IMG/VR virus record: IMGVR_UViG_3300034152_000478
Coordinates: 32,001-96,000 of that record
From: a virus
DNA length: 64,000 nucleotides
Reading direction: 5' to 3' (one strand)
Part shown: positions 1-64,000 of the stretch, piece after piece
How the letters are laid out: every line of letters starts with the position of its first letter
Numbering within the stretch: position 1 is the stretch's first letter
Notes under the pieces: generated by a model
What the model was told of the DNA's origin: nothing
The model's input: only the letters and a program-made list of their open reading frames with translations
Databases searched by the model: none
Program-made: the position numbers and the translations under genes

Positions 1-1758
1 CATATACTGGTTGACGAATATGGGCGTCTAATAGTTACTCCTGACTTATCACAGAGTGGCTATGTTTACGCTTATGGTGATACTGGGTATCCTTTAGCAG
101 TTGATGGTGCTGGTCGATTGCTTATTAACCCATCTGGCTTCGAGGCTGCTCTGTCTGGAAACTATTACGCTAAAGACGAGCATCTTGTGCCAGAGTCTGC
201 TGACACATATAATCTTGGAGAGGCAGGCACGCGATTCAATACTCTGTTTGCTCAGTCTGGCAACTTTGCAGCGGGCATGTCAGTGGGCGGACAAGTCTTT
301 GAACATCCCACCCCACACCCAATAGAAGCTGACGCAGCATTATTCAGAAACCTACGCATTCCTGATTACCAGTCTATGGCAAGCAAGACGAGCGCTGAAT
401 ACAACGTAGCTCTTGGCTGGATGGCTCTACAAAAGATCACCAATCCACTGGAAAATGTTGGTGTTGGCTATAAAGCCTTGCAAGAAGTCACAGTCGGCAA
501 CTACAATATCGGCGTTGGCTCAAATGCTGGCAACACTATCGTCAGTGGCGACTATAATACCTGCATAGGTTGGAATGCCGATGTAGATTACCATGACCGT
601 CAAAAAGCTACCGCAATTGGCCATTATGCCACAGCTTCAGGTGATAACCAAATCCGTCTCGGTGATGAATTTTCTGAGGTTCATTGCGAGAATCTTATGG
701 TCCAGCAAAACCTGGTTGTCGCTTCAGGCCGCTTTAGAAATGTTATTCAAGTCGGTCATGGAGCAATGCGCATCTATGACAACGGCAGCATCGGTATCGG
801 TTATGACATTTTTAAGGAAGCAGATAACAACCAGAATGTCGCTATAGGCAATAATGCAATGATCAGAGCTTCTGGTCAATATTCTATAGCCATGGGTGTG
901 TCGGCTTCGCAGAATTTGCCTGCTGGTTCTAACAACAATGTAGCTTTAGGCACTTTTGCGTTACGCAACGATAATCACCATACAATTAGTGAGTCCGTAG
1001 GTATCGGTCCAAGCACATTTCGTCAGATACAAAGCAATGTCTCTTGGGGTATCGCTATTGGAGAAAGTGCTGCTCTTTTTGCAGGAGGCAATAGAAATAT
1101 CGCTATTGGACAAAAGTCTGGCGGCGGTGCTTCTGCTGGCACTACTGGTGATAATTGTATATGTATTGGTACCAATGCAGGTGGCCAAAGCTTGGCAAAT
1201 GAAACTATAGCGATTGGTCGTGAGGCACTGTATTTCCCACCTGATCAATTTAGCGTAAGGAATATAGCGATAGGCTACTACGCGCTACGACAACTCAAAC
1301 ATATGTCTACAAACTGTATAGGCATAGGCTCACAAGTAGGGCGTCTTGCAGGTGGATCTGGAATAATTTTGATTGGCGATAGTGCTGGATTTTGGCAATT
1401 TGGCAATTACAATACTATTATAGGCAATAATGCTTTGCCTACACTTGTACTGACTGGATCAAACAATACTCTTATAGGTGCCGACACAGACTTAAACGAT
1501 GTTTCAATAGAGTATTCAACCGCAATTGGTGCTGGTGCCGTAGCAAGTGGCTCTAATCAGGTTCGTCTTGGCGGCCAAACGGAAGAAGTTCACTGTGAAA
1601 GACTTCAAGTAGAGCGCGACTTCAGGCTTGGTGTTTATACCAGTGGAACTCGACCTTCTGCTGGCGTACCTGGCCGGTTGATATTCAACACAGATGACGG
1701 CAAGATCAACGTCGATGATGGTACCAATTGGACTTGGGCAGACGGCACAGTGATATAA
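1..1758 (+). CDS. Tail fibre/adhesin with YadA-head-like (xAIG/xGIG) repeats; 5'-truncated by the window edge
   Basis: Frame 1 is open from base 1 (HILVDEYGRLIVTPDLSQSGYVYAYGDTGYPLAVDGAGRLLINPSG) and matches the N-terminus of the next gene, so the true start is upstream of the window rather than at 118. Many ~14-aa NVAIG/NIAIG/TAIG repeats; a head-neck unit occurs twice (ATAIG..ASGDNQIRLG..EVHCE and STAIG..ASGSNQVRLG..EVHCE). Confidence 0.75.
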   Translation, partial: HILVDEYGRLIVTPDLSQSGYVYAYGDTGYPLAVDGAGRLLINPSGFEAALSGNYYAKDEHLVPESADTYNLGEAGTRFNTLFAQSGNFAAGMSVGGQVFEHPTPHPIEADAALFRNLRIPDYQSMASKTSAEYNVALGWMALQKITNPLENVGVGYKALQEVTVGNYNIGVGSNAGNTIVSGDYNTCIGWNADVDYHDRQKATAIGHYATASGDNQIRLGDEFSEVHCENLMVQQNLVVASGRFRNVIQVGHGAMRIYDNGSIGIGYDIFKEADNNQNVAIGNNAMIRASGQYSIAMGVSASQNLPAGSNNNVALGTFALRNDNHHTISESVGIGPSTFRQIQSNVSWGIAIGESAALFAGGNRNIAIGQKSGGGASAGTTGDNCICIGTNAGGQSLANETIAIGREALYFPPDQFSVRNIAIGYYALRQLKHMSTNCIGIGSQVGRLAGGSGIILIGDSAGFWQFGNYNTIIGNNALPTLVLTGSNNTLIGADTDLNDVSIEYSTAIGAGAVASGSNQVRLGGQTEEVHCERLQVERDFRLGVYTSGTRPSAGVPGRLIFNTDDGKINVDDGTNWTWADGTVI

Positions 1759-1770
1759 GGGATGTGAATA

Positions 1771-3753
1771 ATGGCATACCATATTTTTGATTATGGCCCA
1801 ACCGGCAGACACATCTTAGTAGATGATGATGGAAGACTCATTGTCAACGGAGATGCTTCGGAAAGTGGGCATATTTATGCATATGGAGACACAGGCTTTC
1901 CGCTGCTTGTAGATGGTGCTGGAAGATTGTTGATCAATCCTTCTGGTCTTGTTGGTTCCGGTGGTGGTGGAGCTGGCGCTGATGCACGATTGGATGCTGT
2001 ACCATGGACCAGTGGCGGCAGACTGGTAGATGGAGATTACGCCAATCGTTGGGTGTGGTTCAAAGGCAGTATGTTTGCTCCTCGACACAACTGGCTTGGG
2101 GCTACTGATGACGGTCTGCTAAAAATCACGCCAAGTGGCAACACATTCGCAACTAAGAAGATTGCTGCTCCCTCTGGCGGTTATCCATGGGTCGTAAAGG
2201 TTGTTGGCGAGAGATTATTTGTTGGCCATGGTGAAGGCAGCGATGGTTATATTTCATACTCTGATGATGGAGAAACTTTGAATTACGCCATTGACATGCC
2301 TGGGACTGCACAAGTTACTGCTCTTGGTGAATATGATGGCCAGTTGATTATTGGTCACAACAAAAATACTGGCACGGAACATCCTATCTATAAACTAAAT
2401 ATTGCAGAAGGTGATCCGCCAACATTTAGCATAGAAGAAGCATTTGACATATATGCTTATGCTGGCAATTGGGGATGGGATTATGGATTAGATGTTTGCG
2501 CCAATAGGGTTTTCACCTTTACGAACATCGGTTCTATTCTCAATGTGTATGACGGCCTACACAATCTTGGAGAATTTTGGCCTGATCCATATGATGCCAC
2601 TGAAACCCGACCAACCGCCCTTGCGATAGAATACAACGGTGAAATCTTCCTGCTTGGTACTAATATCTACAAGTATCAGGAAATGCCAACCGATACTGTC
2701 AACAATCCGCTGGTGCTTGCCAAAGAGACATACGAAGATACCAATGGAACTGTCAATGCATGCGCCGCAGTTTACAACAACAAACTGTGGATCATAGATA
2801 CCGCGCATAATGTATATACATACGACGGACACAATTGGACAGTAGACACCTCAATGAGTGGTGTGGCCAATGGCACGCGTGGCGGCCTTATTCAGGTAGA
2901 TGACAAGCTATATTACTTTACAAGTGACAAAGTCTGGTGGTCTATGCGTGATGCTCTATATGAGCCCAACAACAACGCAGGAGCCAACTCGAAATTCAGG
3001 ACTGCAGGGGTTCGTCACGTCAAAGGCTTGATGGATTATTGTGGCGCGAGATTTCCAACTCAAACAGAAGTTAGGAATGACGTTGGGTCTGGAGTTTTGT
3101 CGCCAGAATACACCTCAGTTCGTTTTATCACGCAATCAACACCTCTCGCCTCTGGCTTAAGTGAGCTTGATGGTCAAGTGTATGGCGAAAAATATGATCT
3201 AATCCCAGACACAACTGACACATACAATATTGGCAGTCAGATTTATGCTTTCAAAGGTCTGCACGCAGCTTCTGGTTTCTTCACGCAAGGTATACGTGTA
3301 GAGGCTTCTGGCGATCAGGCTGCTATCGAGATTCATTCAGATACTGGCACACGAGCCATTGAGATCATCAATGATGGCGACGCGATCTTGCTGGACTTGC
3401 AACAGGCTTCTGGCGCTGCTAACCCAGTTATTAAGATAGAGAATCCGGGCAGTGGTTACGACATTCAGGCTGATAACTGGAATGTAGATTACGACGGCAA
3501 TGCTGATTTTAACAACATTCCCAAGGTGTACCGGACGACTGTTGGTGAAGGCGATTGGAACTTGCCTTCTGGCGGCTACTACTGGGCAGATATAATTCAT
3601 AATCTCGGTCAGCAGTATGTAATAGCTCAGTTCTACGACTTAGACACCAACCAAAGTTCTGGTGTGTCAATTGCGCATGAGCATCGTGACGGTTCCACGC
3701 TTCGTGTCTTCACGACAACTTCAGGAGATATCGGCGCTGTGATTATGGGGTAA
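1771..3753 (+). CDS. Virion fibre/appendage protein with a central beta-propeller-like region
   Basis: 660-aa ORF. Shares an N-terminal module with the upstream gene, carries a 'LIPDTTDTYNIGS' fibre module, and has a C-terminal 'IIHNLG...AQFYD' motif typical of phage fibre tips. Confidence 0.6.
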   Translation: MAYHIFDYGPTGRHILVDDDGRLIVNGDASESGHIYAYGDTGFPLLVDGAGRLLINPSGLVGSGGGGAGADARLDAVPWTSGGRLVDGDYANRWVWFKGSMFAPRHNWLGATDDGLLKITPSGNTFATKKIAAPSGGYPWVVKVVGERLFVGHGEGSDGYISYSDDGETLNYAIDMPGTAQVTALGEYDGQLIIGHNKNTGTEHPIYKLNIAEGDPPTFSIEEAFDIYAYAGNWGWDYGLDVCANRVFTFTNIGSILNVYDGLHNLGEFWPDPYDATETRPTALAIEYNGEIFLLGTNIYKYQEMPTDTVNNPLVLAKETYEDTNGTVNACAAVYNNKLWIIDTAHNVYTYDGHNWTVDTSMSGVANGTRGGLIQVDDKLYYFTSDKVWWSMRDALYEPNNNAGANSKFRTAGVRHVKGLMDYCGARFPTQTEVRNDVGSGVLSPEYTSVRFITQSTPLASGLSELDGQVYGEKYDLIPDTTDTYNIGSQIYAFKGLHAASGFFTQGIRVEASGDQAAIEIHSDTGTRAIEIINDGDAILLDLQQASGAANPVIKIENPGSGYDIQADNWNVDYDGNADFNNIPKVYRTTVGEGDWNLPSGGYYWADIIHNLGQQYVIAQFYDLDTNQSSGVSIAHEHRDGSTLRVFTTTSGDIGAVIMG

Positions 3754-3757
3754 TGGA

Positions 3758-4114
3758 ATGGCTGTAGAATTTTGTGTACGTGCAATTGATGAAGGTGATC
3801 GTAGGCGTGGTGAATTCATTGAGGTACAGGAGCTTCCGCATAAAGGCTGGGGGGCTAACGTATGTCCTCCGCGTTTTCGTTTCATTCAGGTACTTGACAT
3901 GAGCATTGAAGAAGCTCGATCGTTATTAAAGAGACATCACAATGAAATGTCAGGGGAAACTATTTTATGGCGAGTCCGATCTGGCTTGAAAATCAACTTT
4001 ACTAAATTTCCTTCTGCAAAATTATCGTACTTCAACATGAATACGGCTATAAGGTTAACACGGGCGCAGGTTGTTGCTTGCGCCGAAGATGAAATAGCGA
4101 AACTACAGGCGTAA
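3758..4114 (+). CDS. Hypothetical protein
   Basis: 118-aa ORF tightly packed between neighbours (4- and 2-nt gaps). Confidence 0.6.
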   Translation: MAVEFCVRAIDEGDRRRGEFIEVQELPHKGWGANVCPPRFRFIQVLDMSIEEARSLLKRHHNEMSGETILWRVRSGLKINFTKFPSAKLSYFNMNTAIRLTRAQVVACAEDEIAKLQA

Positions 4115-4116
4115 AC

Positions 4117-5163
4117 ATGGCGACACTGGTAAGACGCGTTGATCCAAATGTGGGACCAGGAACAAACTTCCGCACATTAAACCTCTACGAAGAGGCTTAC
4201 GGTGATGTTCCAGGCAACGGGGCGTGTGTAGCCAACACTACTATCGCAGTGGCAGAGCTTGTCAATACTGGCAGTGTGATTGATACCGATAAAGTGAGTT
4301 TTGCTGGCTGGACTTCGACCAATTCGAGCTATTATGTTCGCCTGGTGGTTCCATGGAAATATCGTCACTCTGGCGTTTGGCCAAGCGATAATAAGAAGTA
4401 TGTGTATCGTCTCGATACCAGCGAGCATACTGGTGTAGGTATCGATTGCTACGATCATAACATTCGCGCATTTGGTATGGCTGTCAAATCCAAGGGAGAT
4501 GCTTTTTACTGGAGTTGGCCTTTTGGTGCCACTGTTACCGACTCAATCGTATATGGTTGTGTATTATGGGCAACTGCTGGCCGCTGTGTTGATTTTGGAC
4601 AGCCCGCTAATTCAACCGTGTATGTTGTCAACAACATTATGCACAACTCTCTTTTCGGTATCTACTGCGGCACTGGCGGCTGCATGACATATGTTTTCTA
4701 CAACAACACAATGTATGAGTATTCTTCCTATGCTGTGTATGTTGCAACAACCACCTATACTTGTCATTTACACAACAATCTTGGCTGGAAAGCGGTGCCT
4801 GGCGTCAACGGCACTTTTAGATGTGCTTCTACAGATGCTTCACATAATGCCTATGTTTCTACTTGGGGCGAAGGCTCTAATAGTCTTGACATATCCAGTT
4901 ATTCTCCTGGTCAGATTTTTGCCAAGCCTAACCAATACAATTTCCACTTGGTTCATGATTCTCCTTGTTATGCCAAGGGCAAATCTCTTATAAACGATGA
5001 TGATGGGCTTTTCAATGTGTTAGAGGATATCGATGGAGATAGAAGGCGGTTCTTCTCTATCGGAGCTGACGAGGGGGCCTTTATTCCTCTGATCGGCACT
5101 CCAAATCCAATATTGATTAACAGTAAAAGTAATAGCTCAGTGATCAAGGTAAGGAGAAGGTAG
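4117..5163 (+). CDS. Right-handed parallel beta-helix protein (tail spike/appendage-like)
   Basis: Beta-helix ladder motifs (VYVVNNIM, VFYNNTMY, HLHNNL) and a C-terminal 'NFHL...SPC...DIDGDRR...SIGADE' motif that commonly follows beta-helices. Confidence 0.6.
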   Translation: MATLVRRVDPNVGPGTNFRTLNLYEEAYGDVPGNGACVANTTIAVAELVNTGSVIDTDKVSFAGWTSTNSSYYVRLVVPWKYRHSGVWPSDNKKYVYRLDTSEHTGVGIDCYDHNIRAFGMAVKSKGDAFYWSWPFGATVTDSIVYGCVLWATAGRCVDFGQPANSTVYVVNNIMHNSLFGIYCGTGGCMTYVFYNNTMYEYSSYAVYVATTTYTCHLHNNLGWKAVPGVNGTFRCASTDASHNAYVSTWGEGSNSLDISSYSPGQIFAKPNQYNFHLVHDSPCYAKGKSLINDDDGLFNVLEDIDGDRRRFFSIGADEGAFIPLIGTPNPILINSKSNSSVIKVRRR

Positions 5164-5200
5164 TGGGTTATTACTATCGCATTAATAAGGCTTTCTTGAA

Positions 5201-5216
5201 ACGTATAATTAATTGG
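5201..5216 (+). promoter_or_regulatory. Candidate late-promoter motif ACGTAT-N3-TAAKTRG (copy 1)
   Basis: ACGTATAATTAATTGG in the intergenic gap before the 5327 gene; the same motif occurs at 11424 and 38011. Confidence 0.55.
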
Positions 5217-5326
5217 GGGATCGCAAGATACTCACCCTACGGAAAAGAAATCAACTGGGCTCACCTTGACTGCAGTCATGAGTGAAGACAATATATAACC
5301 ACGACCTAAAAGGAGGTTAAAAAACA

Positions 5327-7225
5327 ATGCCGTACATTTGGAATGATTTCGAGATAGACTACACTAACCGGAGGCTTACACACAAAGCTTCGGGTACAGC
5401 GGTCTATACCGGGAATCAGCTTTACTCATGGTTGCAGGACACCTTTGATGAGCTGGTTCAGATGGACGATGCTGTACCAATGTCTGCTCAGACGCCCACT
5501 GAATACACGTTGATTAATGGCTGGTATATGGACGATGAAAGCTTTAAGTTCATCGATAATGCTGCTATTTCAACTATTGGCTGGAATGCTGGTACGTATG
5601 ATGATGGCGTTCGTATTTTTGAGCTGACAAGCACAGATTACGTCAATGCTACTTCTGGTGACATTGGCAGAGTAGTACTCGGTGGAACAACTGGAGAATC
5701 CGGCGTCCTACTTGCCTATGACAACTCACTAAGAAAGTGGTGGCTACGAGCCAATCCGAGCGGCACCTTCCAGACTCTCGAAGACATCAACGTAGTTGGT
5801 GGCGATGGTTCTGGAACTATGAAGTATGTATCTAAGACTGGTGAAAACCTATGGTCTAACATCTACACCTTGGGTACGTTGGAAGCTGGAACCAATATCT
5901 ACGTGACCCAAAGTGGTGTAAAGCTGGGCTCTTGGTGGCCAGCAGGCCATATTGATGTTCTTGTCAAAGTAAAAGAAGCCGACAAGTTCATTGATTATGG
6001 TAACTTGACCATTTTCGCTCGCCAATACACGAAGACCTACGACCACTTCCCAATCAGCGTAAGAAATGGTGGCCGTAACGCTGTCCCGTTGGCTACTGCA
6101 GCCGACCTAAACAACACCACAGCATCTGGTACTGTCGCAGGATACAACGATATCATCATCGCCCAGGTAAATGGTGAATTGGATTATACCGGCGCAGGCG
6201 GCTGGTTGCGCTGGGAAACAATTACTGGTGCTACATCCAATGCGACAGCTATCGTTTTGGAAGATGAAACGACCGGCAATGTTCTGACACTTGGCAACGT
6301 AAGTGGCGTGTGGCAGAATGGTGAGGTTATCAACGGTGGTACTGGTACAGGCAGCACTGCGAGTACACTGGATGTTGCTGTCACTTATCTCCATATGGAC
6401 TTGAATAACGGTAATGGCGACCGACCATACGATACCCACTGCAAGCTGCAGACACGTCCGTTGACTGAATGGTATGAGTGGATTAAGTTTATCACCAGAC
6501 GAGCTTCTGCGGAACGCTTTTACCAGAATGATGGTTCAGGTCTGTACTGGACAGATGGTGAGCAGTATATTGCTGCTCAGGCAGACTATACTCCGGTCAA
6601 GGCCAGTCCTCTGGGCGGATTTGCCGGTGGCACCTACTTCGGAGCGCAGGGAGTTTGGATCGAGGATTACGATTCAGATGACGCCAAGAATTTCCAGCTC
6701 ATCGATAGCTCCGGTGTTACGCAGACACCACCGAATGTTGTGGTTGTCAAGGTCACCAGTGTTGTGGCAGGTGACAGAGTCGCTGTTTTCGTCCTAACTG
6801 GTGACGGTGGCGAAATTGACAAGAATCAGTATCTTGCTGCTGCTGGCAATAACAATGGTGATCCAGACTTTGTGGTTCAGGGCACAATCACATCTGATAC
6901 GCCACAAGCCGGTTACCTGCGTATTGCGAACAGCTATGGTAGTGATGACTTGTATGAATATTCTTCTTGGACTGGTTCAACCTTCACATTGGATTCAATG
7001 ACGCTAAGTAGAAACTACAGTGCGGGTGAATCCGTCTATATTCCGATTATTGACGTTCAGGCGACTGGAACTGAGGTCTCTAACACGCTGATTTACAGCA
7101 CTGACATTTCTGTGTTGGTGCGTGTGCGTAGATATGGCATTTTGCCGTTCGAAGTTGAGTCCGACATCACAAGTGTTGGTTTGACTGTTGCGGCTATTAG
7201 AACGACAGATACGATTGTATCGTAA
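5327..7225 (+). CDS. Putative abundant virion structural protein
   Basis: 632 aa, acidic and G/T/S-rich, with a strong AGGAGG RBS and an upstream promoter-like motif. Confidence 0.6.
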   Translation: MPYIWNDFEIDYTNRRLTHKASGTAVYTGNQLYSWLQDTFDELVQMDDAVPMSAQTPTEYTLINGWYMDDESFKFIDNAAISTIGWNAGTYDDGVRIFELTSTDYVNATSGDIGRVVLGGTTGESGVLLAYDNSLRKWWLRANPSGTFQTLEDINVVGGDGSGTMKYVSKTGENLWSNIYTLGTLEAGTNIYVTQSGVKLGSWWPAGHIDVLVKVKEADKFIDYGNLTIFARQYTKTYDHFPISVRNGGRNAVPLATAADLNNTTASGTVAGYNDIIIAQVNGELDYTGAGGWLRWETITGATSNATAIVLEDETTGNVLTLGNVSGVWQNGEVINGGTGTGSTASTLDVAVTYLHMDLNNGNGDRPYDTHCKLQTRPLTEWYEWIKFITRRASAERFYQNDGSGLYWTDGEQYIAAQADYTPVKASPLGGFAGGTYFGAQGVWIEDYDSDDAKNFQLIDSSGVTQTPPNVVVVKVTSVVAGDRVAVFVLTGDGGEIDKNQYLAAAGNNNGDPDFVVQGTITSDTPQAGYLRIANSYGSDDLYEYSSWTGSTFTLDSMTLSRNYSAGESVYIPIIDVQATGTEVSNTLIYSTDISVLVRVRRYGILPFEVESDITSVGLTVAAIRTTDTIVS

Positions 7226-7232
7226 CGCAGAT

Positions 7233-7300
7233 AAGTGAAGTTAACGACCACTCAGGCGAGGTTTCAGGAGAGACTTCTCCTGGGTGGTCTAACTCCGCTT
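7233..7300 (+). other. Long imperfect intergenic RNA hairpin (possible processing/stability element)
   Basis: AAGTGAAGTTA-AC-GACCACTCAGG-CG-AGGTTTC [AGGA loop] GAGACTT-CT-CCTGGGTGGTC-TAACTCCGCTT; several G-U pairs and no U-tract. Confidence 0.55.
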
Positions 7301-7341
7301 GAAGTGTCAGCAAGAGGAGAGGCGTGGAAGAGGATCAGTAA

Positions 7342-8112
7342 ATGGCACTGGATGTTAATTTCGACGATTATCTAATATATGTGCCATACCCAAGAACAGA
7401 GGTTGTGGCCCAGGATCTGATCGATGATATCAGATGGGCTGAAACTACAACTTCAGGTATAGCACATCCTAAAATCGCCGATGCGTCTGGTAAAGAAGGT
7501 TTGGCATCAGGTGTCGCGGTGGGCATTACTGTTGAGCTATATGATCCTTGGCAACTTAAGTTTTGGAATGGTAATTATGTAGCGACTATTCGAGATGGCA
7601 ACTTGGTCGGTGGGCTTAGCGGCATACCAGTTGCATACAGTGCTGGCGTACAGGTGCTTATGATTCAGTCCGCTGCCGCAACTATTGTGTCGCCCGAAGG
7701 TTGCAGCGCTTCGAACATTGCTCAAGAAGTTGATAATGTACTTTCTGCGAATCATGGCTCTGGTATATGGGAGGGCGATGGCCTATCCGAAAGTGGCATA
7801 GCACAAGCAGTCGATACCCAGTTGACAGCTACTAAGGGTGGGGCACCATGGACGCAGACACTTACTGAAAGCGGAATTGCCCATCGAGTTTGGCAGGAAG
7901 ATATGTCGTTGCACATGGCCTCTGGAACGGCCGGGGCTTTTGTCAATTTCATTTACAGTATAGAAGGTGGTCGCTGGAAGATCGACCAGACCACCAACCA
8001 GATGGTATTCTACAAAGAAGACAATGTAACCGAAATAGCAAGATTCGACCTGTTCGGAGCAGGCGGCTCTCCAGCGAGCGACGATGTTTATGAACGAAAA
8101 CGTGATTCATGA
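7342..8112 (+). CDS. Putative virion structural protein
   Basis: 256 aa with an internal repeat (IAQEVDNVLSANHG..W / ESGIAQAVDTQLTATKG..W / ESGIAHRVW). Confidence 0.55.
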   Translation: MALDVNFDDYLIYVPYPRTEVVAQDLIDDIRWAETTTSGIAHPKIADASGKEGLASGVAVGITVELYDPWQLKFWNGNYVATIRDGNLVGGLSGIPVAYSAGVQVLMIQSAAATIVSPEGCSASNIAQEVDNVLSANHGSGIWEGDGLSESGIAQAVDTQLTATKGGAPWTQTLTESGIAHRVWQEDMSLHMASGTAGAFVNFIYSIEGGRWKIDQTTNQMVFYKEDNVTEIARFDLFGAGGSPASDDVYERKRDS

Positions 8113-8474
8113 ATATAACGACACGTGGTTATGGAAAGAATAGCAATATTGTTACCAGAGGATATGGTCGTGCAATCCTCGAAGCGATTTATCGTGAGGT
8201 TATCAGACTCACAACCAGTTTCGGTACGGTACTTAAGCAGAATACAAGCTTCTCTATGGCAATGCGGCTGGCGACCGGAGTCGGAAGCAGACTTCGACTC
8301 GTATCCGGTATCGGAGGCATCATGGCACGCGTTAGACTGACGACTTCTTTTAATCAACGTCTAAAAACTTCCAATGTAGTTCAGTTGGGACGTTTGCTAT
8401 TGGATAACATTTTCAAGGTGGCAAGCAGAATCAAATTGTTCTGTAGTTTTGACCTAAGGAGACGAGATGGCTAA
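8109..8474 (+). CDS. Hypothetical basic protein with short repeats
   Basis: ATGA overlap with the upstream stop; NIxTRGYG twice and RLTTSF twice. Confidence 0.55.
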   Translation: MNITTRGYGKNSNIVTRGYGRAILEAIYREVIRLTTSFGTVLKQNTSFSMAMRLATGVGSRLRLVSGIGGIMARVRLTTSFNQRLKTSNVVQLGRLLLDNIFKVASRIKLFCSFDLRRRDG

Positions 8475-8754
8475 TAAACACTATGTCGGTGAAATTGGGA
8501 CTGAGATCCTGATTGAAGCTGATTCAGACATAAGTGCTGCCTCTGGTGTGTGGATGGAAGTAAAGAAACCAGATGGTATTACCATCGAGGAATGGTCTGC
8601 CACCATTGTTAGCGGCATCTACATACAACACATTGTGGAGGCTGGCGACTTTGATCAGGCAGGTGAATATTCAGTACAGCCATATATTGCGATGAGCGGC
8701 TGGGCTGGGTATGGCGAAACTGACACATTCAAAGTACATAAGAAGTTCTGCTAA
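8467..8754 (+). CDS. Small putative virion protein (Ig-like/BppU-N-like)
   Basis: 95 aa, 'VKKPDG...W.A...GDFDQAGEY.VQ' pattern seen in small phage structural proteins; GGAG RBS. Confidence 0.45.
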   Translation: MANKHYVGEIGTEILIEADSDISAASGVWMEVKKPDGITIEEWSATIVSGIYIQHIVEAGDFDQAGEYSVQPYIAMSGWAGYGETDTFKVHKKFC

Positions 8755-8765
8755 GGAGGCCCAAG

Positions 8766-9311
8766 ATGGCTGTTGTGACAGTAGCTGAACTGGTAAGTGA
8801 GATCGCCTTGGACATAGGCGAGACAGAGCTTACAGAAGAGAATCTGCGAGCTTTTGTGCATAAGGCTGTTAATCGCCTAAATCGGAGACTGGAGCTTGTG
8901 GGCTTAACTACAACGCTCTCTGTAGATTCTGATTGTAATATCAATTTCCCTGACAACGCCTTGCGCGATTTGATTGTCTTACAGGCCGAGTGTCTGATTG
9001 CCAAACGCACCCAAATGGAAGCGGTCAACAAAGGTATCCGCATCCGAAGCGGCACAGACGAGGTGGACACTACTGCTGGATTTGGCGGCCTTGAAAGTGT
9101 TACACAGTCTGTTTGCGAAGAATTAGAAGCAGCCTTTAAGGACTATGCTGAGAATGCTGCCAGCGATGCAGTTGTCGAAGGCGGTAAGCTTATTTGGTAC
9201 GGCACACAAAAGACTCATGTTGATCTTGAGCATGATGGCGACTCATACGAACGACGCCGATATAAGAGTCCTATGGATTCTGATTTCGACGGCGGAGAGG
9301 TATTATCATAA
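8766..9311 (+). CDS. Putative head-tail adaptor/neck protein
   Basis: Helical 181-aa protein at the start of the neck-tail gene order; AAGGAGG RBS. Confidence 0.45.
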   Translation: MAVVTVAELVSEIALDIGETELTEENLRAFVHKAVNRLNRRLELVGLTTTLSVDSDCNINFPDNALRDLIVLQAECLIAKRTQMEAVNKGIRIRSGTDEVDTTAGFGGLESVTQSVCEELEAAFKDYAENAASDAVVEGGKLIWYGTQKTHVDLEHDGDSYERRRYKSPMDSDFDGGEVLS

Positions 9312-9850
9312 TGGCTACTGAAAGTCTACCAACTCCAGGAAGATATCTAACGCCTAAACTGAAAGAGCAATACCAGACTGCCATTTCTCAGATTATAGCT
9401 GATCTTGGCAGACCAGTCACGTTGCATCTCGAACCGACAACCAGCGGCTGCCCTAATTGTGAGTATCTGTCGGTTGGGGATCGCAGCGCAGCCACATATG
9501 ATTCAGCAAACCCCTTTGGAGGGCAGCCGTTTAATAGACCGTTCCCTCAGGATACTACCTGCCCTGTTTGTCGTGGGACCCATGAAATCAAAGTCCCACG
9601 TTCATCTATTTGGCATGCCACTATCTTAAAACAGCCTAAAGATTATGACTACTCGACTATGGGTGTTTCTCCAGAAAATGTGGTATTAACCAAAATGGTA
9701 ATAGAAGCGTGGGAGGATGTTAAGACGTGTCTTGGGGCCATAATTGATGGCCTTAAATATGAGCGATTGTCTGAACCTACTAAGATTGGTATGGGAAATG
9801 AACCAGAGGACTTGAAGTTTGTCAACTGCTTCTGGAAAAGAGTAGAATAG
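9311..9850 (+). CDS. Putative head-closure/neck protein with Cys pairs
   Basis: CPNC...CPVCRG; synteny before the tail completion and tube genes. Confidence 0.5.
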   Translation: MATESLPTPGRYLTPKLKEQYQTAISQIIADLGRPVTLHLEPTTSGCPNCEYLSVGDRSAATYDSANPFGGQPFNRPFPQDTTCPVCRGTHEIKVPRSSIWHATILKQPKDYDYSTMGVSPENVVLTKMVIEAWEDVKTCLGAIIDGLKYERLSEPTKIGMGNEPEDLKFVNCFWKRVE

Positions 9851-9851
9851 T

Positions 9852-10550
9852 ATGCCTGAAGCGATATTCCCTCCTGGATTTAATAAGGCGCTTGTGGCAG
9901 CACTCAATGAGAGCGTCCCTAAGCTCGCTGAGCGCTTCCTAAAGCGACGCGCACGGGAGATCAGGGTGTCTCAGGGAAGGCTGCGAGCAGCCGCCTCACG
10001 CTTCCTGGCGAGATATCGTGACCTACTGCTGCAGAACTACATGATACAGAACATGCAGGAGGCTTGGGAAGACATACTTTGGATGCCTTATGCTCAGGGG
10101 CCTGGATCGGATGTGGCAGATGTTCCTCTGGCTGGCATGCTGGGTCTTCCACGCAAAACGCAGCGATCTGTTAATAGGGCAATCGGCGAGATTAAGCCAG
10201 CTTCGCCATTTGTGACGCTGATTTTTACAGAGACACGCAAAGGCATACGTGGCGAGCTGAGATTTGATTTCAGTGCCTTTTCTGAGACGCCAAGGGCAAT
10301 GTTTTCCTGGAGAGGGCCAGTTAGCTGGATAAGGCTACTGGAATATGGGGTGTCGGTTGGCAGACACCAGTTTTTGGGCTTTTTAGCAGGATCGCCATAT
10401 AGTAGGTCTGGAGGCGGCATTATGGGTCGCAGTAGAAGGTCCACTTTTGTTTTCCCTCCAACCTATGTTTTCAGGGACACGTTCGATGAAGCAAGAACGG
10501 CCTTGACCCCAGAAGAGGCTAAGCTGTTGCGTGTTAGGTTTGTGAGGTAA
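9852..10550 (+). CDS. Putative neck/tail-completion protein (Arg-rich)
   Basis: 'WIRLLEYG' motif reminiscent of HK97 gp10-like proteins; synteny. Confidence 0.4.
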   Translation: MPEAIFPPGFNKALVAALNESVPKLAERFLKRRAREIRVSQGRLRAAASRFLARYRDLLLQNYMIQNMQEAWEDILWMPYAQGPGSDVADVPLAGMLGLPRKTQRSVNRAIGEIKPASPFVTLIFTETRKGIRGELRFDFSAFSETPRAMFSWRGPVSWIRLLEYGVSVGRHQFLGFLAGSPYSRSGGGIMGRSRRSTFVFPPTYVFRDTFDEARTALTPEEAKLLRVRFVR

Positions 10551-10553
10551 ATC

Positions 10554-11420
10554 ATGCTTGGGATAGGGTTTACAAGTAATATCCGCTACAATTTGAAACA
10601 GTATCTTGAGAAGCTATTCTTGGATAATGCTTTCTATACCAACACCAAACGCGGATACACTTTCTATGACGGCAGCAATCCTGCTCAGCTAACACGTGTT
10701 GGTGGTCGCTACTATGAATCTATGGCAAATGAATGGGCTTATGAAACTGACATAACAGTACCATCAGGAAGCAAAGGGATTATTGCTGTGAGTGGTGCCT
10801 GGGTGAATGGCGCATTCCATGCCAATGGCAGCGCCACATACAATCCAGCACCAGATTATCTGCGAGGAAGAATTGTCTTTGGTACAGCACCTCCAGCGAA
10901 TGCGACCGTTGAGGCAGAATTCAGTGCCAAAGATGTTAAGGTGGATTTCCAAGATTCCAAAATCAACAATATCCTGATGACTAAATACCTACACAATCCT
11001 GATTTTTGGTCATCTACAGCAGTCACCCCTTCTGGCGTCGAACGCCTATTGCCAGCGGTCATTATTGAACCACTGACTCGCGGACATCGGCCAAGACAGA
11101 TAGGTGGTGGTAAAATCCTTCGTGATCGAGTGTCTGTGTTTGTGTATGCGGCTCGTGATTATGAGCGCGATGTAATAGCTGATGCTGTGTTCTCGATAGC
11201 TCGCAATGTCATCAGTGCAGTCGATTATGGTGATGCTGGTCAGATATTAGACTACAATGGCGACTATGCAGCTACCTATCAGAATTTCACACAATTACAG
11301 GCAAGTGCTCCATGGACAAGGATTTACATAGACGAAGCGGAAGTTGCTGAGAGAAATTTGTTCGTTAATATCTATCAGGCAAGAGTTGACCTATTACTGA
11401 GGATATATCTCAACAGCTAA
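10554..11420 (+). CDS. Putative tail terminator/completion protein
   Basis: Directly precedes the tube gene; C-terminal 'LPAVIIE...V.VFVYA...ERD.IAD' pattern. Confidence 0.5.
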   Translation: MLGIGFTSNIRYNLKQYLEKLFLDNAFYTNTKRGYTFYDGSNPAQLTRVGGRYYESMANEWAYETDITVPSGSKGIIAVSGAWVNGAFHANGSATYNPAPDYLRGRIVFGTAPPANATVEAEFSAKDVKVDFQDSKINNILMTKYLHNPDFWSSTAVTPSGVERLLPAVIIEPLTRGHRPRQIGGGKILRDRVSVFVYAARDYERDVIADAVFSIARNVISAVDYGDAGQILDYNGDYAATYQNFTQLQASAPWTRIYIDEAEVAERNLFVNIYQARVDLLLRIYLNS

Positions 11421-11423
11421 AGG

Positions 11424-11439
11424 ACGTATATATAATTAG
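11424..11439 (+). promoter_or_regulatory. Candidate late-promoter motif (copy 2)
   Basis: ACGTATATATAATTAG upstream of the major tail gene. Confidence 0.6.
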
Positions 11440-11480
11440 AGACATCTCTATCTCGCGTGCAAATGTAAGGAGGTTAGACA

Positions 11481-12701
11481 GTGGCGAATAACAGAATCAC
11501 GTATGCAACAGCGCAGGTGTCCATCAAGGACAATCGGCGTCGTGCTACGAATGCCATTGATAAATGGTATCCGGAGCTTACGTTGGCCTCTGGTATTAGC
11601 GCCTCCGACACCGTAATTCAATTCAACGAAACTGTTAGCGGCGTTTGGCCTAATGTACCGCTACAGTTCCGGCTTGTTTCAGGCGGGGCCACTGAGTATG
11701 TTTATGCATCTCAGTTCCTCGCAGATGACACCGTTGCTGTTGTCCGTGGTGATGGCGAGACAACTGCGCGGTCACATTCAAGCGGGAACCAGGCAAACCT
11801 GAATGGCTGGGAAGTTCCACTTGGCATGCAAACTGCCAGTGTAAGTACTGCGTTTAACACGGAAGATGTGTTTCACATCGGCCAGTTGGACGCTTACGAA
11901 AACGTGGAAACGCTTCCCGAAATTGAGGTTACTCTTGAGCGCGTACTGGATGGGACTAAGCCATTGTGGTTGATGGTCACTGACCCAGACCAGACGACGC
12001 TCAAAGGCCGAACTGCCGACTACCAAGTTGATGTTGCTATTAGTGTATACCCTGACGTACAGGATTCGGCTACTGGAACGCCTGATTCTGTCATGACTGG
12101 CTCTGGCATGTATGTAAGTGCCATTAGCTACAACTTTGTGGCTGAGGGCAACTGGACAGAAAGTGTTACCTTGATTGGTAACGACAAAACATGGACTCAG
12201 TCTGAGGGTGTACCTTCTGGCTATTTCCCAACCAGCGACGCATTCGATGCAACTGTCGTTGGTTCAGGTGTCCAGCGCTCGGAGGACTTCGATCGTGCTG
12301 GCTCAACACTTCCAACCGACATTAGTGCAGATGACCGGATTCAGTCTATCACTGTCAGTGCGGACATTGGCAGAGAAGAAATCTACGAACTTGGTCAGAA
12401 ACGTCCATTCTTTAGGGCAGTTACCTTCCCACTCACTGTCACAACTACCTTTGAGACGATTACCTCAGAGGGTGACAAGGTGGAAGCGCTGTCTACAGTG
12501 GATAATCTGACTAACCAACAGATTACTCTGGTAACTGATGCTGGTCTCACTATCAACCTCGGAGCGAAGAATAAGCTGGCTTCAGTAGAGTTTGCCGGGT
12601 TTGATGCTGGTGGTGGCAACGGAACAGCGACGTTCGAGTATACTAACAGTAACTCGTTAACGATTACGCACCCAGCCACAGACCAGGCTAAAAATCCGTA
12701 A
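11481..12701 (+). CDS. Major tail (tube) protein with an inserted surface domain
   Basis: GTG start with AAGGAGG RBS, its own promoter motif and a terminator; lies before the chaperones and tape measure. An insertion at about aa 30-110 carries the 'VRG.GETTA..H..G' motif. Confidence 0.65.
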   Translation: MANNRITYATAQVSIKDNRRRATNAIDKWYPELTLASGISASDTVIQFNETVSGVWPNVPLQFRLVSGGATEYVYASQFLADDTVAVVRGDGETTARSHSSGNQANLNGWEVPLGMQTASVSTAFNTEDVFHIGQLDAYENVETLPEIEVTLERVLDGTKPLWLMVTDPDQTTLKGRTADYQVDVAISVYPDVQDSATGTPDSVMTGSGMYVSAISYNFVAEGNWTESVTLIGNDKTWTQSEGVPSGYFPTSDAFDATVVGSGVQRSEDFDRAGSTLPTDISADDRIQSITVSADIGREEIYELGQKRPFFRAVTFPLTVTTTFETITSEGDKVEALSTVDNLTNQQITLVTDAGLTINLGAKNKLASVEFAGFDAGGGNGTATFEYTNSNSLTITHPATDQAKNP

Positions 12702-12721
12702 TTGACGGCTGAACAAACAAC

Positions 12722-12755
12722 GCCCCGTCTGGCCCTTAGCTGGGCGGGGCTTTTT
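12722..12755 (+). terminator. Rho-independent terminator
   Basis: GCCCCGTCTGGC-CCTTA-GCTGGGCGGGGC followed by TTTTT, right after the tail tube gene. Confidence 0.8.
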
Positions 12756-12793
12756 CTCCATCAGGCAAGGTTAGGAATCTAAAAGGCAGGGCG

Positions 12794-13867
12794 ATGAACG
12801 GAGAACAGATGGAGATCATCATTCAGGAGATACTCTGGGGCAAGGCGTTCGCCGAAATCCAAGACGCTCAGGGTAATACTCATTCTGTCATTGTAAGATC
12901 CCTCAACGGTAAAGAAAACAACATCATTAACCACATCTATGCCGCCGCATTGCGCGAGGGACACAGTGCTGGCTTGTGCTCTGAAGAAGAATTGCGTCAG
13001 CAGTATGCAGATCGTGGCGTATGGACCAATGCAGATGAAGAGGAAATAGAAAAGCTCACAATTGGCATTAGGCGTTTGAAGTGTATTTTGCCCACATTCC
13101 AATATGCCAAGGCTAAAGCTGATGCCACAAAAGCACGCTTGCGAAGAGCAGAACGCGATCTCAATAAGCTACAAACTCTCAAGGCAGAGCTATTTGTATC
13201 TTCCTTAGAACACCGTGCGGCAGTTGTGCGGTCGCGTAAGATTGCTCTTTTCACACTTGAAAACATTACCGAAGAGCCATACTGGACAGATGCAGAATTT
13301 GAGTACTTTGTTGACATGACTTTTATTAACAGTGTGGTAGCAGCATATTATGAGCATTTCCTACTACCTACTCCTCAAATTAGAGAAATAGCACGGTCCT
13401 CAATGTGGCGCTATCGCTGGATTGCAACCAAGAATGCGGCAGACCTTTTCGGTTGTCCGGCGTCAGACTGGTCAGAAGCTCAAAATTCTCTTGTATTCTG
13501 GTCTGGTTATTATGACAGAGTATTTGAGCATCCTGACTGTCCTCATGAGCTTATAAACAATGATGAAGCTCTTGATGCTTGGCTGGAAAGAGATAATAGA
13601 AATCGTCGCATGGACAAAAAAGACGTATCTAAAGGTAGAGCAAATATCATTCGTCGTAAACAAAAGAATCGTGTAGGAGGCATGCAGGAGACCTTTATTA
13701 TGGTTGATGGAGAAGATCCGGACGCTGTTGCTGAAATTCAATCCATGAATGATCCGGCAACGCGGGCACGGCTACGTCAGGAAAGAAAGATTATTAAGGA
13801 AAAAGGCCAGGTAACGGAATGGGGTCTGAGAAAAAATCAGATAATACGCGAAAGCTTGCGCAAATAG
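12794..13867 (+). CDS. Tail assembly chaperone-like protein (long paralogue)
   Basis: Between the tube and tape measure genes; its N-terminal half aligns by eye with 14147-14887. Confidence 0.5.
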   Translation: MNGEQMEIIIQEILWGKAFAEIQDAQGNTHSVIVRSLNGKENNIINHIYAAALREGHSAGLCSEEELRQQYADRGVWTNADEEEIEKLTIGIRRLKCILPTFQYAKAKADATKARLRRAERDLNKLQTLKAELFVSSLEHRAAVVRSRKIALFTLENITEEPYWTDAEFEYFVDMTFINSVVAAYYEHFLLPTPQIREIARSSMWRYRWIATKNAADLFGCPASDWSEAQNSLVFWSGYYDRVFEHPDCPHELINNDEALDAWLERDNRNRRMDKKDVSKGRANIIRRKQKNRVGGMQETFIMVDGEDPDAVAEIQSMNDPATRARLRQERKIIKEKGQVTEWGLRKNQIIRESLRK

Positions 13868-14169
13868 CCGAAAAGACCGACAGCTACTCTGTTAGATCAC
13901 GTGAGTTCTTACGATCTTTGGTCTACAAGAGTCTCAAGGGTGTTTTCACTGGCGCACTGCGTGCTGTAGAAACTCGCCTCGGTAAAGAATTTCCACAATA
14001 CTCTGAGTTGAGGTCTGAGATTCTTCGCATCGGCAATGACGCCATTCGAGAGATGAACAAGTGTGTACATCATTTCAACATTGAGATGATACCAGATACG
14101 TTAGAGATACAGGTGGAACAAGGATCAGGGCAAGGAGTTGAGAAGGATGGAAAGAAAAGTACTGGCTAA
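13819..14169 (+). CDS. Hypothetical protein (possibly the -1 frameshift extension of the upstream ORF)
   Basis: 116-aa ORF in the -1 frame overlapping the upstream gene; A_AAA_AAT heptamer at 13831-13837. Confidence 0.5.
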   Translation: MGSEKKSDNTRKLAQIAEKTDSYSVRSREFLRSLVYKSLKGVFTGALRAVETRLGKEFPQYSELRSEILRIGNDAIREMNKCVHHFNIEMIPDTLEIQVEQGSGQGVEKDGKKSTG

Positions 14170-14887
14170 TTTTGAGCACGAAGGCACAAAGTATCATATC
14201 GTGCATCCTACCCAGGATGAGTTGATGAGTATTGACTTGGAGCAACGTAGGGCGTTTGCACAGGCTATCCGCAGTGGATTGCTGGCAGAGTTTGAAGCCA
14301 AGAAGGTTCTTGCTGAGCGCGGCATTTGGGGAGAGGAACAGGAGACTGAAATACGAGACCTGCAGCTTCGAGTTGCGACCCTTGAAACTCAACTTGAAAG
14401 AGAAGAAGATGAAAAAGCTGGTAAAAAACTTGCTTTTAATCTGATAGAATGCCGTGGCAAGCTTCTTACTCTGATTAATGAGAAGAATAAGCTGTCTACG
14501 CAAACTGCAGAGGGATATGCCTCTGAGGCAAAGAACGTTTTATTCGCTGCCCTTTGTACTCTAAATGAGGATGGCAGTAAGGTTTTCAAGGATATTGAAG
14601 CTTTTATGCAGCATCCAGACCATCAGTTTACTGCTGTGTGTTTCGGCCATACCATGCTTGCGGATGTCGGCCTTACCGAGGAGGATGCCAAAGTCGAATT
14701 TACCGAAAACAAATGGCTTGAGTCACATGGCTATATGGAGAAAGACATGCCTGAATTTACTAAGAAATACTACGCTGAAGTTATTGAGGAGACGACTGGA
14801 ATTGATGTAAATCCGCCTCCTCCCGAAAAGCAGAAGCCCAAAGGAAGGAAGCGAGGTCGACCAAAGACGAAGACTAAGAAAGAGTAG
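14147..14887 (+). CDS. Tail assembly chaperone-like protein (short paralogue) with a basic C-terminal tail
   Basis: ATG at 14147 with AAGGAG RBS; immediately precedes the tape measure gene. Confidence 0.55.
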   Translation: MERKVLANFEHEGTKYHIVHPTQDELMSIDLEQRRAFAQAIRSGLLAEFEAKKVLAERGIWGEEQETEIRDLQLRVATLETQLEREEDEKAGKKLAFNLIECRGKLLTLINEKNKLSTQTAEGYASEAKNVLFAALCTLNEDGSKVFKDIEAFMQHPDHQFTAVCFGHTMLADVGLTEEDAKVEFTENKWLESHGYMEKDMPEFTKKYYAEVIEETTGIDVNPPPPEKQKPKGRKRGRPKTKTKKE

Positions 14888-14891
14888 ATAA

Positions 14892-17800
14892 ATGGCTAAC
14901 GAGCTACCTCTTGGGATTCGATTCAGCGAACGAGATGTAGATACGCGTGGTATTATTACCGGCGTACAAAAGGCTATCACCAGGGCAATCGCCAAGGTGG
15001 ATGTTGAAGGTCTTAAGAAGCGTCTTGCCGCTGTAGAGCTGAAAGTAACCACCCTCCTACCAAAGAAGGTTACTGATTCTGTCGCTACGCGAATTAATCA
15101 GGCTCTCAATAGATTCATCCTGAAATTCGATGATCGCAAAATAAGGACTGGCCCATTAGTGGCGCGAGTAAAGAAAGCCATTGATGCTGGCGTTAGGCAG
15201 GCCACCCTTGCTCCTTTGATTGCGAAATTCAAGGTGGCTCAAGCCAACATCACAGGGATTCTTCAGCGCAGCATAGAGAATATCGCTGCTACTCCTGTGT
15301 ACGTCAATCTGCGTGTTGATACTGCACAGCTTAGAGCCGAAATCCACGCCTTAGCTCAGCGGCGTGATTTTGTGGTGACCGTGAGGGCAAAGATTGTCCC
15401 AGATCAAGCCTCTCTGGCTGAATTGAGAAAGCAGCTCGGCATTGTTGCAGCAGCAAAACCAGTAGCAGGAACAGAAGTACAATCAAAAGGCTTTGAGAAC
15501 TTATCTAAGGCTGCTAAGGAAGCCGGTCTGACTGTTGAGCAGGTACAGCAAAGAATTGGTGCTGCGGCAGAGGGAACCACACAAAGATTAAGCGGTATGG
15601 CTGGAGGTCTTGGCAGGGCCGCGAAAAGAGTCCAAGAACTTCAAACCAAAACTGAAACATTAACTCGCAAACAAGAGGAGTTAAAAACACTCTTCAAAGA
15701 TGCTGGTGTTGGCGCTACTGAGTTTGGTGCCAAGCTGGCTCAGATTGGTAAGCGCTTTACTGCGTTCTTTGCCTACACAATTGGTGTCTTCAAGATGATT
15801 GAGGCCACCAGAATGTTGGTGGAGGAAGTTAGACGGCTGGATGATACGGTTATTAGTTTGGCTAAGGTGTTGCCTCAGGTAAACACTGAGCAGCTTACCG
15901 AGCGATTGGTAACGTTGGCTCGTGAAACTGGCCGTACATTTGCCGAAGCATCTGAAGCTGCCATTGGTTTTGCTCGTGCTGGCCTGAAAGAGGTAGACGA
16001 CATTGCCAAGGCTACCGAGGCTTCTCTGCGCCTACTGAACATCTCTACGGTTGATACTGCGACATCCTTCAAGTTGATGATTACCATCGCGAATGCGTTT
16101 GGTATTGGCTTCGAGGATGCTGCACAGAAAGTTGCTATCTTCTCTGAATTTGCCGATAATGCGGCCGTTACTGTTGAAGATTTAGCTCAGGGCTTCATTC
16201 GTGGTGGTGCTGCTGCTCAGGCTGCTGGGCTCAGTGTTGAAGAATTCGGTGCTATTGTTGCCACAGTTACTGGTACAACTCAGATTTCAGCTACCAGAAT
16301 TGGTACTGCATTTAAGACTATGTTGTCAAGAATCTTGCGTAACCGCGATGCAATTCTTGATACTGTCAGAGTTACACTGCAGATGGACAAAACCACTCTG
16401 CAGCTATCTCGTGAGTTGGATACTACTCAGAAGATTATCCTCGCCATGGGGGAAGCATGGCAGGTTATGAATGCTCAGCAAAAGGCTAACTTTGCGCAGA
16501 TTGCTGTGGGTAGCCGTCGTTTAACTGAGCTGTCTGCTATTTTGAGCCAGACAAATAAGTTCACCGAACAGCTTTCACGAGTAAGTGGTGCTGCAGCTAC
16601 TGCGCAGCGCAAGGAAGCGCTTGAAGCAACCAGCGTGGCCGCTGCAAATCGTCAAGTGATCAGAGCTGTTACTGAATTGGCAGCCATTATACGCGAAACC
16701 GGCATTGTGGAACTCTATAAGGGTGCTGCTACAGTCCTTGGGCAAACTCTTGGTCTTGTGGGCCGTTTGATTGAACAAACGAATAGCTGGGCTAAAGCAC
16801 TTAAGGGAGTAAGCGGTGAAGATGTCGGCGGTCCTATCGCTGTATTTAGCGCCGGTCTCGGCGAAGTTATTGATGGCGTCGGTTTACTCCGCAGGACTTT
16901 CTTGGTCCTATTTGCTCAAGTTGTTCTGCCAAGCATTAAAAGAGCTATTGTTGGTTTCAATACGTTTATTCGCGGCAGCGATGCTGGCATTAACAAGCTC
17001 ATTGCTGAACAAGGCAACTTGAACGCGGTCGCCTTTGAGTTAGTGGATGCTCAGGGACGTTCTATTGCCAAACAAAAAGAGCTTACGCAGGCGGTCAAAG
17101 AAACTACTACGGCACTGGAGCAACAGCAAAAATCCAGAATACCGACGATACGTGCAGCAGCAGCCGGTGCCGTAGATGTTGCTGGCGTGGCTGGACGCGG
17201 TGCTGGAGCAATCGGTCGAGGAGCAATTGGCGCACTCGGACGCCCGCTGGAAACCTTAAGAACTGGTATTAGAGGAGTGCAAACAGGTTTTAAGGCTCTT
17301 GGTACTGGAGCCAAAAAAGCCTTCGAATTTCTAAGTCGACCTGTCGATGGTTTTGCTGGTCAGATGATCAGGACTACTGCAGTTATGACTGCACTTGATG
17401 CTGCTTCATCTGCTGCCGCAAAAGCTGCCGAAGAATTTGCCAAAAGCGGGAATGAAACTCTTGCGACAATTTCAAAGCTTGGTAGTTCTGCTACTGGTGC
17501 TGCAGCCAGCCTAATTCCGTTTGGCACAAGAGCTGCTTTGGCTGGCGCTGCTATAGCCACAATCCCGCAATCAGTCTCTACTGTTGTTAATGCATTCCAG
17601 ACTGCTGCTGCAGCCGCTAAGGACTTTGCTGAAGCTGCTGCTGAGCAAGTTACTGTTATTGAGGCAATTCAACTTGCGCAGCGACCTGGTGGCGGCGCGA
17701 TTGGTCGTGCTCTTGTTGAACGAGGCTTAGCTGAAGAGGTTGAGATAGAAGGTAGACTTGTATTAAGAGTGCCTCGTGGTGTTAGCCCCAGGGAAATTGT

Positions 17801-20800
17801 GAACATTACGGCACTAAGACAGCAAGTTTTCAATCCAATTGAACGCGAGCTTTTTGAACTTCAAAGAGAAGCAGTCAAAGTCGGCGATGCTCTTGCCGAA
17901 AGCATCGAAAAAGCTATAGATCGTAGTAGCGTTGTTGAGAAATTCCGGGCTACAGTGCTGGAGATAGAGAAACAAAAAATAGCTCTTGAATTCGAGTTCG
18001 AGTCTGAGAATCTTATTGGCCTATCCAATGAATTTAATGAGTTGCTATTGACAGCTAAATCTTTTGAGGAAAGTCCTATACGCCTTAATGTGCCGGACAC
18101 GGACTTAGTACAGGGATTGTCGCAGGAGCTTTTCCGAGCAAAAGCGGCAATGGATGCTATTGGTGACAATGATGCTGCTGCTATGGTTGTAGACCTTATA
18201 GCAGATAGGGCCGAAGTAACCTCAGAGCAGATTAACTTCGTGCGTGCTGCTTTTCAGGGAGCCAGCGATGAGGCTGATGTTGTATCCGACAGAATCTTAA
18301 AAATTGGCGATAGACTGGAAGAAGCCAAGAAGGAAAGCGAAGCTTTTAGGCGAACAGTGCAACAAACGGTTGAAAATGCTGGAGCTATTGTAGAAGCAGA
18401 AGGGAAACGCCCCAAACTTGCTGAACAGACACTCAAGGCTGTTGAGCAAATCAACTTGGCAGAAGATGCCCGCGTTGAATTGGCCAAAGCAGAAGAGAAG
18501 ATACAACAGCAGGCACAGCAACGCAGAGCAGAAGAAACTGCAGAATTAATTAAACAGCTTGAGCTGACTAAGGCCCGTGCTGCTATTTCGGCACGTCAGC
18601 TTAGTATCAATCTTGAACAACTGGATGATTTCATTAAGATCAACCGTATCCAAACAGAAAATGCTGCTCTTGCCGCCCAGTCTTCTGATCCGTATCTTCG
18701 CACACTGTCTGTTTTGCAGACAATTACTGCTGAGAATGAAGTACAACAGCGTCAACTTGAAAGACTGCAGGCTCTACAAGCTCAGAGAATTCAGCAAACC
18801 AGAGATCAATTGCGCTTTGTAGAAAGTGCAGATGTTGAACAGATTGTTGCGGGCATTGAAGCTGAATTCAAGATCAAAGAAGCGGAAATCAACAAGAACA
18901 TTATCGCCAATATCTTCAAGGGTATTCAGGCACAAATAGAACTTGAAGGTGCTGCTGAGAAGGAACGCATTGACACGGTTCTTAAAGGCATTACTCAAAT
19001 CAAGGAAGAAGAGCTTGAAAGACTGGACATACTAAAGGGTTTATCAGATGTTGTGGTCCAGGAAGATTTTGGTAGGTTTATTCAGGGCTTCCAGGCGTTG
19101 CAAAATGTAGATACCGGCGTATTCGTGCAACGATCCGAAGAGCTTAAGGGCGCATTGCGAGGTCTTGAAGAAAACCTTAGCTCTGCGAGTCAGGCACTAT
19201 TTGGTGGTGGGTTTGTTGAGCGACAGCTTACTGCCGTTGGTGCTGATATTGCCAATGCATTCGGCAAACAGCAGCAGATCCAGCTTGCATTTGCTCTTGA
19301 GCGTATTGATGTGGAGCGTGACGCAGAGAGTGAAAGACTAAAAATACAGCTTGAAAGAGCCCAAACATCAGTACAGCAAGCTAAAATCGAACGCGACTTG
19401 CGCAACAATGAACAGCAAAGACAGAAAGAAAAATCTATAGCTCTTGCCAAAGAGGCTGCAGATGGCGTACAGGAAGCTTTTGGTCGTATGACTGACGCCA
19501 TGAATGAAGTAGTATCTATTGCGGCAGATATTGACAAAGTAGATCAAGAGATCAAAAAGCTGCGAGCATCTTTGGAGTTCGTAGCGCCAGAAGAATTAAC
19601 GAGACGTGCTGGGCGCGTAGATGTTCTACGTCAGCGACGTGAGGCAACTGCGGCTCGCCTTGAAGAAATTCAAGCATTCCAGGATCAGATCCGTGCTGGC
19701 TATGAAATGGCGAATGCCTTATCGTCCGCCTCTGTCCAGGGTGCTAAATTTGTACAGTCTGTGCGTTTCCAGGTAGGGGCATACAATGATCTATCTGACC
19801 AGCTCGGCGGCTTGACTGCCGCATACAACAGCTTTGGAAGTAATCTTGCAACTTCTGAGCAGCATCTGTTTGAGTTAAGAGCGCAGCTCGCACGCGATGC
19901 CGTGAACGTTCTTAAATCACAGTTTGATGCCATAAAGGGCTTTGGTCAACGTCTATTCACAGCAAGCTTTGGGCAGCTTAATGAGCTTGCCAGAGCTGCT
20001 GAATTCCTGGGACGGGATGCTGCAGAAGTACCGCTTGCCCTTAGGGATTCATTCTCTGAGTTATTGAAGCTGACAAGGGGTGGTCCTGCTGCTGAACTTG
20101 AAATTGCCATAGCTGGCCTTGAAAGAGTTGGCTTGGATTCGACTGAGCTGGAGCGCCTACAGGGTCAGGTTATACGGCAGGCGGAAGAGGCTGCCAGAAA
20201 TGACATGCTGGCTCTTGAGGCGCAACAGAGAGCCGCTGATAACTCGGCAAGCACAGTTGCAGTATTGCAGCGTCAGCTCAACATTATGGACAAAGACATC
20301 CAGGCTGCTGAAGATGCCAGAGATAGAATTGCTGAGTTGAAAGAAGAGTTTCTGCGCAGTGATGATAGGGTGACAAAAACCGATCAGCAGAAGCTACAAG
20401 AGGCACGTGAACGCAAGAAGTATCTACTGTCTCAGCTCTCACTACATGGCAGAGAGTATCAGTTGAATGCTCAGCGATATTCACAGCTTATATCACTTAC
20501 TCGTGAAACAGCGGGCTCAGCAGCGACACAGAATACTAACTTTGGGCAACTCGTGCAAGGCAACAGCGCCATCCAGGAAAGCGTCGCTCGCTTTACTCAG
20601 ATAGCAGAAGAATCGCGGGTCACGCAGGAGGCCATGAAACAAGAGATTACTACATTACAAGAAGCTTTGACGACAACAGCGACTGCCATTCAGGAGAATT
20701 TTACACCTGAGCAACTTGAAAGTGCCATGACAACCGCCTTAAAGGCTGATTCAACACGGTCTAATTTTGGTGGAGCAATACAGGACGAAGATGTCGTGAC

Positions 20801-21554
20801 GAATGCTACGTTGAATGCTGGAATTTCCACGCTACAAACAGCCAATCAGAACTTGCAGAACGTGATTACTACTGGCGATAGCAACACTCAACAGGCGATT
20901 AACGCTACAACTACTGCTGTTAATACCAGCGCCAACACAATTTCAACTGAAATTAACGAGATGCAAGCAGCGATCGTTCGGGCTGTCAACAGCATTCAGA
21001 TTCGCGTACAGAAGATTGTACAGGCTCCAACAGCGGCTACTGGCCTTACAACGCCGGAAATACACAGTGTTGTGGCAGCAGCGCGACGCGAAAAAGCCAA
21101 CATGCCAACCAATTCTAATATTGTAGTTGCCAACTCTTCAGAGCTGATTATGACGCAAGGCCAGGCTCGCAAAGTGTTTGGTCAGGTGCAGGCTCCTGAG
21201 GGTGTCCGTGAAGTAGCACGTGCGCCGATAATGCATGCTGGCCGTGTAGCAGAAGAGAAGTCGGCTTCTCAGCCATCAGAGAATGTGAACAAGCTGGTTC
21301 GTAAACTCGAAGAGTTGATTGATAAAGCTGAGAACAAGAATCTGTTCAAACAAACTCAGGAAGTACAAATACACGTAGATGGCAAGAAGGACGTTAATGT
21401 GCGCGGTCTTGAAGGTGTCGGAAAGCGTGTGCGAGAAGCATTCAAGGAAGAAATGAGCAGAGTTGCTTCCAAGGCTGAAACCAATATGATTAGCGCCAGA
21501 TTGGACGATATTGTTCGTCGTCTGAAAATGGCTGGCTTAGACGGAGTAGTATAA
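14892..21554 (+). CDS. Tail tape measure protein
   Basis: 2220 aa, Ala/Glu/Gln-rich helical protein with a TP901-type core (LARETGRTFAEASEAAIGFARAG...ATRIGTAFKTML). Confidence 0.9.
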   Translation: MANELPLGIRFSERDVDTRGIITGVQKAITRAIAKVDVEGLKKRLAAVELKVTTLLPKKVTDSVATRINQALNRFILKFDDRKIRTGPLVARVKKAIDAGVRQATLAPLIAKFKVAQANITGILQRSIENIAATPVYVNLRVDTAQLRAEIHALAQRRDFVVTVRAKIVPDQASLAELRKQLGIVAAAKPVAGTEVQSKGFENLSKAAKEAGLTVEQVQQRIGAAAEGTTQRLSGMAGGLGRAAKRVQELQTKTETLTRKQEELKTLFKDAGVGATEFGAKLAQIGKRFTAFFAYTIGVFKMIEATRMLVEEVRRLDDTVISLAKVLPQVNTEQLTERLVTLARETGRTFAEASEAAIGFARAGLKEVDDIAKATEASLRLLNISTVDTATSFKLMITIANAFGIGFEDAAQKVAIFSEFADNAAVTVEDLAQGFIRGGAAAQAAGLSVEEFGAIVATVTGTTQISATRIGTAFKTMLSRILRNRDAILDTVRVTLQMDKTTLQLSRELDTTQKIILAMGEAWQVMNAQQKANFAQIAVGSRRLTELSAILSQTNKFTEQLSRVSGAAATAQRKEALEATSVAAANRQVIRAVTELAAIIRETGIVELYKGAATVLGQTLGLVGRLIEQTNSWAKALKGVSGEDVGGPIAVFSAGLGEVIDGVGLLRRTFLVLFAQVVLPSIKRAIVGFNTFIRGSDAGINKLIAEQGNLNAVAFELVDAQGRSIAKQKELTQAVKETTTALEQQQKSRIPTIRAAAAGAVDVAGVAGRGAGAIGRGAIGALGRPLETLRTGIRGVQTGFKALGTGAKKAFEFLSRPVDGFAGQMIRTTAVMTALDAASSAAAKAAEEFAKSGNETLATISKLGSSATGAAASLIPFGTRAALAGAAIATIPQSVSTVVNAFQTAAAAAKDFAEAAAEQVTVIEAIQLAQRPGGGAIGRALVERGLAEEVEIEGRLVLRVPRGVSPREIVNITALRQQVFNPIERELFELQREAVKVGDALAESIEKAIDRSSVVEKFRATVLEIEKQKIALEFEFESENLIGLSNEFNELLLTAKSFEESPIRLNVPDTDLVQGLSQELFRAKAAMDAIGDNDAAAMVVDLIADRAEVTSEQINFVRAAFQGASDEADVVSDRILKIGDRLEEAKKESEAFRRTVQQTVENAGAIVEAEGKRPKLAEQTLKAVEQINLAEDARVELAKAEEKIQQQAQQRRAEETAELIKQLELTKARAAISARQLSINLEQLDDFIKINRIQTENAALAAQSSDPYLRTLSVLQTITAENEVQQRQLERLQALQAQRIQQTRDQLRFVESADVEQIVAGIEAEFKIKEAEINKNIIANIFKGIQAQIELEGAAEKERIDTVLKGITQIKEEELERLDILKGLSDVVVQEDFGRFIQGFQALQNVDTGVFVQRSEELKGALRGLEENLSSASQALFGGGFVERQLTAVGADIANAFGKQQQIQLAFALERIDVERDAESERLKIQLERAQTSVQQAKIERDLRNNEQQRQKEKSIALAKEAADGVQEAFGRMTDAMNEVVSIAADIDKVDQEIKKLRASLEFVAPEELTRRAGRVDVLRQRREATAARLEEIQAFQDQIRAGYEMANALSSASVQGAKFVQSVRFQVGAYNDLSDQLGGLTAAYNSFGSNLATSEQHLFELRAQLARDAVNVLKSQFDAIKGFGQRLFTASFGQLNELARAAEFLGRDAAEVPLALRDSFSELLKLTRGGPAAELEIAIAGLERVGLDSTELERLQGQVIRQAEEAARNDMLALEAQQRAADNSASTVAVLQRQLNIMDKDIQAAEDARDRIAELKEEFLRSDDRVTKTDQQKLQEARERKKYLLSQLSLHGREYQLNAQRYSQLISLTRETAGSAATQNTNFGQLVQGNSAIQESVARFTQIAEESRVTQEAMKQEITTLQEALTTTATAIQENFTPEQLESAMTTALKADSTRSNFGGAIQDEDVVTNATLNAGISTLQTANQNLQNVITTGDSNTQQAINATTTAVNTSANTISTEINEMQAAIVRAVNSIQIRVQKIVQAPTAATGLTTPEIHSVVAAARREKANMPTNSNIVVANSSELIMTQGQARKVFGQVQAPEGVREVARAPIMHAGRVAEEKSASQPSENVNKLVRKLEELIDKAENKNLFKQTQEVQIHVDGKKDVNVRGLEGVGKRVREAFKEEMSRVASKAETNMISARLDDIVRRLKMAGLDGVV

Positions 21555-22867
21555 TGCCACGTAGCAAAATGAAATATGGCAGCTATGAGTTTCTGCCTGC
21601 TCCATTAATGGTTTATGCTGTTGAGCATGTCAACGATGAGCAGGAGCAACTGCTTTACAGAAACATCACATATACGCTGAATGGTACGCTACTATTCCCA
21701 AGTGGTGACTTTGGGGAGATGATGCAATTGCGAGAAGAGCTGGAGACTGCTCTGGCTTCTGGCAATCAGCAATTCTTGATCAAGTATGATGATGTACCAA
21801 TTCTATCTGGATATCCGGCCACACAAGCTCTGACATTTGAAGAGGGCGTCTGGGTCGACAGGATCAACTATACGGCAGAATTGCTATTGAAAGATACCTC
21901 TGCTGCCAGTGGCAATATCGAATCATACTCTGAAACTTGGACCTTTAATGAGGATGACAATCGCAAGACAATCACCGTCGAACACAGTATCGGTGCTAAG
22001 GGAATTAACACTGCTGGAGCAGGATCAAACAATGCTCTGGAAAACGCCAAGGATTATGTAATACCTCGACTTGGCTATAGCAATGTACCGTCGTTTTTGC
22101 CAGCATTCTGTGTTGGCTCTGGTACTCTGCAAGCTTACGAATCTCTGCGTAGCGAAAATGCTGACACGCAAGAAGGATCGTATGAGGCTAATGAGTTATT
22201 CATCCTGTCCTCTGGTCTTTATATCCATCGACAAAACATCACATTCAATAAAGATGAGTCCAATGTTGTCACTGTAGAGCTGGACGGTGAAATCCATGGG
22301 CTTGGTCGTAGTTTGCTTGGCTATCAGCGGGCCTATACTGGCTGGACGATAGTTGAACCTGGGCTGTTTACGATAGCTTCTGGAATTTATGCGAAATATG
22401 GTGGAGCAAACAATCTCAGTCCAACGGAAATCGCTCAATCTATTGGTGAAGACAGGGATGGCGGAATTGTTACCTATTCCATCAGCTACCAAGATTCTGA
22501 GCTGATTCTACCGTCAGGCATTAGCGCATTTGAAATGACAAGGGACACTGCGGAACCAGTTACGTTGTATGCTACACACGTGGTGGTTGACAAGCTTGAT
22601 GGCCCTGTTGTTCAGGACTTGGGCACATCCACCGAAGGCTCAGTAACGCTGGCTGGCACTTGTACAAAAGAATCCAACTATCCATTGTCAGATATGAAGA
22701 ATTTCGTCAATCAGAAGATAGCAGATGCGGCACCGAGCAGTCCAACTATTGTGTACCGCGTGACTGAGAACACATACAGACTGGATGAAACTGGCAATAT
22801 CTTAGAGTTTAGCGTAACATGGTCATTCGCTGCAGCAGCGCAAGATGACTATCTGACATATCTGTAA
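21554..22867 (+). CDS. Putative distal tail/baseplate hub protein
   Basis: First gene after the tape measure; beta-rich; TAATG overlap. Confidence 0.5.
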   Translation: MPRSKMKYGSYEFLPAPLMVYAVEHVNDEQEQLLYRNITYTLNGTLLFPSGDFGEMMQLREELETALASGNQQFLIKYDDVPILSGYPATQALTFEEGVWVDRINYTAELLLKDTSAASGNIESYSETWTFNEDDNRKTITVEHSIGAKGINTAGAGSNNALENAKDYVIPRLGYSNVPSFLPAFCVGSGTLQAYESLRSENADTQEGSYEANELFILSSGLYIHRQNITFNKDESNVVTVELDGEIHGLGRSLLGYQRAYTGWTIVEPGLFTIASGIYAKYGGANNLSPTEIAQSIGEDRDGGIVTYSISYQDSELILPSGISAFEMTRDTAEPVTLYATHVVVDKLDGPVVQDLGTSTEGSVTLAGTCTKESNYPLSDMKNFVNQKIADAAPSSPTIVYRVTENTYRLDETGNILEFSVTWSFAAAAQDDYLTYL

Positions 22868-22877
22868 GGAGTAGGCA

Positions 22878-23438
22878 ATGAATCCTCCGGTTACACATTT
22901 TTCTCAATTCAGTATTACTGGACCAGATCCAAGTGGTGCCAGACATAATGCGTCTGCTTCTGGCTACCACAAAGAGCTGAATACCTCAACGGGCGGCGAG
23001 CTGTCGTTTGGTGTGCTGGATAATAGCAGCGGCGTCAATGTTACAACGCCCACTAAATGTGTGGTATGGGTTGTTGACCACCTGCAGGATGCCACTACAA
23101 AAGTCTTCGACATGAAGTTTTGGTTAAGTTCAACTACCGATTTCGTTGGCGAAGGGGCAACCTATAATGTTTATTTCAATCAGCATATGTCCAAAAAGTG
23201 GCTTGGAGAGATTCAGTTAACAGATACAAGTGGTACATATACTCCAGAGTCATTACCGGCTGGACAGAATCTATATCGCTACGATGGTGCGGCGGAAATC
23301 ACGGCTTCCGGAACAGATGACGCTGTTTCACAATACATCTATCTTGGTATTACTATTGATCCAGATACACCAGTAGGGGTTTATGGCGGTGCCGGTGCTA
23401 ATGCATTCCGTTACCGTGTGACGTATAAATACTTGTAG
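22878..23438 (+). CDS. Tail-tip protein, paralogue family A (copy 1)
   Basis: DPSGARH / MKFWLS / QNLYRYDG / GVYGG..FRYRVTY shared with 27573 and 28273. Confidence 0.55.
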   Translation: MNPPVTHFSQFSITGPDPSGARHNASASGYHKELNTSTGGELSFGVLDNSSGVNVTTPTKCVVWVVDHLQDATTKVFDMKFWLSSTTDFVGEGATYNVYFNQHMSKKWLGEIQLTDTSGTYTPESLPAGQNLYRYDGAAEITASGTDDAVSQYIYLGITIDPDTPVGVYGGAGANAFRYRVTYKYL

Positions 23439-23446
23439 AGGGAACC

Positions 23447-25720
23447 ATGGCAGACTACGCAGGAAGAATTCTAAGCGCAATCGGGGCAGGCGACCCAAAC
23501 TTCTCCAAAGCCGGTGGAGGCTGGACGCCTGGCAACCCGCTGCTGATGCTTATAGGTCCCAGCGGCAATATCGCCCGAGCACCCACGCCAAGCGGTTTAG
23601 AATTTCAATTCTATACTGGCTCTATCAATGTGGAAGCCGACCATCATCTCTACAACACTTGGTCAATGATGGCCAGTCCTATTATCTCATGGGGCGGTAA
23701 CGAGCTTGTGTTTGCGCTGCGAAAAGATCATGGTACTTCTGATTTCATTAACCTGATCGCATTCTGCCCATATGGTGCCACTCCACGCTTAGGGAACATA
23801 AAGGATCTTCCGGGCAATAAGGCCGGTGGGGATGGTCAAGAACAGTTTGAAATTGCCTCTTATACATTTGGTGACGCAGATTGCATTGTTCAGGATGGTA
23901 GATATTATCGGAGACTGAACAAGTTGTGGGTTGGCTCTTACCATGATACGGCTGGGTTGGCTCACATTGGTGACAAATGTCATTACTTTTTTGGCACAGT
24001 TTCCTGGGCATCACAGTCCACAATTAATTATTATGCAGCATATCCGTACAACAGACAGCACATATATAAGCCAGCATACTATGAACTTGGGAGTGTGGTC
24101 GGCTCTGGTTATGCCCCCTTGACTGTCGGCATAAGTCACACACGAGCAACTGCTGGCAGTACGCAAACTTCTTATTGGGGTGGTGGGCCATACGAGTTGA
24201 ACTTTGATCTTGCCAAACTGGACCCTGACAGCCTTGATCTCGTCACACATCCAGTGTATCACAACGGACTGATATACATTGTCAAGGAACATATTATTGC
24301 TGCCACTATTCCGAATGTGCAGACAGGATTTGGTGCGTTGCCGCTGATGCGTGAAGGCGTATCTGACATACAAAACCCAGCTTCAAGTAAATACTCCACA
24401 CTAACATATTGGAGTGAAAGTGACACAACACCTTACGGCGCAAAATACAAATACCCAATCAAATGGAAAGATGGACGCATACTCTTCTTGCAGAACGATG
24501 GGAAAATCTTTGAGGAGGTTAACGGACAAATAGTACAAGTAGTCGACATTACACAAGTCATGACTACAACTTATTCATCCGGAATCTTTGGCGGGAAGAT
24601 GAATATCGGTGTCCCTAATACTGCGACCGGAGATCCAGGAGTAGACTCGTACAAGTGCTTTGGTGCTAAAATGGGCAATCGGCTTCATGTTTTCTTGAAT
24701 TATAATATCACCAGTGATGGCGCTTCTCGAACTGGTCTATTTTGGGCCACAACAGAAGATTTGTTGTCATTTACTGATCGCACCAACACACTGCCCAATA
24801 GTGGAATTGTACCACCATCTGGTTTGACCAGCACTCAGTATCTTGGCAGAATCAGTCCGTTCCAATTCTCTGGCTATGAGAATTTCCATGCTGTCTGGCC
24901 AGACGGTAGACCTTCGGGTACGACTGATTGTCGTCCTTCTGGCTGGAATCAAAAGGTGGGATTGAATACTCAGTGGTCTGGTTCTGGCATCTTCCACGAG
25001 AACGATTACTCACAAACACCCGACAATTGGGATGTCCCTATGCAGTATAGTACGATCACACATTATCTGGCACCAACATATACAGTGGAGCCAAGTGGTT
25101 TTACGCAAGGGCTGGTTCCAACTGGAGTAGCATTCCAGGGGTATCGTTGGCAGGGTGTGAATGGCTGGCACGTACACGGTTGGACAGAGGAAGATGAAAG
25201 CAAAATACATCTCATATTTACTCCAGAATCATGGACTGCTGCCAATATGCGTTCTTCTGGTGTTTACAATCAGAATCTCTACTATGTGCTTCATTCAAGT
25301 CTGCAATGGGAATACAAAAACCAGTTTATGTCCAAACGTATTGCTTGGGTAGAGCCGACAGAAATGCACGAGCCATCTATCTTGCTGCCGTCAGGCAGTG
25401 TGAACAGAGCTTATCCATTTGAAGACCGTATCAAAAAGGTTGTCTTCCAGCCCTTCAGGATTTATGATTGGCCTCGCTTTAAGAATGTTGATATACAAGT
25501 ACAATACAGCACGGACCAGGGAACGAGCTGGCACAATGCCACAAGAAACGCCACACATTCTGACAGTCTGACAAATGTGGACACGGGTTCACTTGCGGCA
25601 GACCCTTCGGGCATCATGGGCAAAGAGTATATGTTTGCATGGGATTATCCAACTGACGTTGGCAACAATACCACCGTGCAATGGGTCCAGTTTAGATTCA
25701 GAGCCACGGGGGCGGATTAA
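23447..25720 (+). CDS. Tail-tip/appendage protein, paralogue family B (copy 1)
   Basis: 757 aa; C-terminal YSTDQGTSW...FAWD...QFRFR domain shared with 25720. Confidence 0.55.
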   Translation: MADYAGRILSAIGAGDPNFSKAGGGWTPGNPLLMLIGPSGNIARAPTPSGLEFQFYTGSINVEADHHLYNTWSMMASPIISWGGNELVFALRKDHGTSDFINLIAFCPYGATPRLGNIKDLPGNKAGGDGQEQFEIASYTFGDADCIVQDGRYYRRLNKLWVGSYHDTAGLAHIGDKCHYFFGTVSWASQSTINYYAAYPYNRQHIYKPAYYELGSVVGSGYAPLTVGISHTRATAGSTQTSYWGGGPYELNFDLAKLDPDSLDLVTHPVYHNGLIYIVKEHIIAATIPNVQTGFGALPLMREGVSDIQNPASSKYSTLTYWSESDTTPYGAKYKYPIKWKDGRILFLQNDGKIFEEVNGQIVQVVDITQVMTTTYSSGIFGGKMNIGVPNTATGDPGVDSYKCFGAKMGNRLHVFLNYNITSDGASRTGLFWATTEDLLSFTDRTNTLPNSGIVPPSGLTSTQYLGRISPFQFSGYENFHAVWPDGRPSGTTDCRPSGWNQKVGLNTQWSGSGIFHENDYSQTPDNWDVPMQYSTITHYLAPTYTVEPSGFTQGLVPTGVAFQGYRWQGVNGWHVHGWTEEDESKIHLIFTPESWTAANMRSSGVYNQNLYYVLHSSLQWEYKNQFMSKRIAWVEPTEMHEPSILLPSGSVNRAYPFEDRIKKVVFQPFRIYDWPRFKNVDIQVQYSTDQGTSWHNATRNATHSDSLTNVDTGSLAADPSGIMGKEYMFAWDYPTDVGNNTTVQWVQFRFRATGAD

Positions 25721-27573
25721 TGATCAAGTTCGCATATAAAGGCAATGACAAAATCCTGATTCTGCAGGGTAAGGTGCTCCGTGCTCTTGATTGCTGGGTA
25801 AGAAAGTACTCTGAGAAACATACTCCGCCAAGCTTTCTTCAGGGGCAATGGTGGCATGGCGCTGGTGAGTATGGTGAAGCGCCAGAAGATTACAGATTTC
25901 TTGCCGGTTTGAATGGAGCCGGGCTGATGTCTTCGCCACCTGGCGCTTATTTGAATAGCAAATCTGCGTGTATTGTGCGAGATAAGCTTTACACAGTACA
26001 TACTGATAATCAGACTATTAGTCCTATTAGCCCCACAACACATTTGTGGCCAAATCATCCGAGGATACTCGAATGGGATGGGTTGTCTGATAATGTACAA
26101 AAAGCGCCCGATACCAGTGGCATCCAGTCTACACCAAGTGGTCAAGGTGCGAGGATCATTTTTGGATATACCAACAAAGGAGGCTGGGAGCAAGAGAAAA
26201 GCGTGGTTCGTCGTGGTGCTGATCCTGCGTTGCTGGAATATAATGGCAATGTACTGATTATTGGTCTTGGTCGTGGTGTTGATGTTAACGCTTTGAGCAC
26301 AGAGGGTGATGAAGCCATTTCAGTTATCGGACCTACACCTACTGCTTTTGGCGGCTATTATTATGTAATGCTTTTCAATCCTATGGAAAATGGCGGAAGC
26401 GGTCTGCTGCACTTTCAACCTTCTGGAATGAATGCAGAAGTACCAACATGGATTGATGATGCAGGTTTAGACAACACAAGAGCATTTAAGGATACTCCGT
26501 TTCTAAACTACAATATGACAGATGCTATCCAACATGAAGGAAGAGTGTATGTAGCAAACGCCTGCGATGTGATTTGCTGGTCTGGCAGTGGCATTCAGTA
26601 TGATTTGACAGAACCGCTGTTCGAAGTTTTTTATCGCACTGATCAAAATTTCAATCGGCCAACGCCGAAATGGTTCACGAAGTTCGAGGGCGATCTGTAC
26701 ATGTACGAAGCAAGCGGTGTGCTATCTCGTATTACACCACGCAGTGGAACTACAGCACCAACAAAACAGAACGTGGTGAACTTTTCGTATCTCGGCAGTA
26801 TGCATGGCGGAGGCATACACGCAAGAGAACACACAATAGAACGTGCCACCAAGGCAACACTGTTTCCGTATAAGGATAAGCTGCATGTTATTATGGGGGG
26901 AGGTTCTGGAACCTTCCATGTGCATTCAGAGGATGCCTCGGTATGGACCAATGCGAGTAGCGGTCTACCAACAATCATGCGAAATAGCCAAGGTAACGTT
27001 TATCACTATCATGATGAAGCTAACGATTACATTTATGTACTCTATGTCCAAATGTGTCAGGGGGGTGTGCTCGGTGTTACTACAATGGGAACGGATGTCG
27101 CTAATGTTGCTCACCTGTATAGATTTGATGGCGCTACATGGACCACTATTGGCTGGTATCCTATGCCGATGATGGGCGGAGCCGGTGGTTTCATTGGGTA
27201 TGATCCGACTGGGCCACAGATTCACTATCCTTCTGGTGCTGAATTCTACAATCAGGAAGGTGTGACCAACGCACCGGAAATCTGGAAGTGCAAAGACTAC
27301 GCAATTGTCGACTATTATCTGTTTGACAAAGAAAGCAGAAAGTACGATGTAGCAATTGAATATTCAACTGATGATGGAGAGACTTGGGCTGCTTGTAGTC
27401 AGAAAAAAGATTACGGGACCCAACAACTGCTTGGAGAAGGGAAAGTCGGACTGACATCTGCCCCATCTGGCCTCAAGCATAGCTTCTACTGGGATTTCGT
27501 GAACGCTTTAGGCTACAATGTAGAATATGAACACATGCGAATTAGGATAACACCTACTCTTGGAGTGCAATAA
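25720..27573 (+). CDS. Tail-tip/appendage protein, paralogue family B (copy 2)
   Basis: 617 aa; YSTDDGETW...FYWD...RIRIT; propeller-like middle region. Confidence 0.55.
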   Translation: MIKFAYKGNDKILILQGKVLRALDCWVRKYSEKHTPPSFLQGQWWHGAGEYGEAPEDYRFLAGLNGAGLMSSPPGAYLNSKSACIVRDKLYTVHTDNQTISPISPTTHLWPNHPRILEWDGLSDNVQKAPDTSGIQSTPSGQGARIIFGYTNKGGWEQEKSVVRRGADPALLEYNGNVLIIGLGRGVDVNALSTEGDEAISVIGPTPTAFGGYYYVMLFNPMENGGSGLLHFQPSGMNAEVPTWIDDAGLDNTRAFKDTPFLNYNMTDAIQHEGRVYVANACDVICWSGSGIQYDLTEPLFEVFYRTDQNFNRPTPKWFTKFEGDLYMYEASGVLSRITPRSGTTAPTKQNVVNFSYLGSMHGGGIHAREHTIERATKATLFPYKDKLHVIMGGGSGTFHVHSEDASVWTNASSGLPTIMRNSQGNVYHYHDEANDYIYVLYVQMCQGGVLGVTTMGTDVANVAHLYRFDGATWTTIGWYPMPMMGGAGGFIGYDPTGPQIHYPSGAEFYNQEGVTNAPEIWKCKDYAIVDYYLFDKESRKYDVAIEYSTDDGETWAACSQKKDYGTQQLLGEGKVGLTSAPSGLKHSFYWDFVNALGYNVEYEHMRIRITPTLGVQ

Positions 27574-28262
27574 TGAGTAGAACAGGAATGTGGCGCTATA
27601 CGCTGCCAGCCACTTTGAAAGTCACAGGGAGCGCTCCGTTTGAGACGCGGACATTTGCGCTGCCTCGCGTTTATGTGACTCCAGAGCTTTACTGGTGGGA
27701 CTTAACCAAGGGTGATCCCTCTGGGTCGCGTCACGTGCAAACACATCCAGCCTTTAAGGGTGTCGTTGGCAGTGGTATGGGCGAGTTGTTCCCAGGTCTT
27801 ACTATCTTTGATTTCAACGATGTAGATATTAGTACTGGTAGTGGTGTAAGCGATACGCGCTGTATGACATTTCGCATAGCAGACCAGGAGTGTTGGCAGA
27901 CACGAGTCACTCACATGAAGGTTTGGGTCAGTGATGATAGCGATTTTCTTGTAAAAGATTATCGTGTGCTATATCATCATAGTCAAACTTGGCAGTCGGG
28001 ATATCAATTCCAATTTGGAGACATTTTTGATCCAAACAAAGTGTTGGCTACTGGCGTGCCAGAGTTGCAGAATCTGTATCGACAAGATGGGGGTTTGACA
28101 ATTCATGCGTCCGGCGATGCTGATGTTTCCGAGTATATGTATTTGGCTTTAGCCTGTAGCGGAACGGTGCTACCCGGACAATATGGTGGCCTACCAAGCC
28201 CCAGTGGATTCAGGCTGCGTGTGACTTTTTCTATGGATAATATATATCCGCTTTTCGATTAA
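27573..28262 (+). CDS. Tail-tip protein, paralogue family A (copy 2)
   Basis: DPSGSRH / MKVWVS / QNLYRQDG / GQYGG..FRLRVTF. Confidence 0.55.
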   Translation: MSRTGMWRYTLPATLKVTGSAPFETRTFALPRVYVTPELYWWDLTKGDPSGSRHVQTHPAFKGVVGSGMGELFPGLTIFDFNDVDISTGSGVSDTRCMTFRIADQECWQTRVTHMKVWVSDDSDFLVKDYRVLYHHSQTWQSGYQFQFGDIFDPNKVLATGVPELQNLYRQDGGLTIHASGDADVSEYMYLALACSGTVLPGQYGGLPSPSGFRLRVTFSMDNIYPLFD

Positions 28263-28272
28263 GGAGTAAAGA

Positions 28273-28959
28273 ATGGCGGGCTCAGGACAGGTAGGCATCT
28301 ACAGCGATCAAGTAATCGGCCGATTAAGACCGAAGATAGTCTGTGTCCAATACAGACCAGACTTGCTTCATGGCCCCAGCGGCTGGAATCTGCTACTATG
28401 GGAGAACCACTATGACATAGAGCAGCTTGCTGGCACCTGTGAGGCCATTTCGATTGAGCCCTCTGGATATCTCAACTTTGGATCTGGCTCTACACCATTC
28501 ACGGCACCATGGACATCGCGTACTATCGCTTTCATTTTCATGCCGAAGAATGATTACGATCACCCTTCTGTTTCTGGTGGTTTTAATATCTTCAACATGA
28601 AGCTGTGGATAGAGAATGATAGCGCGTTCAACGGACTACCAGGGCAGCCGTATATTCAGATGTTGCCAAGTGGAGTCTGGGTAAGGAACCTGAATCTTGG
28701 AAGTGGACAATATGGAGCCTATGAAGTTCCACGGTCTGTGCCAGAAAACCCGAATGTCTTTAGAGCCGATGGTCAAGCGTGGATGAGCGGCGTCGGTCAG
28801 CAACAACGAACACAGATCATTTATGCCTCTATCGTTTTCCCATCTGGGGAATATCCGGTTGGACAATACGGTGGATTGGGATTGGGAACGTTTAGATGGA
28901 GGTTCACATACGACTGGACTGATCAGTATGCACGGTTGCAGTTGCCAGAGGACTATTAA
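28273..28959 (+). CDS. Tail-tip protein, paralogue family A (copy 3)
   Basis: MKLWIE / NVFRADG / PVGQYGG..FRWRFTY; AAGGAG RBS. Confidence 0.55.
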   Translation: MAGSGQVGIYSDQVIGRLRPKIVCVQYRPDLLHGPSGWNLLLWENHYDIEQLAGTCEAISIEPSGYLNFGSGSTPFTAPWTSRTIAFIFMPKNDYDHPSVSGGFNIFNMKLWIENDSAFNGLPGQPYIQMLPSGVWVRNLNLGSGQYGAYEVPRSVPENPNVFRADGQAWMSGVGQQQRTQIIYASIVFPSGEYPVGQYGGLGLGTFRWRFTYDWTDQYARLQLPEDY

Positions 28960-28969
28960 GGAGGAATGT

Positions 28970-29419
28970 ATGCAACCCAAGCTAAAAAGGTGGATAGAAA
29001 ACCACGAAGGTAAACAATACCTGAAGCTGCGTGTTTTTTGCACCCTGGAGCAGAAAGAGTTAACTTTCGATATGCAGCTCCCAGAAGGCACAGAACCGTT
29101 CATGTGCTGGACTGCGACTACGGGTATGGTTGAAGCTATCGGCAACATGACGAGCCCTACAGAGGCCGTAGGATACGCGTTTAGCAATCCTCAGTATAAA
29201 TTCACGGTCAAGAATCCCAAAGGCTACAAAAAGGGCGATCGAGTTATTATCACTGAGCACTTGACGCTGGATCAGGAAGATGAATATCTTGTAACCCAGC
29301 ACAACATTGGGCATGGAGATATCAACTTTGTAAATCTTGGATACACCAGAAACGGCGAGCACATCATCAGATTGACGGTGGATTTGATAACTGGTGAACA
29401 TCAATGGCAAGCGGAATAA
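28970..29419 (+). CDS. Hypothetical protein
   Basis: Start reassigned to ATG 28970 (AAGGAGG RBS just upstream) instead of 28823, which overlaps the previous gene. Confidence 0.6.
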   Translation: MQPKLKRWIENHEGKQYLKLRVFCTLEQKELTFDMQLPEGTEPFMCWTATTGMVEAIGNMTSPTEAVGYAFSNPQYKFTVKNPKGYKKGDRVIITEHLTLDQEDEYLVTQHNIGHGDINFVNLGYTRNGEHIIRLTVDLITGEHQWQAE

Positions 29420-30330
29420 ACAGTGAATTTGGTGGCATTACAAGAAGCATAGGACGAGGGTCTGCCAGTGGCTTAGTGGGCGGCTATGCATTCGGTGCTA
29501 TTTGGACAAGTGGAGCTTTCGGCGGCTTTGCTATTGCCAGCTATAGCGATACCACATTCACGATTACTGAGGCGGGCGCTCGTGGATTAATCAAGGCGCA
29601 TAGTGATTCTGTGCATCGCCAAGCCTTCAAAACTGATGCTGAATTCTTCTTTTATGCCTATGGCACAACTGAGTTCGATGCGCAGCTTACCGTGGAAGAA
29701 AAATTCCGCAGTGAGTTTGATGCCATGCTCTCTACTACTAAAGTTCGCCGTAATCCCTATGTCACTTTTGTAAGCGCACCTACAACAAGCGGGCATATTC
29801 CACGCACTGTTACAGTAACAGCCTCTGGGTTCGCATACGATAAAGAAGGACAAGTAATAGATAGCGGCATCCATTATGTCGCCTTTGTGTGGGGAGATAA
29901 TGACTACACGGTAATTCCTACTCCAAGAGCAAGCGGATCTGTGTGGTCAGCCACACACACATACACAGCCAGCGGCTTATATCGTCCGATCGTGATTGTA
30001 CATGACAAATTTGGACGGACTGGCTCTGACTACACGAAAATTACTGCTATGTCAGGAGATATTGGTGTTCCATACATTTCACTAAGTGGAATTCCACGTT
30101 TTGGCACCACTCCTCCTCCTTTAGCGGTAGATTTTGGCGTTCAAGTATCTGGCGTTGACGGAGCATATACAATATTCTGGGATTATGGCAATGGAGTCAC
30201 CTACTACAATCAGGCACTAAATCAAAGCACACAATATGCGCTGCCAGGTGACTATATCCCCTACGTCAGAATACGTGACCAAAGACAGATCAACGTTTGC
30301 GATACATTGCGAGTAGGATTTAATAAGTAA
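29404..30330 (+). CDS. PKD/Ig-like domain virion protein (paralogue of the C-terminal part of 30330-32762)
   Basis: WGD...HTYTASGLYRP and WDYGNG...YALPGDYIPYVRI PKD-type motifs; N-terminal FGG repeats. Confidence 0.65.
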   Translation: MASGINSEFGGITRSIGRGSASGLVGGYAFGAIWTSGAFGGFAIASYSDTTFTITEAGARGLIKAHSDSVHRQAFKTDAEFFFYAYGTTEFDAQLTVEEKFRSEFDAMLSTTKVRRNPYVTFVSAPTTSGHIPRTVTVTASGFAYDKEGQVIDSGIHYVAFVWGDNDYTVIPTPRASGSVWSATHTYTASGLYRPIVIVHDKFGRTGSDYTKITAMSGDIGVPYISLSGIPRFGTTPPPLAVDFGVQVSGVDGAYTIFWDYGNGVTYYNQALNQSTQYALPGDYIPYVRIRDQRQINVCDTLRVGFNK

Positions 30331-32762
30331 TGAGTTGGTGGGACACAAGGTGGGCGGCCAGACACGCCATTCACACACGAACAGACGGTGACGCCTATAG
30401 CTCTGGTGTTCACTTTCTGCATGTAGATTGTGACTTGGATGGTCTTGTTTCAAACGGCCTGCTGCGTGCTGACTATAAAGACCTGCGTGTTGTCTATCAA
30501 AGTGGCACAACCGTTTCCATAAATTCTCCTTACTTTATAGCCTCTGGTCGCAGTCCGCATCGCATATTCTTTCCAGCCCACAATGAGATTCCAAGAGGGG
30601 TAGACATTGGTGGACATGGCTCAGGTTGGGGTTATTATCTGTATTTTGGATATGATGATGGCAACACATCTGGTCTACCTCCTGAGTATGTGAATCGTAA
30701 TTTCCCACAAGCTCCATATAGTGCAACTACCACCTGGTATAAGCCAACCGGAGCTACTTCTGGATATCGCGACAAATTCCTATACCGCCTCAATGATGAT
30801 CCATCTATAGGAAGTCCAAGTGGTTTTGAAGATGCTACAGGATTCACGAGCGGTCTGGCAGTTTACGACACTGGGAACACAAGCGGGGTGATTAAGGGGC
30901 AACCAGGGAGATTGGATCTTTCTACTGAAATTGAACGATCACAACGCTGCTCAATTCTTGCGATTGACGGCAATGATGGCACCACAGTGCCAAGTGGTGA
31001 TTGGTGTATTGATTTTTGGGTTTATCCATATGCCACTGCTGGTACCAGCTACTGGTTTGTTAAGAAGGATAATACAAATAGTACCACTACCTTTGCCTGG
31101 CCGATAAAAGCCCGAATGATTTATGATGCTACAGATGATGGATTCAATAGTTATTGCACCCAAAAAAGAACGGCATTTTCTGACACCTATAATCAATACG
31201 ACAAGACATCTACTGCTGGTATCGCTGAGAATGAATGGTCTCATTTGCGATTCTATCTTGGTAAGAAATACTACAATGCATGGTCTTGTTTGTTTTGCTA
31301 TCATAACGGCCAACGAAAAGGTATAACAGGCAATTGTGGACCGCCACCTGAACCTTATAAAACACAAATGGAAAGCGGCCATTGTTGTATTGGGGGGCCA
31401 GTTTATGGATTCTCTGCCGAAATTGATGGTAGACTTGAGCAATTCCGATATTCAACTTATCCATGGTTTGCACAAGAAAATTTCAATGAACAAAACAGCA
31501 ATAGCAGATTCTGTCCTCCAGATTGGGTCGACAACGAATATACCACCTACTTGAGTAACATCCAATTGTACGAGCCGACTGCTTCTGGTTCATTCGGTGG
31601 ATGTACATCGGCCACTACCGCATTCGTGACAGTCAGCGGCATCTTTGGCGGCTACATGTTTGGCGGAGTTCTGGGCTATGGAGAATTTGGTGGTTTTGCT
31701 TTTGCACGCCTTGCGATTACCTCTTACTTCGGAGGCTATACTCAGGTAGCCCGTGGAACTGTCAGAGCAGATTTTGGTGGCTTTGTTTTGGGTTTTGCTC
31801 CTGGTGGTGGCACTTGTGTTTTCGGTGCGGTGACCAGCGGAATAGGCACTTTTGTTGATTTTGGCTTGGGAGGATTCGCAAACGCACAAGAGCGCACATG
31901 GAAAAGTGATACTATGGGCTCTAACACTCTCTCATATGCTGGTGATACGCAAGAAGCATTCCGTGGATATGTGATAGGAACATGGACCAGCCCAGATACA
32001 ATCGTAGAGAACGGTTCGCGTGGTCTGGTGAAATCTTTGGCAGATACGCAGCATCGTCAGAAGTTTACCATCGACGGCGAAGTCTCACTGTATGCAACAG
32101 AGGAAGCTGAATTTGATGCTGCTGTTGACATTATCAAGAGAGAGCCCGTGGGGTTTGACTCGTTGCTGATGGTGAGTCGAACGCGCAAAAACCCGTTCAT
32201 ACAAGTCATAGACACCAATATTGCTGGCACTGGCCCATGGACCGTAACTATTACAGCTTCTGGTTATGCTTTTGATAAGAATAACGTGGCTATTGACAAT
32301 GCCATTCACAATGCTTCTGTCGACTGGACCGATGGAGATTATGAGTCTCTGCCGAATACGACAGCCAGCGGCGAAATCTTCAAGTTCACACACGTTTATA
32401 CAGCCAGTGGGCTTTATAAGCCCGTAGTGTCTGTGCAAGACAAGTTCGGCCGCCATGGAGCCGATGATACGACAGTTAATCTGGCCTCCGGACTTAGTCT
32501 TCCGTATATTAAGTTGTTGGCTACACCTCGGCTGGGCACAACACCACCACCGTTCTATGCGGACATCGGAGTAGTGCTTTCTGGCGTACAGAATCCTTAC
32601 AATCTATTCTGGAACTACGGTAACGGAATTCGCTTCTATAATAACGCCACAAGCGGAACTGCCCAGTATGCTTTACCAGGTGATTATATTCCATATGTAA
32701 GAATCAAGGACGCACGAAAAATCTTCGTAGTGGATACACTGCGGGTTGGTTTCAACCAATAG
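30330..32762 (+). CDS. Virion appendage: DUF2341-like N-terminus, LamG/ConA-like lectin domain, FGG repeats, two PKD-like domains
   Basis: WWDTRW...ADYKDLRVV; WCIDFWVYP...WSHLRF...IDGRLEQFRYS; periodic FGG; HVYTASGLYKP and WNYGNG...YALPGDYIP. Confidence 0.6.
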   Translation: MSWWDTRWAARHAIHTRTDGDAYSSGVHFLHVDCDLDGLVSNGLLRADYKDLRVVYQSGTTVSINSPYFIASGRSPHRIFFPAHNEIPRGVDIGGHGSGWGYYLYFGYDDGNTSGLPPEYVNRNFPQAPYSATTTWYKPTGATSGYRDKFLYRLNDDPSIGSPSGFEDATGFTSGLAVYDTGNTSGVIKGQPGRLDLSTEIERSQRCSILAIDGNDGTTVPSGDWCIDFWVYPYATAGTSYWFVKKDNTNSTTTFAWPIKARMIYDATDDGFNSYCTQKRTAFSDTYNQYDKTSTAGIAENEWSHLRFYLGKKYYNAWSCLFCYHNGQRKGITGNCGPPPEPYKTQMESGHCCIGGPVYGFSAEIDGRLEQFRYSTYPWFAQENFNEQNSNSRFCPPDWVDNEYTTYLSNIQLYEPTASGSFGGCTSATTAFVTVSGIFGGYMFGGVLGYGEFGGFAFARLAITSYFGGYTQVARGTVRADFGGFVLGFAPGGGTCVFGAVTSGIGTFVDFGLGGFANAQERTWKSDTMGSNTLSYAGDTQEAFRGYVIGTWTSPDTIVENGSRGLVKSLADTQHRQKFTIDGEVSLYATEEAEFDAAVDIIKREPVGFDSLLMVSRTRKNPFIQVIDTNIAGTGPWTVTITASGYAFDKNNVAIDNAIHNASVDWTDGDYESLPNTTASGEIFKFTHVYTASGLYKPVVSVQDKFGRHGADDTTVNLASGLSLPYIKLLATPRLGTTPPPFYADIGVVLSGVQNPYNLFWNYGNGIRFYNNATSGTAQYALPGDYIPYVRIKDARKIFVVDTLRVGFNQ

Positions 32763-32776
32763 GCAAGGAGTAGCAG

Positions 32777-35700
32777 ATGAGCCATCCATATATTTATGTT
32801 AGCGGCGTGGGTGAGCCACTGATTTTCAATGATAGCGCCAGGATAGATGCTGACTTGGGGCTTCCTGATAGCTTTGGTCAGGTTTGGATAGCGAGCATCA
32901 ATGCCAGCTTTGGCTTTAATAGCACGCCACACACTGTGGAAATGGAGCTTGTTAGCAGAGAGCGCATTACTGTCACAGAAGACCTTATTGAGAATGATTG
33001 TTCTATACAGATTGGTGAGCTGTATTTCATGGGCAAAATAGCCCATATTGACAGCAGTGTGGGAACCAACGGCTTTGTAACTCGCATGCGCTGCGAAGAC
33101 AACAGGGTCAGGCTGCTTAATGAATACCTGGTACATACTGAACCTCTACTGGAGAGCAATATTGATAAATTACTCGTGGTACCACAGGTGCTGGGTACTG
33201 CGGGAACCCTTTACCAGATCAATTCTCCTTTGTATATGATGTCTCGATACGGGGCAACTTATGCTGAGTTGTACCAGGCAATCAACACACTTGGTATCGT
33301 TACGCTACCTCCTCCTGGAGCTATAGCCAACAAACTTGGAAACCAAAAGGCATACCGTTGGGCCTTTAATTTGACGCCGCTATTTGATGCTATATTGCAA
33401 GTATTCGATGACACTGGATATGATGTCTATTTCTACAACAATGAAATTAAACTGATTGATCGCAGTAAATCAATCGAGGTCGATAGCACCTTTTTCGATG
33501 GTCAACACAAAATAGATTACCGTAGCGGCTATGACAACACGATGCGGCCAGACTCCTACTTCATCCTTGGAGCCAGGAAAGAAGGTGGTGTAGGCACAGT
33601 CTCTGGCGTTGTACAATACCAAAATCTTGTGAGTCTTGGCGCAACCTCACTGTCTCCTGCTTGGAATGATATTACTGTTAGCTATCATGATTCAGAAGGT
33701 CGACTACAAACCTACTATCCTACAGATGATGAACTAAAGATGGCACTAAAAAGCATTGAGCACTGGGTATACTTCAAGCGACAGGAGCTGGAAGCAGCCG
33801 GTGACCGAGTGTCAGAAGGCTGGATGGAGTCGAGAATAGATCCTGACGCCTTTGGCCTCCAGGGTAGCTTGTTGGAGTCGGCAATTTCATTCGGTGGTGG
33901 TCGAGACGATGTGTATCGCGTAATCCACAATAGACGATCAGAGAAATTCAATTGGGTGTGTGCTTGGTACGAGGCAGTTGCGCGTCACGCCAGGACATAT
34001 TATGGTAAATTATACTCATGTAGACCAGGCGAAAACTTCTTGCGAAAATGTGAAGTGATTGATGATACCTGGGTGCATGATAATATCGACAATCAGGTGG
34101 TGCCAGATGCGTATTCTCCATTCTATAAAGATGGCAGAATGAGCGCTTTTGCAAAATTCAGCAATACACAAGTTAAAGGGTTTGGTCCGGATGGAACAGC
34201 AACGCCGCTTGCTTTTACTGAATGGAACGAAGATGATAATTTCATCTACATGCCCGTGACTGTTACAATACACTCTCCTACAAGCGAGAAGGATACTCTG
34301 TTCCCTGGTATTACAGAAACACGCATGTTTGTTTCTCTGCCAGAGATTATAGTGGCTGACATTGAACCACATCCTCTGCTGAATAATCTGGGCACAATGG
34401 GCTTTGTCAATCAGTATGATCTGAGCAATCTTGCTACCAGCGGTAGCATTGAGGATCGATTCCAGTTGTATCTATCCAGCAAAGATATGAATGATCCACG
34501 ATTAACCATGGTGCCACTGAGTGGTGTTGACAATTTCTTTATTCCGGTACGTTACAACATTCGCTATGGGGACGATGGTAGTGCTTTGGCTGGAAGCACC
34601 AGTGGTCTTTATGGGGCAGAAATCGATGAGAAATACGCTCCATGGACCAAAACGAATCCTGCCAACCCTGAATCAGACATGTTGGTAAAAGCTCAAAAGA
34701 TAGTAGGGGATGATACAGTAGATGATTTCATAGAGGCGACCATAGTGGGTCTGCCAGAAACCAACTTCTTTGCAAACTTCTCAGATGAGAATTATGCACC
34801 GATTCATCCTTTTACCTCTATCAATGTAACAATCGGCTCAAATGGACTAACAACTCGCTATTCAGCTAAGTCTCAGATCGTTGAATTGGTAAGAGCAAAT
34901 GCTATTGAGTACAGCCGCTTCCAGTCTCGACTTAGCAGAATCCAGCATTGGGCCAACTTTTCTAAGCTTTCTTCTGACTTCAATCTGAATATTGATCTCA
35001 GCCGTGGTGGTATTTTATATGTGAGTCGTCCACCTGCTGGGAAAACGATCACTTCTACAATCGAATCTCGAAAGCCGGAAGAAGAAGTGGTCGAAGTTGA
35101 ACAGAGAAACTTTATCAAAACTGTAGAGATTATAGACGTAAAGCAGGCATCTGTAGCTGATCCTAATGGTGGCACCTCCAATATCACCATGGAGTTTTAC
35201 GCCGGAAAGGATGATAAGGGCTCTTACTGGCCAGCAAATTGGCAGGAAGTAGAGGACACACAATCTGCAGACCCAGGAGAAGAGGAAGAGGATAAGAGAA
35301 ATATTAGGGTTGTATTGGCTGGATTTGGAGTAAGTAAGACGCGAACCAAAATGCGTAAGCGAGGCTTTGCTCCATGCGTGGATGGCTACCTAAGAAAAGG
35401 TATGACTGCCCAATATCACCATGAAGATATCGAGGGTACTATCTACACCTATTTTACAGGCGGGATTGACCTCGCAGATACCAAATATGTGCGCATGATT
35501 ACTGAGGTGCAGAAAGACGAAACCAGTGGGCGCTGGTATGCGGATCTGGAAACTGTATCGCAGGTGCCAAATGTAGATCCTTTCAGGTTCAAGAAGGTGC
35601 CATTTCTCAATAACGATACTGTGGCTGGTCAAAGTTATGCAACTGGTGACAAGGTTGTCGTAGTGTGCAGTAAAGAATTCAAGGGTGGTTCAGCGAACGC

Positions 35701-36115
35701 CACAGCGGACAGTGCGAATGTGGCCAATGAAAATCAGGTATTTCCAACATGGGAAAAAGGCATTGTAAGACCAGAAGGTGATTTCCTGGATTCTGATGGC
35801 CAGCCTAACAATCTCATGTTTATAGATAATCCAAACATGATAGCGGCACTTGCAGTATATGTCGTAGAGCCACCTGATCCAATTACTGGTGTAGGAGGTA
35901 TTGTCGCCGTGGTGAACAATCCATCTAATCAATTCGGAAAGCTGCAAGGTAATGATTCCGAAGAGGGTGAAGACTTAACATTTGTTGGTGTGTCACCCGA
36001 TGTTATTCTTGAGGGTGATTATGGCATCCTCACAAAAGGTCTGAGTAATGAGTGGATTGTGATTATGCAGAAGCCTCTATTCAGCCCATATAATGAATTC
36101 AATCCGAGTGCATAA
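32777..36115 (+). CDS. Putative tail-tip hub/central fibre protein
   Basis: 1112 aa; N-terminal hub-like beta pattern (SINASFGFNSTPHTVEMELV...FMGKI...CEDNR) at the end of the tail cluster. Confidence 0.5.
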   Translation: MSHPYIYVSGVGEPLIFNDSARIDADLGLPDSFGQVWIASINASFGFNSTPHTVEMELVSRERITVTEDLIENDCSIQIGELYFMGKIAHIDSSVGTNGFVTRMRCEDNRVRLLNEYLVHTEPLLESNIDKLLVVPQVLGTAGTLYQINSPLYMMSRYGATYAELYQAINTLGIVTLPPPGAIANKLGNQKAYRWAFNLTPLFDAILQVFDDTGYDVYFYNNEIKLIDRSKSIEVDSTFFDGQHKIDYRSGYDNTMRPDSYFILGARKEGGVGTVSGVVQYQNLVSLGATSLSPAWNDITVSYHDSEGRLQTYYPTDDELKMALKSIEHWVYFKRQELEAAGDRVSEGWMESRIDPDAFGLQGSLLESAISFGGGRDDVYRVIHNRRSEKFNWVCAWYEAVARHARTYYGKLYSCRPGENFLRKCEVIDDTWVHDNIDNQVVPDAYSPFYKDGRMSAFAKFSNTQVKGFGPDGTATPLAFTEWNEDDNFIYMPVTVTIHSPTSEKDTLFPGITETRMFVSLPEIIVADIEPHPLLNNLGTMGFVNQYDLSNLATSGSIEDRFQLYLSSKDMNDPRLTMVPLSGVDNFFIPVRYNIRYGDDGSALAGSTSGLYGAEIDEKYAPWTKTNPANPESDMLVKAQKIVGDDTVDDFIEATIVGLPETNFFANFSDENYAPIHPFTSINVTIGSNGLTTRYSAKSQIVELVRANAIEYSRFQSRLSRIQHWANFSKLSSDFNLNIDLSRGGILYVSRPPAGKTITSTIESRKPEEEVVEVEQRNFIKTVEIIDVKQASVADPNGGTSNITMEFYAGKDDKGSYWPANWQEVEDTQSADPGEEEEDKRNIRVVLAGFGVSKTRTKMRKRGFAPCVDGYLRKGMTAQYHHEDIEGTIYTYFTGGIDLADTKYVRMITEVQKDETSGRWYADLETVSQVPNVDPFRFKKVPFLNNDTVAGQSYATGDKVVVVCSKEFKGGSANATADSANVANENQVFPTWEKGIVRPEGDFLDSDGQPNNLMFIDNPNMIAALAVYVVEPPDPITGVGGIVAVVNNPSNQFGKLQGNDSEEGEDLTFVGVSPDVILEGDYGILTKGLSNEWIVIMQKPLFSPYNEFNPSA

Positions 36116-36117
36116 TA

Positions 36118-38010
36118 ATGGCTAACGAAGAAAAACTCATAGAAGAATTAGAGGCAGCCCGACGCGCTGCTGGTGGAGGCCAAACAGAGCGTTTGAAATT
36201 GCGCTATGCCTATGGTCAGCCTGACCCATTTGTTCTTCCTTTGAATAACTTCGGTGATAAACACTTTGTGGTGCCATTTGATGGCCGCTATATCGAAGAG
36301 GTTATGTTCTACATCAACCTATACAGGCAAAATATGCTTGGTTGGTTGCCGCGATCTTTCAATCTTTATGATGCACATGGTAATCCTACAGAACAACATA
36401 TTCCCAAGGCTTCCTACATCACAAACTCCAGGTTGAATAACGTTGGCTCAATTGTCAATTTTGTACAATATGTAGAAGACCTCAAGGAAGCTGTCGAAGA
36501 AATCATTGTTGAGCCAGATACACTGGCGGCACATTTTGGTCGTTGCTTCAATAGACCACACTTTGATGATCCATATGTATTCATAAGTGAGGGATTACAT
36601 GAACGACGCCCAGTCGAAGTAGAAGCACGACTGACACACCGTGGTGAAGTGTTGCCGTTCTACAATTTCCCTGATACGATCAGCGAAGAGACACTGTATA
36701 ATGCGTTTAACAAGTTCCAATATTACACGCCTTCGCCAAGTCATCCGGCGCGGCAGATTTTGATTGATGCCTTCAAGACAGCCAGCAGACAGTTGCCAAC
36801 TATTCCGATGTTCCAACGTATGGAGAATGGCGAGTGGCCCATAACACGTAATGAATTACTCACAATGCTCGGCCTGGCCATCTACGGCAAACATCCTGAT
36901 CCCATCTATCGACCAGCAGAGCGTGAAGGATACACCAGCGAAACAAATAGATACACTATATCTGATCATAAGCGAATATTCTTGGCGGCCATCTCATTCG
37001 TGATGCAAGCGTTGCGCTTCCAGCCGCCTTTGATAGAAAGATTTCGCCCAGGCCATCCTCAAGTTGATACAAAATGGTGGACAAGTCGCTGGTATTGGAG
37101 AGTTGGTGAAATAGCATACGAGAAAGAAGACTGGTTTATCGAAGAGTTCCCACGCCAGGGCGTCAACAAGATGTGGCGCTTTGAAAATGGCTATTATCAT
37201 ATGATCGGACATGGCTCTGCGCCGGGACAAGGTTTCACCATTGACATGCCATTAGATCGATATGGTAAATCAACTCGCCAGAGAAATTATGATGATGGCT
37301 TAATCGGGCTGGGGCCTGGGCTACTTGGTATCGTGCTGGAGGAAGCTCGCGGAGTAGTGTCACACTTTGAAGAAACACTGCTGACATGGTTTGCTGGCAC
37401 TGCTTTTACTGACATCTATGGCCCGAATGCTCACCGGGAAAGCCAACCGGACAAAAACCACTACTTTTTCCATAAGTACAGTAATATGTTAATAGGTGGT
37501 TCTGCCGGTGTCTATCCTGGCGCTGGAGCCTCAGAAGGGCAAGGTGTTAGCGTGGTAATCCGCATCGATGATGGCAATAATGAGCCGTTCAGTATTTATG
37601 CTTATCATAATGCAGATAGTCAGCCGGGGATTATTTCGCTGCAAGGACTACCAGTTAATATCAATCTATACAATGAATTCCGTGCTCTTGGCCCGCAATA
37701 CGTCAATGCAGCAGACAATTGGCTGAAGATGGTCGGCATTAGGTTGGCAGCACATAGAAACAAAACTGTGACTACACCAATAACAAGTGCCTGGTGTGGT
37801 GGTTTTTACAAAGACTGTGGGCGTTTTTGCGAGAAGCTGCCCGCATCATGTTGCGATGTATATACGCCGTTTCATCATCCTTGTGGGCCAGCATATGATT
37901 TTTGGCGAAGTGGTGGCGGAATTTGGAGACCAGCGCCATCGGTCAATATACCGTACATCGCTATTATCGATGAGAAAATACACAAACCGGAAGACTTCTT
38001 AGACGATTAG
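36118..38010 (+). CDS. Hypothetical (probable tail-associated) protein with a Cys-rich C-terminus
   Basis: 630 aa; WCGGFYKDCGRFCEKLPASCCDVYTPFHHPC. Confidence 0.5.
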   Translation: MANEEKLIEELEAARRAAGGGQTERLKLRYAYGQPDPFVLPLNNFGDKHFVVPFDGRYIEEVMFYINLYRQNMLGWLPRSFNLYDAHGNPTEQHIPKASYITNSRLNNVGSIVNFVQYVEDLKEAVEEIIVEPDTLAAHFGRCFNRPHFDDPYVFISEGLHERRPVEVEARLTHRGEVLPFYNFPDTISEETLYNAFNKFQYYTPSPSHPARQILIDAFKTASRQLPTIPMFQRMENGEWPITRNELLTMLGLAIYGKHPDPIYRPAEREGYTSETNRYTISDHKRIFLAAISFVMQALRFQPPLIERFRPGHPQVDTKWWTSRWYWRVGEIAYEKEDWFIEEFPRQGVNKMWRFENGYYHMIGHGSAPGQGFTIDMPLDRYGKSTRQRNYDDGLIGLGPGLLGIVLEEARGVVSHFEETLLTWFAGTAFTDIYGPNAHRESQPDKNHYFFHKYSNMLIGGSAGVYPGAGASEGQGVSVVIRIDDGNNEPFSIYAYHNADSQPGIISLQGLPVNINLYNEFRALGPQYVNAADNWLKMVGIRLAAHRNKTVTTPITSAWCGGFYKDCGRFCEKLPASCCDVYTPFHHPCGPAYDFWRSGGGIWRPAPSVNIPYIAIIDEKIHKPEDFLDD

Positions 38011-38026
38011 ACGTATCTATAAGTAG
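38011..38026 (+). promoter_or_regulatory. Candidate late-promoter motif (copy 3)
   Basis: ACGTATCTATAAGTAG, running into an AGGAGG RBS. Confidence 0.55.
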
Positions 38027-38035
38027 GAGGATATC

Positions 38036-38674
38036 ATGGCTGTAAGTGGTATTGTGACATTCCATGCTTGCCACAATAGTGGCATCATGATAAGCCAGCT
38101 TGGCTCAGGAACCTACGATCATATGGGTTTCTTTGGGGCTAATGGTGCTTCTGATGCCATTATCGTAGGTAGTTATAACGACACCACTCTGGTGGTAGAT
38201 GCTTCAGGAAATCCACGCACTCCTGTGGCTAACAGTGTCTTGGTCAACAACAAGTATATCCACAGTAGCGGTGTTTCTATATCAGGCTCACCGACTCTGA
38301 TTATCAACAATATCCAAGATGAAGTGCACCTGTCTTCTGGCACGCTTCTGATTTGGTTCCGAACGACTAACAGCGCAAAGGTTAATACCTACAATGCCAA
38401 ACTGTTTGTCTATGATAATACAGCCGATATATATACAGCACCTACAGATGTTGAAGTGGAAGGATATGAGATCAATGCTTCTGGAGTAGGTGTTGGTGGT
38501 TGGTACTCAATGAATGGGTTTGCGGCGGGTGTTAATTTTGTAGATCACGCCCCATCAACAAATTATGCTTTCAATGACACAGAACATAGATGGTATGCTG
38601 GAATTTCACTCAAGCCAATCAGCGTTGGTTTCCTCGATGATTTTGACTTTGTATTCCGATTCCAGTTTGCATAA
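38036..38674 (+). CDS. Putative abundant virion (decoration-like) protein
   Basis: 212-aa beta-rich protein with its own promoter motif, an AGGAGG RBS and a downstream terminator; 8 Ser-Gly. Confidence 0.5.
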   Translation: MAVSGIVTFHACHNSGIMISQLGSGTYDHMGFFGANGASDAIIVGSYNDTTLVVDASGNPRTPVANSVLVNNKYIHSSGVSISGSPTLIINNIQDEVHLSSGTLLIWFRTTNSAKVNTYNAKLFVYDNTADIYTAPTDVEVEGYEINASGVGVGGWYSMNGFAAGVNFVDHAPSTNYAFNDTEHRWYAGISLKPISVGFLDDFDFVFRFQFA

Positions 38675-38716
38675 TCCGTATATTACTAATAGACATTCCT
38701 CCTAACTCAACGTAGT

Positions 38717-38917
38717 TCAGGTTCTCCTCTCTCGCCCTCGGACGTTTCCGGGGGCTTTTTTATTGCGTAGATCCTCGCACTCACCTTTCCAGTACTGTGC
38801 TTCTCGATACAGCCTACATTGTGAGAGTTTGTACTTTAAAAACCAAGCAACACCGTAGCCACCCGTCAGTAGGCCAATGATAACGCCAAATAGAAACTCA
38901 AGCATTCTCTTAAACAT
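38717..38917 (-). CDS. Small membrane protein
   Basis: One hydrophobic segment (LEFLFGVIIGLLTGGYGVAWFL); overlaps the upstream stop and has a GGAG RBS. Confidence 0.5.
   Translation of the reverse strand: MFKRMLEFLFGVIIGLLTGGYGVAWFLKYKLSQCRLYREAQYWKGECEDLRNKKAPGNVRGRERRT
38734..38763 (+). terminator. Rho-independent terminator ending the structural block
   Basis: GCCCTCGGA-CGTT-TCCGGGGGC-TTTTTTAT at the convergence of the two blocks. Confidence 0.8.
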
Positions 38918-39122
38918 CTCCTGCCTCCTCCAATTCTTGTCTAATGGCAGCCAATTCGTTAGCTACTTCGCACAACTTACGCCGTAGCTTGCTACGCTGT
39001 TTGCGTTCTTCATCGTTTTTGGGTTGTGGGAAATTGTTCACTTGCAGTTGTAGCGATCGAGCATAGTTCTCCATGCGCATTTTCTTAGTACGCAGCCGTT
39101 TAAGCTGAGCTAAATCCATCAT
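38910..39122 (-). CDS. Hypothetical coiled-coil protein
   Basis: 70 aa; ATGA coupling to the upstream gene. Confidence 0.55.
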   Translation of the reverse strand: MMDLAQLKRLRTKKMRMENYARSLQLQVNNFPQPKNDEERKQRSKLRRKLCEVANELAAIRQELEEAGDV

Positions 39123-40072
39123 TCCTCCAAGAGTTTTTCAAAATACTGACGCGTAGCAATCAGGCCGCCAGCTAATCCTACCTTAGGCTCCCATTTCAGA
39201 ATCTTTTTCGCTCGTGTTACATCTGGCATTCTTTGTTGTGGATCATGCTTGTCGCGTCCTTTGTGTTCAATCTTGATTGGCTTATCTACGGAGAACATGT
39301 TTTGGATAATCTTAGCAAAATCAGTGATTGTTTCTCCATGAGTAGAACCGAGATTTGTAGGACCAGGATAGCGCGAAGCCATAGCCAGCTTAAGGCCAAT
39401 TACCATGTCATTGACGTAACAGAAGCATCGCATTTGCCCCCCACCAAATATTGGTAGAGACCTGCCCTGGATTGCTCTCACAAGAAACTCTGACACCACA
39501 CGACCATCATCGACCCGCATGCCTGGGCCATATGTGTTGAATATTCTAACGATTGTAGTTTTGATATCATACAGAAGACGAGCATTTTCTACGATGGTTT
39601 CTGCTGTTCGTTTAGACTCATCATAGCATGCACGATCCGAAAGTACGTTCACATTGCCGCAGTATTCTTCCTTCTGTGGAATTTGTTCTGGGTCGCCATA
39701 TACTTCCGAAGTGGAAGTCAATAGCAGCTTGGCACCATGAACTCTTGCCAGCTCACACATGGCCATTGTGCCCATTACATTAGTGGTGATTGTTTCCATG
39801 GGATATTGCTTGTACCATACCGGACTTGCTATAGAAGCCAGATAATAGATTTCATGAAAGACAGTGTTGTTTGTGCGTGTCGCTATGGCTTTAGGCGTGA
39901 TTAACTCTACGCTTCCCTGTAGGAAATTAACTCTGGGATCATCTCGAATCATAATGGGCGATGGACAGCGCATATTATCCAGACACCAAACTTTGTGACC
40001 ATCATCGGCCAAGCTTTTACAAAGATTGACGCCGATAAACCCTTGACCACCAGTAACAAGTATATTTTTCAT
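39119..40072 (-). CDS. uxs: UDP-glucuronate decarboxylase (UDP-xylose synthase)-like extended SDR
   Basis: ILVTGGQGFIG, IYYLASIASPVWY, LLTSTSEVYGDP, GNVN..SDRACYDESKR, VRIFNTYGPGM..DDGRVVS.F, HDPQQRMPD: the motif set of UXS1/UXS enzymes. Start at 40072 by ATGA coupling. Confidence 0.85.
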   Translation of the reverse strand: MKNILVTGGQGFIGVNLCKSLADDGHKVWCLDNMRCPSPIMIRDDPRVNFLQGSVELITPKAIATRTNNTVFHEIYYLASIASPVWYKQYPMETITTNVMGTMAMCELARVHGAKLLLTSTSEVYGDPEQIPQKEEYCGNVNVLSDRACYDESKRTAETIVENARLLYDIKTTIVRIFNTYGPGMRVDDGRVVSEFLVRAIQGRSLPIFGGGQMRCFCYVNDMVIGLKLAMASRYPGPTNLGSTHGETITDFAKIIQNMFSVDKPIKIEHKGRDKHDPQQRMPDVTRAKKILKWEPKVGLAGGLIATRQYFEKLLEE

Positions 40073-40530
40073 TCGTCTTTCTCCCATGGCCAAACTACCC
40101 AATCAGTTGTACCATAGACGTAATAATCTGGCTCCCAATACCAAGGCTTCCAAATCAAGGTTGCGAAGATGAAATGACGCGGTCCTCCAGCATTCATATG
40201 GAAATCGAGCAACTCTTTCGTTTTGCCTGTGTCTATGATATCGTCAACCATCAGGATCTCATGTGGTAGCACTTCGATTTCAGTCGGATTGTAAGGGTCG
40301 ACCACAATCAGAGGCACCTCAAACTCATAGCTCAACATGGTGGCTGGTATAAGCCCTCCTCTGTTGACTCCAGCTATTACCTCGAAATGGGACTTGCCCG
40401 ATCGGATTTTTTCAGCCAGAGCCTGCACCATATGATCTACATTATCCCATGTTATTACCCGCTTGGTATTCGATGGGCTCCGGAATCGAGACTGAGACTT
40501 GTGTGTATGGAAATCAGACACTTTAGCCAC
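40069..40530 (-). CDS. Type I phosphoribosyltransferase (xanthine/guanine PRT-like)
   Basis: GVNRGGLIPA, PRPP loop LMVDDIIDTGKT, C-terminal WVVWPWE. Confidence 0.85.
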   Translation of the reverse strand: MAKVSDFHTHKSQSRFRSPSNTKRVITWDNVDHMVQALAEKIRSGKSHFEVIAGVNRGGLIPATMLSYEFEVPLIVVDPYNPTEIEVLPHEILMVDDIIDTGKTKELLDFHMNAGGPRHFIFATLIWKPWYWEPDYYVYGTTDWVVWPWEKDE

Positions 40531-41356
40531 GTTTTACCAAAATCGCCTGAGAGGCGCTCAGCGGCCTTCTCCTGCGATCTGCCGTGTACTTGACTCCTAC
40601 GTCATGTTTGTCCCAGCCGTCCCAAGAGGAGGCCATAGCGGCGCTCAGAGAGACGATTACAGTTGCTCCGAAGGCGTGCATGGCATTACACCATTTTTGG
40701 AGCATTTTTGCGTCGTCCATGTCGAATTCTGTTGAGTATTCAGCGTGTGTATCGCAGTAGGGTGGATCAACGTATATTACATGTCCAGTGAGATCGCCGA
40801 TGTCTATTAACTTCTTGAAATATTCCTGGTAGTCGCAACTCCAGATTTCCGTATTATCCAAGATACTTCCGGCTGCCATAAGGTGGTTCTTGTTGTACAG
40901 ATTCTTGAGAGGCTTCCCATAGGGCACATTGTAACGATAGGCTGCGCCAGAACGGCTTTCCACCAGCTTGAAACGCATCATGGAATTATAGGACAATTTA
41001 TTCATATAATAGAACTTGGCTACTAAGGCAGGACTAAGCTCCCAGGTGTCTGTTGGAAATATAGCTTCACTACGAATGCGGAGATAGTCCTCTTTTGCCT
41101 GTTGGGTGCTTAGCGTATCTAACAAATTGATCACAGCACAGAGATGTTTTGGAAGCTGGGAGTAGAAGGCCATCAAAAGTCTGAATTGGTCATTGATGGT
41201 CGCGTGTTTGGGCATTAAATCAAAGAATACTGCACCGCCGCCAAAAAACGGCTCATGGTACCATTCAAAGTCTTTGGGTATATGTGGTCGAATGTGTTTG
41301 AGTTGGCGCTGCTTTCCGCCAAGCCATCTAAGTATCGGTTTCATTGTCATCTCCAT
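40523..41356 (-). CDS. dam: DNA adenine methyltransferase (Dam/D12 class)
   Basis: LRWLGGK, EPFFGGGAV, INDQ, YVDPPY. Confidence 0.9.
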   Translation of the reverse strand: MEMTMKPILRWLGGKQRQLKHIRPHIPKDFEWYHEPFFGGGAVFFDLMPKHATINDQFRLLMAFYSQLPKHLCAVINLLDTLSTQQAKEDYLRIRSEAIFPTDTWELSPALVAKFYYMNKLSYNSMMRFKLVESRSGAAYRYNVPYGKPLKNLYNKNHLMAAGSILDNTEIWSCDYQEYFKKLIDIGDLTGHVIYVDPPYCDTHAEYSTEFDMDDAKMLQKWCNAMHAFGATVIVSLSAAMASSWDGWDKHDVGVKYTADRRRRPLSASQAILVKRG

Positions 41357-41531
41357 TAAGGTCTACACCCATTGCTCGTAAAACTATACGAATATCCTCC
41401 CAGGCTTTTCTCCAGTCATCTGGATTATCTGAGTATGTTACTATGTCCATATTAAGACAGGCTTCGATCAATTCATCTACGTGCTGCATTTTTTTACAGA
41501 CCCGCTTGAAGTCGTCATTTATTGGGTCCAT
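41328..41531 (-). CDS. Hypothetical protein
   Basis: 67-aa ORF filling the gap, with a GGAG RBS. Confidence 0.5.
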   Translation of the reverse strand: MDPINDDFKRVCKKMQHVDELIEACLNMDIVTYSDNPDDWRKAWEDIRIVLRAMGVDLNGDDNETDT

Positions 41532-42520
41532 ATTGCATTCTCCACATAATCAAGCAGTTTGCGCATACGTGCCTCATATGTGTGATGTTTTCGTAGTGAT
41601 CTTACTTTCTGTGTCACATGCCACAGTGCTCCTGCATTATGGTTGAAATGGTTTAGTAATGCATCAAAGTTATAATTGTCGTAATAAATAATATTTTGTC
41701 CACCCTCAAACATTGCAAGCTGTTCAGGAGTCTCATGCAGATCGGCTGGTCGATGGGTCATGCATGGAATACCAGCCCCCATTGCCTCGAAAATTCTCTG
41801 CTGAAATGCATAAGAACCGAGACGCTCCGGGGGTCCCAACTCTTTGTGATATAGTCCCAAGTTTAAGACAAGATGGTGCTTCTGATATATCTCGTTCACC
41901 AGCTTCGCACCGAAAATTGTATGTACACTCAGTTGATCGCCGAGAATCTTCTTGGCCCTATCAATCATGTGAATGCGATTACACCATTTACCTCCAACCG
42001 ACCCAACAAAACATGCGAGCTTTTTCTCGATTTTAGTTTCTGGGAATTTTAGAATTGGAGAGTACCATTTCGGATTGAACGCCTGCGGTAGAAAGATACA
42101 CTTCTTAGCTCCGTTGTCAAGGTATAAGGGGATTTCACCCTCGTCAAATGTAGCCCACAGATCGAAATGCTCAGCTTGAGATTTGAATCGCTGCATGTAG
42201 CTGCCAAGCCTGATCGGCTCACTATTCCAACACACCGTGAAGCTTCGCTTGAGTCCCTCGCCTACCAGGCGATGATCGAACGCTTTCGGCGGTAAACCTG
42301 GACCTACTACCAGCACGATCTTATGCCGCACCACAGAGAGTATATCACCCACATCTTTCCAGGTGAAGTTATTCTTTTGAGGATGGCGATTACTCATTCG
42401 AATGTAGGGAGGATCGAGAATGTCTACCTGATGCCCCAGAGTCTCTAAGGCATCCACTATGCCGCATTCAGCAGCATGGCCAGCATTATTGAAGTATTTG
42501 CCTATTACGCATATGTTCAT
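41519..42520 (-). CDS. GT-B glycosyltransferase (CgeB/Glyco_trans_1_2-like)
   Basis: FLPQAFNP, ACFVGS, QRIFEAMGAG, HHTYEARMRKLL. Confidence 0.8.
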   Translation of the reverse strand: MNICVIGKYFNNAGHAAECGIVDALETLGHQVDILDPPYIRMSNRHPQKNNFTWKDVGDILSVVRHKIVLVVGPGLPPKAFDHRLVGEGLKRSFTVCWNSEPIRLGSYMQRFKSQAEHFDLWATFDEGEIPLYLDNGAKKCIFLPQAFNPKWYSPILKFPETKIEKKLACFVGSVGGKWCNRIHMIDRAKKILGDQLSVHTIFGAKLVNEIYQKHHLVLNLGLYHKELGPPERLGSYAFQQRIFEAMGAGIPCMTHRPADLHETPEQLAMFEGGQNIIYYDNYNFDALLNHFNHNAGALWHVTQKVRSLRKHHTYEARMRKLLDYVENAIWTQ

Positions 42521-42544
42521 TTATAGCAACCTTACTGTAGTTTA

Positions 42545-42736
42545 CTATGATTTATCGCCGAAAAACTCATCCAAAAGCTCCTCCAACATACAGACTCGTC
42601 CCAAAGCAGACATCTTCAAGTTGCGGTAGAGCACTGCTTCCATGTTGGTTTCTGCGTCTTCTTGCGCTTCTTCCAATCTCGCGTATTCAGACTTGTAGTC
42701 TTTCAGCAGCTCTCGTAGTCGTTTCTTGGTTATCAT
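42545..42736 (-). CDS. Hypothetical protein
   Basis: 63 aa; TAATG coupling. Confidence 0.5.
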   Translation of the reverse strand: MITKKRLRELLKDYKSEYARLEEAQEDAETNMEAVLYRNLKMSALGRVCMLEELLDEFFGDKS

Positions 42737-42993
42737 TAATCTGGTGGCATTTCATCAAGGGGCTCAAGAGGCATTTGACGGGGTGGCAATTCGTACTCCA
42801 TCGGTGTGTAAGAATGGAATACTTCTACAGAAACGATAATAGCTGCTATCGCCTGCCTTGATCTAATATAGCCACCGCATTTTCTTACAAGCCTGTCGGC
42901 TTCGCGCACTCTTGCAAGCACTGCCTGCTTGAATGCTTCATCATGGTTTTCGTCCTTTAACATTGCATGGGCAATCGCTTCAGCTTCGCTCAT
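42736..42993 (-). CDS. Hypothetical protein
   Basis: 85 aa, overlaps the GT stop; GGAG RBS. Confidence 0.5.
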   Translation of the reverse strand: MSEAEAIAHAMLKDENHDEAFKQAVLARVREADRLVRKCGGYIRSRQAIAAIIVSVEVFHSYTPMEYELPPRQMPLEPLDEMPPD

Positions 42994-44722
42994 TGTTAGT
43001 CTTCTCCATTAAGGCTTCAAACTTAGAAATCACCATTTCTACTGGCACATTAAGACAGCCGCGCTGTGAACAGTTCTTCCATTCGCCATGTTGGCAACGC
43101 ATACGCTTATCGCACGGCAACATTGCTATTGCGAGGTTTTTGTTAAGCGGCATATTCTTGATAGGATTTGTAAATGTCCAGACAGCAACGGTCGGTATTG
43201 CGAAACAGGCTCCAATGTGAAGTAATCCCCCGTCATTACCAATGAGACCTTTCCCTCCTGCAATAACTGCGGCAGATTCTTTAATACTGAGTCTTCCGCA
43301 GAGGTTAACGATTTTTCCTTCGCACAATGAATGTCCGGCAGCATGAAGAATTTCTTCGGCTTCTTCTTTGTCATCTTGATCTCCAAGCAAAGCGATGTTA
43401 TAGTTGGGCAATAGATGTTGAATCAATTGGGCATAGTTATTATTGCCCCAATGCTTCAAACTCCAATGTTCTTCGTGCAAATATCCTGCTGCTATACAAA
43501 TGTAATCGCGCTCTGGCACCAGGCCAAGCTCAACGCCAGCTATTTCTCGGTTCTCCTGCGTGATAAAACACTCAACAGAAGGAAACCTCTTGGGCGGATC
43601 ACAATTCATGGCATATGCCAAATCCATGTTGTAGTGAGCTTCGTGCTTGGCCCATACTCCTCCCTTTTCGGATGGCCTAATAATCTCTTTGGACAACTGC
43701 ATTGCCGCCGAATAGTAAATCGATGCAGTCGGAGAGAGTAGTAGATAATCAAATCCTCCTATTGAATGCACAAAATGATTGTGGTGTCTTGTTATCAGAT
43801 CATCTATAACTGGCCAACCTTGCAAAATGTCGCTGCCGCGTGGCCATGTTAATACTGAGATTCTCGCATCCGGATAATGATAGCGCAGAGTCTTTAACAT
43901 CGGAGTTGTCAGAATCAAATTGCCCATACCGGAATTGATAATGAAACCAATTTTCAGGCGTTCCTTGTGTTCAAAAGCTTCCGCAGGAGCCTTGGCCTGT
44001 AAAAGTGGATGATCCTTGACTATTTCTGGAATATGGCTTGTGGTGTGGAATTTGACACCGGGACGCTTCATATGCTCGCCATGTAGCTCCCACTTGAATT
44101 CCCCATGAGTCTCAGTTCTGTCGCGTATTTTGGTTAACATGCGGCTGGGGTTGCGCACATAGGAGTAGTGATAGAATTGGGCTATTGATCCTCGTGCGTG
44201 TTTAAGTACCTCGCCAGTCGGCTTGACCAAGTGGTTGGGGTCGGTGAATCTATATCCCTTGTCGACCAGAAATAAACGAGGGAAATCAATCGTGACATAA
44301 TGGAAGGCGTCATTGACAAACGTAAGCGATGTAGCGTCAAAGAATTCTGCATCCGTTCTCTGCGTAGCTGCAACAATCTTCTCCACCTCTTCAGGTTCAT
44401 AGATTTCATCAGAATCCACAATCCACATAAAGCACTTGCCAGGCACAAAATCAAAGAAGCGACTTCGTTGTTGAAGTTGGGTTGGCTCGTTGAGTAAATG
44501 AAGTTCGAGACGATCTGTTCCAAATTCATTTTGTAATCTCTGCAGAATTTCTATTGTGCCATCGGTAGAGCGAAGTTTGCCACAAGTTTTTGCGCATGTT
44601 CCCCACGATCCTTCGAAAACAATTATCTTGTCAACATAATTTATAACGCTACGAATTGATGGCTCTATAAAGGCAGACTCCTCAAAAGCAACCATGTGAA
44701 CAATCAAGGGAAATTTAGACAT
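42980..44722 (-). CDS. Bifunctional glycosyltransferase: GT2-like (GT-A) + GT9-like (heptosyltransferase-type GT-B)
   Basis: N-terminal STDGT...WIVDSDE (DxD); C-terminal [38 protein letters not shown] and a Cys cluster. Confidence 0.85.
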
Positions 44723-45183
44723 GCAAATTCTCCAAAGTGATGTTTGGCTGCTTTATCATATGCTAATGCCGCTTCTTTTGCTGAATCAAAATATCCGAGA
44801 AATAGATGTTGTTTTGGTAAACTAATGAATGCTTCCCATTTGTTGTGTGATTGTTTCCAGCTCACTCCTTTAAACTTGGAGCTTTTTGATTTTGTGGTTT
44901 TTCTTTTTCTCCGTATATTATTTTGTGGTGTTATGATTCTTATATTGTGTCTTCTGTTGTCAAGACCATTGCAATTAACATGATCTACATGCCGACTATC
45001 TCCAGGCATTAATCCCAAAAGAAATCTGTGCATATAGATATATGGCCCATTTTTACCTTGGCGTCTTGCCGCATAAAAATGGTTTTTTGTTGCTATAGTG
45101 TGCCAACTGTGTTCAATCAATACACTATAGTCTTCATCATCTACGAGTGCAAATTTATTCTTGGTTAAGGGGATTTTCTTCAC
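44704..45183 (-). mobile_element. HNH-AP2 homing endonuclease gene
   Basis: YMHRF...[17 protein letters not shown] (HNH) plus SKFKGVSW...[18 protein letters not shown] (AP2); more AT-rich than its neighbours. Confidence 0.85.
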
Positions 45184-45197
45184 AACAGCATGCTCCT

Positions 45198-45236
45198 CTC
45201 TATATAAATATCGGTCTAATATGAAATGAAATTACA
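45198..45236 (-). promoter_or_regulatory. Candidate promoter TGTA-N16-GACCGATA-N6-TAGAG (copy 1)
   Basis: Same blocks and spacing as 49903-49941. Confidence 0.6.
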
Positions 45237-45656
45237 TTAATTTTGCTTAATGTCTATGATTTCTATTTGATGATGATCACATGTCTGAACATATTCCGGA
45301 ATATAGTAGCCTTTATAATCAAGCTTACCATTTTCATCTGCAACCCACCAACCTGGACACGGCCCAGAAGCTGCTACTGGATCTTTAGTCATATCGTAGG
45401 TACCAAGCCAGGTAGTGCATATTTTGCAGCGATGTACATAGCATGCTATTTTTGACTCTGCTCTACGATCTCTGAAAATTCGCCGCAAGTCTGCCAGTTC
45501 TTCTGTTAGATTATGCAATATAGTATCAGGACATTCTTCAAGCTTATTGTTTTCTACGTAATATTTTGCTATCTCACATAACCATTGCATTTCTCTTTTG
45601 ACTGCTGCAATTTTGCCCACGAAATGCTGGAAACTATCTTCATTTATATACTGCAT
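45237..45656 (-). CDS. Hypothetical protein (Cys/His-rich C-terminus)
   Basis: 139 aa; overlaps the GT stop; AAGGAG RBS. Confidence 0.55.
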   Translation of the reverse strand: MQYINEDSFQHFVGKIAAVKREMQWLCEIAKYYVENNKLEECPDTILHNLTEELADLRRIFRDRRAESKIACYVHRCKICTTWLGTYDMTKDPVAASGPCPGWWVADENGKLDYKGYYIPEYVQTCDHHQIEIIDIKQN

Positions 45657-48600
45657 TTGAATGCTCCTTTCAGCGGGTGTTGCATATCCACCTGGAGAAT
45701 CAACTCCTTATCTTCTTTGATTCTTTCTTCGATATCTTCAGTCGTATTATGAGTCCAACTGTTGCGGCCATGATAAGTGCTGCTCCAGAATCCACCGCGC
45801 TTTTTCTTGGTCTCCAAATCGGCCCAGCTATAATGCACAATATGTGGCATAGCCTCTGAAATCTGTTGCATCATAGTTTTGTAGTTTTCCAGAAATTCAG
45901 CCGGAACCTCCTGGCCTTCACGGAATAGCTTTACCACCTCAATGTGTAGCTTAGCAGCTTGTGGCGGCAGAATAGAAACATGTGGCGCAATTGCCAATGT
46001 GTCCCTATCGATATACTCGCAGCCATCGCTCTTGCGCTTGTCGAACACCACTTGCATGGTTTCCGGATCGAAATCACGTGCTTCGCCATATACGCCATGG
46101 ATAATTTTTGGATCGTTTTTGCTCAATCTCCACTTCCAGATAGAATCATCCACTCTGATGGTGTTGTCGCCACCATACATGTTGATTACTGGGAAGTCGA
46201 AAATCGGCACCTTGCGATTAGCTCGTATCAGGTCGCGTATCTGTCCCGGATGTGGTTCAACCAGCATTTCATCAGCATCAAGCTGTATCAGATACTCACC
46301 CGTGCACTGCTGACGTGCCCATGTCTTCTCGTTGCCCATGAGCATTGGATCGTCCATGTCCCACTCATGCTGCAATACCTTGAGTTTTGGCTCATTCTTT
46401 GCAAGAAACTGCAGGTCTTCGAAGGTGCCGTCAGTAGATCCACCATCGACTATCACAAATTCGTCTGCAACTTTCAGTGCCTCCTTAATACATGCTATAT
46501 ATGGAAAGCGATTTTCATTGCCATTCTTGATGATGCAATATGCTGATATGTTAATAGGCTTGGGTGGCTTAATGTGTTCATTACCAAGCTCTTCGCGCAT
46601 TGCATCAACAATAGTGTCGGGAACAATATTGTCGATACACTTTGGCTTGCCCTGCTTCTTCTGGATACATTCGACAAGATGGCAGCTTGTGTAGCAGCCA
46701 CTGCGATTCTCTGGCTCAATAGCCTTGCTATTCTGTATGCCCCCCTGGCGAGCATAGGTACCACCATATACGACAATGGATCGAGTATTCACTGCAGAGG
46801 CAACATGCGCAGGAAATGAATCAAGTCCTACGTGTAATGCCGCATTCTCAATAAGATAGGCAAGCTGCTGTGGTGTGGTCTCTCCGCGCATGTCCACCAC
46901 ATCGGGATGCTCTAATAGCGGTTCATCTTTGCTCCCTATTTGTACTATCTTAACACCATGGACACGAGAAAACACCTCTTCCCAGTTGCTATAGTCTTTA
47001 GGATCTTGAGTAGTCTTGGCATGGAAGGTAATGTATTTGCCTTCAAAGGGTAGTTCGACTGGCTCTTTCCCGATTCTTATCTTCTTACGCACCTCGTCAT
47101 CGGTTAGGGACAGCCCACACAAGTGTCCGTATGTTACAGCTAAAGAGTCGCCTTTGCCACCATGAATCCAGTGAGGTATTCTCTGTGTCACAATGAATGG
47201 ACAGAAGCACAAATCCACAAACCCACGAGCCGGACCGAATGGCTCTGCTGATCTGTAGTTCAATAGATTGTCATCGTATTCAAACACCTTGGAGATGACA
47301 GGATTATCTTTCAGAATGGGAAAATAGCGCTTTTCTGTGGCGAAATAGATAGTTGCCTCTGGATACTTTTCTTTCAGTGCCTTAATGACTGCTGTAGACA
47401 ATAGCACATCGCCAGCAGTTTGAGGCATGCAATACATGATCCTAAACTTGTCATCTGGATTCATTTCTTCTGCTATTTGCTCAAGCGGATTCTTAGATAT
47501 TACAACCTCTCCAGGCTTCTTGTCTTTTGATCCCTTGATCATTTCAATAGCGTGATTTTTAGCTTCAGTAATATTGCGGAAGTACTTTTCGATTTCTTCT
47601 CTTGGTTGTCCACGCTCTATGTTGCCAAGCCAGTTGGTCATGCCTTCTTCATCAGGCTCACGACCCAGTAGTTGTTTGTAGCATTCTACAATGAACTCCC
47701 TGTCGTTCAATCCTTCTTTTTCAGCCAGGCTTTCCTCTGGCATACTTAGTGGCTCTTCATCGGTGTCCCAGGTTTCATTGCGGTCTTTGATCTCTATGCT
47801 GTCGAGAATCCACTCCCACTTCTTAGCAGTCAAATCCCAGTTGTAATGTGTCTCGATGCATTCGCGGGCGGCACGACCGAGCTTTTCTATCATGCCTTTT
47901 TTCCTGAATAGCTTAGTGAGCTTTTCGACAAAAACTTCTCTGTCAAACCAATGCCTCCATTGCATTGTCTCACTCTCAGTTTCCAGGTCGCCTCTTACTG
48001 GGATGCCGCCGCCATTACGTGCCTTCTCATAAAGCGCCGCATAATCACTCATGATAACTGGCACGCCACAAGCTTTTGCGTTTTGCACTGGCATTCCATC
48101 ACCTTCGGCGATGCTCATTTGGATATATACATCCATCAGTCCGAAGATATTAGCAAAGTGCTCGTCTGGTAGTCCCACTTGTGTATTCGGAGTATCAAAC
48201 GTGGAATTTTTGCAGTTCGGACATTGGGCGGGTGAGCCTATAAAAGTACTAACACCAAACGTGCCACACTTAGTACACAGATAGGTGAAGTAAACCTCAC
48301 CCTCAAGTCCTTCTCTTCTGATGGCTTCTGGGATATCAAACCCAACATCCCTGACTCCGGTGTGTAGCAACAGCTTGATGTTATCAATATCTTTAATGCG
48401 CTTCTTTTGAGGGTCAGGATGCATCCAGCCATTGGCGTCTTTGAACATCCTAAAGGACTCAATGATTCTTGGAAACAGCTTTCGCTTCTGGTTGCGCATA
48501 ACTGTGCCGACAAAGCGAACTCGTGGGTCGATGTTGAATCTCGCCTTAATCTGGTTCTTGTCCATCGGCTTGAATGTTTCAATGTCAATGCCAGGCTGAC

Positions 48601-49291
48601 ATACAGCCTTAACATCTAAGGGAGGTAGCTTAATGCGCCCTGCCAGTTCACAACGGGATTGCTCCTCCAAGACGCGCTTGCCAAAATTACTGTAGGCGAT
48701 CAACGTGTCTGTCTGACTATAGGTGTTCAGCCACTTCCACTGCTGTGGATACGAGTCCACACAAGCCATGATAATCCAGTGAAATTTGTCACGCAGAATA
48801 CTGTCCTGCTGCCAAAACACCATCCACCAATCGCGGATATCGATAACTACATCGGGGCGAAAATCAAGCAGTACAGCCTCAAAGCGCCACTTGCCAAACT
48901 GATTGTACTGGTAGCGGGCCTGTTGTTCTGGAGTGCCTCGCGGATTGCCATACGCGTTTTGACCATGTTGATCATTAGGATCTGGGAGATTGCCATAATA
49001 TCTCCATGGCAGTTGTTGTCCGCGTGGATCGCTCTGTGCTGCATATGAGCCAAACTCTGCCAGCTCATATTTCCCTGTTTGAGCCAGCCTTGTCAGAACG
49101 TGGCGACAATAAGTAGAGAAGCCAGTTTGCAGGAAGCTGGCTTCTGAAACAAACAGCATACGCAGCTTTTCTTTGCGTTTCGGCAGCTTGTCTATTTCGT
49201 TCTGGAGTTTTTCGATAGTCCAAGGTTCTTGAAAGTCAGCTCCGCTTATCTTGGGGAGCTTACCAGGCTTATTGGTTTCTTCGTTCTTCAC
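45644..49291 (-). CDS. Multidomain glycosyltransferase: GT4-like + DUF4214-like + GT9-like + GT2-like
   Basis: TGFSTY...EGDGMPVQNAKACGVPVI (GT4, with a CTKC...CPNC insertion); YKQLLGREPDEEG..NW (DUF4214-like); AGDVLLSTAVIKALKEKYP...GLDSFPAHVA (GT9); VDGGSTDGT...QLDADE (GT2). Confidence 0.85.
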   Translation of the reverse strand: MKNEETNKPGKLPKISGADFQEPWTIEKLQNEIDKLPKRKEKLRMLFVSEASFLQTGFSTYCRHVLTRLAQTGKYELAEFGSYAAQSDPRGQQLPWRYYGNLPDPNDQHGQNAYGNPRGTPEQQARYQYNQFGKWRFEAVLLDFRPDVVIDIRDWWMVFWQQDSILRDKFHWIIMACVDSYPQQWKWLNTYSQTDTLIAYSNFGKRVLEEQSRCELAGRIKLPPLDVKAVCQPGIDIETFKPMDKNQIKARFNIDPRVRFVGTVMRNQKRKLFPRIIESFRMFKDANGWMHPDPQKKRIKDIDNIKLLLHTGVRDVGFDIPEAIRREGLEGEVYFTYLCTKCGTFGVSTFIGSPAQCPNCKNSTFDTPNTQVGLPDEHFANIFGLMDVYIQMSIAEGDGMPVQNAKACGVPVIMSDYAALYEKARNGGGIPVRGDLETESETMQWRHWFDREVFVEKLTKLFRKKGMIEKLGRAARECIETHYNWDLTAKKWEWILDSIEIKDRNETWDTDEEPLSMPEESLAEKEGLNDREFIVECYKQLLGREPDEEGMTNWLGNIERGQPREEIEKYFRNITEAKNHAIEMIKGSKDKKPGEVVISKNPLEQIAEEMNPDDKFRIMYCMPQTAGDVLLSTAVIKALKEKYPEATIYFATEKRYFPILKDNPVISKVFEYDDNLLNYRSAEPFGPARGFVDLCFCPFIVTQRIPHWIHGGKGDSLAVTYGHLCGLSLTDDEVRKKIRIGKEPVELPFEGKYITFHAKTTQDPKDYSNWEEVFSRVHGVKIVQIGSKDEPLLEHPDVVDMRGETTPQQLAYLIENAALHVGLDSFPAHVASAVNTRSIVVYGGTYARQGGIQNSKAIEPENRSGCYTSCHLVECIQKKQGKPKCIDNIVPDTIVDAMREELGNEHIKPPKPINISAYCIIKNGNENRFPYIACIKEALKVADEFVIVDGGSTDGTFEDLQFLAKNEPKLKVLQHEWDMDDPMLMGNEKTWARQQCTGEYLIQLDADEMLVEPHPGQIRDLIRANRKVPIFDFPVINMYGGDNTIRVDDSIWKWRLSKNDPKIIHGVYGEARDFDPETMQVVFDKRKSDGCEYIDRDTLAIAPHVSILPPQAAKLHIEVVKLFREGQEVPAEFLENYKTMMQQISEAMPHIVHYSWADLETKKKRGGFWSSTYHGRNSWTHNTTEDIEERIKEDKELILQVDMQHPLKGAFKCSI

Positions 49292-49292
49292 A

Positions 49293-49394
49293 TCCCTCTC
49301 CGAAAAAAAAGAGGGACGCTGCCAGTTTGATTATTCGTTGTACAAAGCTGCGGCAACGAGTGAGGAGCTATAATAGGAGAGTGGCAGCGCCCCC
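49293..49394 (-). promoter_or_regulatory. Structured leader: terminator-like stem overlapping an anti-RBS hairpin
   Basis: In the mRNA, GGGGGCGCUGCCA pairs with UGGCAGCGUCCCU and is followed by C-U8. Alternatively UCCCUCU pairs with AGAGGGA, overlapping the RBS of the 49291 gene. Confidence 0.55.
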
Positions 49395-49419
49395 GTGTCC
49401 CAACCCATCCTTTTCTGTC

Positions 49420-49857
49420 TTAGAACGGTATCTCGTTATCGTTCTCAGGTTCGTCTGCTGCTACTGGTCGTGCGGGCTCTGCCCTGATCTCGGTTGGTGG
49501 CGCAGGCTCAGTCCGTGCTGGCGGGGCTGCACTGTCACTACTTTCCTCATACACAGGACTTTCAACAAGCAGAAAGCGGTTAGATTTGATGTACAGCTTT
49601 GTGCGCTTCTGACCTTCATTGTTCTCCCAGCGATCCTGGCGAAGAACTCCCTCAAGCAAGACACGACATTTGTCAGTCATCATCTTGTCTGCTTGTTCCG
49701 CAATCTTCCCCCACATTACCACGTCGAGCATGGTCAGCGGTGTTTTAGCGTTGTCTTTTACGCCGACTCGAAGATTCAGAACAGCGTTGCCGTTCTTTGT
49801 GTAGCGAAGTTCCTTTTCGTAAACTCGGCCAACGATTGAAACGTGATTGTCGATCAT
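49420..49857 (-). CDS. ssb: Single-stranded DNA-binding protein
   Basis: NHVSIVGR..ELRYT.NG, VVMWGK.AE, EGVLRQDRWE; acidic tail ending NEIPF; GGAGG RBS before ATG 49857. Confidence 0.92.
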   Translation of the reverse strand: MIDNHVSIVGRVYEKELRYTKNGNAVLNLRVGVKDNAKTPLTMLDVVMWGKIAEQADKMMTDKCRVLLEGVLRQDRWENNEGQKRTKLYIKSNRFLLVESPVYEESSDSAAPPARTEPAPPTEIRAEPARPVAADEPENDNEIPF

Positions 49858-49902
49858 TAAAATACCTCCCTTGTCTCTAAATGGTACACCGTTGAACAAT
49901 CA

Positions 49903-49941
49903 CTCTACTATACTATCGGTCCGATTTGCAGAAAAACTACA
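49903..49941 (-). promoter_or_regulatory. Candidate promoter TGTA-N16-GACCGATA-N6-TAGAG (copy 2)
   Basis: Between the dnaE stop and ssb; matches 45198-45236. Confidence 0.6.
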
Positions 49942-52900
49942 CTATTTTAATAGTTTTTCTGGGATTTCGCACCTATTAACTACAAAAGAGCCGTATCCTG
50001 ATATCTGACCAGTTAATAACAGGACTGGCATATGCTTCATCATTTGGTAATACTGTTCAAATGCTTCTGAGAACATCGCAGCAGGAAACATGCCTTCATT
50101 GTCGTACACCTGAAACATGGCAAAAGTTTTGTCGCCTTTCTCGATAACCCTAATGTCGCTTGGGCAAGCTAATACCTCATAGTCGACTTTGCGTCTGCCT
50201 CCACGTTGCAGTGTCCCCACATTGACTGTCCGGTTGCTTCCCTGATAAGCCATGGTTCTACAGTATTTGATCGAGATTCCGAGCAGCTCATGTTCGATCT
50301 GAGCCATTTTCTCCATATCCATTTTGGGCTCTTCATCCAATAGCTGCTTGATCTTGTCATTGCGTACTTTCTCTCGGTGTTCCTCCAGCCATTCGCGTGC
50401 TGCTTCTATGAATGATTTGCCTTCTGTATTGGCAAGATAGTTATCATGAATCATTTCCCGTCTTTTGGGCGTCAGCGCATAGAACACTTCAAACTCTCGC
50501 GCCATGTGCAACCTGCTTTCATAATGATCCTTAACCATCCAGTCGTAAGCTCCTGCCATTATCAACGTATCTAACAGGGCACGACCGATATTGCGGGTAT
50601 TGATCATATGCTGTAGGTCGGCCGGTGTGTCTGCAGCTTGTAAAAACTGTATCTGCTTTTTGGCTGACTTCCCGATTCCTTTGATGTGTCCAAGACCGTA
50701 GTAGATTGCATCATCATGTATCTCGAAATCAAAATTGGCCATCTTGATATTGGGTGGCTGTACCGTAATTCCGTAGTTTTTGGCATCGTAATACAGCTCC
50801 GCAACTTCTTCGTGAGGCTTCTGTTCCTGAACGCTCATTTGCAACATGGCCAGGAAGAACTCCAAAGGATAATGTCTCTTGTAATAAGCCATCACGTAGC
50901 CAAGCATGGCATAGCCGACTGAGTGCGACTTGTTGAATGAATAGCCAGCTCCAGCTTCCAATAGGGTCCACAGCTTTTCAGTTTCTTCCTGTGAATATCC
51001 GTGCGTCTCCATGCCCTTGGCAAACTTGTCTTTGTGTTGTGCCATTACTTCTGGCAGCTTCTTGCCAATAGCCTTACGCAAATTGTCTGCCTCGCTCAGA
51101 CTGTAGCCCGCAAGCTGTTTGACCATTTCAATGGCCTGCTCTTGATACAACAGAATGCCATAGGTTGTAGCCAGCACAGAGGCAAGATCGTTGTGCACAT
51201 ACTCAATTGAGCCGCTGTTTTTATTGGCAACATAAGTATCGGCCATGCCCGTATCGAGTACGGCTGGCCTAATCATTGCGATAATGTCTGACCATTCTTC
51301 CAAAGAATGCGGTCGTACTTTTTGACACCAGGCTTTACCTAAGTAAGATTCTATCTGGAAGATTCCTTTTGTAAAACCCCTGGTTACCATGCGAAAAACA
51401 TCTGGGCTATCAAAGCGTTCAGACTCTAATGGATCATGTATAGCTTCACGTGCTTCGAGAATATCACGAATGCGGTTGACAACTGTAACTGACTTAACGC
51501 CTAAGATATCCAACTTCAGAAAGCCAAGCTTCTCCAATGTGTACATGTCCCAGCCAGTTAGCTGTTTCTTGTGTGTGGCATCATAGCTGATCGGGACCTT
51601 GCCTTCAATCGGTTTATCAGAAACAAGTATGGCGCATGCGTGGCTACTACGCTGTCTTCTGCAGCCTTCCAGGCGCAAGGCGTGCTTAAAGAGCATTTTC
51701 AACATGCGACTGCGATGGCGGATCTTTTTGTTCAACTCGGCTCTTAAGGCTTGACTATCCGCTGTCTCCAGCTCTGCCTCCCATGCTTCTATGTCGCTAT
51801 CGCGCCCCTCTGACATTTCGTGGATCTCTTTAGATTGTCCGATAGCATCTTTGACTGTATTGCACTTATGTGGGAAACAGGCAGTAATACGATTGAGATA
51901 ATTGAATTGCATACCTATGCCGCGCCCAACATCTTTCAGGGCAGCCTTACCGGCCAGCTTTGAAACTGTGGCCATTGGAAAAATCTTGTCTTCGCCGAAT
52001 GTCTTTCTTAGATAGGAGATAATATGTTCGCGGCGCAAGACGCAGAAGTCAAGGTCGATATCTGGCATGCTGCCTTTGCGACCCCGGTTATAGAAGCGCT
52101 CCCAAAAGAGACCATACTTGATGGGATCGATGCGGGTGATATCCAATACATAAGAAACCAGACTTCCTCCAGCGGAACCGCGACTATATCCTCTTGGTAT
52201 GCCATGTCTGTCTCCGTCCTTGACAACGTCATGAACAATCATGAAGTAGTGCTGTAGGTTGGCTTCTTTAATATCTGCCAGCTCAGTTTTGATTCTCTCT
52301 ACATATTCTGTATCGGCCTTGGTGAACATTTTACGGCGCATGACTTCTTTGCGACAGCGATCCACCAACAATTCATATACTTCGTCGTCACTCATGTCTT
52401 GACGATATCGTGGCATGTGCGCTGTGGCATCGAAGCTGATGGTCACGTTGCATCTTTCGGCTATTTCGAGCGATCGAGTTATCTCATCTGGCTCAAAGCG
52501 CACAAGCATTTCATCGTATGTTTGGACATAATAATCTTCGCCGCTGAACTTAATCCTTCCGGCTTTATTGCTGTCGGTCTTAACAGGGTCAAGTATAGAC
52601 TTCTTGCTCGATATTGCTTTCCAAATTTCATGCGAGAACGCGTCCTCCTTGAGAACATAATGGACATCATTAGTTGCCACAAGAGGAACACCAAGGCGCT
52701 TACTAAAATCCCGGCTAACATCTATGATTACCTCTTGCTCTGGTATGTGTTTAACATGTCTTCGATTGACATTCTGTATTTCCAGGTAAAACCTATCGCC
52801 AAAAGCTTCCTTGAATTGTAATGTCAGCGCTTCTGCCTTCTTGACATCATGCAGCATCCAGTGTGGTATTAATCCATGCATACATGCGGTAAGCACAATA

Positions 52901-53298
52901 ATGCCTTCGTTATGCCTAAATAATTGGTCAACATCGATTCTGGCACTATAATAGAAGCCTCCACCTTGGTCTATGGGGGTGTTGGCATAACTCATCAGTT
53001 TGATGATGTTTTCCCAGCCAGTATTGTTTTCGGCCAGTAGAACAACATGCTTGGCTGAGCGTTCTTTATCTGCTGTACGCTCGACGATGTATGCCTCTAC
53101 TCCAAGAATGGGCTTGACTTCTTGCTTGCGACATTCCTGGTAGAACTCGATTGCACCCATAATGTGGCCATGGTCAGTAATGGAAAGCGCCGGATATCCA
53201 AGCTCTTTAGCTCGTTTTACCAACTCTGGTATCTGGGCAATAGAATCCTGATATGAAAAGTCAGTGTGGTTGTGAAGGCTAACGTATTGACTACTCAT
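49942..53298 (-). CDS. dnaE: DNA polymerase III alpha subunit (family C)
   Basis: PHP domain LHNHTDFS..DS, ITDHG, ATNDVHY; RGSAGGS; MPDIDLDF; KLDILG; YSFNKSHS. Confidence 0.97.
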   Translation of the reverse strand: MSSQYVSLHNHTDFSYQDSIAQIPELVKRAKELGYPALSITDHGHIMGAIEFYQECRKQEVKPILGVEAYIVERTADKERSAKHVVLLAENNTGWENIIKLMSYANTPIDQGGGFYYSARIDVDQLFRHNEGIIVLTACMHGLIPHWMLHDVKKAEALTLQFKEAFGDRFYLEIQNVNRRHVKHIPEQEVIIDVSRDFSKRLGVPLVATNDVHYVLKEDAFSHEIWKAISSKKSILDPVKTDSNKAGRIKFSGEDYYVQTYDEMLVRFEPDEITRSLEIAERCNVTISFDATAHMPRYRQDMSDDEVYELLVDRCRKEVMRRKMFTKADTEYVERIKTELADIKEANLQHYFMIVHDVVKDGDRHGIPRGYSRGSAGGSLVSYVLDITRIDPIKYGLFWERFYNRGRKGSMPDIDLDFCVLRREHIISYLRKTFGEDKIFPMATVSKLAGKAALKDVGRGIGMQFNYLNRITACFPHKCNTVKDAIGQSKEIHEMSEGRDSDIEAWEAELETADSQALRAELNKKIRHRSRMLKMLFKHALRLEGCRRQRSSHACAILVSDKPIEGKVPISYDATHKKQLTGWDMYTLEKLGFLKLDILGVKSVTVVNRIRDILEAREAIHDPLESERFDSPDVFRMVTRGFTKGIFQIESYLGKAWCQKVRPHSLEEWSDIIAMIRPAVLDTGMADTYVANKNSGSIEYVHNDLASVLATTYGILLYQEQAIEMVKQLAGYSLSEADNLRKAIGKKLPEVMAQHKDKFAKGMETHGYSQEETEKLWTLLEAGAGYSFNKSHSVGYAMLGYVMAYYKRHYPLEFFLAMLQMSVQEQKPHEEVAELYYDAKNYGITVQPPNIKMANFDFEIHDDAIYYGLGHIKGIGKSAKKQIQFLQAADTPADLQHMINTRNIGRALLDTLIMAGAYDWMVKDHYESRLHMAREFEVFYALTPKRREMIHDNYLANTEGKSFIEAAREWLEEHREKVRNDKIKQLLDEEPKMDMEKMAQIEHELLGISIKYCRTMAYQGSNRTVNVGTLQRGGRRKVDYEVLACPSDIRVIEKGDKTFAMFQVYDNEGMFPAAMFSEAFEQYYQMMKHMPVLLLTGQISGYGSFVVNRCEIPEKLLK

Positions 53299-54086
53299 GT
53301 AACCAGCTCTTTACCTACCTGCAAATCTCTCCAAAGTTCGTCACATCTGGTACGGTCGCACAGCTTATCGCATATCCAGTTGGCTGGCTCAATCCTGGTA
53401 GGCATATCCATGCCATGAATAGTGCGCCAGTAGCGCCCCAGAGCCTTCTTGGTGCCTTCGGCGTGCTTGTCTGTCAAGGCAACAGTAATTGGTCTGCGCT
53501 GTATGTAATCCAGCGTCACAAAGATGTACTTGTACTGCGGAAACATCAACCGAGCTGCCAGGTCATAAATACGGACCTGCGGATCTTTCTTGGCTTCCCT
53601 ATAGGAAAGAGTCCATGTGCCTGTCTTCCAGTCGTGGATTTCCAGTGTTTCTGAATCATGCTCAAGCAATAGATCGATATATCCTTTGATTAAAATGCCC
53701 CCGCCTATATCCAGCAAGAATTCTTTTTCTGCACCAATGATCTTGCGGTTAAGCGGATTGTGTTGTGGTGCTCGACCCAATACGAGACTAACAAGATTCT
53801 CAGTATCAGCCCAAACTTGAACTTTAACCTCGTCGGCTGACAGCTCCGGGTATTTGGTGGCAGCTATGCTATATAATGAATCTATTTCTTCCTTGGCAAA
53901 TCTGGGCCAATTTTGAGCATTCAATTCTCCCAGAGCCATGCCCTCAAAAATGGAGTGCACGAAAGTGCCAAGGTTTGCTGCATAGTTTTCCTTCATTCTG
54001 ATGCGCAGCACATACTCCAGGTAAAACTTGAAGGGGCATTGTTTGAAACATTTTATACAGCTTGCTGACAAGTGTTTACAGTCCAT
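53295..54086 (-). CDS. PD-(D/E)xK exonuclease (Cas4/RecB/AddB-like)
   Basis: LSAS....F.QCP, GYIDLL, DWKTG, QVRIY and C-terminal C..LC....C; start reassigned to 54086. Confidence 0.85.
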   Translation of the reverse strand: MDCKHLSASCIKCFKQCPFKFYLEYVLRIRMKENYAANLGTFVHSIFEGMALGELNAQNWPRFAKEEIDSLYSIAATKYPELSADEVKVQVWADTENLVSLVLGRAPQHNPLNRKIIGAEKEFLLDIGGGILIKGYIDLLLEHDSETLEIHDWKTGTWTLSYREAKKDPQVRIYDLAARLMFPQYKYIFVTLDYIQRRPITVALTDKHAEGTKKALGRYWRTIHGMDMPTRIEPANWICDKLCDRTRCDELWRDLQVGKELVT

Positions 54087-54087
54087 G

Positions 54088-54354
54088 CTATTTCTCCAGG
54101 ATCGCTTTGCCCAGTTGCGAATCTTTCCACGCTGCTGAAATATTGTCTCCATTCTCCAGAATCTGACGCGCCTCTTCGTATGCTACCACACGTAGAATGA
54201 TCTTAGCGCCAGTTACATCATCAAAAACTACATGATCGCCATCTTGTTGTTGGTCCTCGGGTATTTCTTTGAAGAAGATCGAATCGCCAGCATCATGCAT
54301 TGTTTGTAGGCAGGCAAGATTCTCCCTGATCTGTTCCCGATTGTTTTTTGGCAT
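54088..54354 (-). CDS. Hypothetical protein
   Basis: 88-aa ORF filling the gap. Confidence 0.5.
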   Translation of the reverse strand: MPKNNREQIRENLACLQTMHDAGDSIFFKEIPEDQQQDGDHVVFDDVTGAKIILRVVAYEEARQILENGDNISAAWKDSQLGKAILEK

Positions 54355-54991
54355 TTTTCAGTTCCTTCCTCTCGATATCTAAATAGCGCTGTACACAGTC
54401 TCTTAGACGCAACGCAATGCCTTCTGGCACTTTGATGTTCTCGCTGTCAGTTAACCATTCTGCCGTGGCCACTATAAAGGCATGACACTCATCACGAACT
54501 ACATGTTCACCATAACCTTGATCTCTGACGTATTCCTCCAGGGCACTGAGGTCATGTTCGGCCATTATAGCATCCACCTCAGCCTTATAGGATTCATTAG
54601 TGAAGTACAGGCCGTGCGCAGTTTCATGAACCTCTACATCTGGATCGCTACCCTCGTATGCTCCAATCACATAGAACTTATCTGTGCGATAACGAATAGC
54701 CTCGATTAGCTCGGCTTCTTCTTCTGTGAGCGGATTGAAGAGCCCTTGGATGAACGGGGCGAAGGTCCATGACGGGACATTATATCCCTGAGTGTCCTCA
54801 GTATACGTTGCTCCTCCGGACTCATATTCAGAATACCACGATAAATATTGTCCAATGGTGAAGATTGTCTTCGCGAATTCCGGTGACTCATAATACTCCT
54901 GGACTCTCAAGAACGCTTTTGCCGCTTCTTCCTTCGTGTCGTATCTGAAGAAGATGATGTGCCTTGTGATTTGCTTGACTGTAAATCCCAT
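54293..54991 (-). CDS. Hypothetical protein with an HExxH zinc-metallopeptidase-like motif
   Basis: VHETAHGLY followed ~40 aa later by RDECHA. Confidence 0.5.
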   Translation of the reverse strand: MGFTVKQITRHIIFFRYDTKEEAAKAFLRVQEYYESPEFAKTIFTIGQYLSWYSEYESGGATYTEDTQGYNVPSWTFAPFIQGLFNPLTEEEAELIEAIRYRTDKFYVIGAYEGSDPDVEVHETAHGLYFTNESYKAEVDAIMAEHDLSALEEYVRDQGYGEHVVRDECHAFIVATAEWLTDSENIKVPEGIALRLRDCVQRYLDIERKELKNAKKQSGTDQGESCLPTNNA

Positions 54992-55365
54992 ATGTTCTCC
55001 CCCTCATCATTGGGTATAGAAAAATCCTTGACTCTATCATCAAAGTTTTCCGCAAACTTTGGGTCCATTTCCGCCATTAGCTCAAACTGCAAAAGCGTCA
55101 TTGCACACCACAAAACAGACGACAAATGATGTTGTCCATCTGTAGCATCAAATCGATGTCCCACCTTCCATTTTTCAAGGTGTCTTTGAAGTGCCGCTAT
55201 AACACGACCAAACTTCATTCCTTTGCGCCAATTGTTGTCGTCGTACTTCTTGGCTCCAATGGTGTAGACTCTTGCCAGCTCATTCAGTGGCATGACTGGA
55301 ATCAGGTCGTACCGCATTTTACCTTGATCGTACTTGACTCCTTCCTTCAACTTCTCCTTGCTCAT
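54907..55365 (-). CDS. dATP/dGTP diphosphohydrolase-like (DUF5664-type) protein
   Basis: GVKYDQGKMRYDLIP...GAKKY..NNWRKG...RHL...HHL. Confidence 0.8.
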   Translation of the reverse strand: MSKEKLKEGVKYDQGKMRYDLIPVMPLNELARVYTIGAKKYDDNNWRKGMKFGRVIAALQRHLEKWKVGHRFDATDGQHHLSSVLWCAMTLLQFELMAEMDPKFAENFDDRVKDFSIPNDEGENIWDLQSSKSQGTSSSSDTTRRKKRQKRS

Positions 55366-55373
55366 TCTACCCC

Positions 55374-56360
55374 CTAAATATCCTCGGTTAACTGCCATTG
55401 ATTTCTGCGCAAGCTGTATATGGGGATCTCTCCAATGTCGTTATACCTTGTACTCCATCTCATGCGCAGAACATTGTATTCATGATCGCGTAAAAGTTTG
55501 GCGGCCTTTCTTGCGCCACTTTCTCCTGCTTTATCGTTGTCGTATGCTATAATCACATTCTCTATCTTAAGATTGCCAAGCAGCAATATCTGCTCCTGAG
55601 AAATGCTACTTCCCAATGTGGCCATGCTGTGGTGTATGTTGGCCGACTCAAAGCGCAAAACATCCAGCGGTCCTTCTACCAGTATAATAGCGCCCTTTTT
55701 GGGTTTGACCGCATGTATGTTATACAGGTTGACATTAGACTTGAACCCGATTGGTAGGTGTAGCCACTTAGGTCCGCTATCGCTTTCGATTACTTTACGC
55801 GCACTGAGACCGACTACCCTGCCATGGATATCGAATATCGGGACGCTGAATCGATGCAAGCCTGCTACGCTGTGTGTGCCCACCAGATATTTTTGTTGTA
55901 CATGTGCCGGTATGCCGCGAGAAGTTGCATACGAACTAAACATAACCTTCTGGGGGTCCATATCCAGCTTCTTTTGTGAGTTGTGTGTAGTCCGTTTGTA
56001 ATTACGACGCATCTCTTGGCGTCTTTCGATTGCTACGTCTTTATTAGCTTCGACTATTTGATTAGCTATCTCACGAGCCTCTTCTCTTGTGCAATCCTCC
56101 ATGGCCATAATGAAGGCCAATGCATCGTTACCATGAACATCATGACATCGATGAGAGAAACAATGCCACGTCAAGAATTGGCAACTCCACACAAATGCTG
56201 TCTTATTATCTCCTTTGTGCACTGGGCATGGGAGTCTAAGCTGCTGATCATCCCAGCGAAATGCATCGCCAGGACCATAACCATAATATTGCAAAACTTC
56301 TGGGAAAAGCAACCCAATGCGCTTGTAGGCTTTAGGGCTGAGTGTCTTCTTGGTCGTCAT
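55374..56360 (-). CDS. dnaG: DNA primase (Zn finger + Toprim)
   Basis: CPVHKGDN...HCFSHRC; LVEGPLD; AYDNDKAG. Confidence 0.9.
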   Translation of the reverse strand: MTTKKTLSPKAYKRIGLLFPEVLQYYGYGPGDAFRWDDQQLRLPCPVHKGDNKTAFVWSCQFLTWHCFSHRCHDVHGNDALAFIMAMEDCTREEAREIANQIVEANKDVAIERRQEMRRNYKRTTHNSQKKLDMDPQKVMFSSYATSRGIPAHVQQKYLVGTHSVAGLHRFSVPIFDIHGRVVGLSARKVIESDSGPKWLHLPIGFKSNVNLYNIHAVKPKKGAIILVEGPLDVLRFESANIHHSMATLGSSISQEQILLLGNLKIENVIIAYDNDKAGESGARKAAKLLRDHEYNVLRMRWSTRYNDIGEIPIYSLRRNQWQLTEDI

Positions 56361-57702
56361 CGCTAAGTAATCTCCATACTCCCATGTCTCTGAAGTGTCC
56401 GCACGATTTGTCTGCTTCTACACTGACATATGAATTTGAACCAGCGCCCGCTCCATAGCGCGACTTTTCCACTACAAACATATGATTTCCCTGATCTCTA
56501 CCAAGATTCATTTCTTCTGGAGTTTTCATCAGGAATTTTACGGCAGCATCAGCCGGGTGTGTAATGCGATCGGTAATAGCGAAATCCATTTCTCGATTGA
56601 GCTGGCCGGTGACGATCATTGCAATGTTATACTTGGCAGCCAGATTGTGCAGTGCGTCTGCCTGTTTGCCAGCCGCCTCATATTCCTTGGTTCCTCTCTC
56701 ACTGTGTATTGCTTTGAAGTAGTCGTAGATAACCAGACTTCTTTTGTATTTGCCATCGTCATCAAAGCCAACTTCTTTGTTAATAAAGCGGTGCACCAAT
56801 CCAGTGATTTGCTCCACAGGCATATTACCGACGTAAGTCCAAAACAAAGGCAGCTTGGCCAGTTGCTCTTGTGCTTTCTTATATTTCCTGACTGAACTCT
56901 CTACGCGCTGCCAACGACCAGTTTCCAAATCTTCGAATCTGAGCTGAGTCATGGTGGCTATCATGCGTATTGTCTGTACTTCGTGAGGCAATTCTGTATC
57001 CAGATATAATACCGGAATACCTTTCATGGCATTATGGATAGCGGCGAACATGGACAGCAGGGATTTGCCAACGCCTGTACGCGCCCCCAGAAGCGTCACA
57101 GTGCCTCCTCGACAACCCCCACCCAAGAGCTTATCCAGGGAGGGGAAGCCCGTTGAGAGCCCTCTGACGGGCTCTGAAGCCATGAGAGCCAGTACGTCTT
57201 CAACACACTGCCCCAGGTTGTACATAGTGTCGTCTTTGACTTTGCGGGAAACAAAGTCGTATATCATCTTCTCAACAGCATACACCGAGGCCAGAGCGGT
57301 CGGGGCTTCTACCATGGCAGTTTTGGCTTTGCCGATAATATGGAGCAGCTCCCTCTTAAATGAATAATTCTTAATAATCCCAGCATAGACCAGGACATTC
57401 TCCTCATCCACTTCTTCCTTGCTCAGTTCAGTTGCAAGATTGATCGCGCTATTAGCGCCGACGCTTTTAGCATCCAGGTCGAAGCCGAGTTCTTGGCCTT
57501 TGGCTACCACACTGAGAGGTTCAACCTTGTGGTTGTTGTAGTGCAACTCTTTGATGATCTGGTAGATATCGCTATGGCACCCCGCATGGAAATCAGAATA
57601 ATCCAAATAGATATTGTCTATCTCCGCGATTAACTCAGGATGCTGGATGAGAATAGCCAAAAGAGCATGCTCTACGCCAGTGTCGTGCAGGTCTTTCTTC
57701 AT
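56332..57702 (-). CDS. dnaB: Replicative DNA helicase
   Basis: STGFPSLD, GARTGVGKS (Walker A), IYDY, QLNR, VEKSRYG. Confidence 0.92.
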   Translation of the reverse strand: MKKDLHDTGVEHALLAILIQHPELIAEIDNIYLDYSDFHAGCHSDIYQIIKELHYNNHKVEPLSVVAKGQELGFDLDAKSVGANSAINLATELSKEEVDEENVLVYAGIIKNYSFKRELLHIIGKAKTAMVEAPTALASVYAVEKMIYDFVSRKVKDDTMYNLGQCVEDVLALMASEPVRGLSTGFPSLDKLLGGGCRGGTVTLLGARTGVGKSLLSMFAAIHNAMKGIPVLYLDTELPHEVQTIRMIATMTQLRFEDLETGRWQRVESSVRKYKKAQEQLAKLPLFWTYVGNMPVEQITGLVHRFINKEVGFDDDGKYKRSLVIYDYFKAIHSERGTKEYEAAGKQADALHNLAAKYNIAMIVTGQLNREMDFAITDRITHPADAAVKFLMKTPEEMNLGRDQGNHMFVVEKSRYGAGAGSNSYVSVEADKSCGHFRDMGVWRLLSDDDQEDTQP

Positions 57703-58172
57703 CGGCGTTCACCTACCCTACGCTTTAGAATATCGCGCAGAATGCTGGCATGCATATTGATTGATACAGGCAAGCCCTCAATGCGTTCAGCCTTCATTTG
57801 ATATTCTTCCACCTTCTCTCGTAGGCCATTTAGCTCTTGATCTTTTTGACAGGCTACCAGAGCCCTCTCCTCTTTGCTTCTTCCTTCAATTTTGTGCGCC
57901 ACAAACACCTTGGCCAGTCTGTCATTATATAGCATGTTGAAGTACTTGTAGCGTGACCTTGCCTTGTTGTACTCGTTTGTGAGGAACATTGAATAGCGAG
58001 ACAGAACTAAAATAGCCTCTTCAAGTTCTGCAAGATCGATTGTTAGATAGGTCTTCTCCTCTCTGGCCATTATCTGATGTACGTAAGTCGGATCGCCAGA
58101 CACATAAACCAACGTGCGCTTAGTCCACGTCTTCAGTTCTTCACCTATTCGCTCAGACATCGAAACCTCCAC
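57699..58172 (-). CDS. Hypothetical helical protein (possibly a UvsY-like recombination mediator)
   Basis: Coiled-coil character and position between recA and dnaB; the family call is weak. Confidence 0.4.
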   Translation of the reverse strand: MEVSMSERIGEELKTWTKRTLVYVSGDPTYVHQIMAREEKTYLTIDLAELEEAILVLSRYSMFLTNEYNKARSRYKYFNMLYNDRLAKVFVAHKIEGRSKEERALVACQKDQELNGLREKVEEYQMKAERIEGLPVSINMHASILRDILKRRVGERR

Positions 58173-58560
58173 GAATTAATCCTATCACTGATGATACGTC
58201 ACGCGCCTCTGCATCCTTGATCCGTATAAGCGTAAAATCATTAAGCTCACACAGGCTTTCTTTCTTGCCATCGTTGCGCTTGTATCTTCCAAAGATTGCA
58301 GCATTCTTGTGAAAGTGCTCTACGAATTCATCATGCTGCCTGCCATCCACTTCTATCGCAATATTCAACAGTGGTATTAGAAAGTCGAAATACACACCGT
58401 CGATGTAAACCTCTGCATATATGTCCACACACGGGAACAGTTGCTGCAGGGCTTTCAGTGTCAGCCGCTGCGGACGAGACATATTGATAGCGCGTCCAGT
58501 CTCTGCCGCTTTCACCAGGCTGATATTAACTAATCTCCCGCAAGTATCCTTAAACTTCAA
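58153..58560 (-). CDS. DUF559/Vsr-like endonuclease
   Basis: FDFLIP..NIAIEVDGRQH...D..K...LIRI. Confidence 0.75.
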   Translation of the reverse strand: MKFKDTCGRLVNISLVKAAETGRAINMSRPQRLTLKALQQLFPCVDIYAEVYIDGVYFDFLIPLLNIAIEVDGRQHDEFVEHFHKNAAIFGRYKRNDGKKESLCELNDFTLIRIKDAEARDVSSVIGLIRGGFDV

Positions 58561-59551
58561 GATGCTCTTTCAGGTCTTTCATAAACTGCTGATAAAGCTC
58601 TGCGTCTTGATACAGAGCATTAACAAACCTGGCTTCACCTTGGAACTTTTGGTCGGCATATTCATACCAGGCTCCCTTGGTTTTTACCAGGTTAAACTGC
58701 ATAGCAAGATGCATCGCATCCCAACGACCATCAATACCACGTCCGTATATCAACGGAATTTCTGTCTCTTGAAACGGGGCTGCGTATCCTGTCTTCATTG
58801 TCTTTACGCGAATATAATGACCAACAGGCTTTCCACCTCCGCTTCCCTTGATTATCGTTCCACGTTTGAATCTGATTATATTATCAGAATAGAATTTGAT
58901 TGCCTCACCACCGGGGGCGCTTTCCGGGTCTCCATAGCTGACCATTTTCATGCGTATTTGATTCATGAGAATCAAAGCAACGTTGTTCTCCTCTAAGAAT
59001 CCAGCTATCTTAGGCAGAAAGGTGCTGAACAGTTTTGGTATAGGTGCATAGAAATCTTTCTCTGTGCTTTCTTTTAGCTGTGCTGAACTAATACAAGCAG
59101 GAATTGAGTCAAGGACCACAATGCTATTTGGCGACTGCTTGACGATAATCTCAATCACATCGGCTGCTTGTTGTCCGTGCTCCGGGCGAAACACTTTCCC
59201 TTCCAGCTTGCTCACATCCAGGCCGTGTATCGTCTCCAGCAATGATCGTCTCAGCCTACGCTCTTGATCAACATAATAGCCGACTATTCCTTTCTGTTGA
59301 CCCTGTGCAATAATACTGAGGCCCATTGAGGTTTTACCTGCACCATGGCTACCGAATATCTGAGTCACCCCAGGTGCTATGCCGCCACCTATAATATGGT
59401 CCAGAGAAACACTCCCCGTGCTCACCATAAACGATGGCGCAAGAGCCTCAATCGAACGAGCAATGCGCTCGCCGCACTTTTGCTTTACCAGGTCTACGAC
59501 AGCGATTGCTTCATCAATCTCGTCAGGCGTCTTCTTCCTTCGTCCCATCAC
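58550..59551 (-). CDS. recA: RecA-family recombinase
   Basis: STGSVSLD, GSHGAGKT, VVLDSI, NQIRMK..YGDPE..PGGEAIKFYS, APFQ, KGAWY. Confidence 0.93.
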   Translation of the reverse strand: MMGRRKKTPDEIDEAIAVVDLVKQKCGERIARSIEALAPSFMVSTGSVSLDHIIGGGIAPGVTQIFGSHGAGKTSMGLSIIAQGQQKGIVGYYVDQERRLRRSLLETIHGLDVSKLEGKVFRPEHGQQAADVIEIIVKQSPNSIVVLDSIPACISSAQLKESTEKDFYAPIPKLFSTFLPKIAGFLEENNVALILMNQIRMKMVSYGDPESAPGGEAIKFYSDNIIRFKRGTIIKGSGGGKPVGHYIRVKTMKTGYAAPFQETEIPLIYGRGIDGRWDAMHLAMQFNLVKTKGAWYEYADQKFQGEARFVNALYQDAELYQQFMKDLKEHLEV

Positions 59552-60077
59552 CTTCTCCTAAGTGCTGTGTAGCTTGGAAGACATTGGCTGGCTTCTGCTT
59601 CGTAGTAAGCTCTATCAGGGCTTCTTCAGCGAACGTATCTCCATTCGCATTTTCTTCTTCTGCGTTTACCAGCACTTGTTCAACTTCTTCTTCTTTGATT
59701 AGGCACTTGTATTGCTTCAATACTGGGATAATAAGTTGGAATGCAGTAATTCCTGGCTTACGTTTTATCATCCCAAACATCATTTTCTTGATTGCCAAAA
59801 ACTCATTGCGCAGACGCGACACTTTGGCCTTCTTTGTCCAGAAGTACGGCGGCACATTCTTAAATCCGTAGCGCTGCACTATTATCCATTCCGCAATAGC
59901 ATCCATAAGATACCATTCACGTTTGGGGGTTGTAATAGACCGCAGCTTTAGAGTTGTTCCGTCGCCAACTTGATTTTTAGGAGGTTCCCATCTTGGTCGC
60001 TTTGATCCCGATTTCACTTTCATAAAAAGGCTCTGCTCCTCTCTTGACTTCATTCTGTAGGAAGTGTCCATCATCAC
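59523..60077 (-). CDS. Hypothetical protein (start uncertain)
   Basis: Long ORF between genes; its 5' part overlaps the upstream ORF by ~100 nt. Confidence 0.5.
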   Translation of the reverse strand: MMMDTSYRMKSREEQSLFMKVKSGSKRPRWEPPKNQVGDGTTLKLRSITTPKREWYLMDAIAEWIIVQRYGFKNVPPYFWTKKAKVSRLRNEFLAIKKMMFGMIKRKPGITAFQLIIPVLKQYKCLIKEEEVEQVLVNAEEENANGDTFAEEALIELTTKQKPANVFQATQHLGEGDGTKEEDA

Positions 60078-60396
60078 TAAACCAAGTGCAATATGTTTTC
60101 GTCACGCCTTTTGGATGCCTGGCAGTCACCCCATAGCATTTGCGCATAGTCTGCTTGCCGGTTCTGAGTGAAGCTGCCACATCATAAAAGACAAAGAAGT
60201 AGCATTGATTGTTTCGCTTGATTTGATGCGCTTCTCCATCTTGGGAATAGACTGTCATTTTACTAACAGTCAGGCCATGCTCTATGCAGTAATCACGCAA
60301 CTCACGCCATGCGCTGATCTTGTTTTTCTCATAATGGACGCTGCCATCTGAAAGCGTGGTCTCAAAATGCACCGCTGGTACGCTGATGCTTGCCAT
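59977..60396 (-). CDS. Hypothetical protein
   Basis: 139 aa with a GGGGA RBS. Confidence 0.6.
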   Translation of the reverse strand: MASISVPAVHFETTLSDGSVHYEKNKISAWRELRDYCIEHGLTVSKMTVYSQDGEAHQIKRNNQCYFFVFYDVAASLRTGKQTMRKCYGVTARHPKGVTKTYCTWFSDDGHFLQNEVKRGAEPFYESEIGIKATKMGTS

Positions 60397-60410
60397 ATAT
60401 TCCCCCGTTG

Positions 60411-61091
60411 CTACTCAGTCTTTTTCCTGTATGCCAGGATAATCTCCCTTACTAATCCTGCTCGCATAATATCATCTTCTGTGAACTCTACGACGCCTAC
60501 TTCTCTCAGATTACGCAGGCGATCTAATGCATCTGCCATACCATTGATGTGTTTACGAATGTCCGATTGATCAAGGTCTCCGCAGATTATTATCTTCGAT
60601 CGATCATCCATTCTGGTTAATACACATTGCATCTGACTTGGCTGTGTATTTTGTGCTTCATCGACAATAACAAACGCGTTGCGGAATGTGACACCCCTCA
60701 TGAAAGCGAGAGGCATGACATGGATGATGTCTTTGTTGATTAGCTCTTCGACTACTTCCTTAGGTAGCAATTGACAGAAGTTGTCATAGATCGGCCACAT
60801 GTATGGGCTAATTTTCTCGGCGACATCTCCTGGTAGGCTCCCTAACTTTTCACCTGCGCATTCAACAGCAGGGCGAGTTACGATGATCTGTTTGACGCCA
60901 CCCTTGCCGTTTTTCAGAAAGTAGTAATCAAGCGCTTTACAAACTGCCAGAAAGGTCTTCCCCGTTCCAGCAGGCCCAAGTCCGAACACAATTCTATTCT
61001 TGTCTATTTCCTCCAGGTATGTTTGCTGTGTTTTTGTTCTCGCGTCATATTCATAGTTCGGTCTCTTTGGGGCCGACTTTTTTTTGCTCAT
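60411..61091 (-). CDS. phoH: PhoH-family ATPase
   Basis: GPAGTGKT, TRPAVE, LPGD, FMRGVTF, DEAQN, GDLDQSD. Confidence 0.95.
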   Translation of the reverse strand: MSKKKSAPKRPNYEYDARTKTQQTYLEEIDKNRIVFGLGPAGTGKTFLAVCKALDYYFLKNGKGGVKQIIVTRPAVECAGEKLGSLPGDVAEKISPYMWPIYDNFCQLLPKEVVEELINKDIIHVMPLAFMRGVTFRNAFVIVDEAQNTQPSQMQCVLTRMDDRSKIIICGDLDQSDIRKHINGMADALDRLRNLREVGVVEFTEDDIMRAGLVREIILAYRKKTE

Positions 61092-61154
61092 GCACGTACC
61101 TTCAGAATAGTACCCAATTCATGAACAGTAAACAACGAAAACAGCTTGCTTAGA

Positions 61155-61442
61155 TTAGATATCTTCTCGATATGTCTTAGTTACGTTGTCTTTGTCCAGT
61201 GTCGACGCGCCCACTCGTGGGTACGTTGCTGTCACTTCGCGGCCATCCAGTTCGACGGTGTGATCATGTTCATTCTCATTCCACACAACACCACTGGTTG
61301 GTAAAGCATCCGCTGGCCACTGCCCTGTTGGTTCAGGATCATATCCGTAGTCTTCGTCCTTGCTATGCACAGTCACATAGGCTGGCGTAGACACAGGATA
61401 TTTGTAACTATTGTAGTCTCTACTTACCCATATCTGAGGCAT
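61155..61442 (-). CDS. Hypothetical protein
   Basis: 95 aa with an AAGGAG RBS. Confidence 0.6.
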   Translation of the reverse strand: MPQIWVSRDYNSYKYPVSTPAYVTVHSKDEDYGYDPEPTGQWPADALPTSGVVWNENEHDHTVELDGREVTATYPRVGASTLDKDNVTKTYREDI

Positions 61443-61445
61443 TGT

Positions 61446-61946
61446 TCACTCCTTTGTCGTTGGTAGAGAGTTCCAAAAATCTTGAGTTTCTGCATAAATC
61501 TTGACGGCCTCCTTCAACTGTTCTGGGTTTCCACGGATAGCGTTGGGTTTTATAACAGCTTGGACCCAGATGTGAAGGTCTTCATCTTTAAGTACGTCAT
61601 CTGCGAAGTATGCTACTACTGGTTTTCCACAGTAATGAGCAAAGGCAATCTCGGTTGACGTACCAAATCCAGTATGCTGATTCAATATTGCTAATAGCAA
61701 ATCACAATCAGCGACCGCCCTAAGGTCTTGGCAGAGAACAGTTTTCGCCAACTCCTCCCAATCGTCATCGTAGCGTTTAGCCTCACTCAGGCTTTTGTAT
61801 TGGCTGTTAATATCGAAGTCGCAGGGGTCTATTAGCTTTACTGGCAAGTCTGATAATACAGCCTTCACATTCTCCCTAATCGACCTACCTCCATCCGGCG
61901 ACTTCTCAATCGCACCGGCCAGGTAGACTTTAATCATATCGTTCAC
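61446..61946 (-). CDS. Nucleoside 2-deoxyribosyltransferase-like / nucleotide N-glycosidase
   Basis: VYLAGAI, DLRAVADCD, GTSTEIAFA...GKPVV. Confidence 0.8.
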   Translation of the reverse strand: MNDMIKVYLAGAIEKSPDGGRSIRENVKAVLSDLPVKLIDPCDFDINSQYKSLSEAKRYDDDWEELAKTVLCQDLRAVADCDLLLAILNQHTGFGTSTEIAFAHYCGKPVVAYFADDVLKDEDLHIWVQAVIKPNAIRGNPEQLKEAVKIYAETQDFWNSLPTTKE

Positions 61947-62616
61947 ACTCCCTCAAATGTGGTCTAATGAATCCTCCGCAAATTTCTATTAAGCCATGCT
62001 GCCAGTCAGGCATTGCCACATAGTCCTGGACCATCTTGCACAAGCAGCCACTCTCAGCCGCTGTAATCACCTTCTTGTTGCCGAGTGTCCTGTGTTTAAT
62101 GGCAAGACGATGGCTGTGCCCTTGGACAGTAGAGACGCCGTAGCGACCCAAATTGTAGCTGCATGTGCTTTGCCCATACTTGACACCATGGAAAACGAGT
62201 ACATCCTGCTCATGGTAATACTCGCCATCTGCCACGATCTCCCAGTTCTTAGGGACTCTTAATAGTTCAGCGAAGGTGAATTCCATAAGGTCGGCAAATT
62301 CTGGGGCATTGCGCCATAGGTATTTCTGCAATCGCCGCTCGTGATTACCTTCCAAATAGACCACCTGGCAATGCTTGAGCCGCTTGGCGAACATGGCTAT
62401 AAAATCCCTGGCTTTTGCTATCTCTTCCTTAAAAAGCACCCGCTTGCTGGGATGTTTAAGAAACCTACTAATAGCATTGAAATCAACCAGGTCTCCAAGA
62501 AGTATTACCTTATAGGGACGCAATCTTGCCACAGTACGCAACGCCCACTCAACTGCTGCTGGGTCGTGGTCTGGGCAATGGGCATCACCCAGAACAATAG
62601 CTCTCTTGTTTGACAT
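61930..62616 (-). CDS. Calcineurin-like metallophosphoesterase
   Basis: GDAH, LGDLVD, EGNHE, FHG, GHSH. Confidence 0.88.
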   Translation of the reverse strand: MSNKRAIVLGDAHCPDHDPAAVEWALRTVARLRPYKVILLGDLVDFNAISRFLKHPSKRVLFKEEIAKARDFIAMFAKRLKHCQVVYLEGNHERRLQKYLWRNAPEFADLMEFTFAELLRVPKNWEIVADGEYYHEQDVLVFHGVKYGQSTCSYNLGRYGVSTVQGHSHRLAIKHRTLGNKKVITAAESGCLCKMVQDYVAMPDWQHGLIEICGGFIRPHLRECERYD

Positions 62617-62630
62617 GTAGTGAACCTCTG

Positions 62631-62927
62631 TTAGTCTTGACCTTTTTCAATCGTCTTCACATCATCACGTCGTTTTACTGCGATGTGAAACTTCTTGTTA
62701 GGCTTCATCTGGTCAGGCATTGGGCCAACATTCGGGTCCCATGTATCATTCCCCAGCTCTTCCTGGGTAGGCTTTTGGGGCTCTGCCTTATCTCCAGCAA
62801 TCAGGGTCAAAATCGATCGCAATTCAGCTACTTCCTCTCTTAGGGTTGCTACTTCTTCTTCCAGTTCATCTAACTTTTTTAGTCTCTTTTGCACTGCGGT
62901 TGCACTGATAATGTTCCTCTTAGCCAT
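62631..62927 (-). CDS. Hypothetical coiled-coil protein
   Basis: 98 aa; TAATG coupling. Confidence 0.55.
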   Translation of the reverse strand: MAKRNIISATAVQKRLKKLDELEEEVATLREEVAELRSILTLIAGDKAEPQKPTQEELGNDTWDPNVGPMPDQMKPNKKFHIAVKRRDDVKTIEKGQD

Positions 62928-63757
62928 TAAGTTCCTCCGAGAATCTTCTTTCCTAACTCAACTTGCTTAAGCTCTTTAATTATCGATGTTACAGGAATTA
63001 CGCCTGCAACAAAATATCCTGGGTCCCATGTGATAACTGCGAGACCGATTAGTTTGCCAGTCTTCTTGTCGTATACTCCAGCTCCAGACACCCCACCAAC
63101 CAAATCCATAGTGATCAATATGGTGTCTATATACTTTCCTATATGGCTGTCTTGATGTCGACAATTAAACCGGGCAACATTGCCTGACAAATATACTGGT
63201 GGGAGACCATAAGGACAACCAATACAGAATGTCTCTTCTCCCACTCTTATATTATCAAACTCTTTTACTGTAGCCAACTCAATAGTCGGCATATTAAGCA
63301 AGAGCTTGGTTGGTTTCTTGACTGACAATTTCAGTATTGCCAGGTCGTTTTGCTCAAATCTCAGCCAGCCTTGACATTTGTAGTCTTCATGGCCCGTTCT
63401 TCTATCGCTTCGATCATACTGCCAGCAACACAGCTTCATTTCGACATTGCGAATATGTCTGTATTTCCCTACTTTGACTAAGCCCAGATCAACTACATCC
63501 TTCTGGCGTGTAATATGATCCGCCGTTAGGAAGTATAAGACTAATACCCCGTCTTTCGTAGTCTCTTTGTAAATACACGTTGCTGTACCACAATTGCCGG
63601 TTTGTATGTTGGTGGCCTTAACGACAGCTTGTAATACGAGCTGTGAATGTGGTCGAAAGTTAGGTTTCTGAGTTGTTACCTGCGGACATTCCTGACAACA
63701 GGACATAAGTAATAGAACCGGCACCACCAATCCAATGGCCAGGTGCTTGGCTATCAT
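62927..63757 (-). CDS. Trypsin-like serine protease with a lipoprotein-type signal peptide
   Basis: Signal/lipobox ..VLLLMSC; catalytic triad motifs LTADH, NDLAIL, GGVSGAGVY. Confidence 0.8.
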   Translation of the reverse strand: MIAKHLAIGLVVPVLLLMSCCQECPQVTTQKPNFRPHSQLVLQAVVKATNIQTGNCGTATCIYKETTKDGVLVLYFLTADHITRQKDVVDLGLVKVGKYRHIRNVEMKLCCWQYDRSDRRTGHEDYKCQGWLRFEQNDLAILKLSVKKPTKLLLNMPTIELATVKEFDNIRVGEETFCIGCPYGLPPVYLSGNVARFNCRHQDSHIGKYIDTILITMDLVGGVSGAGVYDKKTGKLIGLAVITWDPGYFVAGVIPVTSIIKELKQVELGKKILGGT

Positions 63758-63984
63758 TTAACTTCCTTTCGATAGGGACATTGTCGCACGTCACTAACTT
63801 TCCATGCGTTGTTTTTAGTGTACATGACATAGCAGGCGTGCTTTTTGTACGTACATTCATAGCCTTGATCGAAGCAGTGTTTCGGGCTATCTTTTAGCAC
63901 CGCTCGTACTAAGTCTACGAGGGTGTGTAATAGCCCTATGTCTTCTGGATTAAGATGATTCTTGCGCTTCAAGAACAAGCGCAA
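63754..63984 (-). CDS. Hypothetical Cys-containing protein (start uncertain near the window edge)
   Basis: 76-aa ORF; ATGA coupling to the protease gene. Confidence 0.45.
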   Translation of the reverse strand: MRLFLKRKNHLNPEDIGLLHTLVDLVRAVLKDSPKHCFDQGYECTYKKHACYVMYTKNNAWKVSDVRQCPYRKEVK

Positions 63985-64000
63985 CAGATTGATCGCTACT

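What the first reader, a model, noticed from the sequence alone, without database searches (positions are those of the whole stretch)
1..49291. Candidate phage-encoded 'proteoglycan-like' virion glycosylation system: Ser-Gly sequons on virion proteins + UDP-xylose synthase + six glycosyltransferase domains
SEEN: most + strand structural proteins are studded with x-Ser-Gly (x mostly A/P/T/G/S/V). Across the convergence point the phage encodes a UDP-glucuronate decarboxylase-like enzyme (39119-40072) and three GT genes (41519-42520, 42980-44722, 45644-49291) carrying CgeB-like, GT2, GT9, GT4, GT9 and GT2 domains. KNOWN: animal proteoglycan chains begin with xylose, transferred from UDP-xylose (made by UXS1) onto the Ser of Ser-Gly dipeptides. 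Bacterial Aah/TibC heptosyltransferases O-glycosylate serines of beta-helical adhesins. Some mycobacteriophages glycosylate their virions with their own GTs. INFERENCE: this phage has a proteome-wide Ser-Gly acceptor code on exposed virion surfaces. One GT would prime the Ser and the others would extend a xylose- and/or heptose-containing glycan, giving a dense shield against proteases or decoy receptors, or aiding adhesion. I know of no described phage system with such a sequon. No GT14/XYLT homologue is evident, so any likeness to proteoglycans would be convergent.
Basis: partly seen in the sequence, partly recalled or inferred. Interest (0 to 1): 0.93.

Follow-up and report, generated by a model that had tools for sequence, protein, structure and literature searches.

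The report
Conserved Ser-Gly tag on phage virion
The outer head-decoration and tail proteins of this uncultured 151-kb phage and of all its relatives carry two to three times too many Ser-Gly pairs whose serines hardly ever mutate; the likeliest but chemically unproven reason is that they are attachment sites for a sugar coat made by the phage's own enzymes.

Summary
Observation confirmed and extended. In the window's + strand virion genes Ser-Gly occurs 176 times against 77 expected (shuffle z 12.5). It is the only outlying dipeptide, uses all six Ser codons, and is absent from the rest of the 150,882-bp genome. Fifteen virion proteins carry the excess; terminase, portal, capsid protein, connectors and tape measure do not. 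The Ser of Ser-Gly is as conserved as Trp (68% against 35% for other Ser). The motif is [IV]-x-[PA]-S-G-[VITL]-[LI]-F, and Thr-Gly is depleted. The same trait recurs in every relative examined; four unrelated phages give 0.9-1.6.

The UXS-like enzyme and the GT domains are as described. However, relatives with the same Ser-Gly trait lack UXS (9 of 10 tested) and GT9 (5 of 5 tested). The sugar genes found throughout the clade are a phage-specific GT4-like enzyme (the first 500 residues of the 1215-aa GT) and a GDP-mannose 4,6-dehydratase. Both carry inteins in some members.

Best reading (about 0.5): Ser-Gly is an O-glycosylation tag primed by the GT4-like enzyme, with xylose, heptose, methyl and sulfate as lineage-specific additions. 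No lineage separates the two traits, so the link stays inferential. The scan has reported similar tags in at least 31 other genomes.

The parts
1..1758 (+). Ser-Gly-rich virion protein directly after the capsid gene (598 aa; ORF starts 38 nt before the window); probable head decoration or fibre
   Evidence: 12 SG vs 5.6 expected. PHROG hits to tail spike / virion structural protein in 3 repeated stretches.
1771..3753 (+). Ser-Gly-rich virion protein, 660 aa; shares its first 57 residues with the preceding gene
   Evidence: 16 SG vs 4.4, p 1.6e-5. N-terminal 80% identity to the previous ORF. No Pfam or PHROG family.
5327..8112 (+). Two Ser-Gly-rich virion proteins (5327-7225, 632 aa; 7342-8112, 256 aa)
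   Evidence: 10 vs 4.7 and 8 vs 2.1.
11481..12701 (+). Major tail tube protein, T5 pb6 / P74-26 type, with an N-terminal insertion domain; moderately Ser-Gly-rich
   Evidence: 7 SG vs 2.6. AF2 pLDDT 92. Foldseek matches T5, DT57C and P74-26 tail tubes, E 5e-9 to 5e-7. Four SG lie in the lineage-specific insertion, two in loops and one in a core strand.
14892..21554 (+). Tape measure protein, not Ser-Gly-enriched (internal control)
   Evidence: 4 SG vs 7.2. Homologue in L035 carries PhageMin_Tail.
21554..32762 (+). Block of eight Ser-Gly-rich distal-tail, baseplate or fibre proteins (21554-22867, 22878-23438, 23447-25720, 25720-27573, 27573-28262, 28273-28959, 29404-30330, 30330-32762)
   Evidence: Together 87 SG vs about 29 expected. 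72% of SG positions are shared with the G001 orthologues. In the 228-aa family, SG columns are invariant or nearly so in 16 homologues. Weak PKD hits in the last two.
32777..38010 (+). Two large tail proteins that are not Ser-Gly-enriched in this phage (1112 aa and 630 aa)
   Evidence: 7 vs 6.3 and 1 vs 2.3. The 1112-aa homologue is enriched in G007 and G008.
38036..38674 (+). Last tail gene, 212 aa, Ser-Gly-rich; a core gene of the clade
   Evidence: 8 SG vs 2.1. Homologues in all relatives, most of them enriched (6-11 SG).
39119..40102 (-). UDP-glucuronate decarboxylase (UXS)-like SDR; specific to this lineage
   Evidence: Pfam Epimerase / GDP_Man_Dehyd. Best PDB hit human UXS1, E 9e-72, against 4e-30 for the next family. 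Orthologues in G001 and G002 only; absent at 1e-20 from 9 of 10 relatives tested.
40069..41356 (-). Phosphoribosyltransferase-domain protein (40069-40530) and Dam-type DNA methylase (40523-41356)
   Evidence: Pfam Pribosyltran 5e-14 and MethyltransfD12 2e-29.
41519..42520 (-). CgeB-like GT-B glycosyltransferase
   Evidence: Pfam Glyco_trans_1_2, 2e-11. Orthologue in G001.
42980..44722 (-). Two-domain glycosyltransferase, GT2 + GT9
   Evidence: Pfam. NCBIfam heptosyltransferase II at 92 bits, below its cut-off. PDB RfaF 1psw, 7.5e-13.
44704..45183 (-). HNH/AP2 homing-endonuclease-like gene between the GT genes
   Evidence: Pfam AP2 and HNH_3, both below the curated cut-offs.
45644..47731 (-). 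C-terminal two thirds of the 1215-aa GT: DUF4214, GT9 and GT2 domains; specific to this lineage
   Evidence: Pfam. GT9 absent from 5 complete relatives, with a working positive control.
47732..49204 (-). GT4-like domain with a CxxC...CxxC insert (residues 30-520 of the 1215-aa GT): the glycosyltransferase found throughout the clade and the candidate priming enzyme
   Evidence: 34-58% identical across the clade, more than portal or TerL. Present in 10 of 10 near-complete tube-bearing records. 67 IMG/VR loci. Atlas look-alike clusters are 88-100% viral. Intein at the EX7E motif in G004.

Best explanation
The motif [IV]-x-[PA]-S-G-[VITL]-[LI]-F on the outer virion proteins is a recognition tag for cytoplasmic O-glycosylation of the Ser by phage-encoded soluble glycosyltransferases.

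The most likely priming enzyme is the phage-specific GT4-like domain found throughout the clade (residues 30-520 of the 1215-aa protein). It would probably use a GDP-activated 6-deoxyhexose derived from the product of the phage's GDP-mannose 4,6-dehydratase, which is also found throughout the clade.

In this lineage the fused and neighbouring domains (GT9, GT2, CgeB-like GT) would extend and decorate the glycan. So would the UXS, heptose-7-P-kinase-like, sugar O-methyltransferase and APS-kinase genes. The result would be a coat on head decorations, tail tube, baseplate and fibres.

Shown: the excess, its gene specificity, the selection on the Ser, the motif, and the enzyme identities and their distribution. 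Inferred: that the Ser is modified at all, which enzyme does it, the donor sugar, and the purpose of the coat.
For: 1. SG is the single outlying dipeptide, and only in a subset of virion genes (z 11-12.5).
2. The Ser of SG is 68% conserved between orthologues at about 49% identity. Other Ser in the same proteins are 35% conserved, and Trp 68%. In TerL, portal, MCP and RNR controls, SG Ser behaves like any other Ser (45% vs 46%). 72% of SG dipeptides are positionally conserved against 29.5% for all dipeptides.
3. Across 1267 sites in 10 genomes the motif extends from -3 to +4. K, R and D are excluded at -1 to -3, and P, G and R directly after the Gly. TG is depleted (0.65).
4. The sites lie in proteins without detectable sequence similarity to one another (tube, distal tail, PKD-bearing fibres, head decorations). 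106 of 139 lie outside paralogous segments. This pattern suggests a trans-acting reader rather than one fold's requirement.
5. T5 pb6, a structural homologue of the tube, has 3 SG vs 2.6 expected. Four unrelated phages give 0.9-1.6.
6. Every relative read in full shows the trait, and 80 tube-centred loci give a median O/E of about 1.75. The GT4-like gene is in 10 of 10 near-complete records. Gmd is in 20 of 21, and the 21st has it by blastp.
7. Both genes are among the most conserved in the clade and carry inteins in some members.
8. The GTs show no clear transmembrane segment.
9. No ThyA-family hydroxymethylase was found in 5 genomes, with a working control, so the best-known route to glycosylated DNA is missing.
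10. Precedents: TibC puts heptose on Ser, not Thr, of TibA, including the Ser of NSGGAVI (PMC4358343). Mycobacteriophages glycosylate capsid and tail tube with their own GTs (Freeman 2023, as cited in PMC12363180 and PMC12619734).
Against: 1. There is no chemical evidence.
2. The SG trait, the GT4-like gene and Gmd are all found throughout the clade, so their co-occurrence is a single evolutionary event. No lineage lacking one of them was found.
3. The flanks are hydrophobic, which suggests strand edges that may be partly buried.
4. The most conserved SG of the tube family (S208-G209) lies inside a core beta-strand of a confident model, so some sites are probably structural. SG O/E is the same (1.73) in core and insertion columns of the tube family.
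5. Lambda virion proteins already reach 1.58.
6. The major capsid protein, which is a target in mycobacteriophages, is not enriched here.
7. The GT4-like gene sits next to the DNA polymerase, and Gmd next to DNA methylase, RNase H and RNR. That is a replication and nucleotide-metabolism neighbourhood.
8. The G017 and G047 lineages keep GT4-like and Gmd but have a much weaker SG trait.
Confidence: 0.5

Rival explanations
1. Ser-Gly is a structural device of this clade's beta-rich virion proteins, with no modification. It could be a tight turn, an ST-turn or a strand cap placed before a hydrophobic strand. The sugar genes would serve another purpose.
For: Hydrophobic residues follow the Gly (V/I/L, L/I, F) and precede the Ser at -3, as expected at strand edges. 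In the tube model, SG lies in a hairpin turn (S67), in loops just before strands (S37, S101) and once inside a core strand (S208, near-invariant). SG O/E is equal in core and insertion columns. Lambda reaches 1.58 without any such system. Asn is the commonest replacement of the Ser between orthologues, and Thr at tube hot columns, as for Asx/ST turns.
Against: A purely structural need does not explain why proteins without detectable similarity to one another all acquired it in one clade. T5 pb6, which shares the tube fold, has no excess. TG is depleted rather than tolerated overall. NG and DG, the classical turn dipeptides, are neither enriched nor replaced (0.87, 0.99). SG also occurs at residues 3-5 of several proteins, before any fold context.
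Confidence: 0.25
2. The glycosyltransferases and sugar-nucleotide enzymes act on a non-virion target (phage DNA, host envelope glycans or a secreted polysaccharide). The SG pattern would then be unrelated to them.
For: GT4-like lies beside the DnaE-type polymerase, and Gmd beside DNA methylase, RNase H and RNR, in replication-type neighbourhoods. The GT4-like domain has a Zn-ribbon-like CxxC...CxxC insert. Phage GTs that hypermodify DNA are well documented (Pyle 2024, as cited in PMC12619734). The GT9 domains are closest to LPS heptosyltransferases.
Against: No ThyA-family dCMP/dUMP hydroxymethylase in 5 genomes, with a positive control. ThyX and dCMP deaminase are core genes, which suggests ordinary dTMP supply. 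No clear membrane segment of the kind seen in Gtr-type serotype converters. This reading leaves the SG trait entirely unexplained.
Confidence: 0.15
3. One reading: a proteoglycan-like system in which xylose from UDP-xylose, or heptose, is the priming sugar on Ser-Gly.
For: UXS-like enzyme with clear UXS1 affinity. A Ugd-like gene, an RfaE-domain-I-like kinase, two GT9 domains and an APS kinase are present in this genome. TibC precedent for Ser heptosylation at an SG site.
Against: UXS is missing from 9 of 10 relatives tested and GT9 from 5 of 5, and the relatives then read in full carry the SG trait. The Ugd-like ORF is 316 aa and matches only the N-terminal and central domains. The motif flanks are hydrophobic. 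TibC did not appear among the PDB hits of either GT9 domain.
Confidence: 0.07

Closest known systems
Virion glycosylation of mycobacteriophages Che8, Corndog and Myrna by phage-encoded glycosyltransferases (Freeman et al. 2023; known here only through PMC12363180 and PMC12619734)
   Same: Phage-encoded GTs would modify the phage's own structural proteins, including the tail tube, in the cytoplasm of the infected cell.
   Different: There the glycans sit at the C-termini of capsid and tail-tube subunits and were shown by mass spectrometry. Here the candidate sites are about 140 short internal Ser-Gly motifs on some 13-15 proteins, the capsid protein is not enriched, the hosts are unknown, and nothing has been shown chemically. 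The Che8 or Corndog GTs were not compared here, so homology is untested.
Bacterial autotransporter heptosyltransferases (TibC, AAH) acting on TibA and AIDA-I (PMC4358343)
   Same: Soluble cytoplasmic enzymes hyperglycosylate many Ser, not Thr, in beta-rich proteins. One mapped TibA site is the Ser of NSGGAVI, an SG followed by hydrophobic residues. This phage has two GT9-type domains and a heptose-7-phosphate-kinase-like gene.
   Different: The phage GT9 domains are closest to LPS heptosyltransferases (RfaF 7.5e-13), and TibC did not appear among the PDB hits. GT9 is absent from 5 of 5 complete relatives, which carry the SG trait.
Animal proteoglycan linkage (UXS1 makes UDP-Xyl; XYLT1/2 xylosylate Ser of Ser-Gly)
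   Same: Ser-specific Ser-Gly dipeptide. A UXS1-like enzyme (E 9e-72). PAPS synthesis capacity (APS kinase).
   Different: No GT14/XYLT homologue was identified among the GT genes scanned. To my knowledge animal sites have acidic flanks, whereas charged residues are excluded here. UXS is specific to this lineage. Any likeness would be convergent and partial.
GDP-D-rhamnose / 6-deoxyhexose pathways using Gmd with GT4 transferases (for example the Pseudomonas aeruginosa common polysaccharide antigen; recalled, not tested)
   Same: The clade's core sugar genes are a Gmd whose best solved relative is P. aeruginosa GMD (1rpn, 6e-101) and a GT4-type transferase.
   Different: No Rmd/Fcl-type reductase was identified in this genome. 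The acceptor proposed here is protein, not lipid-linked glycan.
Chlorovirus PBCV-1 capsid glycosylation with virus-encoded GMD and glycosyltransferases (recalled, not tested here)
   Same: A virus-encoded Gmd together with viral GTs that build glycans on virion proteins independently of host machinery.
   Different: A eukaryotic algal virus with N-linked glycans on the major capsid protein. No relation was tested.

Membership tests
UDP-glucuronate decarboxylase (UXS; extended SDR) | Sequence closer to characterised UXS enzymes than to other nucleotide-sugar SDRs, over the full length | tested here: met
   Human UXS1 2b69/4gll/4m55 at E 9e-72 to 1e-70 over residues 8-326. The next family (GalE 4zrm) is at 4e-30. 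NCBIfam gave no equivalog above its cut-off.
UDP-glucuronate decarboxylase (UXS; extended SDR) | Decarboxylase activity on UDP-GlcA, and a source of UDP-GlcA | not testable with these tools
   The phage Ugd-like ORF is only 316 aa and matches the N-terminal and central domains but not a C-terminal UDP-binding domain. Supply may depend on the host.
BAHT family (TibC/AAH protein heptosyltransferases) | Specific sequence similarity to TibC/AAH rather than to LPS heptosyltransferases | tested here: not met
   PDB searches of both GT9 regions return only LPS heptosyltransferases (1psw at 7.5e-13 and 0.18) and no TibC entry. Best NCBIfam models are LPS heptosyltransferases II, I and III, all below cut-off.
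BAHT family (TibC/AAH protein heptosyltransferases) | Ser-specific modification of beta-rich substrates at SG-type sites | tested here: inconclusive
   The candidate sites are Ser-specific (TG depleted to 0.65) and SG-centred, as at TibA Ser313. No modification has been shown.
GT4-type (GT-B) glycosyltransferase | Glycos_transf_1 C-terminal domain with the EX7E-type donor-binding motif | tested here: met
   Pfam Glycos_transf_1 at 26.2 bits, just under the 26.4 cut-off, on the 1215-aa protein. The G004 homologue has ...EGWGMPLTEAQACGVP.... In this phage the second Glu is Asn. All listed Atlas look-alike clusters carry Glycos_transf_1, in 40-99% of their members.
GDP-mannose 4,6-dehydratase | Full-length match to the GMD family and to solved GMDs | tested here: met
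   Pfam GDP_Man_Dehyd at 378 bits over 332 of 332 profile positions. Eleven solved GMDs at E 6e-101 to 7e-79; the next match, a heptose 4,6-dehydratase, is at 6e-35.
Animal-type proteoglycan linkage system | GT14 xylosyltransferase; acidic residues flanking Ser-Gly; UDP-Xyl as priming donor | tested here: not met
   No GT14-type family among the Pfam hits of the GT genes. D, K and R are depleted at -1 to -3 and the flanks are hydrophobic. UXS is absent from 9 of 10 relatives tested.
Phage virion glycosylation (mycobacteriophage type) | Phage-encoded GTs present | tested here: met
   At least seven GT domains in four genes of this genome, plus sugar-nucleotide enzymes.
Phage virion glycosylation (mycobacteriophage type) | Glycan demonstrated on virion proteins | not testable with these tools
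   Uncultured phage; needs mass spectrometry or glycan staining.
T5 pb6 / P74-26-type tail tube protein (for 11481-12701) | Fold match to solved duplicated-domain tail tube proteins | tested here: met
   AF2 pLDDT 92.3, pTM 0.89. Foldseek probability 1.00 to the T5 tail tube 9iny (E 3e-7), T5 tail-tip chains 7qg9 (E 2e-8), P74-26 8ed0 (E 5e-7) and DT57C 8hrg (E 1.5e-6); T5 pb6 crystal 5ngj at E 2e-3.

The most novel reading that the evidence does not exclude
A very large uncultured clade of 140-180-kb siphoviruses runs a sequon-directed, cytoplasmic O-glycosylation system for its own virion. The clade comprises hundreds of IMG/VR contigs, and its tube family has 910 representatives at 50% identity. 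A phage-only GT4 enzyme would read [PA]-S-G-hydrophobic on folded outer proteins and attach a Gmd-derived 6-deoxyhexose. Individual lineages would then elaborate the glycan. In this lineage the additions would be xylose, heptose, O-methyl and sulfate groups, giving a convergent, proteoglycan-like coat. This would be the first short linear O-glycosylation sequon described for phage proteins.
Probability: 0.3. Interest if true: 0.9.

Novelty: new variant of a known kind. Interest (0 to 1): 0.72.

Why it matters
Phage virion glycosylation is known experimentally from only a few mycobacteriophages, and there it is confined to C-terminal tails. A short, conserved, Ser-specific tag on some 15 virion proteins would be different in kind. 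If it is real, it is read by a phage-only glycosyltransferase that is as conserved as the capsid protein across hundreds of environmental genomes. That would make sugar coats a core, ancient part of virion architecture in a major aquatic phage group.

It would also give a sequence rule for predicting glycosites in metagenomic phages. It would supply a new soluble protein O-glycosyltransferase with a minimal tag, of interest for glycoengineering. And it could explain the many unexplained GT and sugar-nucleotide 'auxiliary' genes in large phages.

If the tag is instead purely structural, it is still an unusually strong, clade-specific sequence rule for virion protein folding.

Tried and rejected
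1. DNA-word explanation (restriction or methylation site, codon pair): rejected. All six Ser codons are used, and the excess is specific to certain genes rather than to a strand.
2. Domain duplication: rejected as the main cause. Only 33 of 139 SG sites lie in paralogous segments.
3. SG replacing deamidation-prone NG or DG: rejected. NG is 0.87 and DG 0.99.
4. Special N-terminal enrichment: not special. 13 of 77 rich proteins have SG in the first 9 residues, roughly as expected from their overall SG density.
5. AF2 of the 228-aa protein with 16 sequences: pLDDT 47, unusable.
6. Search for cultured relatives: none. The best phage-database hits are 22-27% identical for GT4-like (S-CBS4, S-EIVl, TJE1, Mae-JY09) and 24% for TerL (Bacillus phages).
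7. Distant GT4 carriers S-CBS4 and TJE1 as independent replicates: no SG excess (1.32, 0.91). At 22% identity this says little.
8. Search for a relative lacking the GT: failed.
   - GT4-like is in 10 of 10 near-complete tube-bearing records. The tube is in 13 of 13 near-complete GT4-bearing records. Gmd is in 20 of 21, and the 21st has it by blastp.
   - The tube subclade with few SG (P0056, P0144) led to G017, which still has GT4-like and one SG-rich giant protein.
9. Tet_JBP search: empty, but without a positive control, so uninformative.
10. Solvent exposure of SG serines: the tools return only secondary structure, so exposure could not be computed. Insertion and core columns of the tube family show equal O/E.
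11. Freeman et al. 2023 (PMC10527164) is not held.
12. Record L035, from an ENA assembly, could not be extended.
13. No complex prediction was run, because enzyme-substrate pairs are poor cases for that tool.

Full report
**Source and layout.** The window is bases 32001-96000 of a 150,882-bp IMG/VR virus record that CheckV rates complete. The + strand up to 38674 holds virion genes. From 39119 onward everything runs on the - strand (sugar genes, then SSB, a DnaE-type polymerase, DnaB, primase, RecA and so on). TerL, portal, a protease/scaffold-like gene and the major capsid protein lie just upstream of the window.

**The observation.**
- In the + strand ORFs, Ser-Gly occurs 176 times against 76.6 expected from within-protein shuffles (sd 8.0; the maximum of 2000 shuffles was 104; z 12.5).
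- SG is the only dipeptide that stands out (z 11.4; the next is 3.5). The reverse dipeptide GS is normal (89 vs 77). The - strand ORFs show nothing (20 vs 24.7).
- All six Ser codons take part, so the signal is selected at the protein level.
- Over the whole genome the excess begins abruptly at the first gene after the capsid gene and ends at the last tail gene.
- Within that block it is selective. About 15 proteins carry it. The tape measure, chaperones, connectors, three other proteins, and the upstream TerL, portal and MCP do not.
- Only 33 of the 139 sites in the 13 significant proteins lie in paralogous segments.
- Unrelated phages give 1.58 (lambda), 1.21 (T5), 1.32 (S-CBS4) and 0.91 (TJE1). 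A mild SG excess is therefore generic to virion proteins, but 2.3 overall and about 3.1 in the significant proteins is not.

**Selection on the sites.**
- A relative at 40-70% protein identity (G001) shows the same excess in the same orthologues. 68 of 94 SG positions are shared (72%), against 29.5% for dipeptides in general and 26% for GS.
- In three-way alignments the Ser of SG is 68% conserved, equal to Trp. Other Ser in the same proteins are 35% conserved.
- In TerL, portal, MCP and RNR, the few SG serines behave like any other Ser (45% vs 46%).
- In a 228-aa tail protein family, SG columns are invariant or nearly so in 16 homologues, and relatives have up to 11-12 SG in about 230 residues.
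- Pooling 1267 sites from ten genomes gives the motif [IV]-x-[PA]-S-G-[VITL]-[LI]-F. K, R and D are excluded at -1 to -3, and P, G and R right after the Gly. Thr-Gly is depleted (0.65). NG and DG are unremarkable.

**The clade.**
- Portal, GT and tube searches in IMG/VR recover a very large uncultured group of siphoviruses of about 140-180 kb, several with direct terminal repeats.
- The tube family alone has 910 representatives at 50% identity.
- Every relative read in full repeats the pattern: G001, G002, G004, G007, G008, G010, G011, G012, G014, G017, G018 (partial), G019 and G047. Large head-decoration and tail proteins are enriched, for example 66 vs 22.9, 51 vs 19.9 and 49 vs 18.8. TerL, portal, MCP, the tape measure and the replication genes are at expectation.
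- Eighty tube-centred loci give O/E of 0.65-2.24, with a median of about 1.75, even though connectors are included.
- The trait is weaker in the G017 and G047 lineages, where mainly the giant protein after the tape measure is enriched.
- No cultured member exists in the phage collection.

**The enzymes in the window.**
- 39119-40102 is an SDR with clear affinity to human UXS1 (E 9e-72, against 4e-30 for the next family).
- 41519-42520 is a CgeB-like GT-B.
- 42980-44722 is GT2 + GT9.
- 45644-49291 is GT4-like + DUF4214 + GT9 + GT2.
- None has a clear transmembrane segment.

**Further sugar genes elsewhere in the genome.**
- an APS kinase
- three Methyltransf_24 enzymes (one also matching the CmcI family) and an FkbM-type methyltransferase
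- a further GT2
- an RfaE-domain-I-like kinase
- a short Ugd-like ORF

**Which enzymes track the trait.**
- UXS orthologues exist only in G001 and G002. Nine of ten further relatives lack one at E<=1e-20.
- GT9 is absent from five complete relatives, while the control genomes ring.
- The six of those relatives that were read in full have the SG trait.
- A core-gene comparison shows about 23 genes shared by all six complete distant genomes. They are structural and replication genes plus exactly two sugar genes.
- The first is the GT4-like N-terminal 500 residues of the big GT. It is 34-58% identical across the clade, which is more than portal or TerL.
- The second is a GDP-mannose 4,6-dehydratase at genome 17016-17990. 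It scores 378 bits in Pfam, its best solved relative is P. aeruginosa GMD 1rpn (6e-101), and at 46-56% identity it is the most conserved gene of all.
- GT4-like is present in 10 of 10 near-complete tube-bearing records. The tube is present in 13 of 13 near-complete GT4-bearing records. Gmd is present in 20 of 21, and the 21st has it by blastp.
- Both genes carry inteins in some members. In G004 the intein is inserted exactly at the EX7E motif of the GT.
- The Atlas look-alike clusters of the GT4-like domain are 88-100% viral.

**Structure.**
- With a 134-sequence alignment, the 406-aa protein at 11481-12701 folds confidently (pLDDT 92.3). It matches the T5 pb6, DT57C and P74-26 tail tubes.
- Four of its seven SG serines lie in an N-terminal insertion domain found only in this subclade. 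Two lie in loops. One (S208) lies inside a core strand and is near-invariant in the family.
- At family hot columns the main alternative to Ser is Thr.
- T5 pb6 itself has no SG excess (3 vs 2.6).
- SG O/E is the same in core and insertion columns. Solvent exposure could not be computed with the tools available.

**Interpretation.**
- The data demand a reason why a Ser next to a Gly is kept as strictly as Trp in many virion proteins that show no detectable similarity to one another, in one clade only.
- A trans-acting reader of a short motif fits best.
- The only clade-wide enzymes that could supply one are the GT4-like protein and Gmd.
- Precedents exist. TibC heptosylates Ser, not Thr, of TibA, including the Ser of NSGGAVI (PMC4358343). 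Mycobacteriophages glycosylate capsid and tube (as cited in PMC12363180 and PMC12619734).
- The best-known DNA-glycosylation route is unlikely, because no ThyA-family hydroxymethylase is present.

**Points against the glycosylation reading.**
- The link is one evolutionary event.
- The motif flanks are hydrophobic.
- At least one site looks structural.
- The capsid protein is spared.
- The two core sugar genes sit among replication genes.

I put the glycosylation-tag reading at about 0.5. A purely structural motif gets 0.25, sugar genes aimed at another target 0.15, and the specific xylose- or heptose-primed, proteoglycan-like version 0.07.

**Prior notes.** The scan's index lists similar Ser-Gly or [ST]-G-S tags in at least 31 other genomes. 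These are unchecked AI notes. I used them only as leads, and my scores rest on the tests above. Two full-text searches found no paper describing such a sequon in phages.

Noticed in passing
L027:5341-8121 (G004); also G012, G014, G016, G018, G059/G060 homologues: The clade's GT4-like gene carries inteins. In G004 a Hint-domain intein is inserted exactly at the EX7E donor-binding motif. In G016, G059 and G060 the GT matches in three pieces, which suggests two inteins.
   Followed up: partly
L140:14098-16242 (G012): The GDP-mannose 4,6-dehydratase of a relative is 714 aa and is interrupted by a LAGLIDADG-type intein. Inteins in sugar-nucleotide enzymes are unusual.
   Followed up: partly
genome 17016-17990 (14 kb before the window; L003:5016-5990): GDP-mannose 4,6-dehydratase is the most conserved gene of the whole clade (46-56% identity). 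It sits between a DNA N6/N4 methylase, RNase H and ribonucleotide reductase. No Rmd/Fcl-type reductase was identified in this genome.
   Followed up: partly
window 44704-45183 (-): An HNH/AP2 homing-endonuclease-like gene is wedged between the GT2-GT9 gene and the 1215-aa GT gene. A 45%-identical copy sits in G004 near the tube region (33925-34380).
   Followed up: no
window 40069-40530 (-): A phosphoribosyltransferase-domain protein (weakly xanthine-PRT-like) overlaps the UXS gene start and has an orthologue in G001. Its role in a sugar cluster is unexplained.
   Followed up: no
genome 121386-121964 (-) (L005:5386-5964): A 192-aa ORF far from the virion module is also Ser-Gly-rich (6 vs 1.7) and has no Pfam family. 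G007 has two such outliers (131964-134231 and 134751-135218). They may be unrecognised virion or secreted proteins.
   Followed up: no
genome 105531-106265 (L004:9531-10265): The APS kinase has an N-terminal DUF2061 predicted-membrane segment. Next to it is a 127-aa HxGH-type nucleotidyltransferase-like ORF (weak NMN-adenylyltransferase hits). It could equally be a heptose-1-P adenylyltransferase partner for the RfaE-domain-I-like kinase at genome 97530-98534.
   Followed up: partly
genome 111919-112869 (L004:15919-16869): The Ugd-like ORF is only 316 aa and lacks a match to the C-terminal UDP-binding domain, so it may not be a working UDP-glucose dehydrogenase.
   Followed up: partly
window 1-180 and 1771-1950: The two large proteins after the capsid gene share an 80%-identical N-terminal 57 residues. 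This looks like a common anchoring module on different distal domains.
   Followed up: no
window 49942-53298 (-): The replicative polymerase is a bacterial DnaE-type Pol III alpha (PHP, NTPase, finger and HhH domains). It is split or intein-bearing in several relatives (two or three separate matches in G010-G014, G017 and G047).
   Followed up: no
G017 38792-50743; G047 162695-173644; G012 59022-65672: The gene after the tape measure grows to 1,900-3,983 aa in some lineages. It is then the main or only Ser-Gly-rich protein there.
   Followed up: partly

What the first reader, a model, noticed from the sequence alone, without database searches (positions are those of the whole stretch)
1..38674. 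Ser-Gly enrichment is confined to predicted outer virion proteins and is selected at the protein level
Hand counts of SG over total Ser: 1771-3753 16/36; 28273-28959 9/17; 27573-28262 7/18; 38036-38674 8/21; 8467-8754 3/7. Raw SG counts: 11 in 308 aa (29404), 20 in 810 aa (30330), 15 in 757 aa (23447), 12 in 617 aa (25720), 8 in 256 aa (7342), 10 in 632 aa (5327). Gly is only roughly a tenth of residues, so this is several-fold above chance. Internal controls: the tail-lumen tape measure has 4 SG in 2220 aa, DnaE 3 in 1118 aa, and each chaperone-like protein 1. The serines use TCT, TCA, AGT and AGC, so this is not a DNA repeat. Counts are manual and may be off by one or two.
Basis: seen in the sequence. 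Interest (0 to 1): 0.85.

Follow-up and report, generated by a model that had tools for sequence, protein, structure and literature searches.

The report
Conserved Ser-Gly motif in phage tail proteins
About fifteen tail and fibre proteins of an uncultured 151-kb phage lineage carry three times too many Ser-Gly pairs, and these serines are the best-conserved residues in the proteins. They sit next to a conserved block of phage sugar-transfer genes, so they may be sugar attachment sites, but no attached sugar has been shown.

Summary
In the + strand virion block (12,767 aa), SG occurs 176 times against 78 expected (z 12.5). The next dipeptide reaches z 4. GS, TG and NG are not enriched, and the rest of the genome is at or below expectation.

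- **Protein level:** the excess is in the reading frame only and uses all six Ser codons.
- **Not generic beta-turn usage:** 49 virion proteins of lambda, T5, T4 and SPP1 give O/E 1.19. So do 114 out-of-clade homologues of one of the fibres.
- **Motif:** [P/A]-S-G-[V/I/L]-[aromatic], in loops beside beta-strands, and strictly Ser (PSG 30 against PTG+PNG+PDG 6).
- **Conservation:** SG serines are conserved 68% against 31% for other serines. Six SG pairs supply 11 of the 25 invariant columns of a 23-member family.
- **Spread:** at least 11 families with no detected similarity to each other, in every relative found, down to 29% identity.

"Outer virion proteins only" is not established. The capsid protein, a beta-helix protein and two large tail-module proteins lack the excess.

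A conserved neighbouring cluster (UDP-xylose synthase, GT2+GT9 and multi-domain glycosyltransferases) makes a Ser-specific O-glycosylation sequon the best explanation (about 0.4). A purely structural turn motif is the main rival (about 0.3). Other first-stage notes on this genome proposed the same glycosylation link.

The parts
1..1758 (+). SG-rich fibre or tail-spike-like protein (598 aa; starts 38 nt before the window). SG 12 against 5.6 expected.
   Evidence: Out-of-clade homologues have SG O/E 1.19 and mostly Thr at the aligned sites.
1771..3753 (+). SG-rich 660-aa protein. It shares only a 47-aa N-terminal module with the previous ORF. SG 16 of 36 Ser, against 4.5 expected.
5327..7225 (+). 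SG-rich 632-aa protein of unknown role. SG 10 against 4.7 expected.
7342..8112 (+). SG-rich 256-aa protein. SG 8 against 2.1 expected.
8467..8754 (+). SG-rich 95-aa protein. SG 3 of 7 Ser.
   Evidence: Weak on its own (p 0.02).
11481..12701 (+). SG-rich 406-aa protein. By gene position it is a candidate major tail protein. SG 7 against 2.6 expected.
   Evidence: phrog_985, virion structural protein. The role is inferred from gene order only.
21554..23438 (+). Two SG-rich proteins directly after the tape measure: 437 aa (SG 8 against 2.9) and 186 aa (SG 5 against 1.6).
   Evidence: Orthologues in L006, L008 and L018 are also enriched.
23447..27573 (+). Paralogous SG-rich proteins of 757 aa (SG 15 against 6.1) and 617 aa (SG 12 against 4.2). 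Both are all-beta. The 757-aa model contains propeller-like domains.
   Evidence: Six SG pairs supply 11 of the 25 invariant columns of the 757-aa family.
27573..28959 (+). Paralogous SG-rich proteins of 229 aa (SG 7 of 18 Ser) and 228 aa (SG 9 of 17 Ser).
29404..32762 (+). SG-rich proteins of 308 aa (SG 11 against 2.9) and 810 aa (SG 20 against 6.9). They share a C-terminal domain.
38036..38674 (+). SG-rich 212-aa protein, the last gene of the tail block. SG 8 of 21 Ser.
14892..21554 (+). Tape measure protein (2220 aa). Internal negative control: SG 4 against 7.1 expected.
32777..38010 (+). Two large tail-module proteins without SG excess: 1112 aa (SG 7 against 6.4) and 630 aa (SG 1 against 2.3). 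The same holds in all relatives.
   Evidence: The atlas lead for the 1112-aa protein (DUF5048, baseplate-hub-like) is weak.
39119..40102 (-). UDP-glucuronate decarboxylase (UDP-xylose synthase), next to the tail block.
   Evidence: 245 bits to human UXS1, against 109 bits for the next enzyme class. Orthologues sit next to the tail block in relatives.
41519..42520 (-). GT1-like (GT-B) glycosyltransferase, 333 aa.
   Evidence: PF13524, 2e-11. Conserved in relatives.
42980..44722 (-). GT2+GT9 fusion glycosyltransferase, 580 aa. The family is restricted to this clade.
45644..49291 (-). 1215-aa multi-domain glycosyltransferase: GT4-like, DUF4214, GT9 and GT2.
   Evidence: Orthologues are in L019 and L020.

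Best explanation
A whole clade of uncultured siphovirus-like phages of about 130-170 kb has fixed Ser before Gly in the tight turns of many tail, baseplate and fibre proteins that have no detected similarity to each other. The motif is [P/A]-S-G-[V/I/L]-[aromatic].

The most likely reason is that these serines are acceptor sites (a sequon) for Ser-specific O-glycosylation. The enzymes would be the phage's own soluble glycosyltransferases, acting in the cytoplasm. They are encoded right beside the tail block: a GT1-like enzyme, a GT2+GT9 fusion and a 1215-aa multi-domain glycosyltransferase. Phage enzymes could supply and tailor the sugars: UDP-xylose synthase, a UDP-sugar dehydrogenase, sugar O-methyltransferases and APS kinase.

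- **Shown:** the enrichment, its protein-level and Ser-specific nature, its strong conservation, its restriction to the clade, and its conserved position next to the sugar genes.
- **Inferred:** that the serines are modified, by which enzyme, and with which sugar.
For: 1. **A common cause is needed.** The excess recurs in at least 11 families with no detected similarity (z 13.2). It is absent from the other 30,596 aa of the genome.
2. **It is not a property of the fold.** Control phage virion proteins have O/E 1.19. So do 114 out-of-clade homologues of fibre 1-1758. These keep the Gly but use T>S>N>D before it.
3. **It is Ser-specific.** PSG 30 against PTG 4, PNG 0 and PDG 2. ASG 35 against 10 for the T/N/D forms. 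Against controls, Fisher p 8e-12.
4. **SG serines are the most conserved residue class.** Mean conservation is 0.74, against 0.20 for other Ser, 0.36 for aromatics and 0.50 for Pro. Across orthologues it is 68% against 31%.
5. **All 15 SG sites of the 757-aa model lie in loops or turns beside beta-strands** (pLDDT 72.5).
6. **The sugar genes abut the tail block.** UXS, the GT1-like enzyme, GT2+GT9 and the multi-domain glycosyltransferase do so here and in relatives at 37-46% GT identity.
7. **The glycosyltransferases probably act on a cytoplasmic acceptor.** The genome is rated complete and has no Wzy_C/PglL ligase, no initiating phosphoglycosyl transferase and no ThyA-type hydroxymethylase. 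This argues against en-bloc transfer, exported polysaccharide and hydroxymethyl-pyrimidine DNA.
8. **There are precedents.** The GT9-fold enzyme TibC modifies only Ser, for example Ser313 in an N-S-G-G turn of TibA (PMC4358343). XT1 needs Gly at +1 (PMC13038410).
Against: - No direct evidence of any modification exists.
- The co-occurrence of glycosyltransferases and SG rests on one clade, so it counts as one evolutionary event.
- The glycosyltransferase genes lie among DNA methyltransferase, SSB and DnaE genes, so another target is possible.
- The GT9 domains resemble WaaF (7.5e-13) and gave no TibC match.
- An unrelated phage with UXS and UGDH (QdP_Psa3) shows no SG excess: 32 against 24 expected.
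- The candidate capsid protein is not enriched.
- Near-invariance of the sites, and their replacement by N, D, E or A when lost, also fit a purely structural turn residue.
- Non-target proteins do not avoid [P/A]SG: 14 against 11.8 expected.
Confidence: 0.4

Rival explanations
1. This is a purely structural "SG hairpin" motif. Ser caps a tight beta-turn before an alpha-L Gly (type I turn plus G1 bulge; P-S-G fits positions i+1 to i+3). The lineage uses it throughout its all-beta tail proteins, and nothing is attached.
For: - SG sites lie in loops and turns between strands.
- Hydrophobic and aromatic residues flank them.
- The sites are nearly invariant.
- Lost serines are replaced by the turn formers N, D, E, A and G rather than T.
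- Short recurrent hairpin motifs such as the Asp-box exist in propeller proteins (my own knowledge). The 757-aa model is propeller-like.
Against: - It does not explain why only this clade uses Ser, across at least 11 families with no detected similarity.
- The same fibre fold elsewhere uses T, S, N or D, with SG O/E 1.19.
- Generic phage beta proteins show PSG about equal to PTG, PNG and PDG.
- PDG and PNG are usually at least as good for this turn, yet occur 2 and 0 times against 30 for PSG.
Confidence: 0.3
2. The serines serve another Ser-directed process: a different modification (phosphorylation, sulfation through the phage APS kinase, acylation, cross-linking) or recognition by a clade-specific assembly factor.
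For: - The same evidence for a trans-acting, Ser-specific cause applies.
- The phage encodes a strong APS kinase (2e-59) and several methyltransferases.
Against: - No protein kinase was seen among the ORFs I scanned.
- A six-frame search of the genome found no canonical sulfotransferase.
- The glycosyltransferase cluster is far larger, and it lies adjacent and is conserved.
Confidence: 0.15
3. This is a chemical-stability adaptation. SG replaces the deamidation-prone and isomerisation-prone NG and DG turns in virion proteins that must last in the environment.
For: - PNG 0, PDG 2, ANG 2 and ADG 2 in the SG-rich set.
- NG is depleted in the block (z -2.2).
Against: - DG overall is not depleted: 77 against 68 expected.
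- Thr would serve equally well, yet TG is depleted and T is replaced by S.
- The capsid and other virion proteins are not affected.
- Other phages face the same chemistry without an SG excess.
Confidence: 0.07
4. The excess is chance, amino-acid composition, a DNA motif, a tandem repeat or one shared paralogous domain.
For: Three small paralogue groups exist.
Against: - z is 12.5 against composition-preserving shuffles.
- The excess is in frame 0 only.
- Spacing is irregular.
- z is 13.2 with one representative per family.
Confidence: 0.01

Closest known systems
Bacterial autotransporter heptosyltransferases (TibC, AAH) acting on TibA and AIDA-I
   Same: - A GT9-fold cytoplasmic enzyme hyperglycosylates only serines, not threonines, in turns of an all-beta passenger domain.
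- One mapped site is N-S-G-G.
- The enzyme gene lies next to the substrate gene (PMC4358343).
- Here, GT9 domains lie next to Ser-Gly-rich all-beta proteins.
   Different: - The phage GT9 domains match WaaF, not TibC, by sequence.
- They are fused to GT2 and other domains.
- The substrates would be many virion proteins, not one adhesin.
- The motif has P or A at -1.
- No modification has been shown.
Eukaryotic proteoglycan initiation (xylosyltransferase XT1/XT2 on Ser-Gly)
   Same: A Ser-Gly core in which Gly at +1 is poorly replaceable (PMC13038410). A UDP-xylose supply through a UDP-sugar dehydrogenase and UXS. PAPS-related chemistry through APS kinase.
   Different: - There is no acidic patch. 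Glu is depleted at -1, -2 and -5.
- There is no GT14, GT61 or canonical sulfotransferase domain in the genome.
- Hydrophobic strand flanks replace a disordered acidic context.
Mycobacteriophage virion O-glycosylation (capsid and tail tube; my own knowledge, Freeman et al. 2023; see also PMC11256854)
   Same: Phage-encoded glycosyltransferases near structural genes are thought to decorate virion proteins.
   Different: - There, the sites are Ser/Thr-rich C-terminal extensions of the capsid and tube proteins.
- Here the capsid protein is not enriched.
- Here the sites are dispersed, conserved turns in many tail proteins.
- The enzymes are unrelated multi-domain glycosyltransferases.
Chlorovirus PBCV-1 capsid glycosylation
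   Same: Virus-encoded multi-domain glycosyltransferases plus methyltransferases build xylose-containing, O-methylated glycans on virion protein at atypical sequons, independently of host machinery (PMC9614988).
   Different: That system is N-linked (NTXT), on the capsid protein of a eukaryotic giant virus. The sequon and the enzymes are unrelated.
Asp-box (S-x-D-x-G-x-T-W) beta-hairpin motif of sialidase-type propellers (my own knowledge)
   Same: A short, conserved hairpin motif that recurs in all-beta and propeller proteins. It is the model for the structural rival.
   Different: The sequence differs: S and G are four residues apart and an Asp is required. The Asp-box is widespread across life, not confined to one clade.

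Membership tests
Proteoglycan-type O-xylosylation (XT1/XT2 sequon) | Ser-Gly acceptor core | tested here: met
   176 SG in the block, z 12.5.
Proteoglycan-type O-xylosylation (XT1/XT2 sequon) | Acidic residues flanking the acceptor Ser | tested here: not met
   The context logo shows Glu depleted at -5, -2 and -1. P or A is at -1 and V, I, L or an aromatic at +2 and +3.
Proteoglycan-type O-xylosylation (XT1/XT2 sequon) | GT14 xylosyltransferase | tested here: not met
   No PF02485 or PF04577 match in six frames of the complete genome.
Proteoglycan-type O-xylosylation (XT1/XT2 sequon) | UDP-xylose supply (UGDH plus UXS) | tested here: met
   UXS scores 245 bits to human UXS1. The nucleotide-sugar dehydrogenase scores 1.2e-36 but is below the curated cut-off and short.
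BAHT (TibC/AAH) protein heptosylation | GT9-fold glycosyltransferase encoded next to its substrate gene | tested here: met
   PF01075 matches at 1.4e-21 and 4.6e-11 in two genes beside the tail block.
BAHT (TibC/AAH) protein heptosylation | Sequence membership of the TibC/AAH family (iron-finger, beta-barrel N-domain) | tested here: not met
   The PDB sequence search finds WaaF (7.5e-13) and WaaC, and no TibC chain, at E<=0.01.
BAHT (TibC/AAH) protein heptosylation | Ser-only acceptors in beta-structure turns | tested here: inconclusive
   The motif is Ser-specific and lies in turns. Modification itself was not tested.
Phage virion O-glycosylation (mycobacteriophage type) | Ser/Thr-rich C-terminal tails on the capsid and tail tube proteins | tested here: not met
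   The candidate capsid protein has 1 SG against 1.2 expected. The sites are dispersed internal turns.
Any protein glycosylation system | Glycan covalently attached to the motif serine | not testable with these tools
   This needs mass spectrometry or cryo-EM of virions or of co-expressed proteins.
Asp-box structural hairpin | S-x-D-x-G-x-T-W consensus | tested here: not met
   The logo shows adjacent S-G with no conserved Asp, Thr or Trp register.

The most novel reading that the evidence does not exclude
The phage clade runs its own proteoglycan-like hyperglycosylation system. More than 150 conserved Ser-Gly sequons, on at least 11 tail and fibre protein families with no detected similarity to each other, are initiated by a new clade-specific glycosyltransferase (for example the GT2+GT9 fusion). 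They are then extended with xylose-containing, O-methylated and possibly sulfated glycans. The result would be a sugar-coated tail with a bare receptor-binding tip.
Probability: 0.15. Interest if true: 0.9.

Novelty: new variant of a known kind. Interest (0 to 1): 0.72.

Why it matters
If the serines are glycosylated, this would be the first defined sequon for phage virion glycosylation. It would also be the most extensive case known, covering many tail proteins and using a self-contained phage sugar toolkit. That bears on phage stability, recognition by hosts and immune systems, and glyco-engineering, since a short sequon placed in beta-turns would be a useful tool.

If the serines are not modified, the finding is still of interest. 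It would be a clade-specific, near-invariant turn motif that overrides the usual T, N and D alternatives, with no explanation so far.

Either way, the signal is a simple sequence statistic. It could be scanned across viral metagenomes to find modified virions.

Tried and rejected
- **Generic beta-fibre explanation:** rejected with lambda, T5, T4 and SPP1 virion proteins (O/E 1.19) and 114 out-of-clade fibre homologues (O/E 1.19).
- **DNA-motif explanation:** rejected, because the excess is in frame 0 only.
- **Single shared domain or tandem repeat:** rejected by BLAST, irregular spacing and all-against-all hhalign. The profiles were shallow, so very remote homology cannot be excluded.
- **Independent replicates:**
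  - Aphanizomenon "phage" Yong-DA, which carries a UXS, is a plasmid-like exopolysaccharide cluster without virion genes.
  - Pseudomonas phage QdP_Psa3 has UXS and UGDH but no SG excess.
- **Motif avoidance in non-target proteins:** none seen.
- **Structure of the 228-aa protein:** the AlphaFold model was too poor to use (pLDDT 48).
- **Fold search of the 757-aa model:** only generic propeller, sialidase and tail-tubular-B-like matches, at TM-scores up to 0.25.
- **Atlas look-ups:** a weak baseplate-hub lead for the 1112-aa protein, and nothing for the 630-aa protein.
- **Family and relative searches:**
  - PHROGs and Pfam are nearly blank for the SG-rich proteins.
  - No cultured relatives were found.
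  - A viral-contig scan with the GT2+GT9 protein alone found nothing.
- **Sequencing runs:** none was listed, and no RNA holder was listed.
- **Complex prediction:** not run, because an enzyme-substrate pair is a poor use of that test.
- **Host:** not identified. There are no tRNAs in the window.

Full report
**1. The observation**

I shuffled residues within each protein to get expected values.
- The + strand block (window 1-38,674; 29 ORFs; 12,767 aa) has 176 SG against 78.1 expected (z 12.5).
- SG is the top outlier among all 400 dipeptides. The next has z 4.0.
- GS is 89 against 78. TG and NG are mildly depleted.
- The 25 minus-strand genes have 20 SG against 24.4 expected.

The window is part of a single 150,882-bp viral contig rated 100% complete. 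Across its 200 ORFs the excess is confined to genome 31,962-70,674.

Fifteen ORFs carry the excess: 151 SG against 50.9 expected. The other 14 ORFs of the block have 25 against 26.4.

**2. The selection acts on the protein**

- All six Ser codons and all four Gly codons are used.
- Ser-Gly-coding hexamers occur at 7.8 per kb in frame 0 of the enriched genes, against 1.2 per kb in the non-enriched genes.
- Frames +1 and +2 and the reverse strand do not differ between the two gene sets.

**3. The motif**

The context is [P/A]-S-G-[V/I/L/Y]-[W/Y/F].
- Pro is 4.6-fold and Ala 2.3-fold enriched at -1.
- Glu is depleted upstream.
- Spacing is irregular, so this is not a repeat.
- The motif is sharply Ser-specific:

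| Set | PSG | PTG | PNG | PDG | ASG | ATG | ANG | ADG |
|---|---|---|---|---|---|---|---|---|
| 15 SG-rich proteins (6,418 aa) | 30 | 4 | 0 | 2 | 35 | 6 | 2 | 2 |
| Control phage virion proteins (26,201 aa) | 10 | 8 | 7 | 8 | 21 | 21 | 16 | 12 |

- The difference is significant (Fisher p 8e-12).
- [P/A]SG density is 10.1 per 1000 aa in the SG-rich set, 1.2 in the controls and 0.44 in the rest of this genome.

**4. It is not generic beta-turn usage**

- Forty-nine annotated virion proteins of lambda, T5, T4 and SPP1 were tested, including long fibres, baseplate proteins and tubes.
  - Their SG O/E is 1.19.
  - None reaches p<0.01.
  - The highest SG/Ser ratio is 0.21.
- Only one SG-rich protein has relatives outside the clade: fibre 1-1758, with 747 homologues, many carrying Peptidase_S74 domains.
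  - In 114 out-of-clade homologues, SG O/E is 1.19 (99th percentile 1.98).
  - In-clade homologues reach 1.5-2.2. The window's own protein (2.14) and its two closest relatives are at 2.0-2.2.
  - At positions aligned to our SG, the distant homologues keep Gly but mostly have Thr, then Ser, Asn or Asp.
- So the fold wants a small polar residue before Gly, and this clade has specifically fixed Ser there.

**5. Conservation and spread**

- Relatives were found only in metagenomes, on contigs of 48-166 kb (L005, L006/L017, L008, L018, L019, L020).
- All show the same enriched orthologues. All show the same exceptions: the tape measure, a protein of about 150 aa, one of about 1100 aa and one of about 600 aa.
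- The representatives of the 757-aa family that match over most of their length (29-44% identity) have SG O/E 2.0-3.7. Five short or partial matches have 1.0-2.4.
- SG serines are conserved 209/308, against 195/626 for other serines (p 2e-26).
- In the 23-member 757-aa family, 11 of the 25 invariant columns lie in six SG motifs.
- SG serines are the most conserved residue class there:

| Residue class | Mean conservation |
|---|---|
| Ser in SG | 0.74 |
| Pro | 0.50 |
| Other Gly | 0.41 |
| Aromatic | 0.36 |
| Other Ser | 0.20 |

- SGs not shared with a given relative are still in excess (O/E 1.5-1.9).
- When an SG serine is lost, it is replaced mostly by N, D, E or A, and rarely by T.

**6. 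It is not one inherited domain**

BLAST and profile-profile comparison find only three small paralogue groups: {22878, 27573, 28273}, {23447, 25720} and {29404, C-terminus of 30330}. There are no links between the groups.

With one representative per family, the excess is 116 against 40.1 (z 13.2).

**7. Structure**

- The 757-aa model is usable (pLDDT 72.5, pTM 0.80).
- All 15 of its SG sites fall in loops or two-residue turns bordering beta-strands.
- Fold searches give only generic propeller, sialidase and tail-tubular-B-like similarity.
- The 228-aa model was too poor to use.

**8. Which proteins are enriched**

| Enriched | Not enriched |
|---|---|
| Two fibre-like proteins after the capsid gene | Portal |
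| Proteins of 632, 256 and 95 aa | Candidate capsid protein (weak phrog_2522 match) |
| A candidate tail tube protein | Adaptor and neck-like ORFs |
| Most post-tape-measure proteins | A 348-aa beta-helix-like protein |
| | Chaperones |
| | Tape measure |
| | The 1112-aa and 630-aa proteins |

The "outer proteins" label therefore does not fit cleanly, and most roles are unknown.

**9. Neighbouring sugar genes**

Earlier first-stage notes on this genome pointed to sugar genes, and I tested this lead. Convergent with the end of the tail block lie:
- a UDP-glucuronate decarboxylase (245 bits to human UXS1, against 109 bits for the next enzyme class);
- a GT1-like enzyme;
- a GT2+GT9 fusion;
- a 1215-aa protein with GT4-like, DUF4214, GT9 and GT2 domains.

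Further along the genome are:
- an APS kinase (2e-59);
- a nucleotide-sugar dehydrogenase;
- three CmcI-like sugar O-methyltransferases;
- an FkbM methyltransferase.

The same gene set abuts the tail block in the divergent relatives. The GT2+GT9 fusion family itself is restricted to the clade (37-77% identity, then a drop to 24%).

The genome lacks:
- GT14, GT61 and canonical sulfotransferase domains;
- a Wzy_C/PglL-type ligase;
- an initiating phosphoglycosyl transferase;
- a ThyA-type hydroxymethylase.

This argues for direct transfer to a cytoplasmic acceptor. It argues against exported polysaccharide and against glycosylated hydroxymethyl-pyrimidine DNA.

By sequence the GT9 domains are WaaF-like, not TibC-like. 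The only PDB match of the large enzyme's GT2 domain is GmaR at 27 bits. GmaR is, to my knowledge, a flagellin O-GlcNAc transferase. This is a lead only.

**10. Interpretation**

A clade-specific, Ser-specific selective force acts on turns of many virion proteins with no detected similarity to each other. That implies a trans-acting factor.

The adjacent, co-conserved glycosylation toolkit makes a Ser O-glycosylation sequon the best single explanation (about 0.4). Its precedents are:
- TibC, which is Ser-only and has a mapped N-S-G-G site (PMC4358343);
- XT1, which needs Gly at +1 (PMC13038410);
- chlorovirus self-encoded virion glycans (PMC9614988).

The case is inferential, for five reasons:
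- co-occurrence rests on one clade;
- an unrelated phage with UXS and UGDH shows no SG excess;
- non-target proteins do not avoid the motif;
- the capsid protein is not enriched;
- the extreme conservation and the N/D replacements fit a structural turn residue equally well (about 0.3).

Other Ser-directed processes (about 0.15) and avoidance of labile NG and DG turns (about 0.07) remain possible. Chance, composition and DNA-level causes are excluded.

**11. Verdict**

Protein-level selection is supported. The "outer virion proteins only" claim is not established.

The feature is a new, clade-wide motif. It is most likely a new variant of virion or adhesin Ser-glycosylation, and it is testable by co-expression and mass spectrometry.

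Noticed in passing
genome 121386-121964 (-) = L002:1386-1964: A 192-aa predicted lipoprotein (signal peptide plus an L-T-G-C lipobox) is the only clear SG outlier outside the virion block: 6 SG of 20 Ser against 1.7 expected, starting C-P-S-G. It could be chance among 200 ORFs, or another target of the same process.
   Followed up: partly
window 42980-44722 (-): The GT2+GT9 fusion glycosyltransferase forms a family restricted to this clade: 26 proteins at 37-77% identity, then a drop to 24%. It has no match in 50,697 cultured phage records.
   Followed up: partly
window 1-1758 and 1771-3753 (+): Two adjacent fibre-like proteins share a 47-aa N-terminal module at 77% identity but are otherwise unrelated. 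This pattern would fit alternative fibres docking on one adaptor.
   Followed up: no
window 44704-45183 (-): An HNH plus AP2-domain endonuclease ORF sits between the two large glycosyltransferase genes. It is probably a homing endonuclease insertion.
   Followed up: no
L001:4745-7357 (genome 18745-21357): The ribonucleotide reductase large subunit (870 aa) has a C-terminal extension with a weak LAGLIDADG endonuclease match (residues 686-813).
   Followed up: no
L003:9531-10265 (genome 105531-106265): The APS kinase is fused to an N-terminal DUF2061 predicted membrane segment. It follows a small HxGH-type nucleotidyltransferase ORF. No canonical sulfotransferase is present in the genome.
   Followed up: partly
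window 28273-28959 and 28823-29419: The public gene call for the 228-aa protein starts 30 codons late (198 aa). The conserved N-terminal MAG..QSGIY in all homologues supports the longer form. The overlapping 198-aa ORF probably starts near residue 58, because its orthologues are 148-164 aa.
   Followed up: partly
PV055685 (L022) 2691-11540: Pseudomonas phage QdP_Psa3 carries UXS-like and UDP-glucose dehydrogenase genes next to a thymidylate-synthase homologue and a helicase. Its tail proteins show no SG excess, so UDP-xylose may serve a different purpose there.
   Followed up: partly
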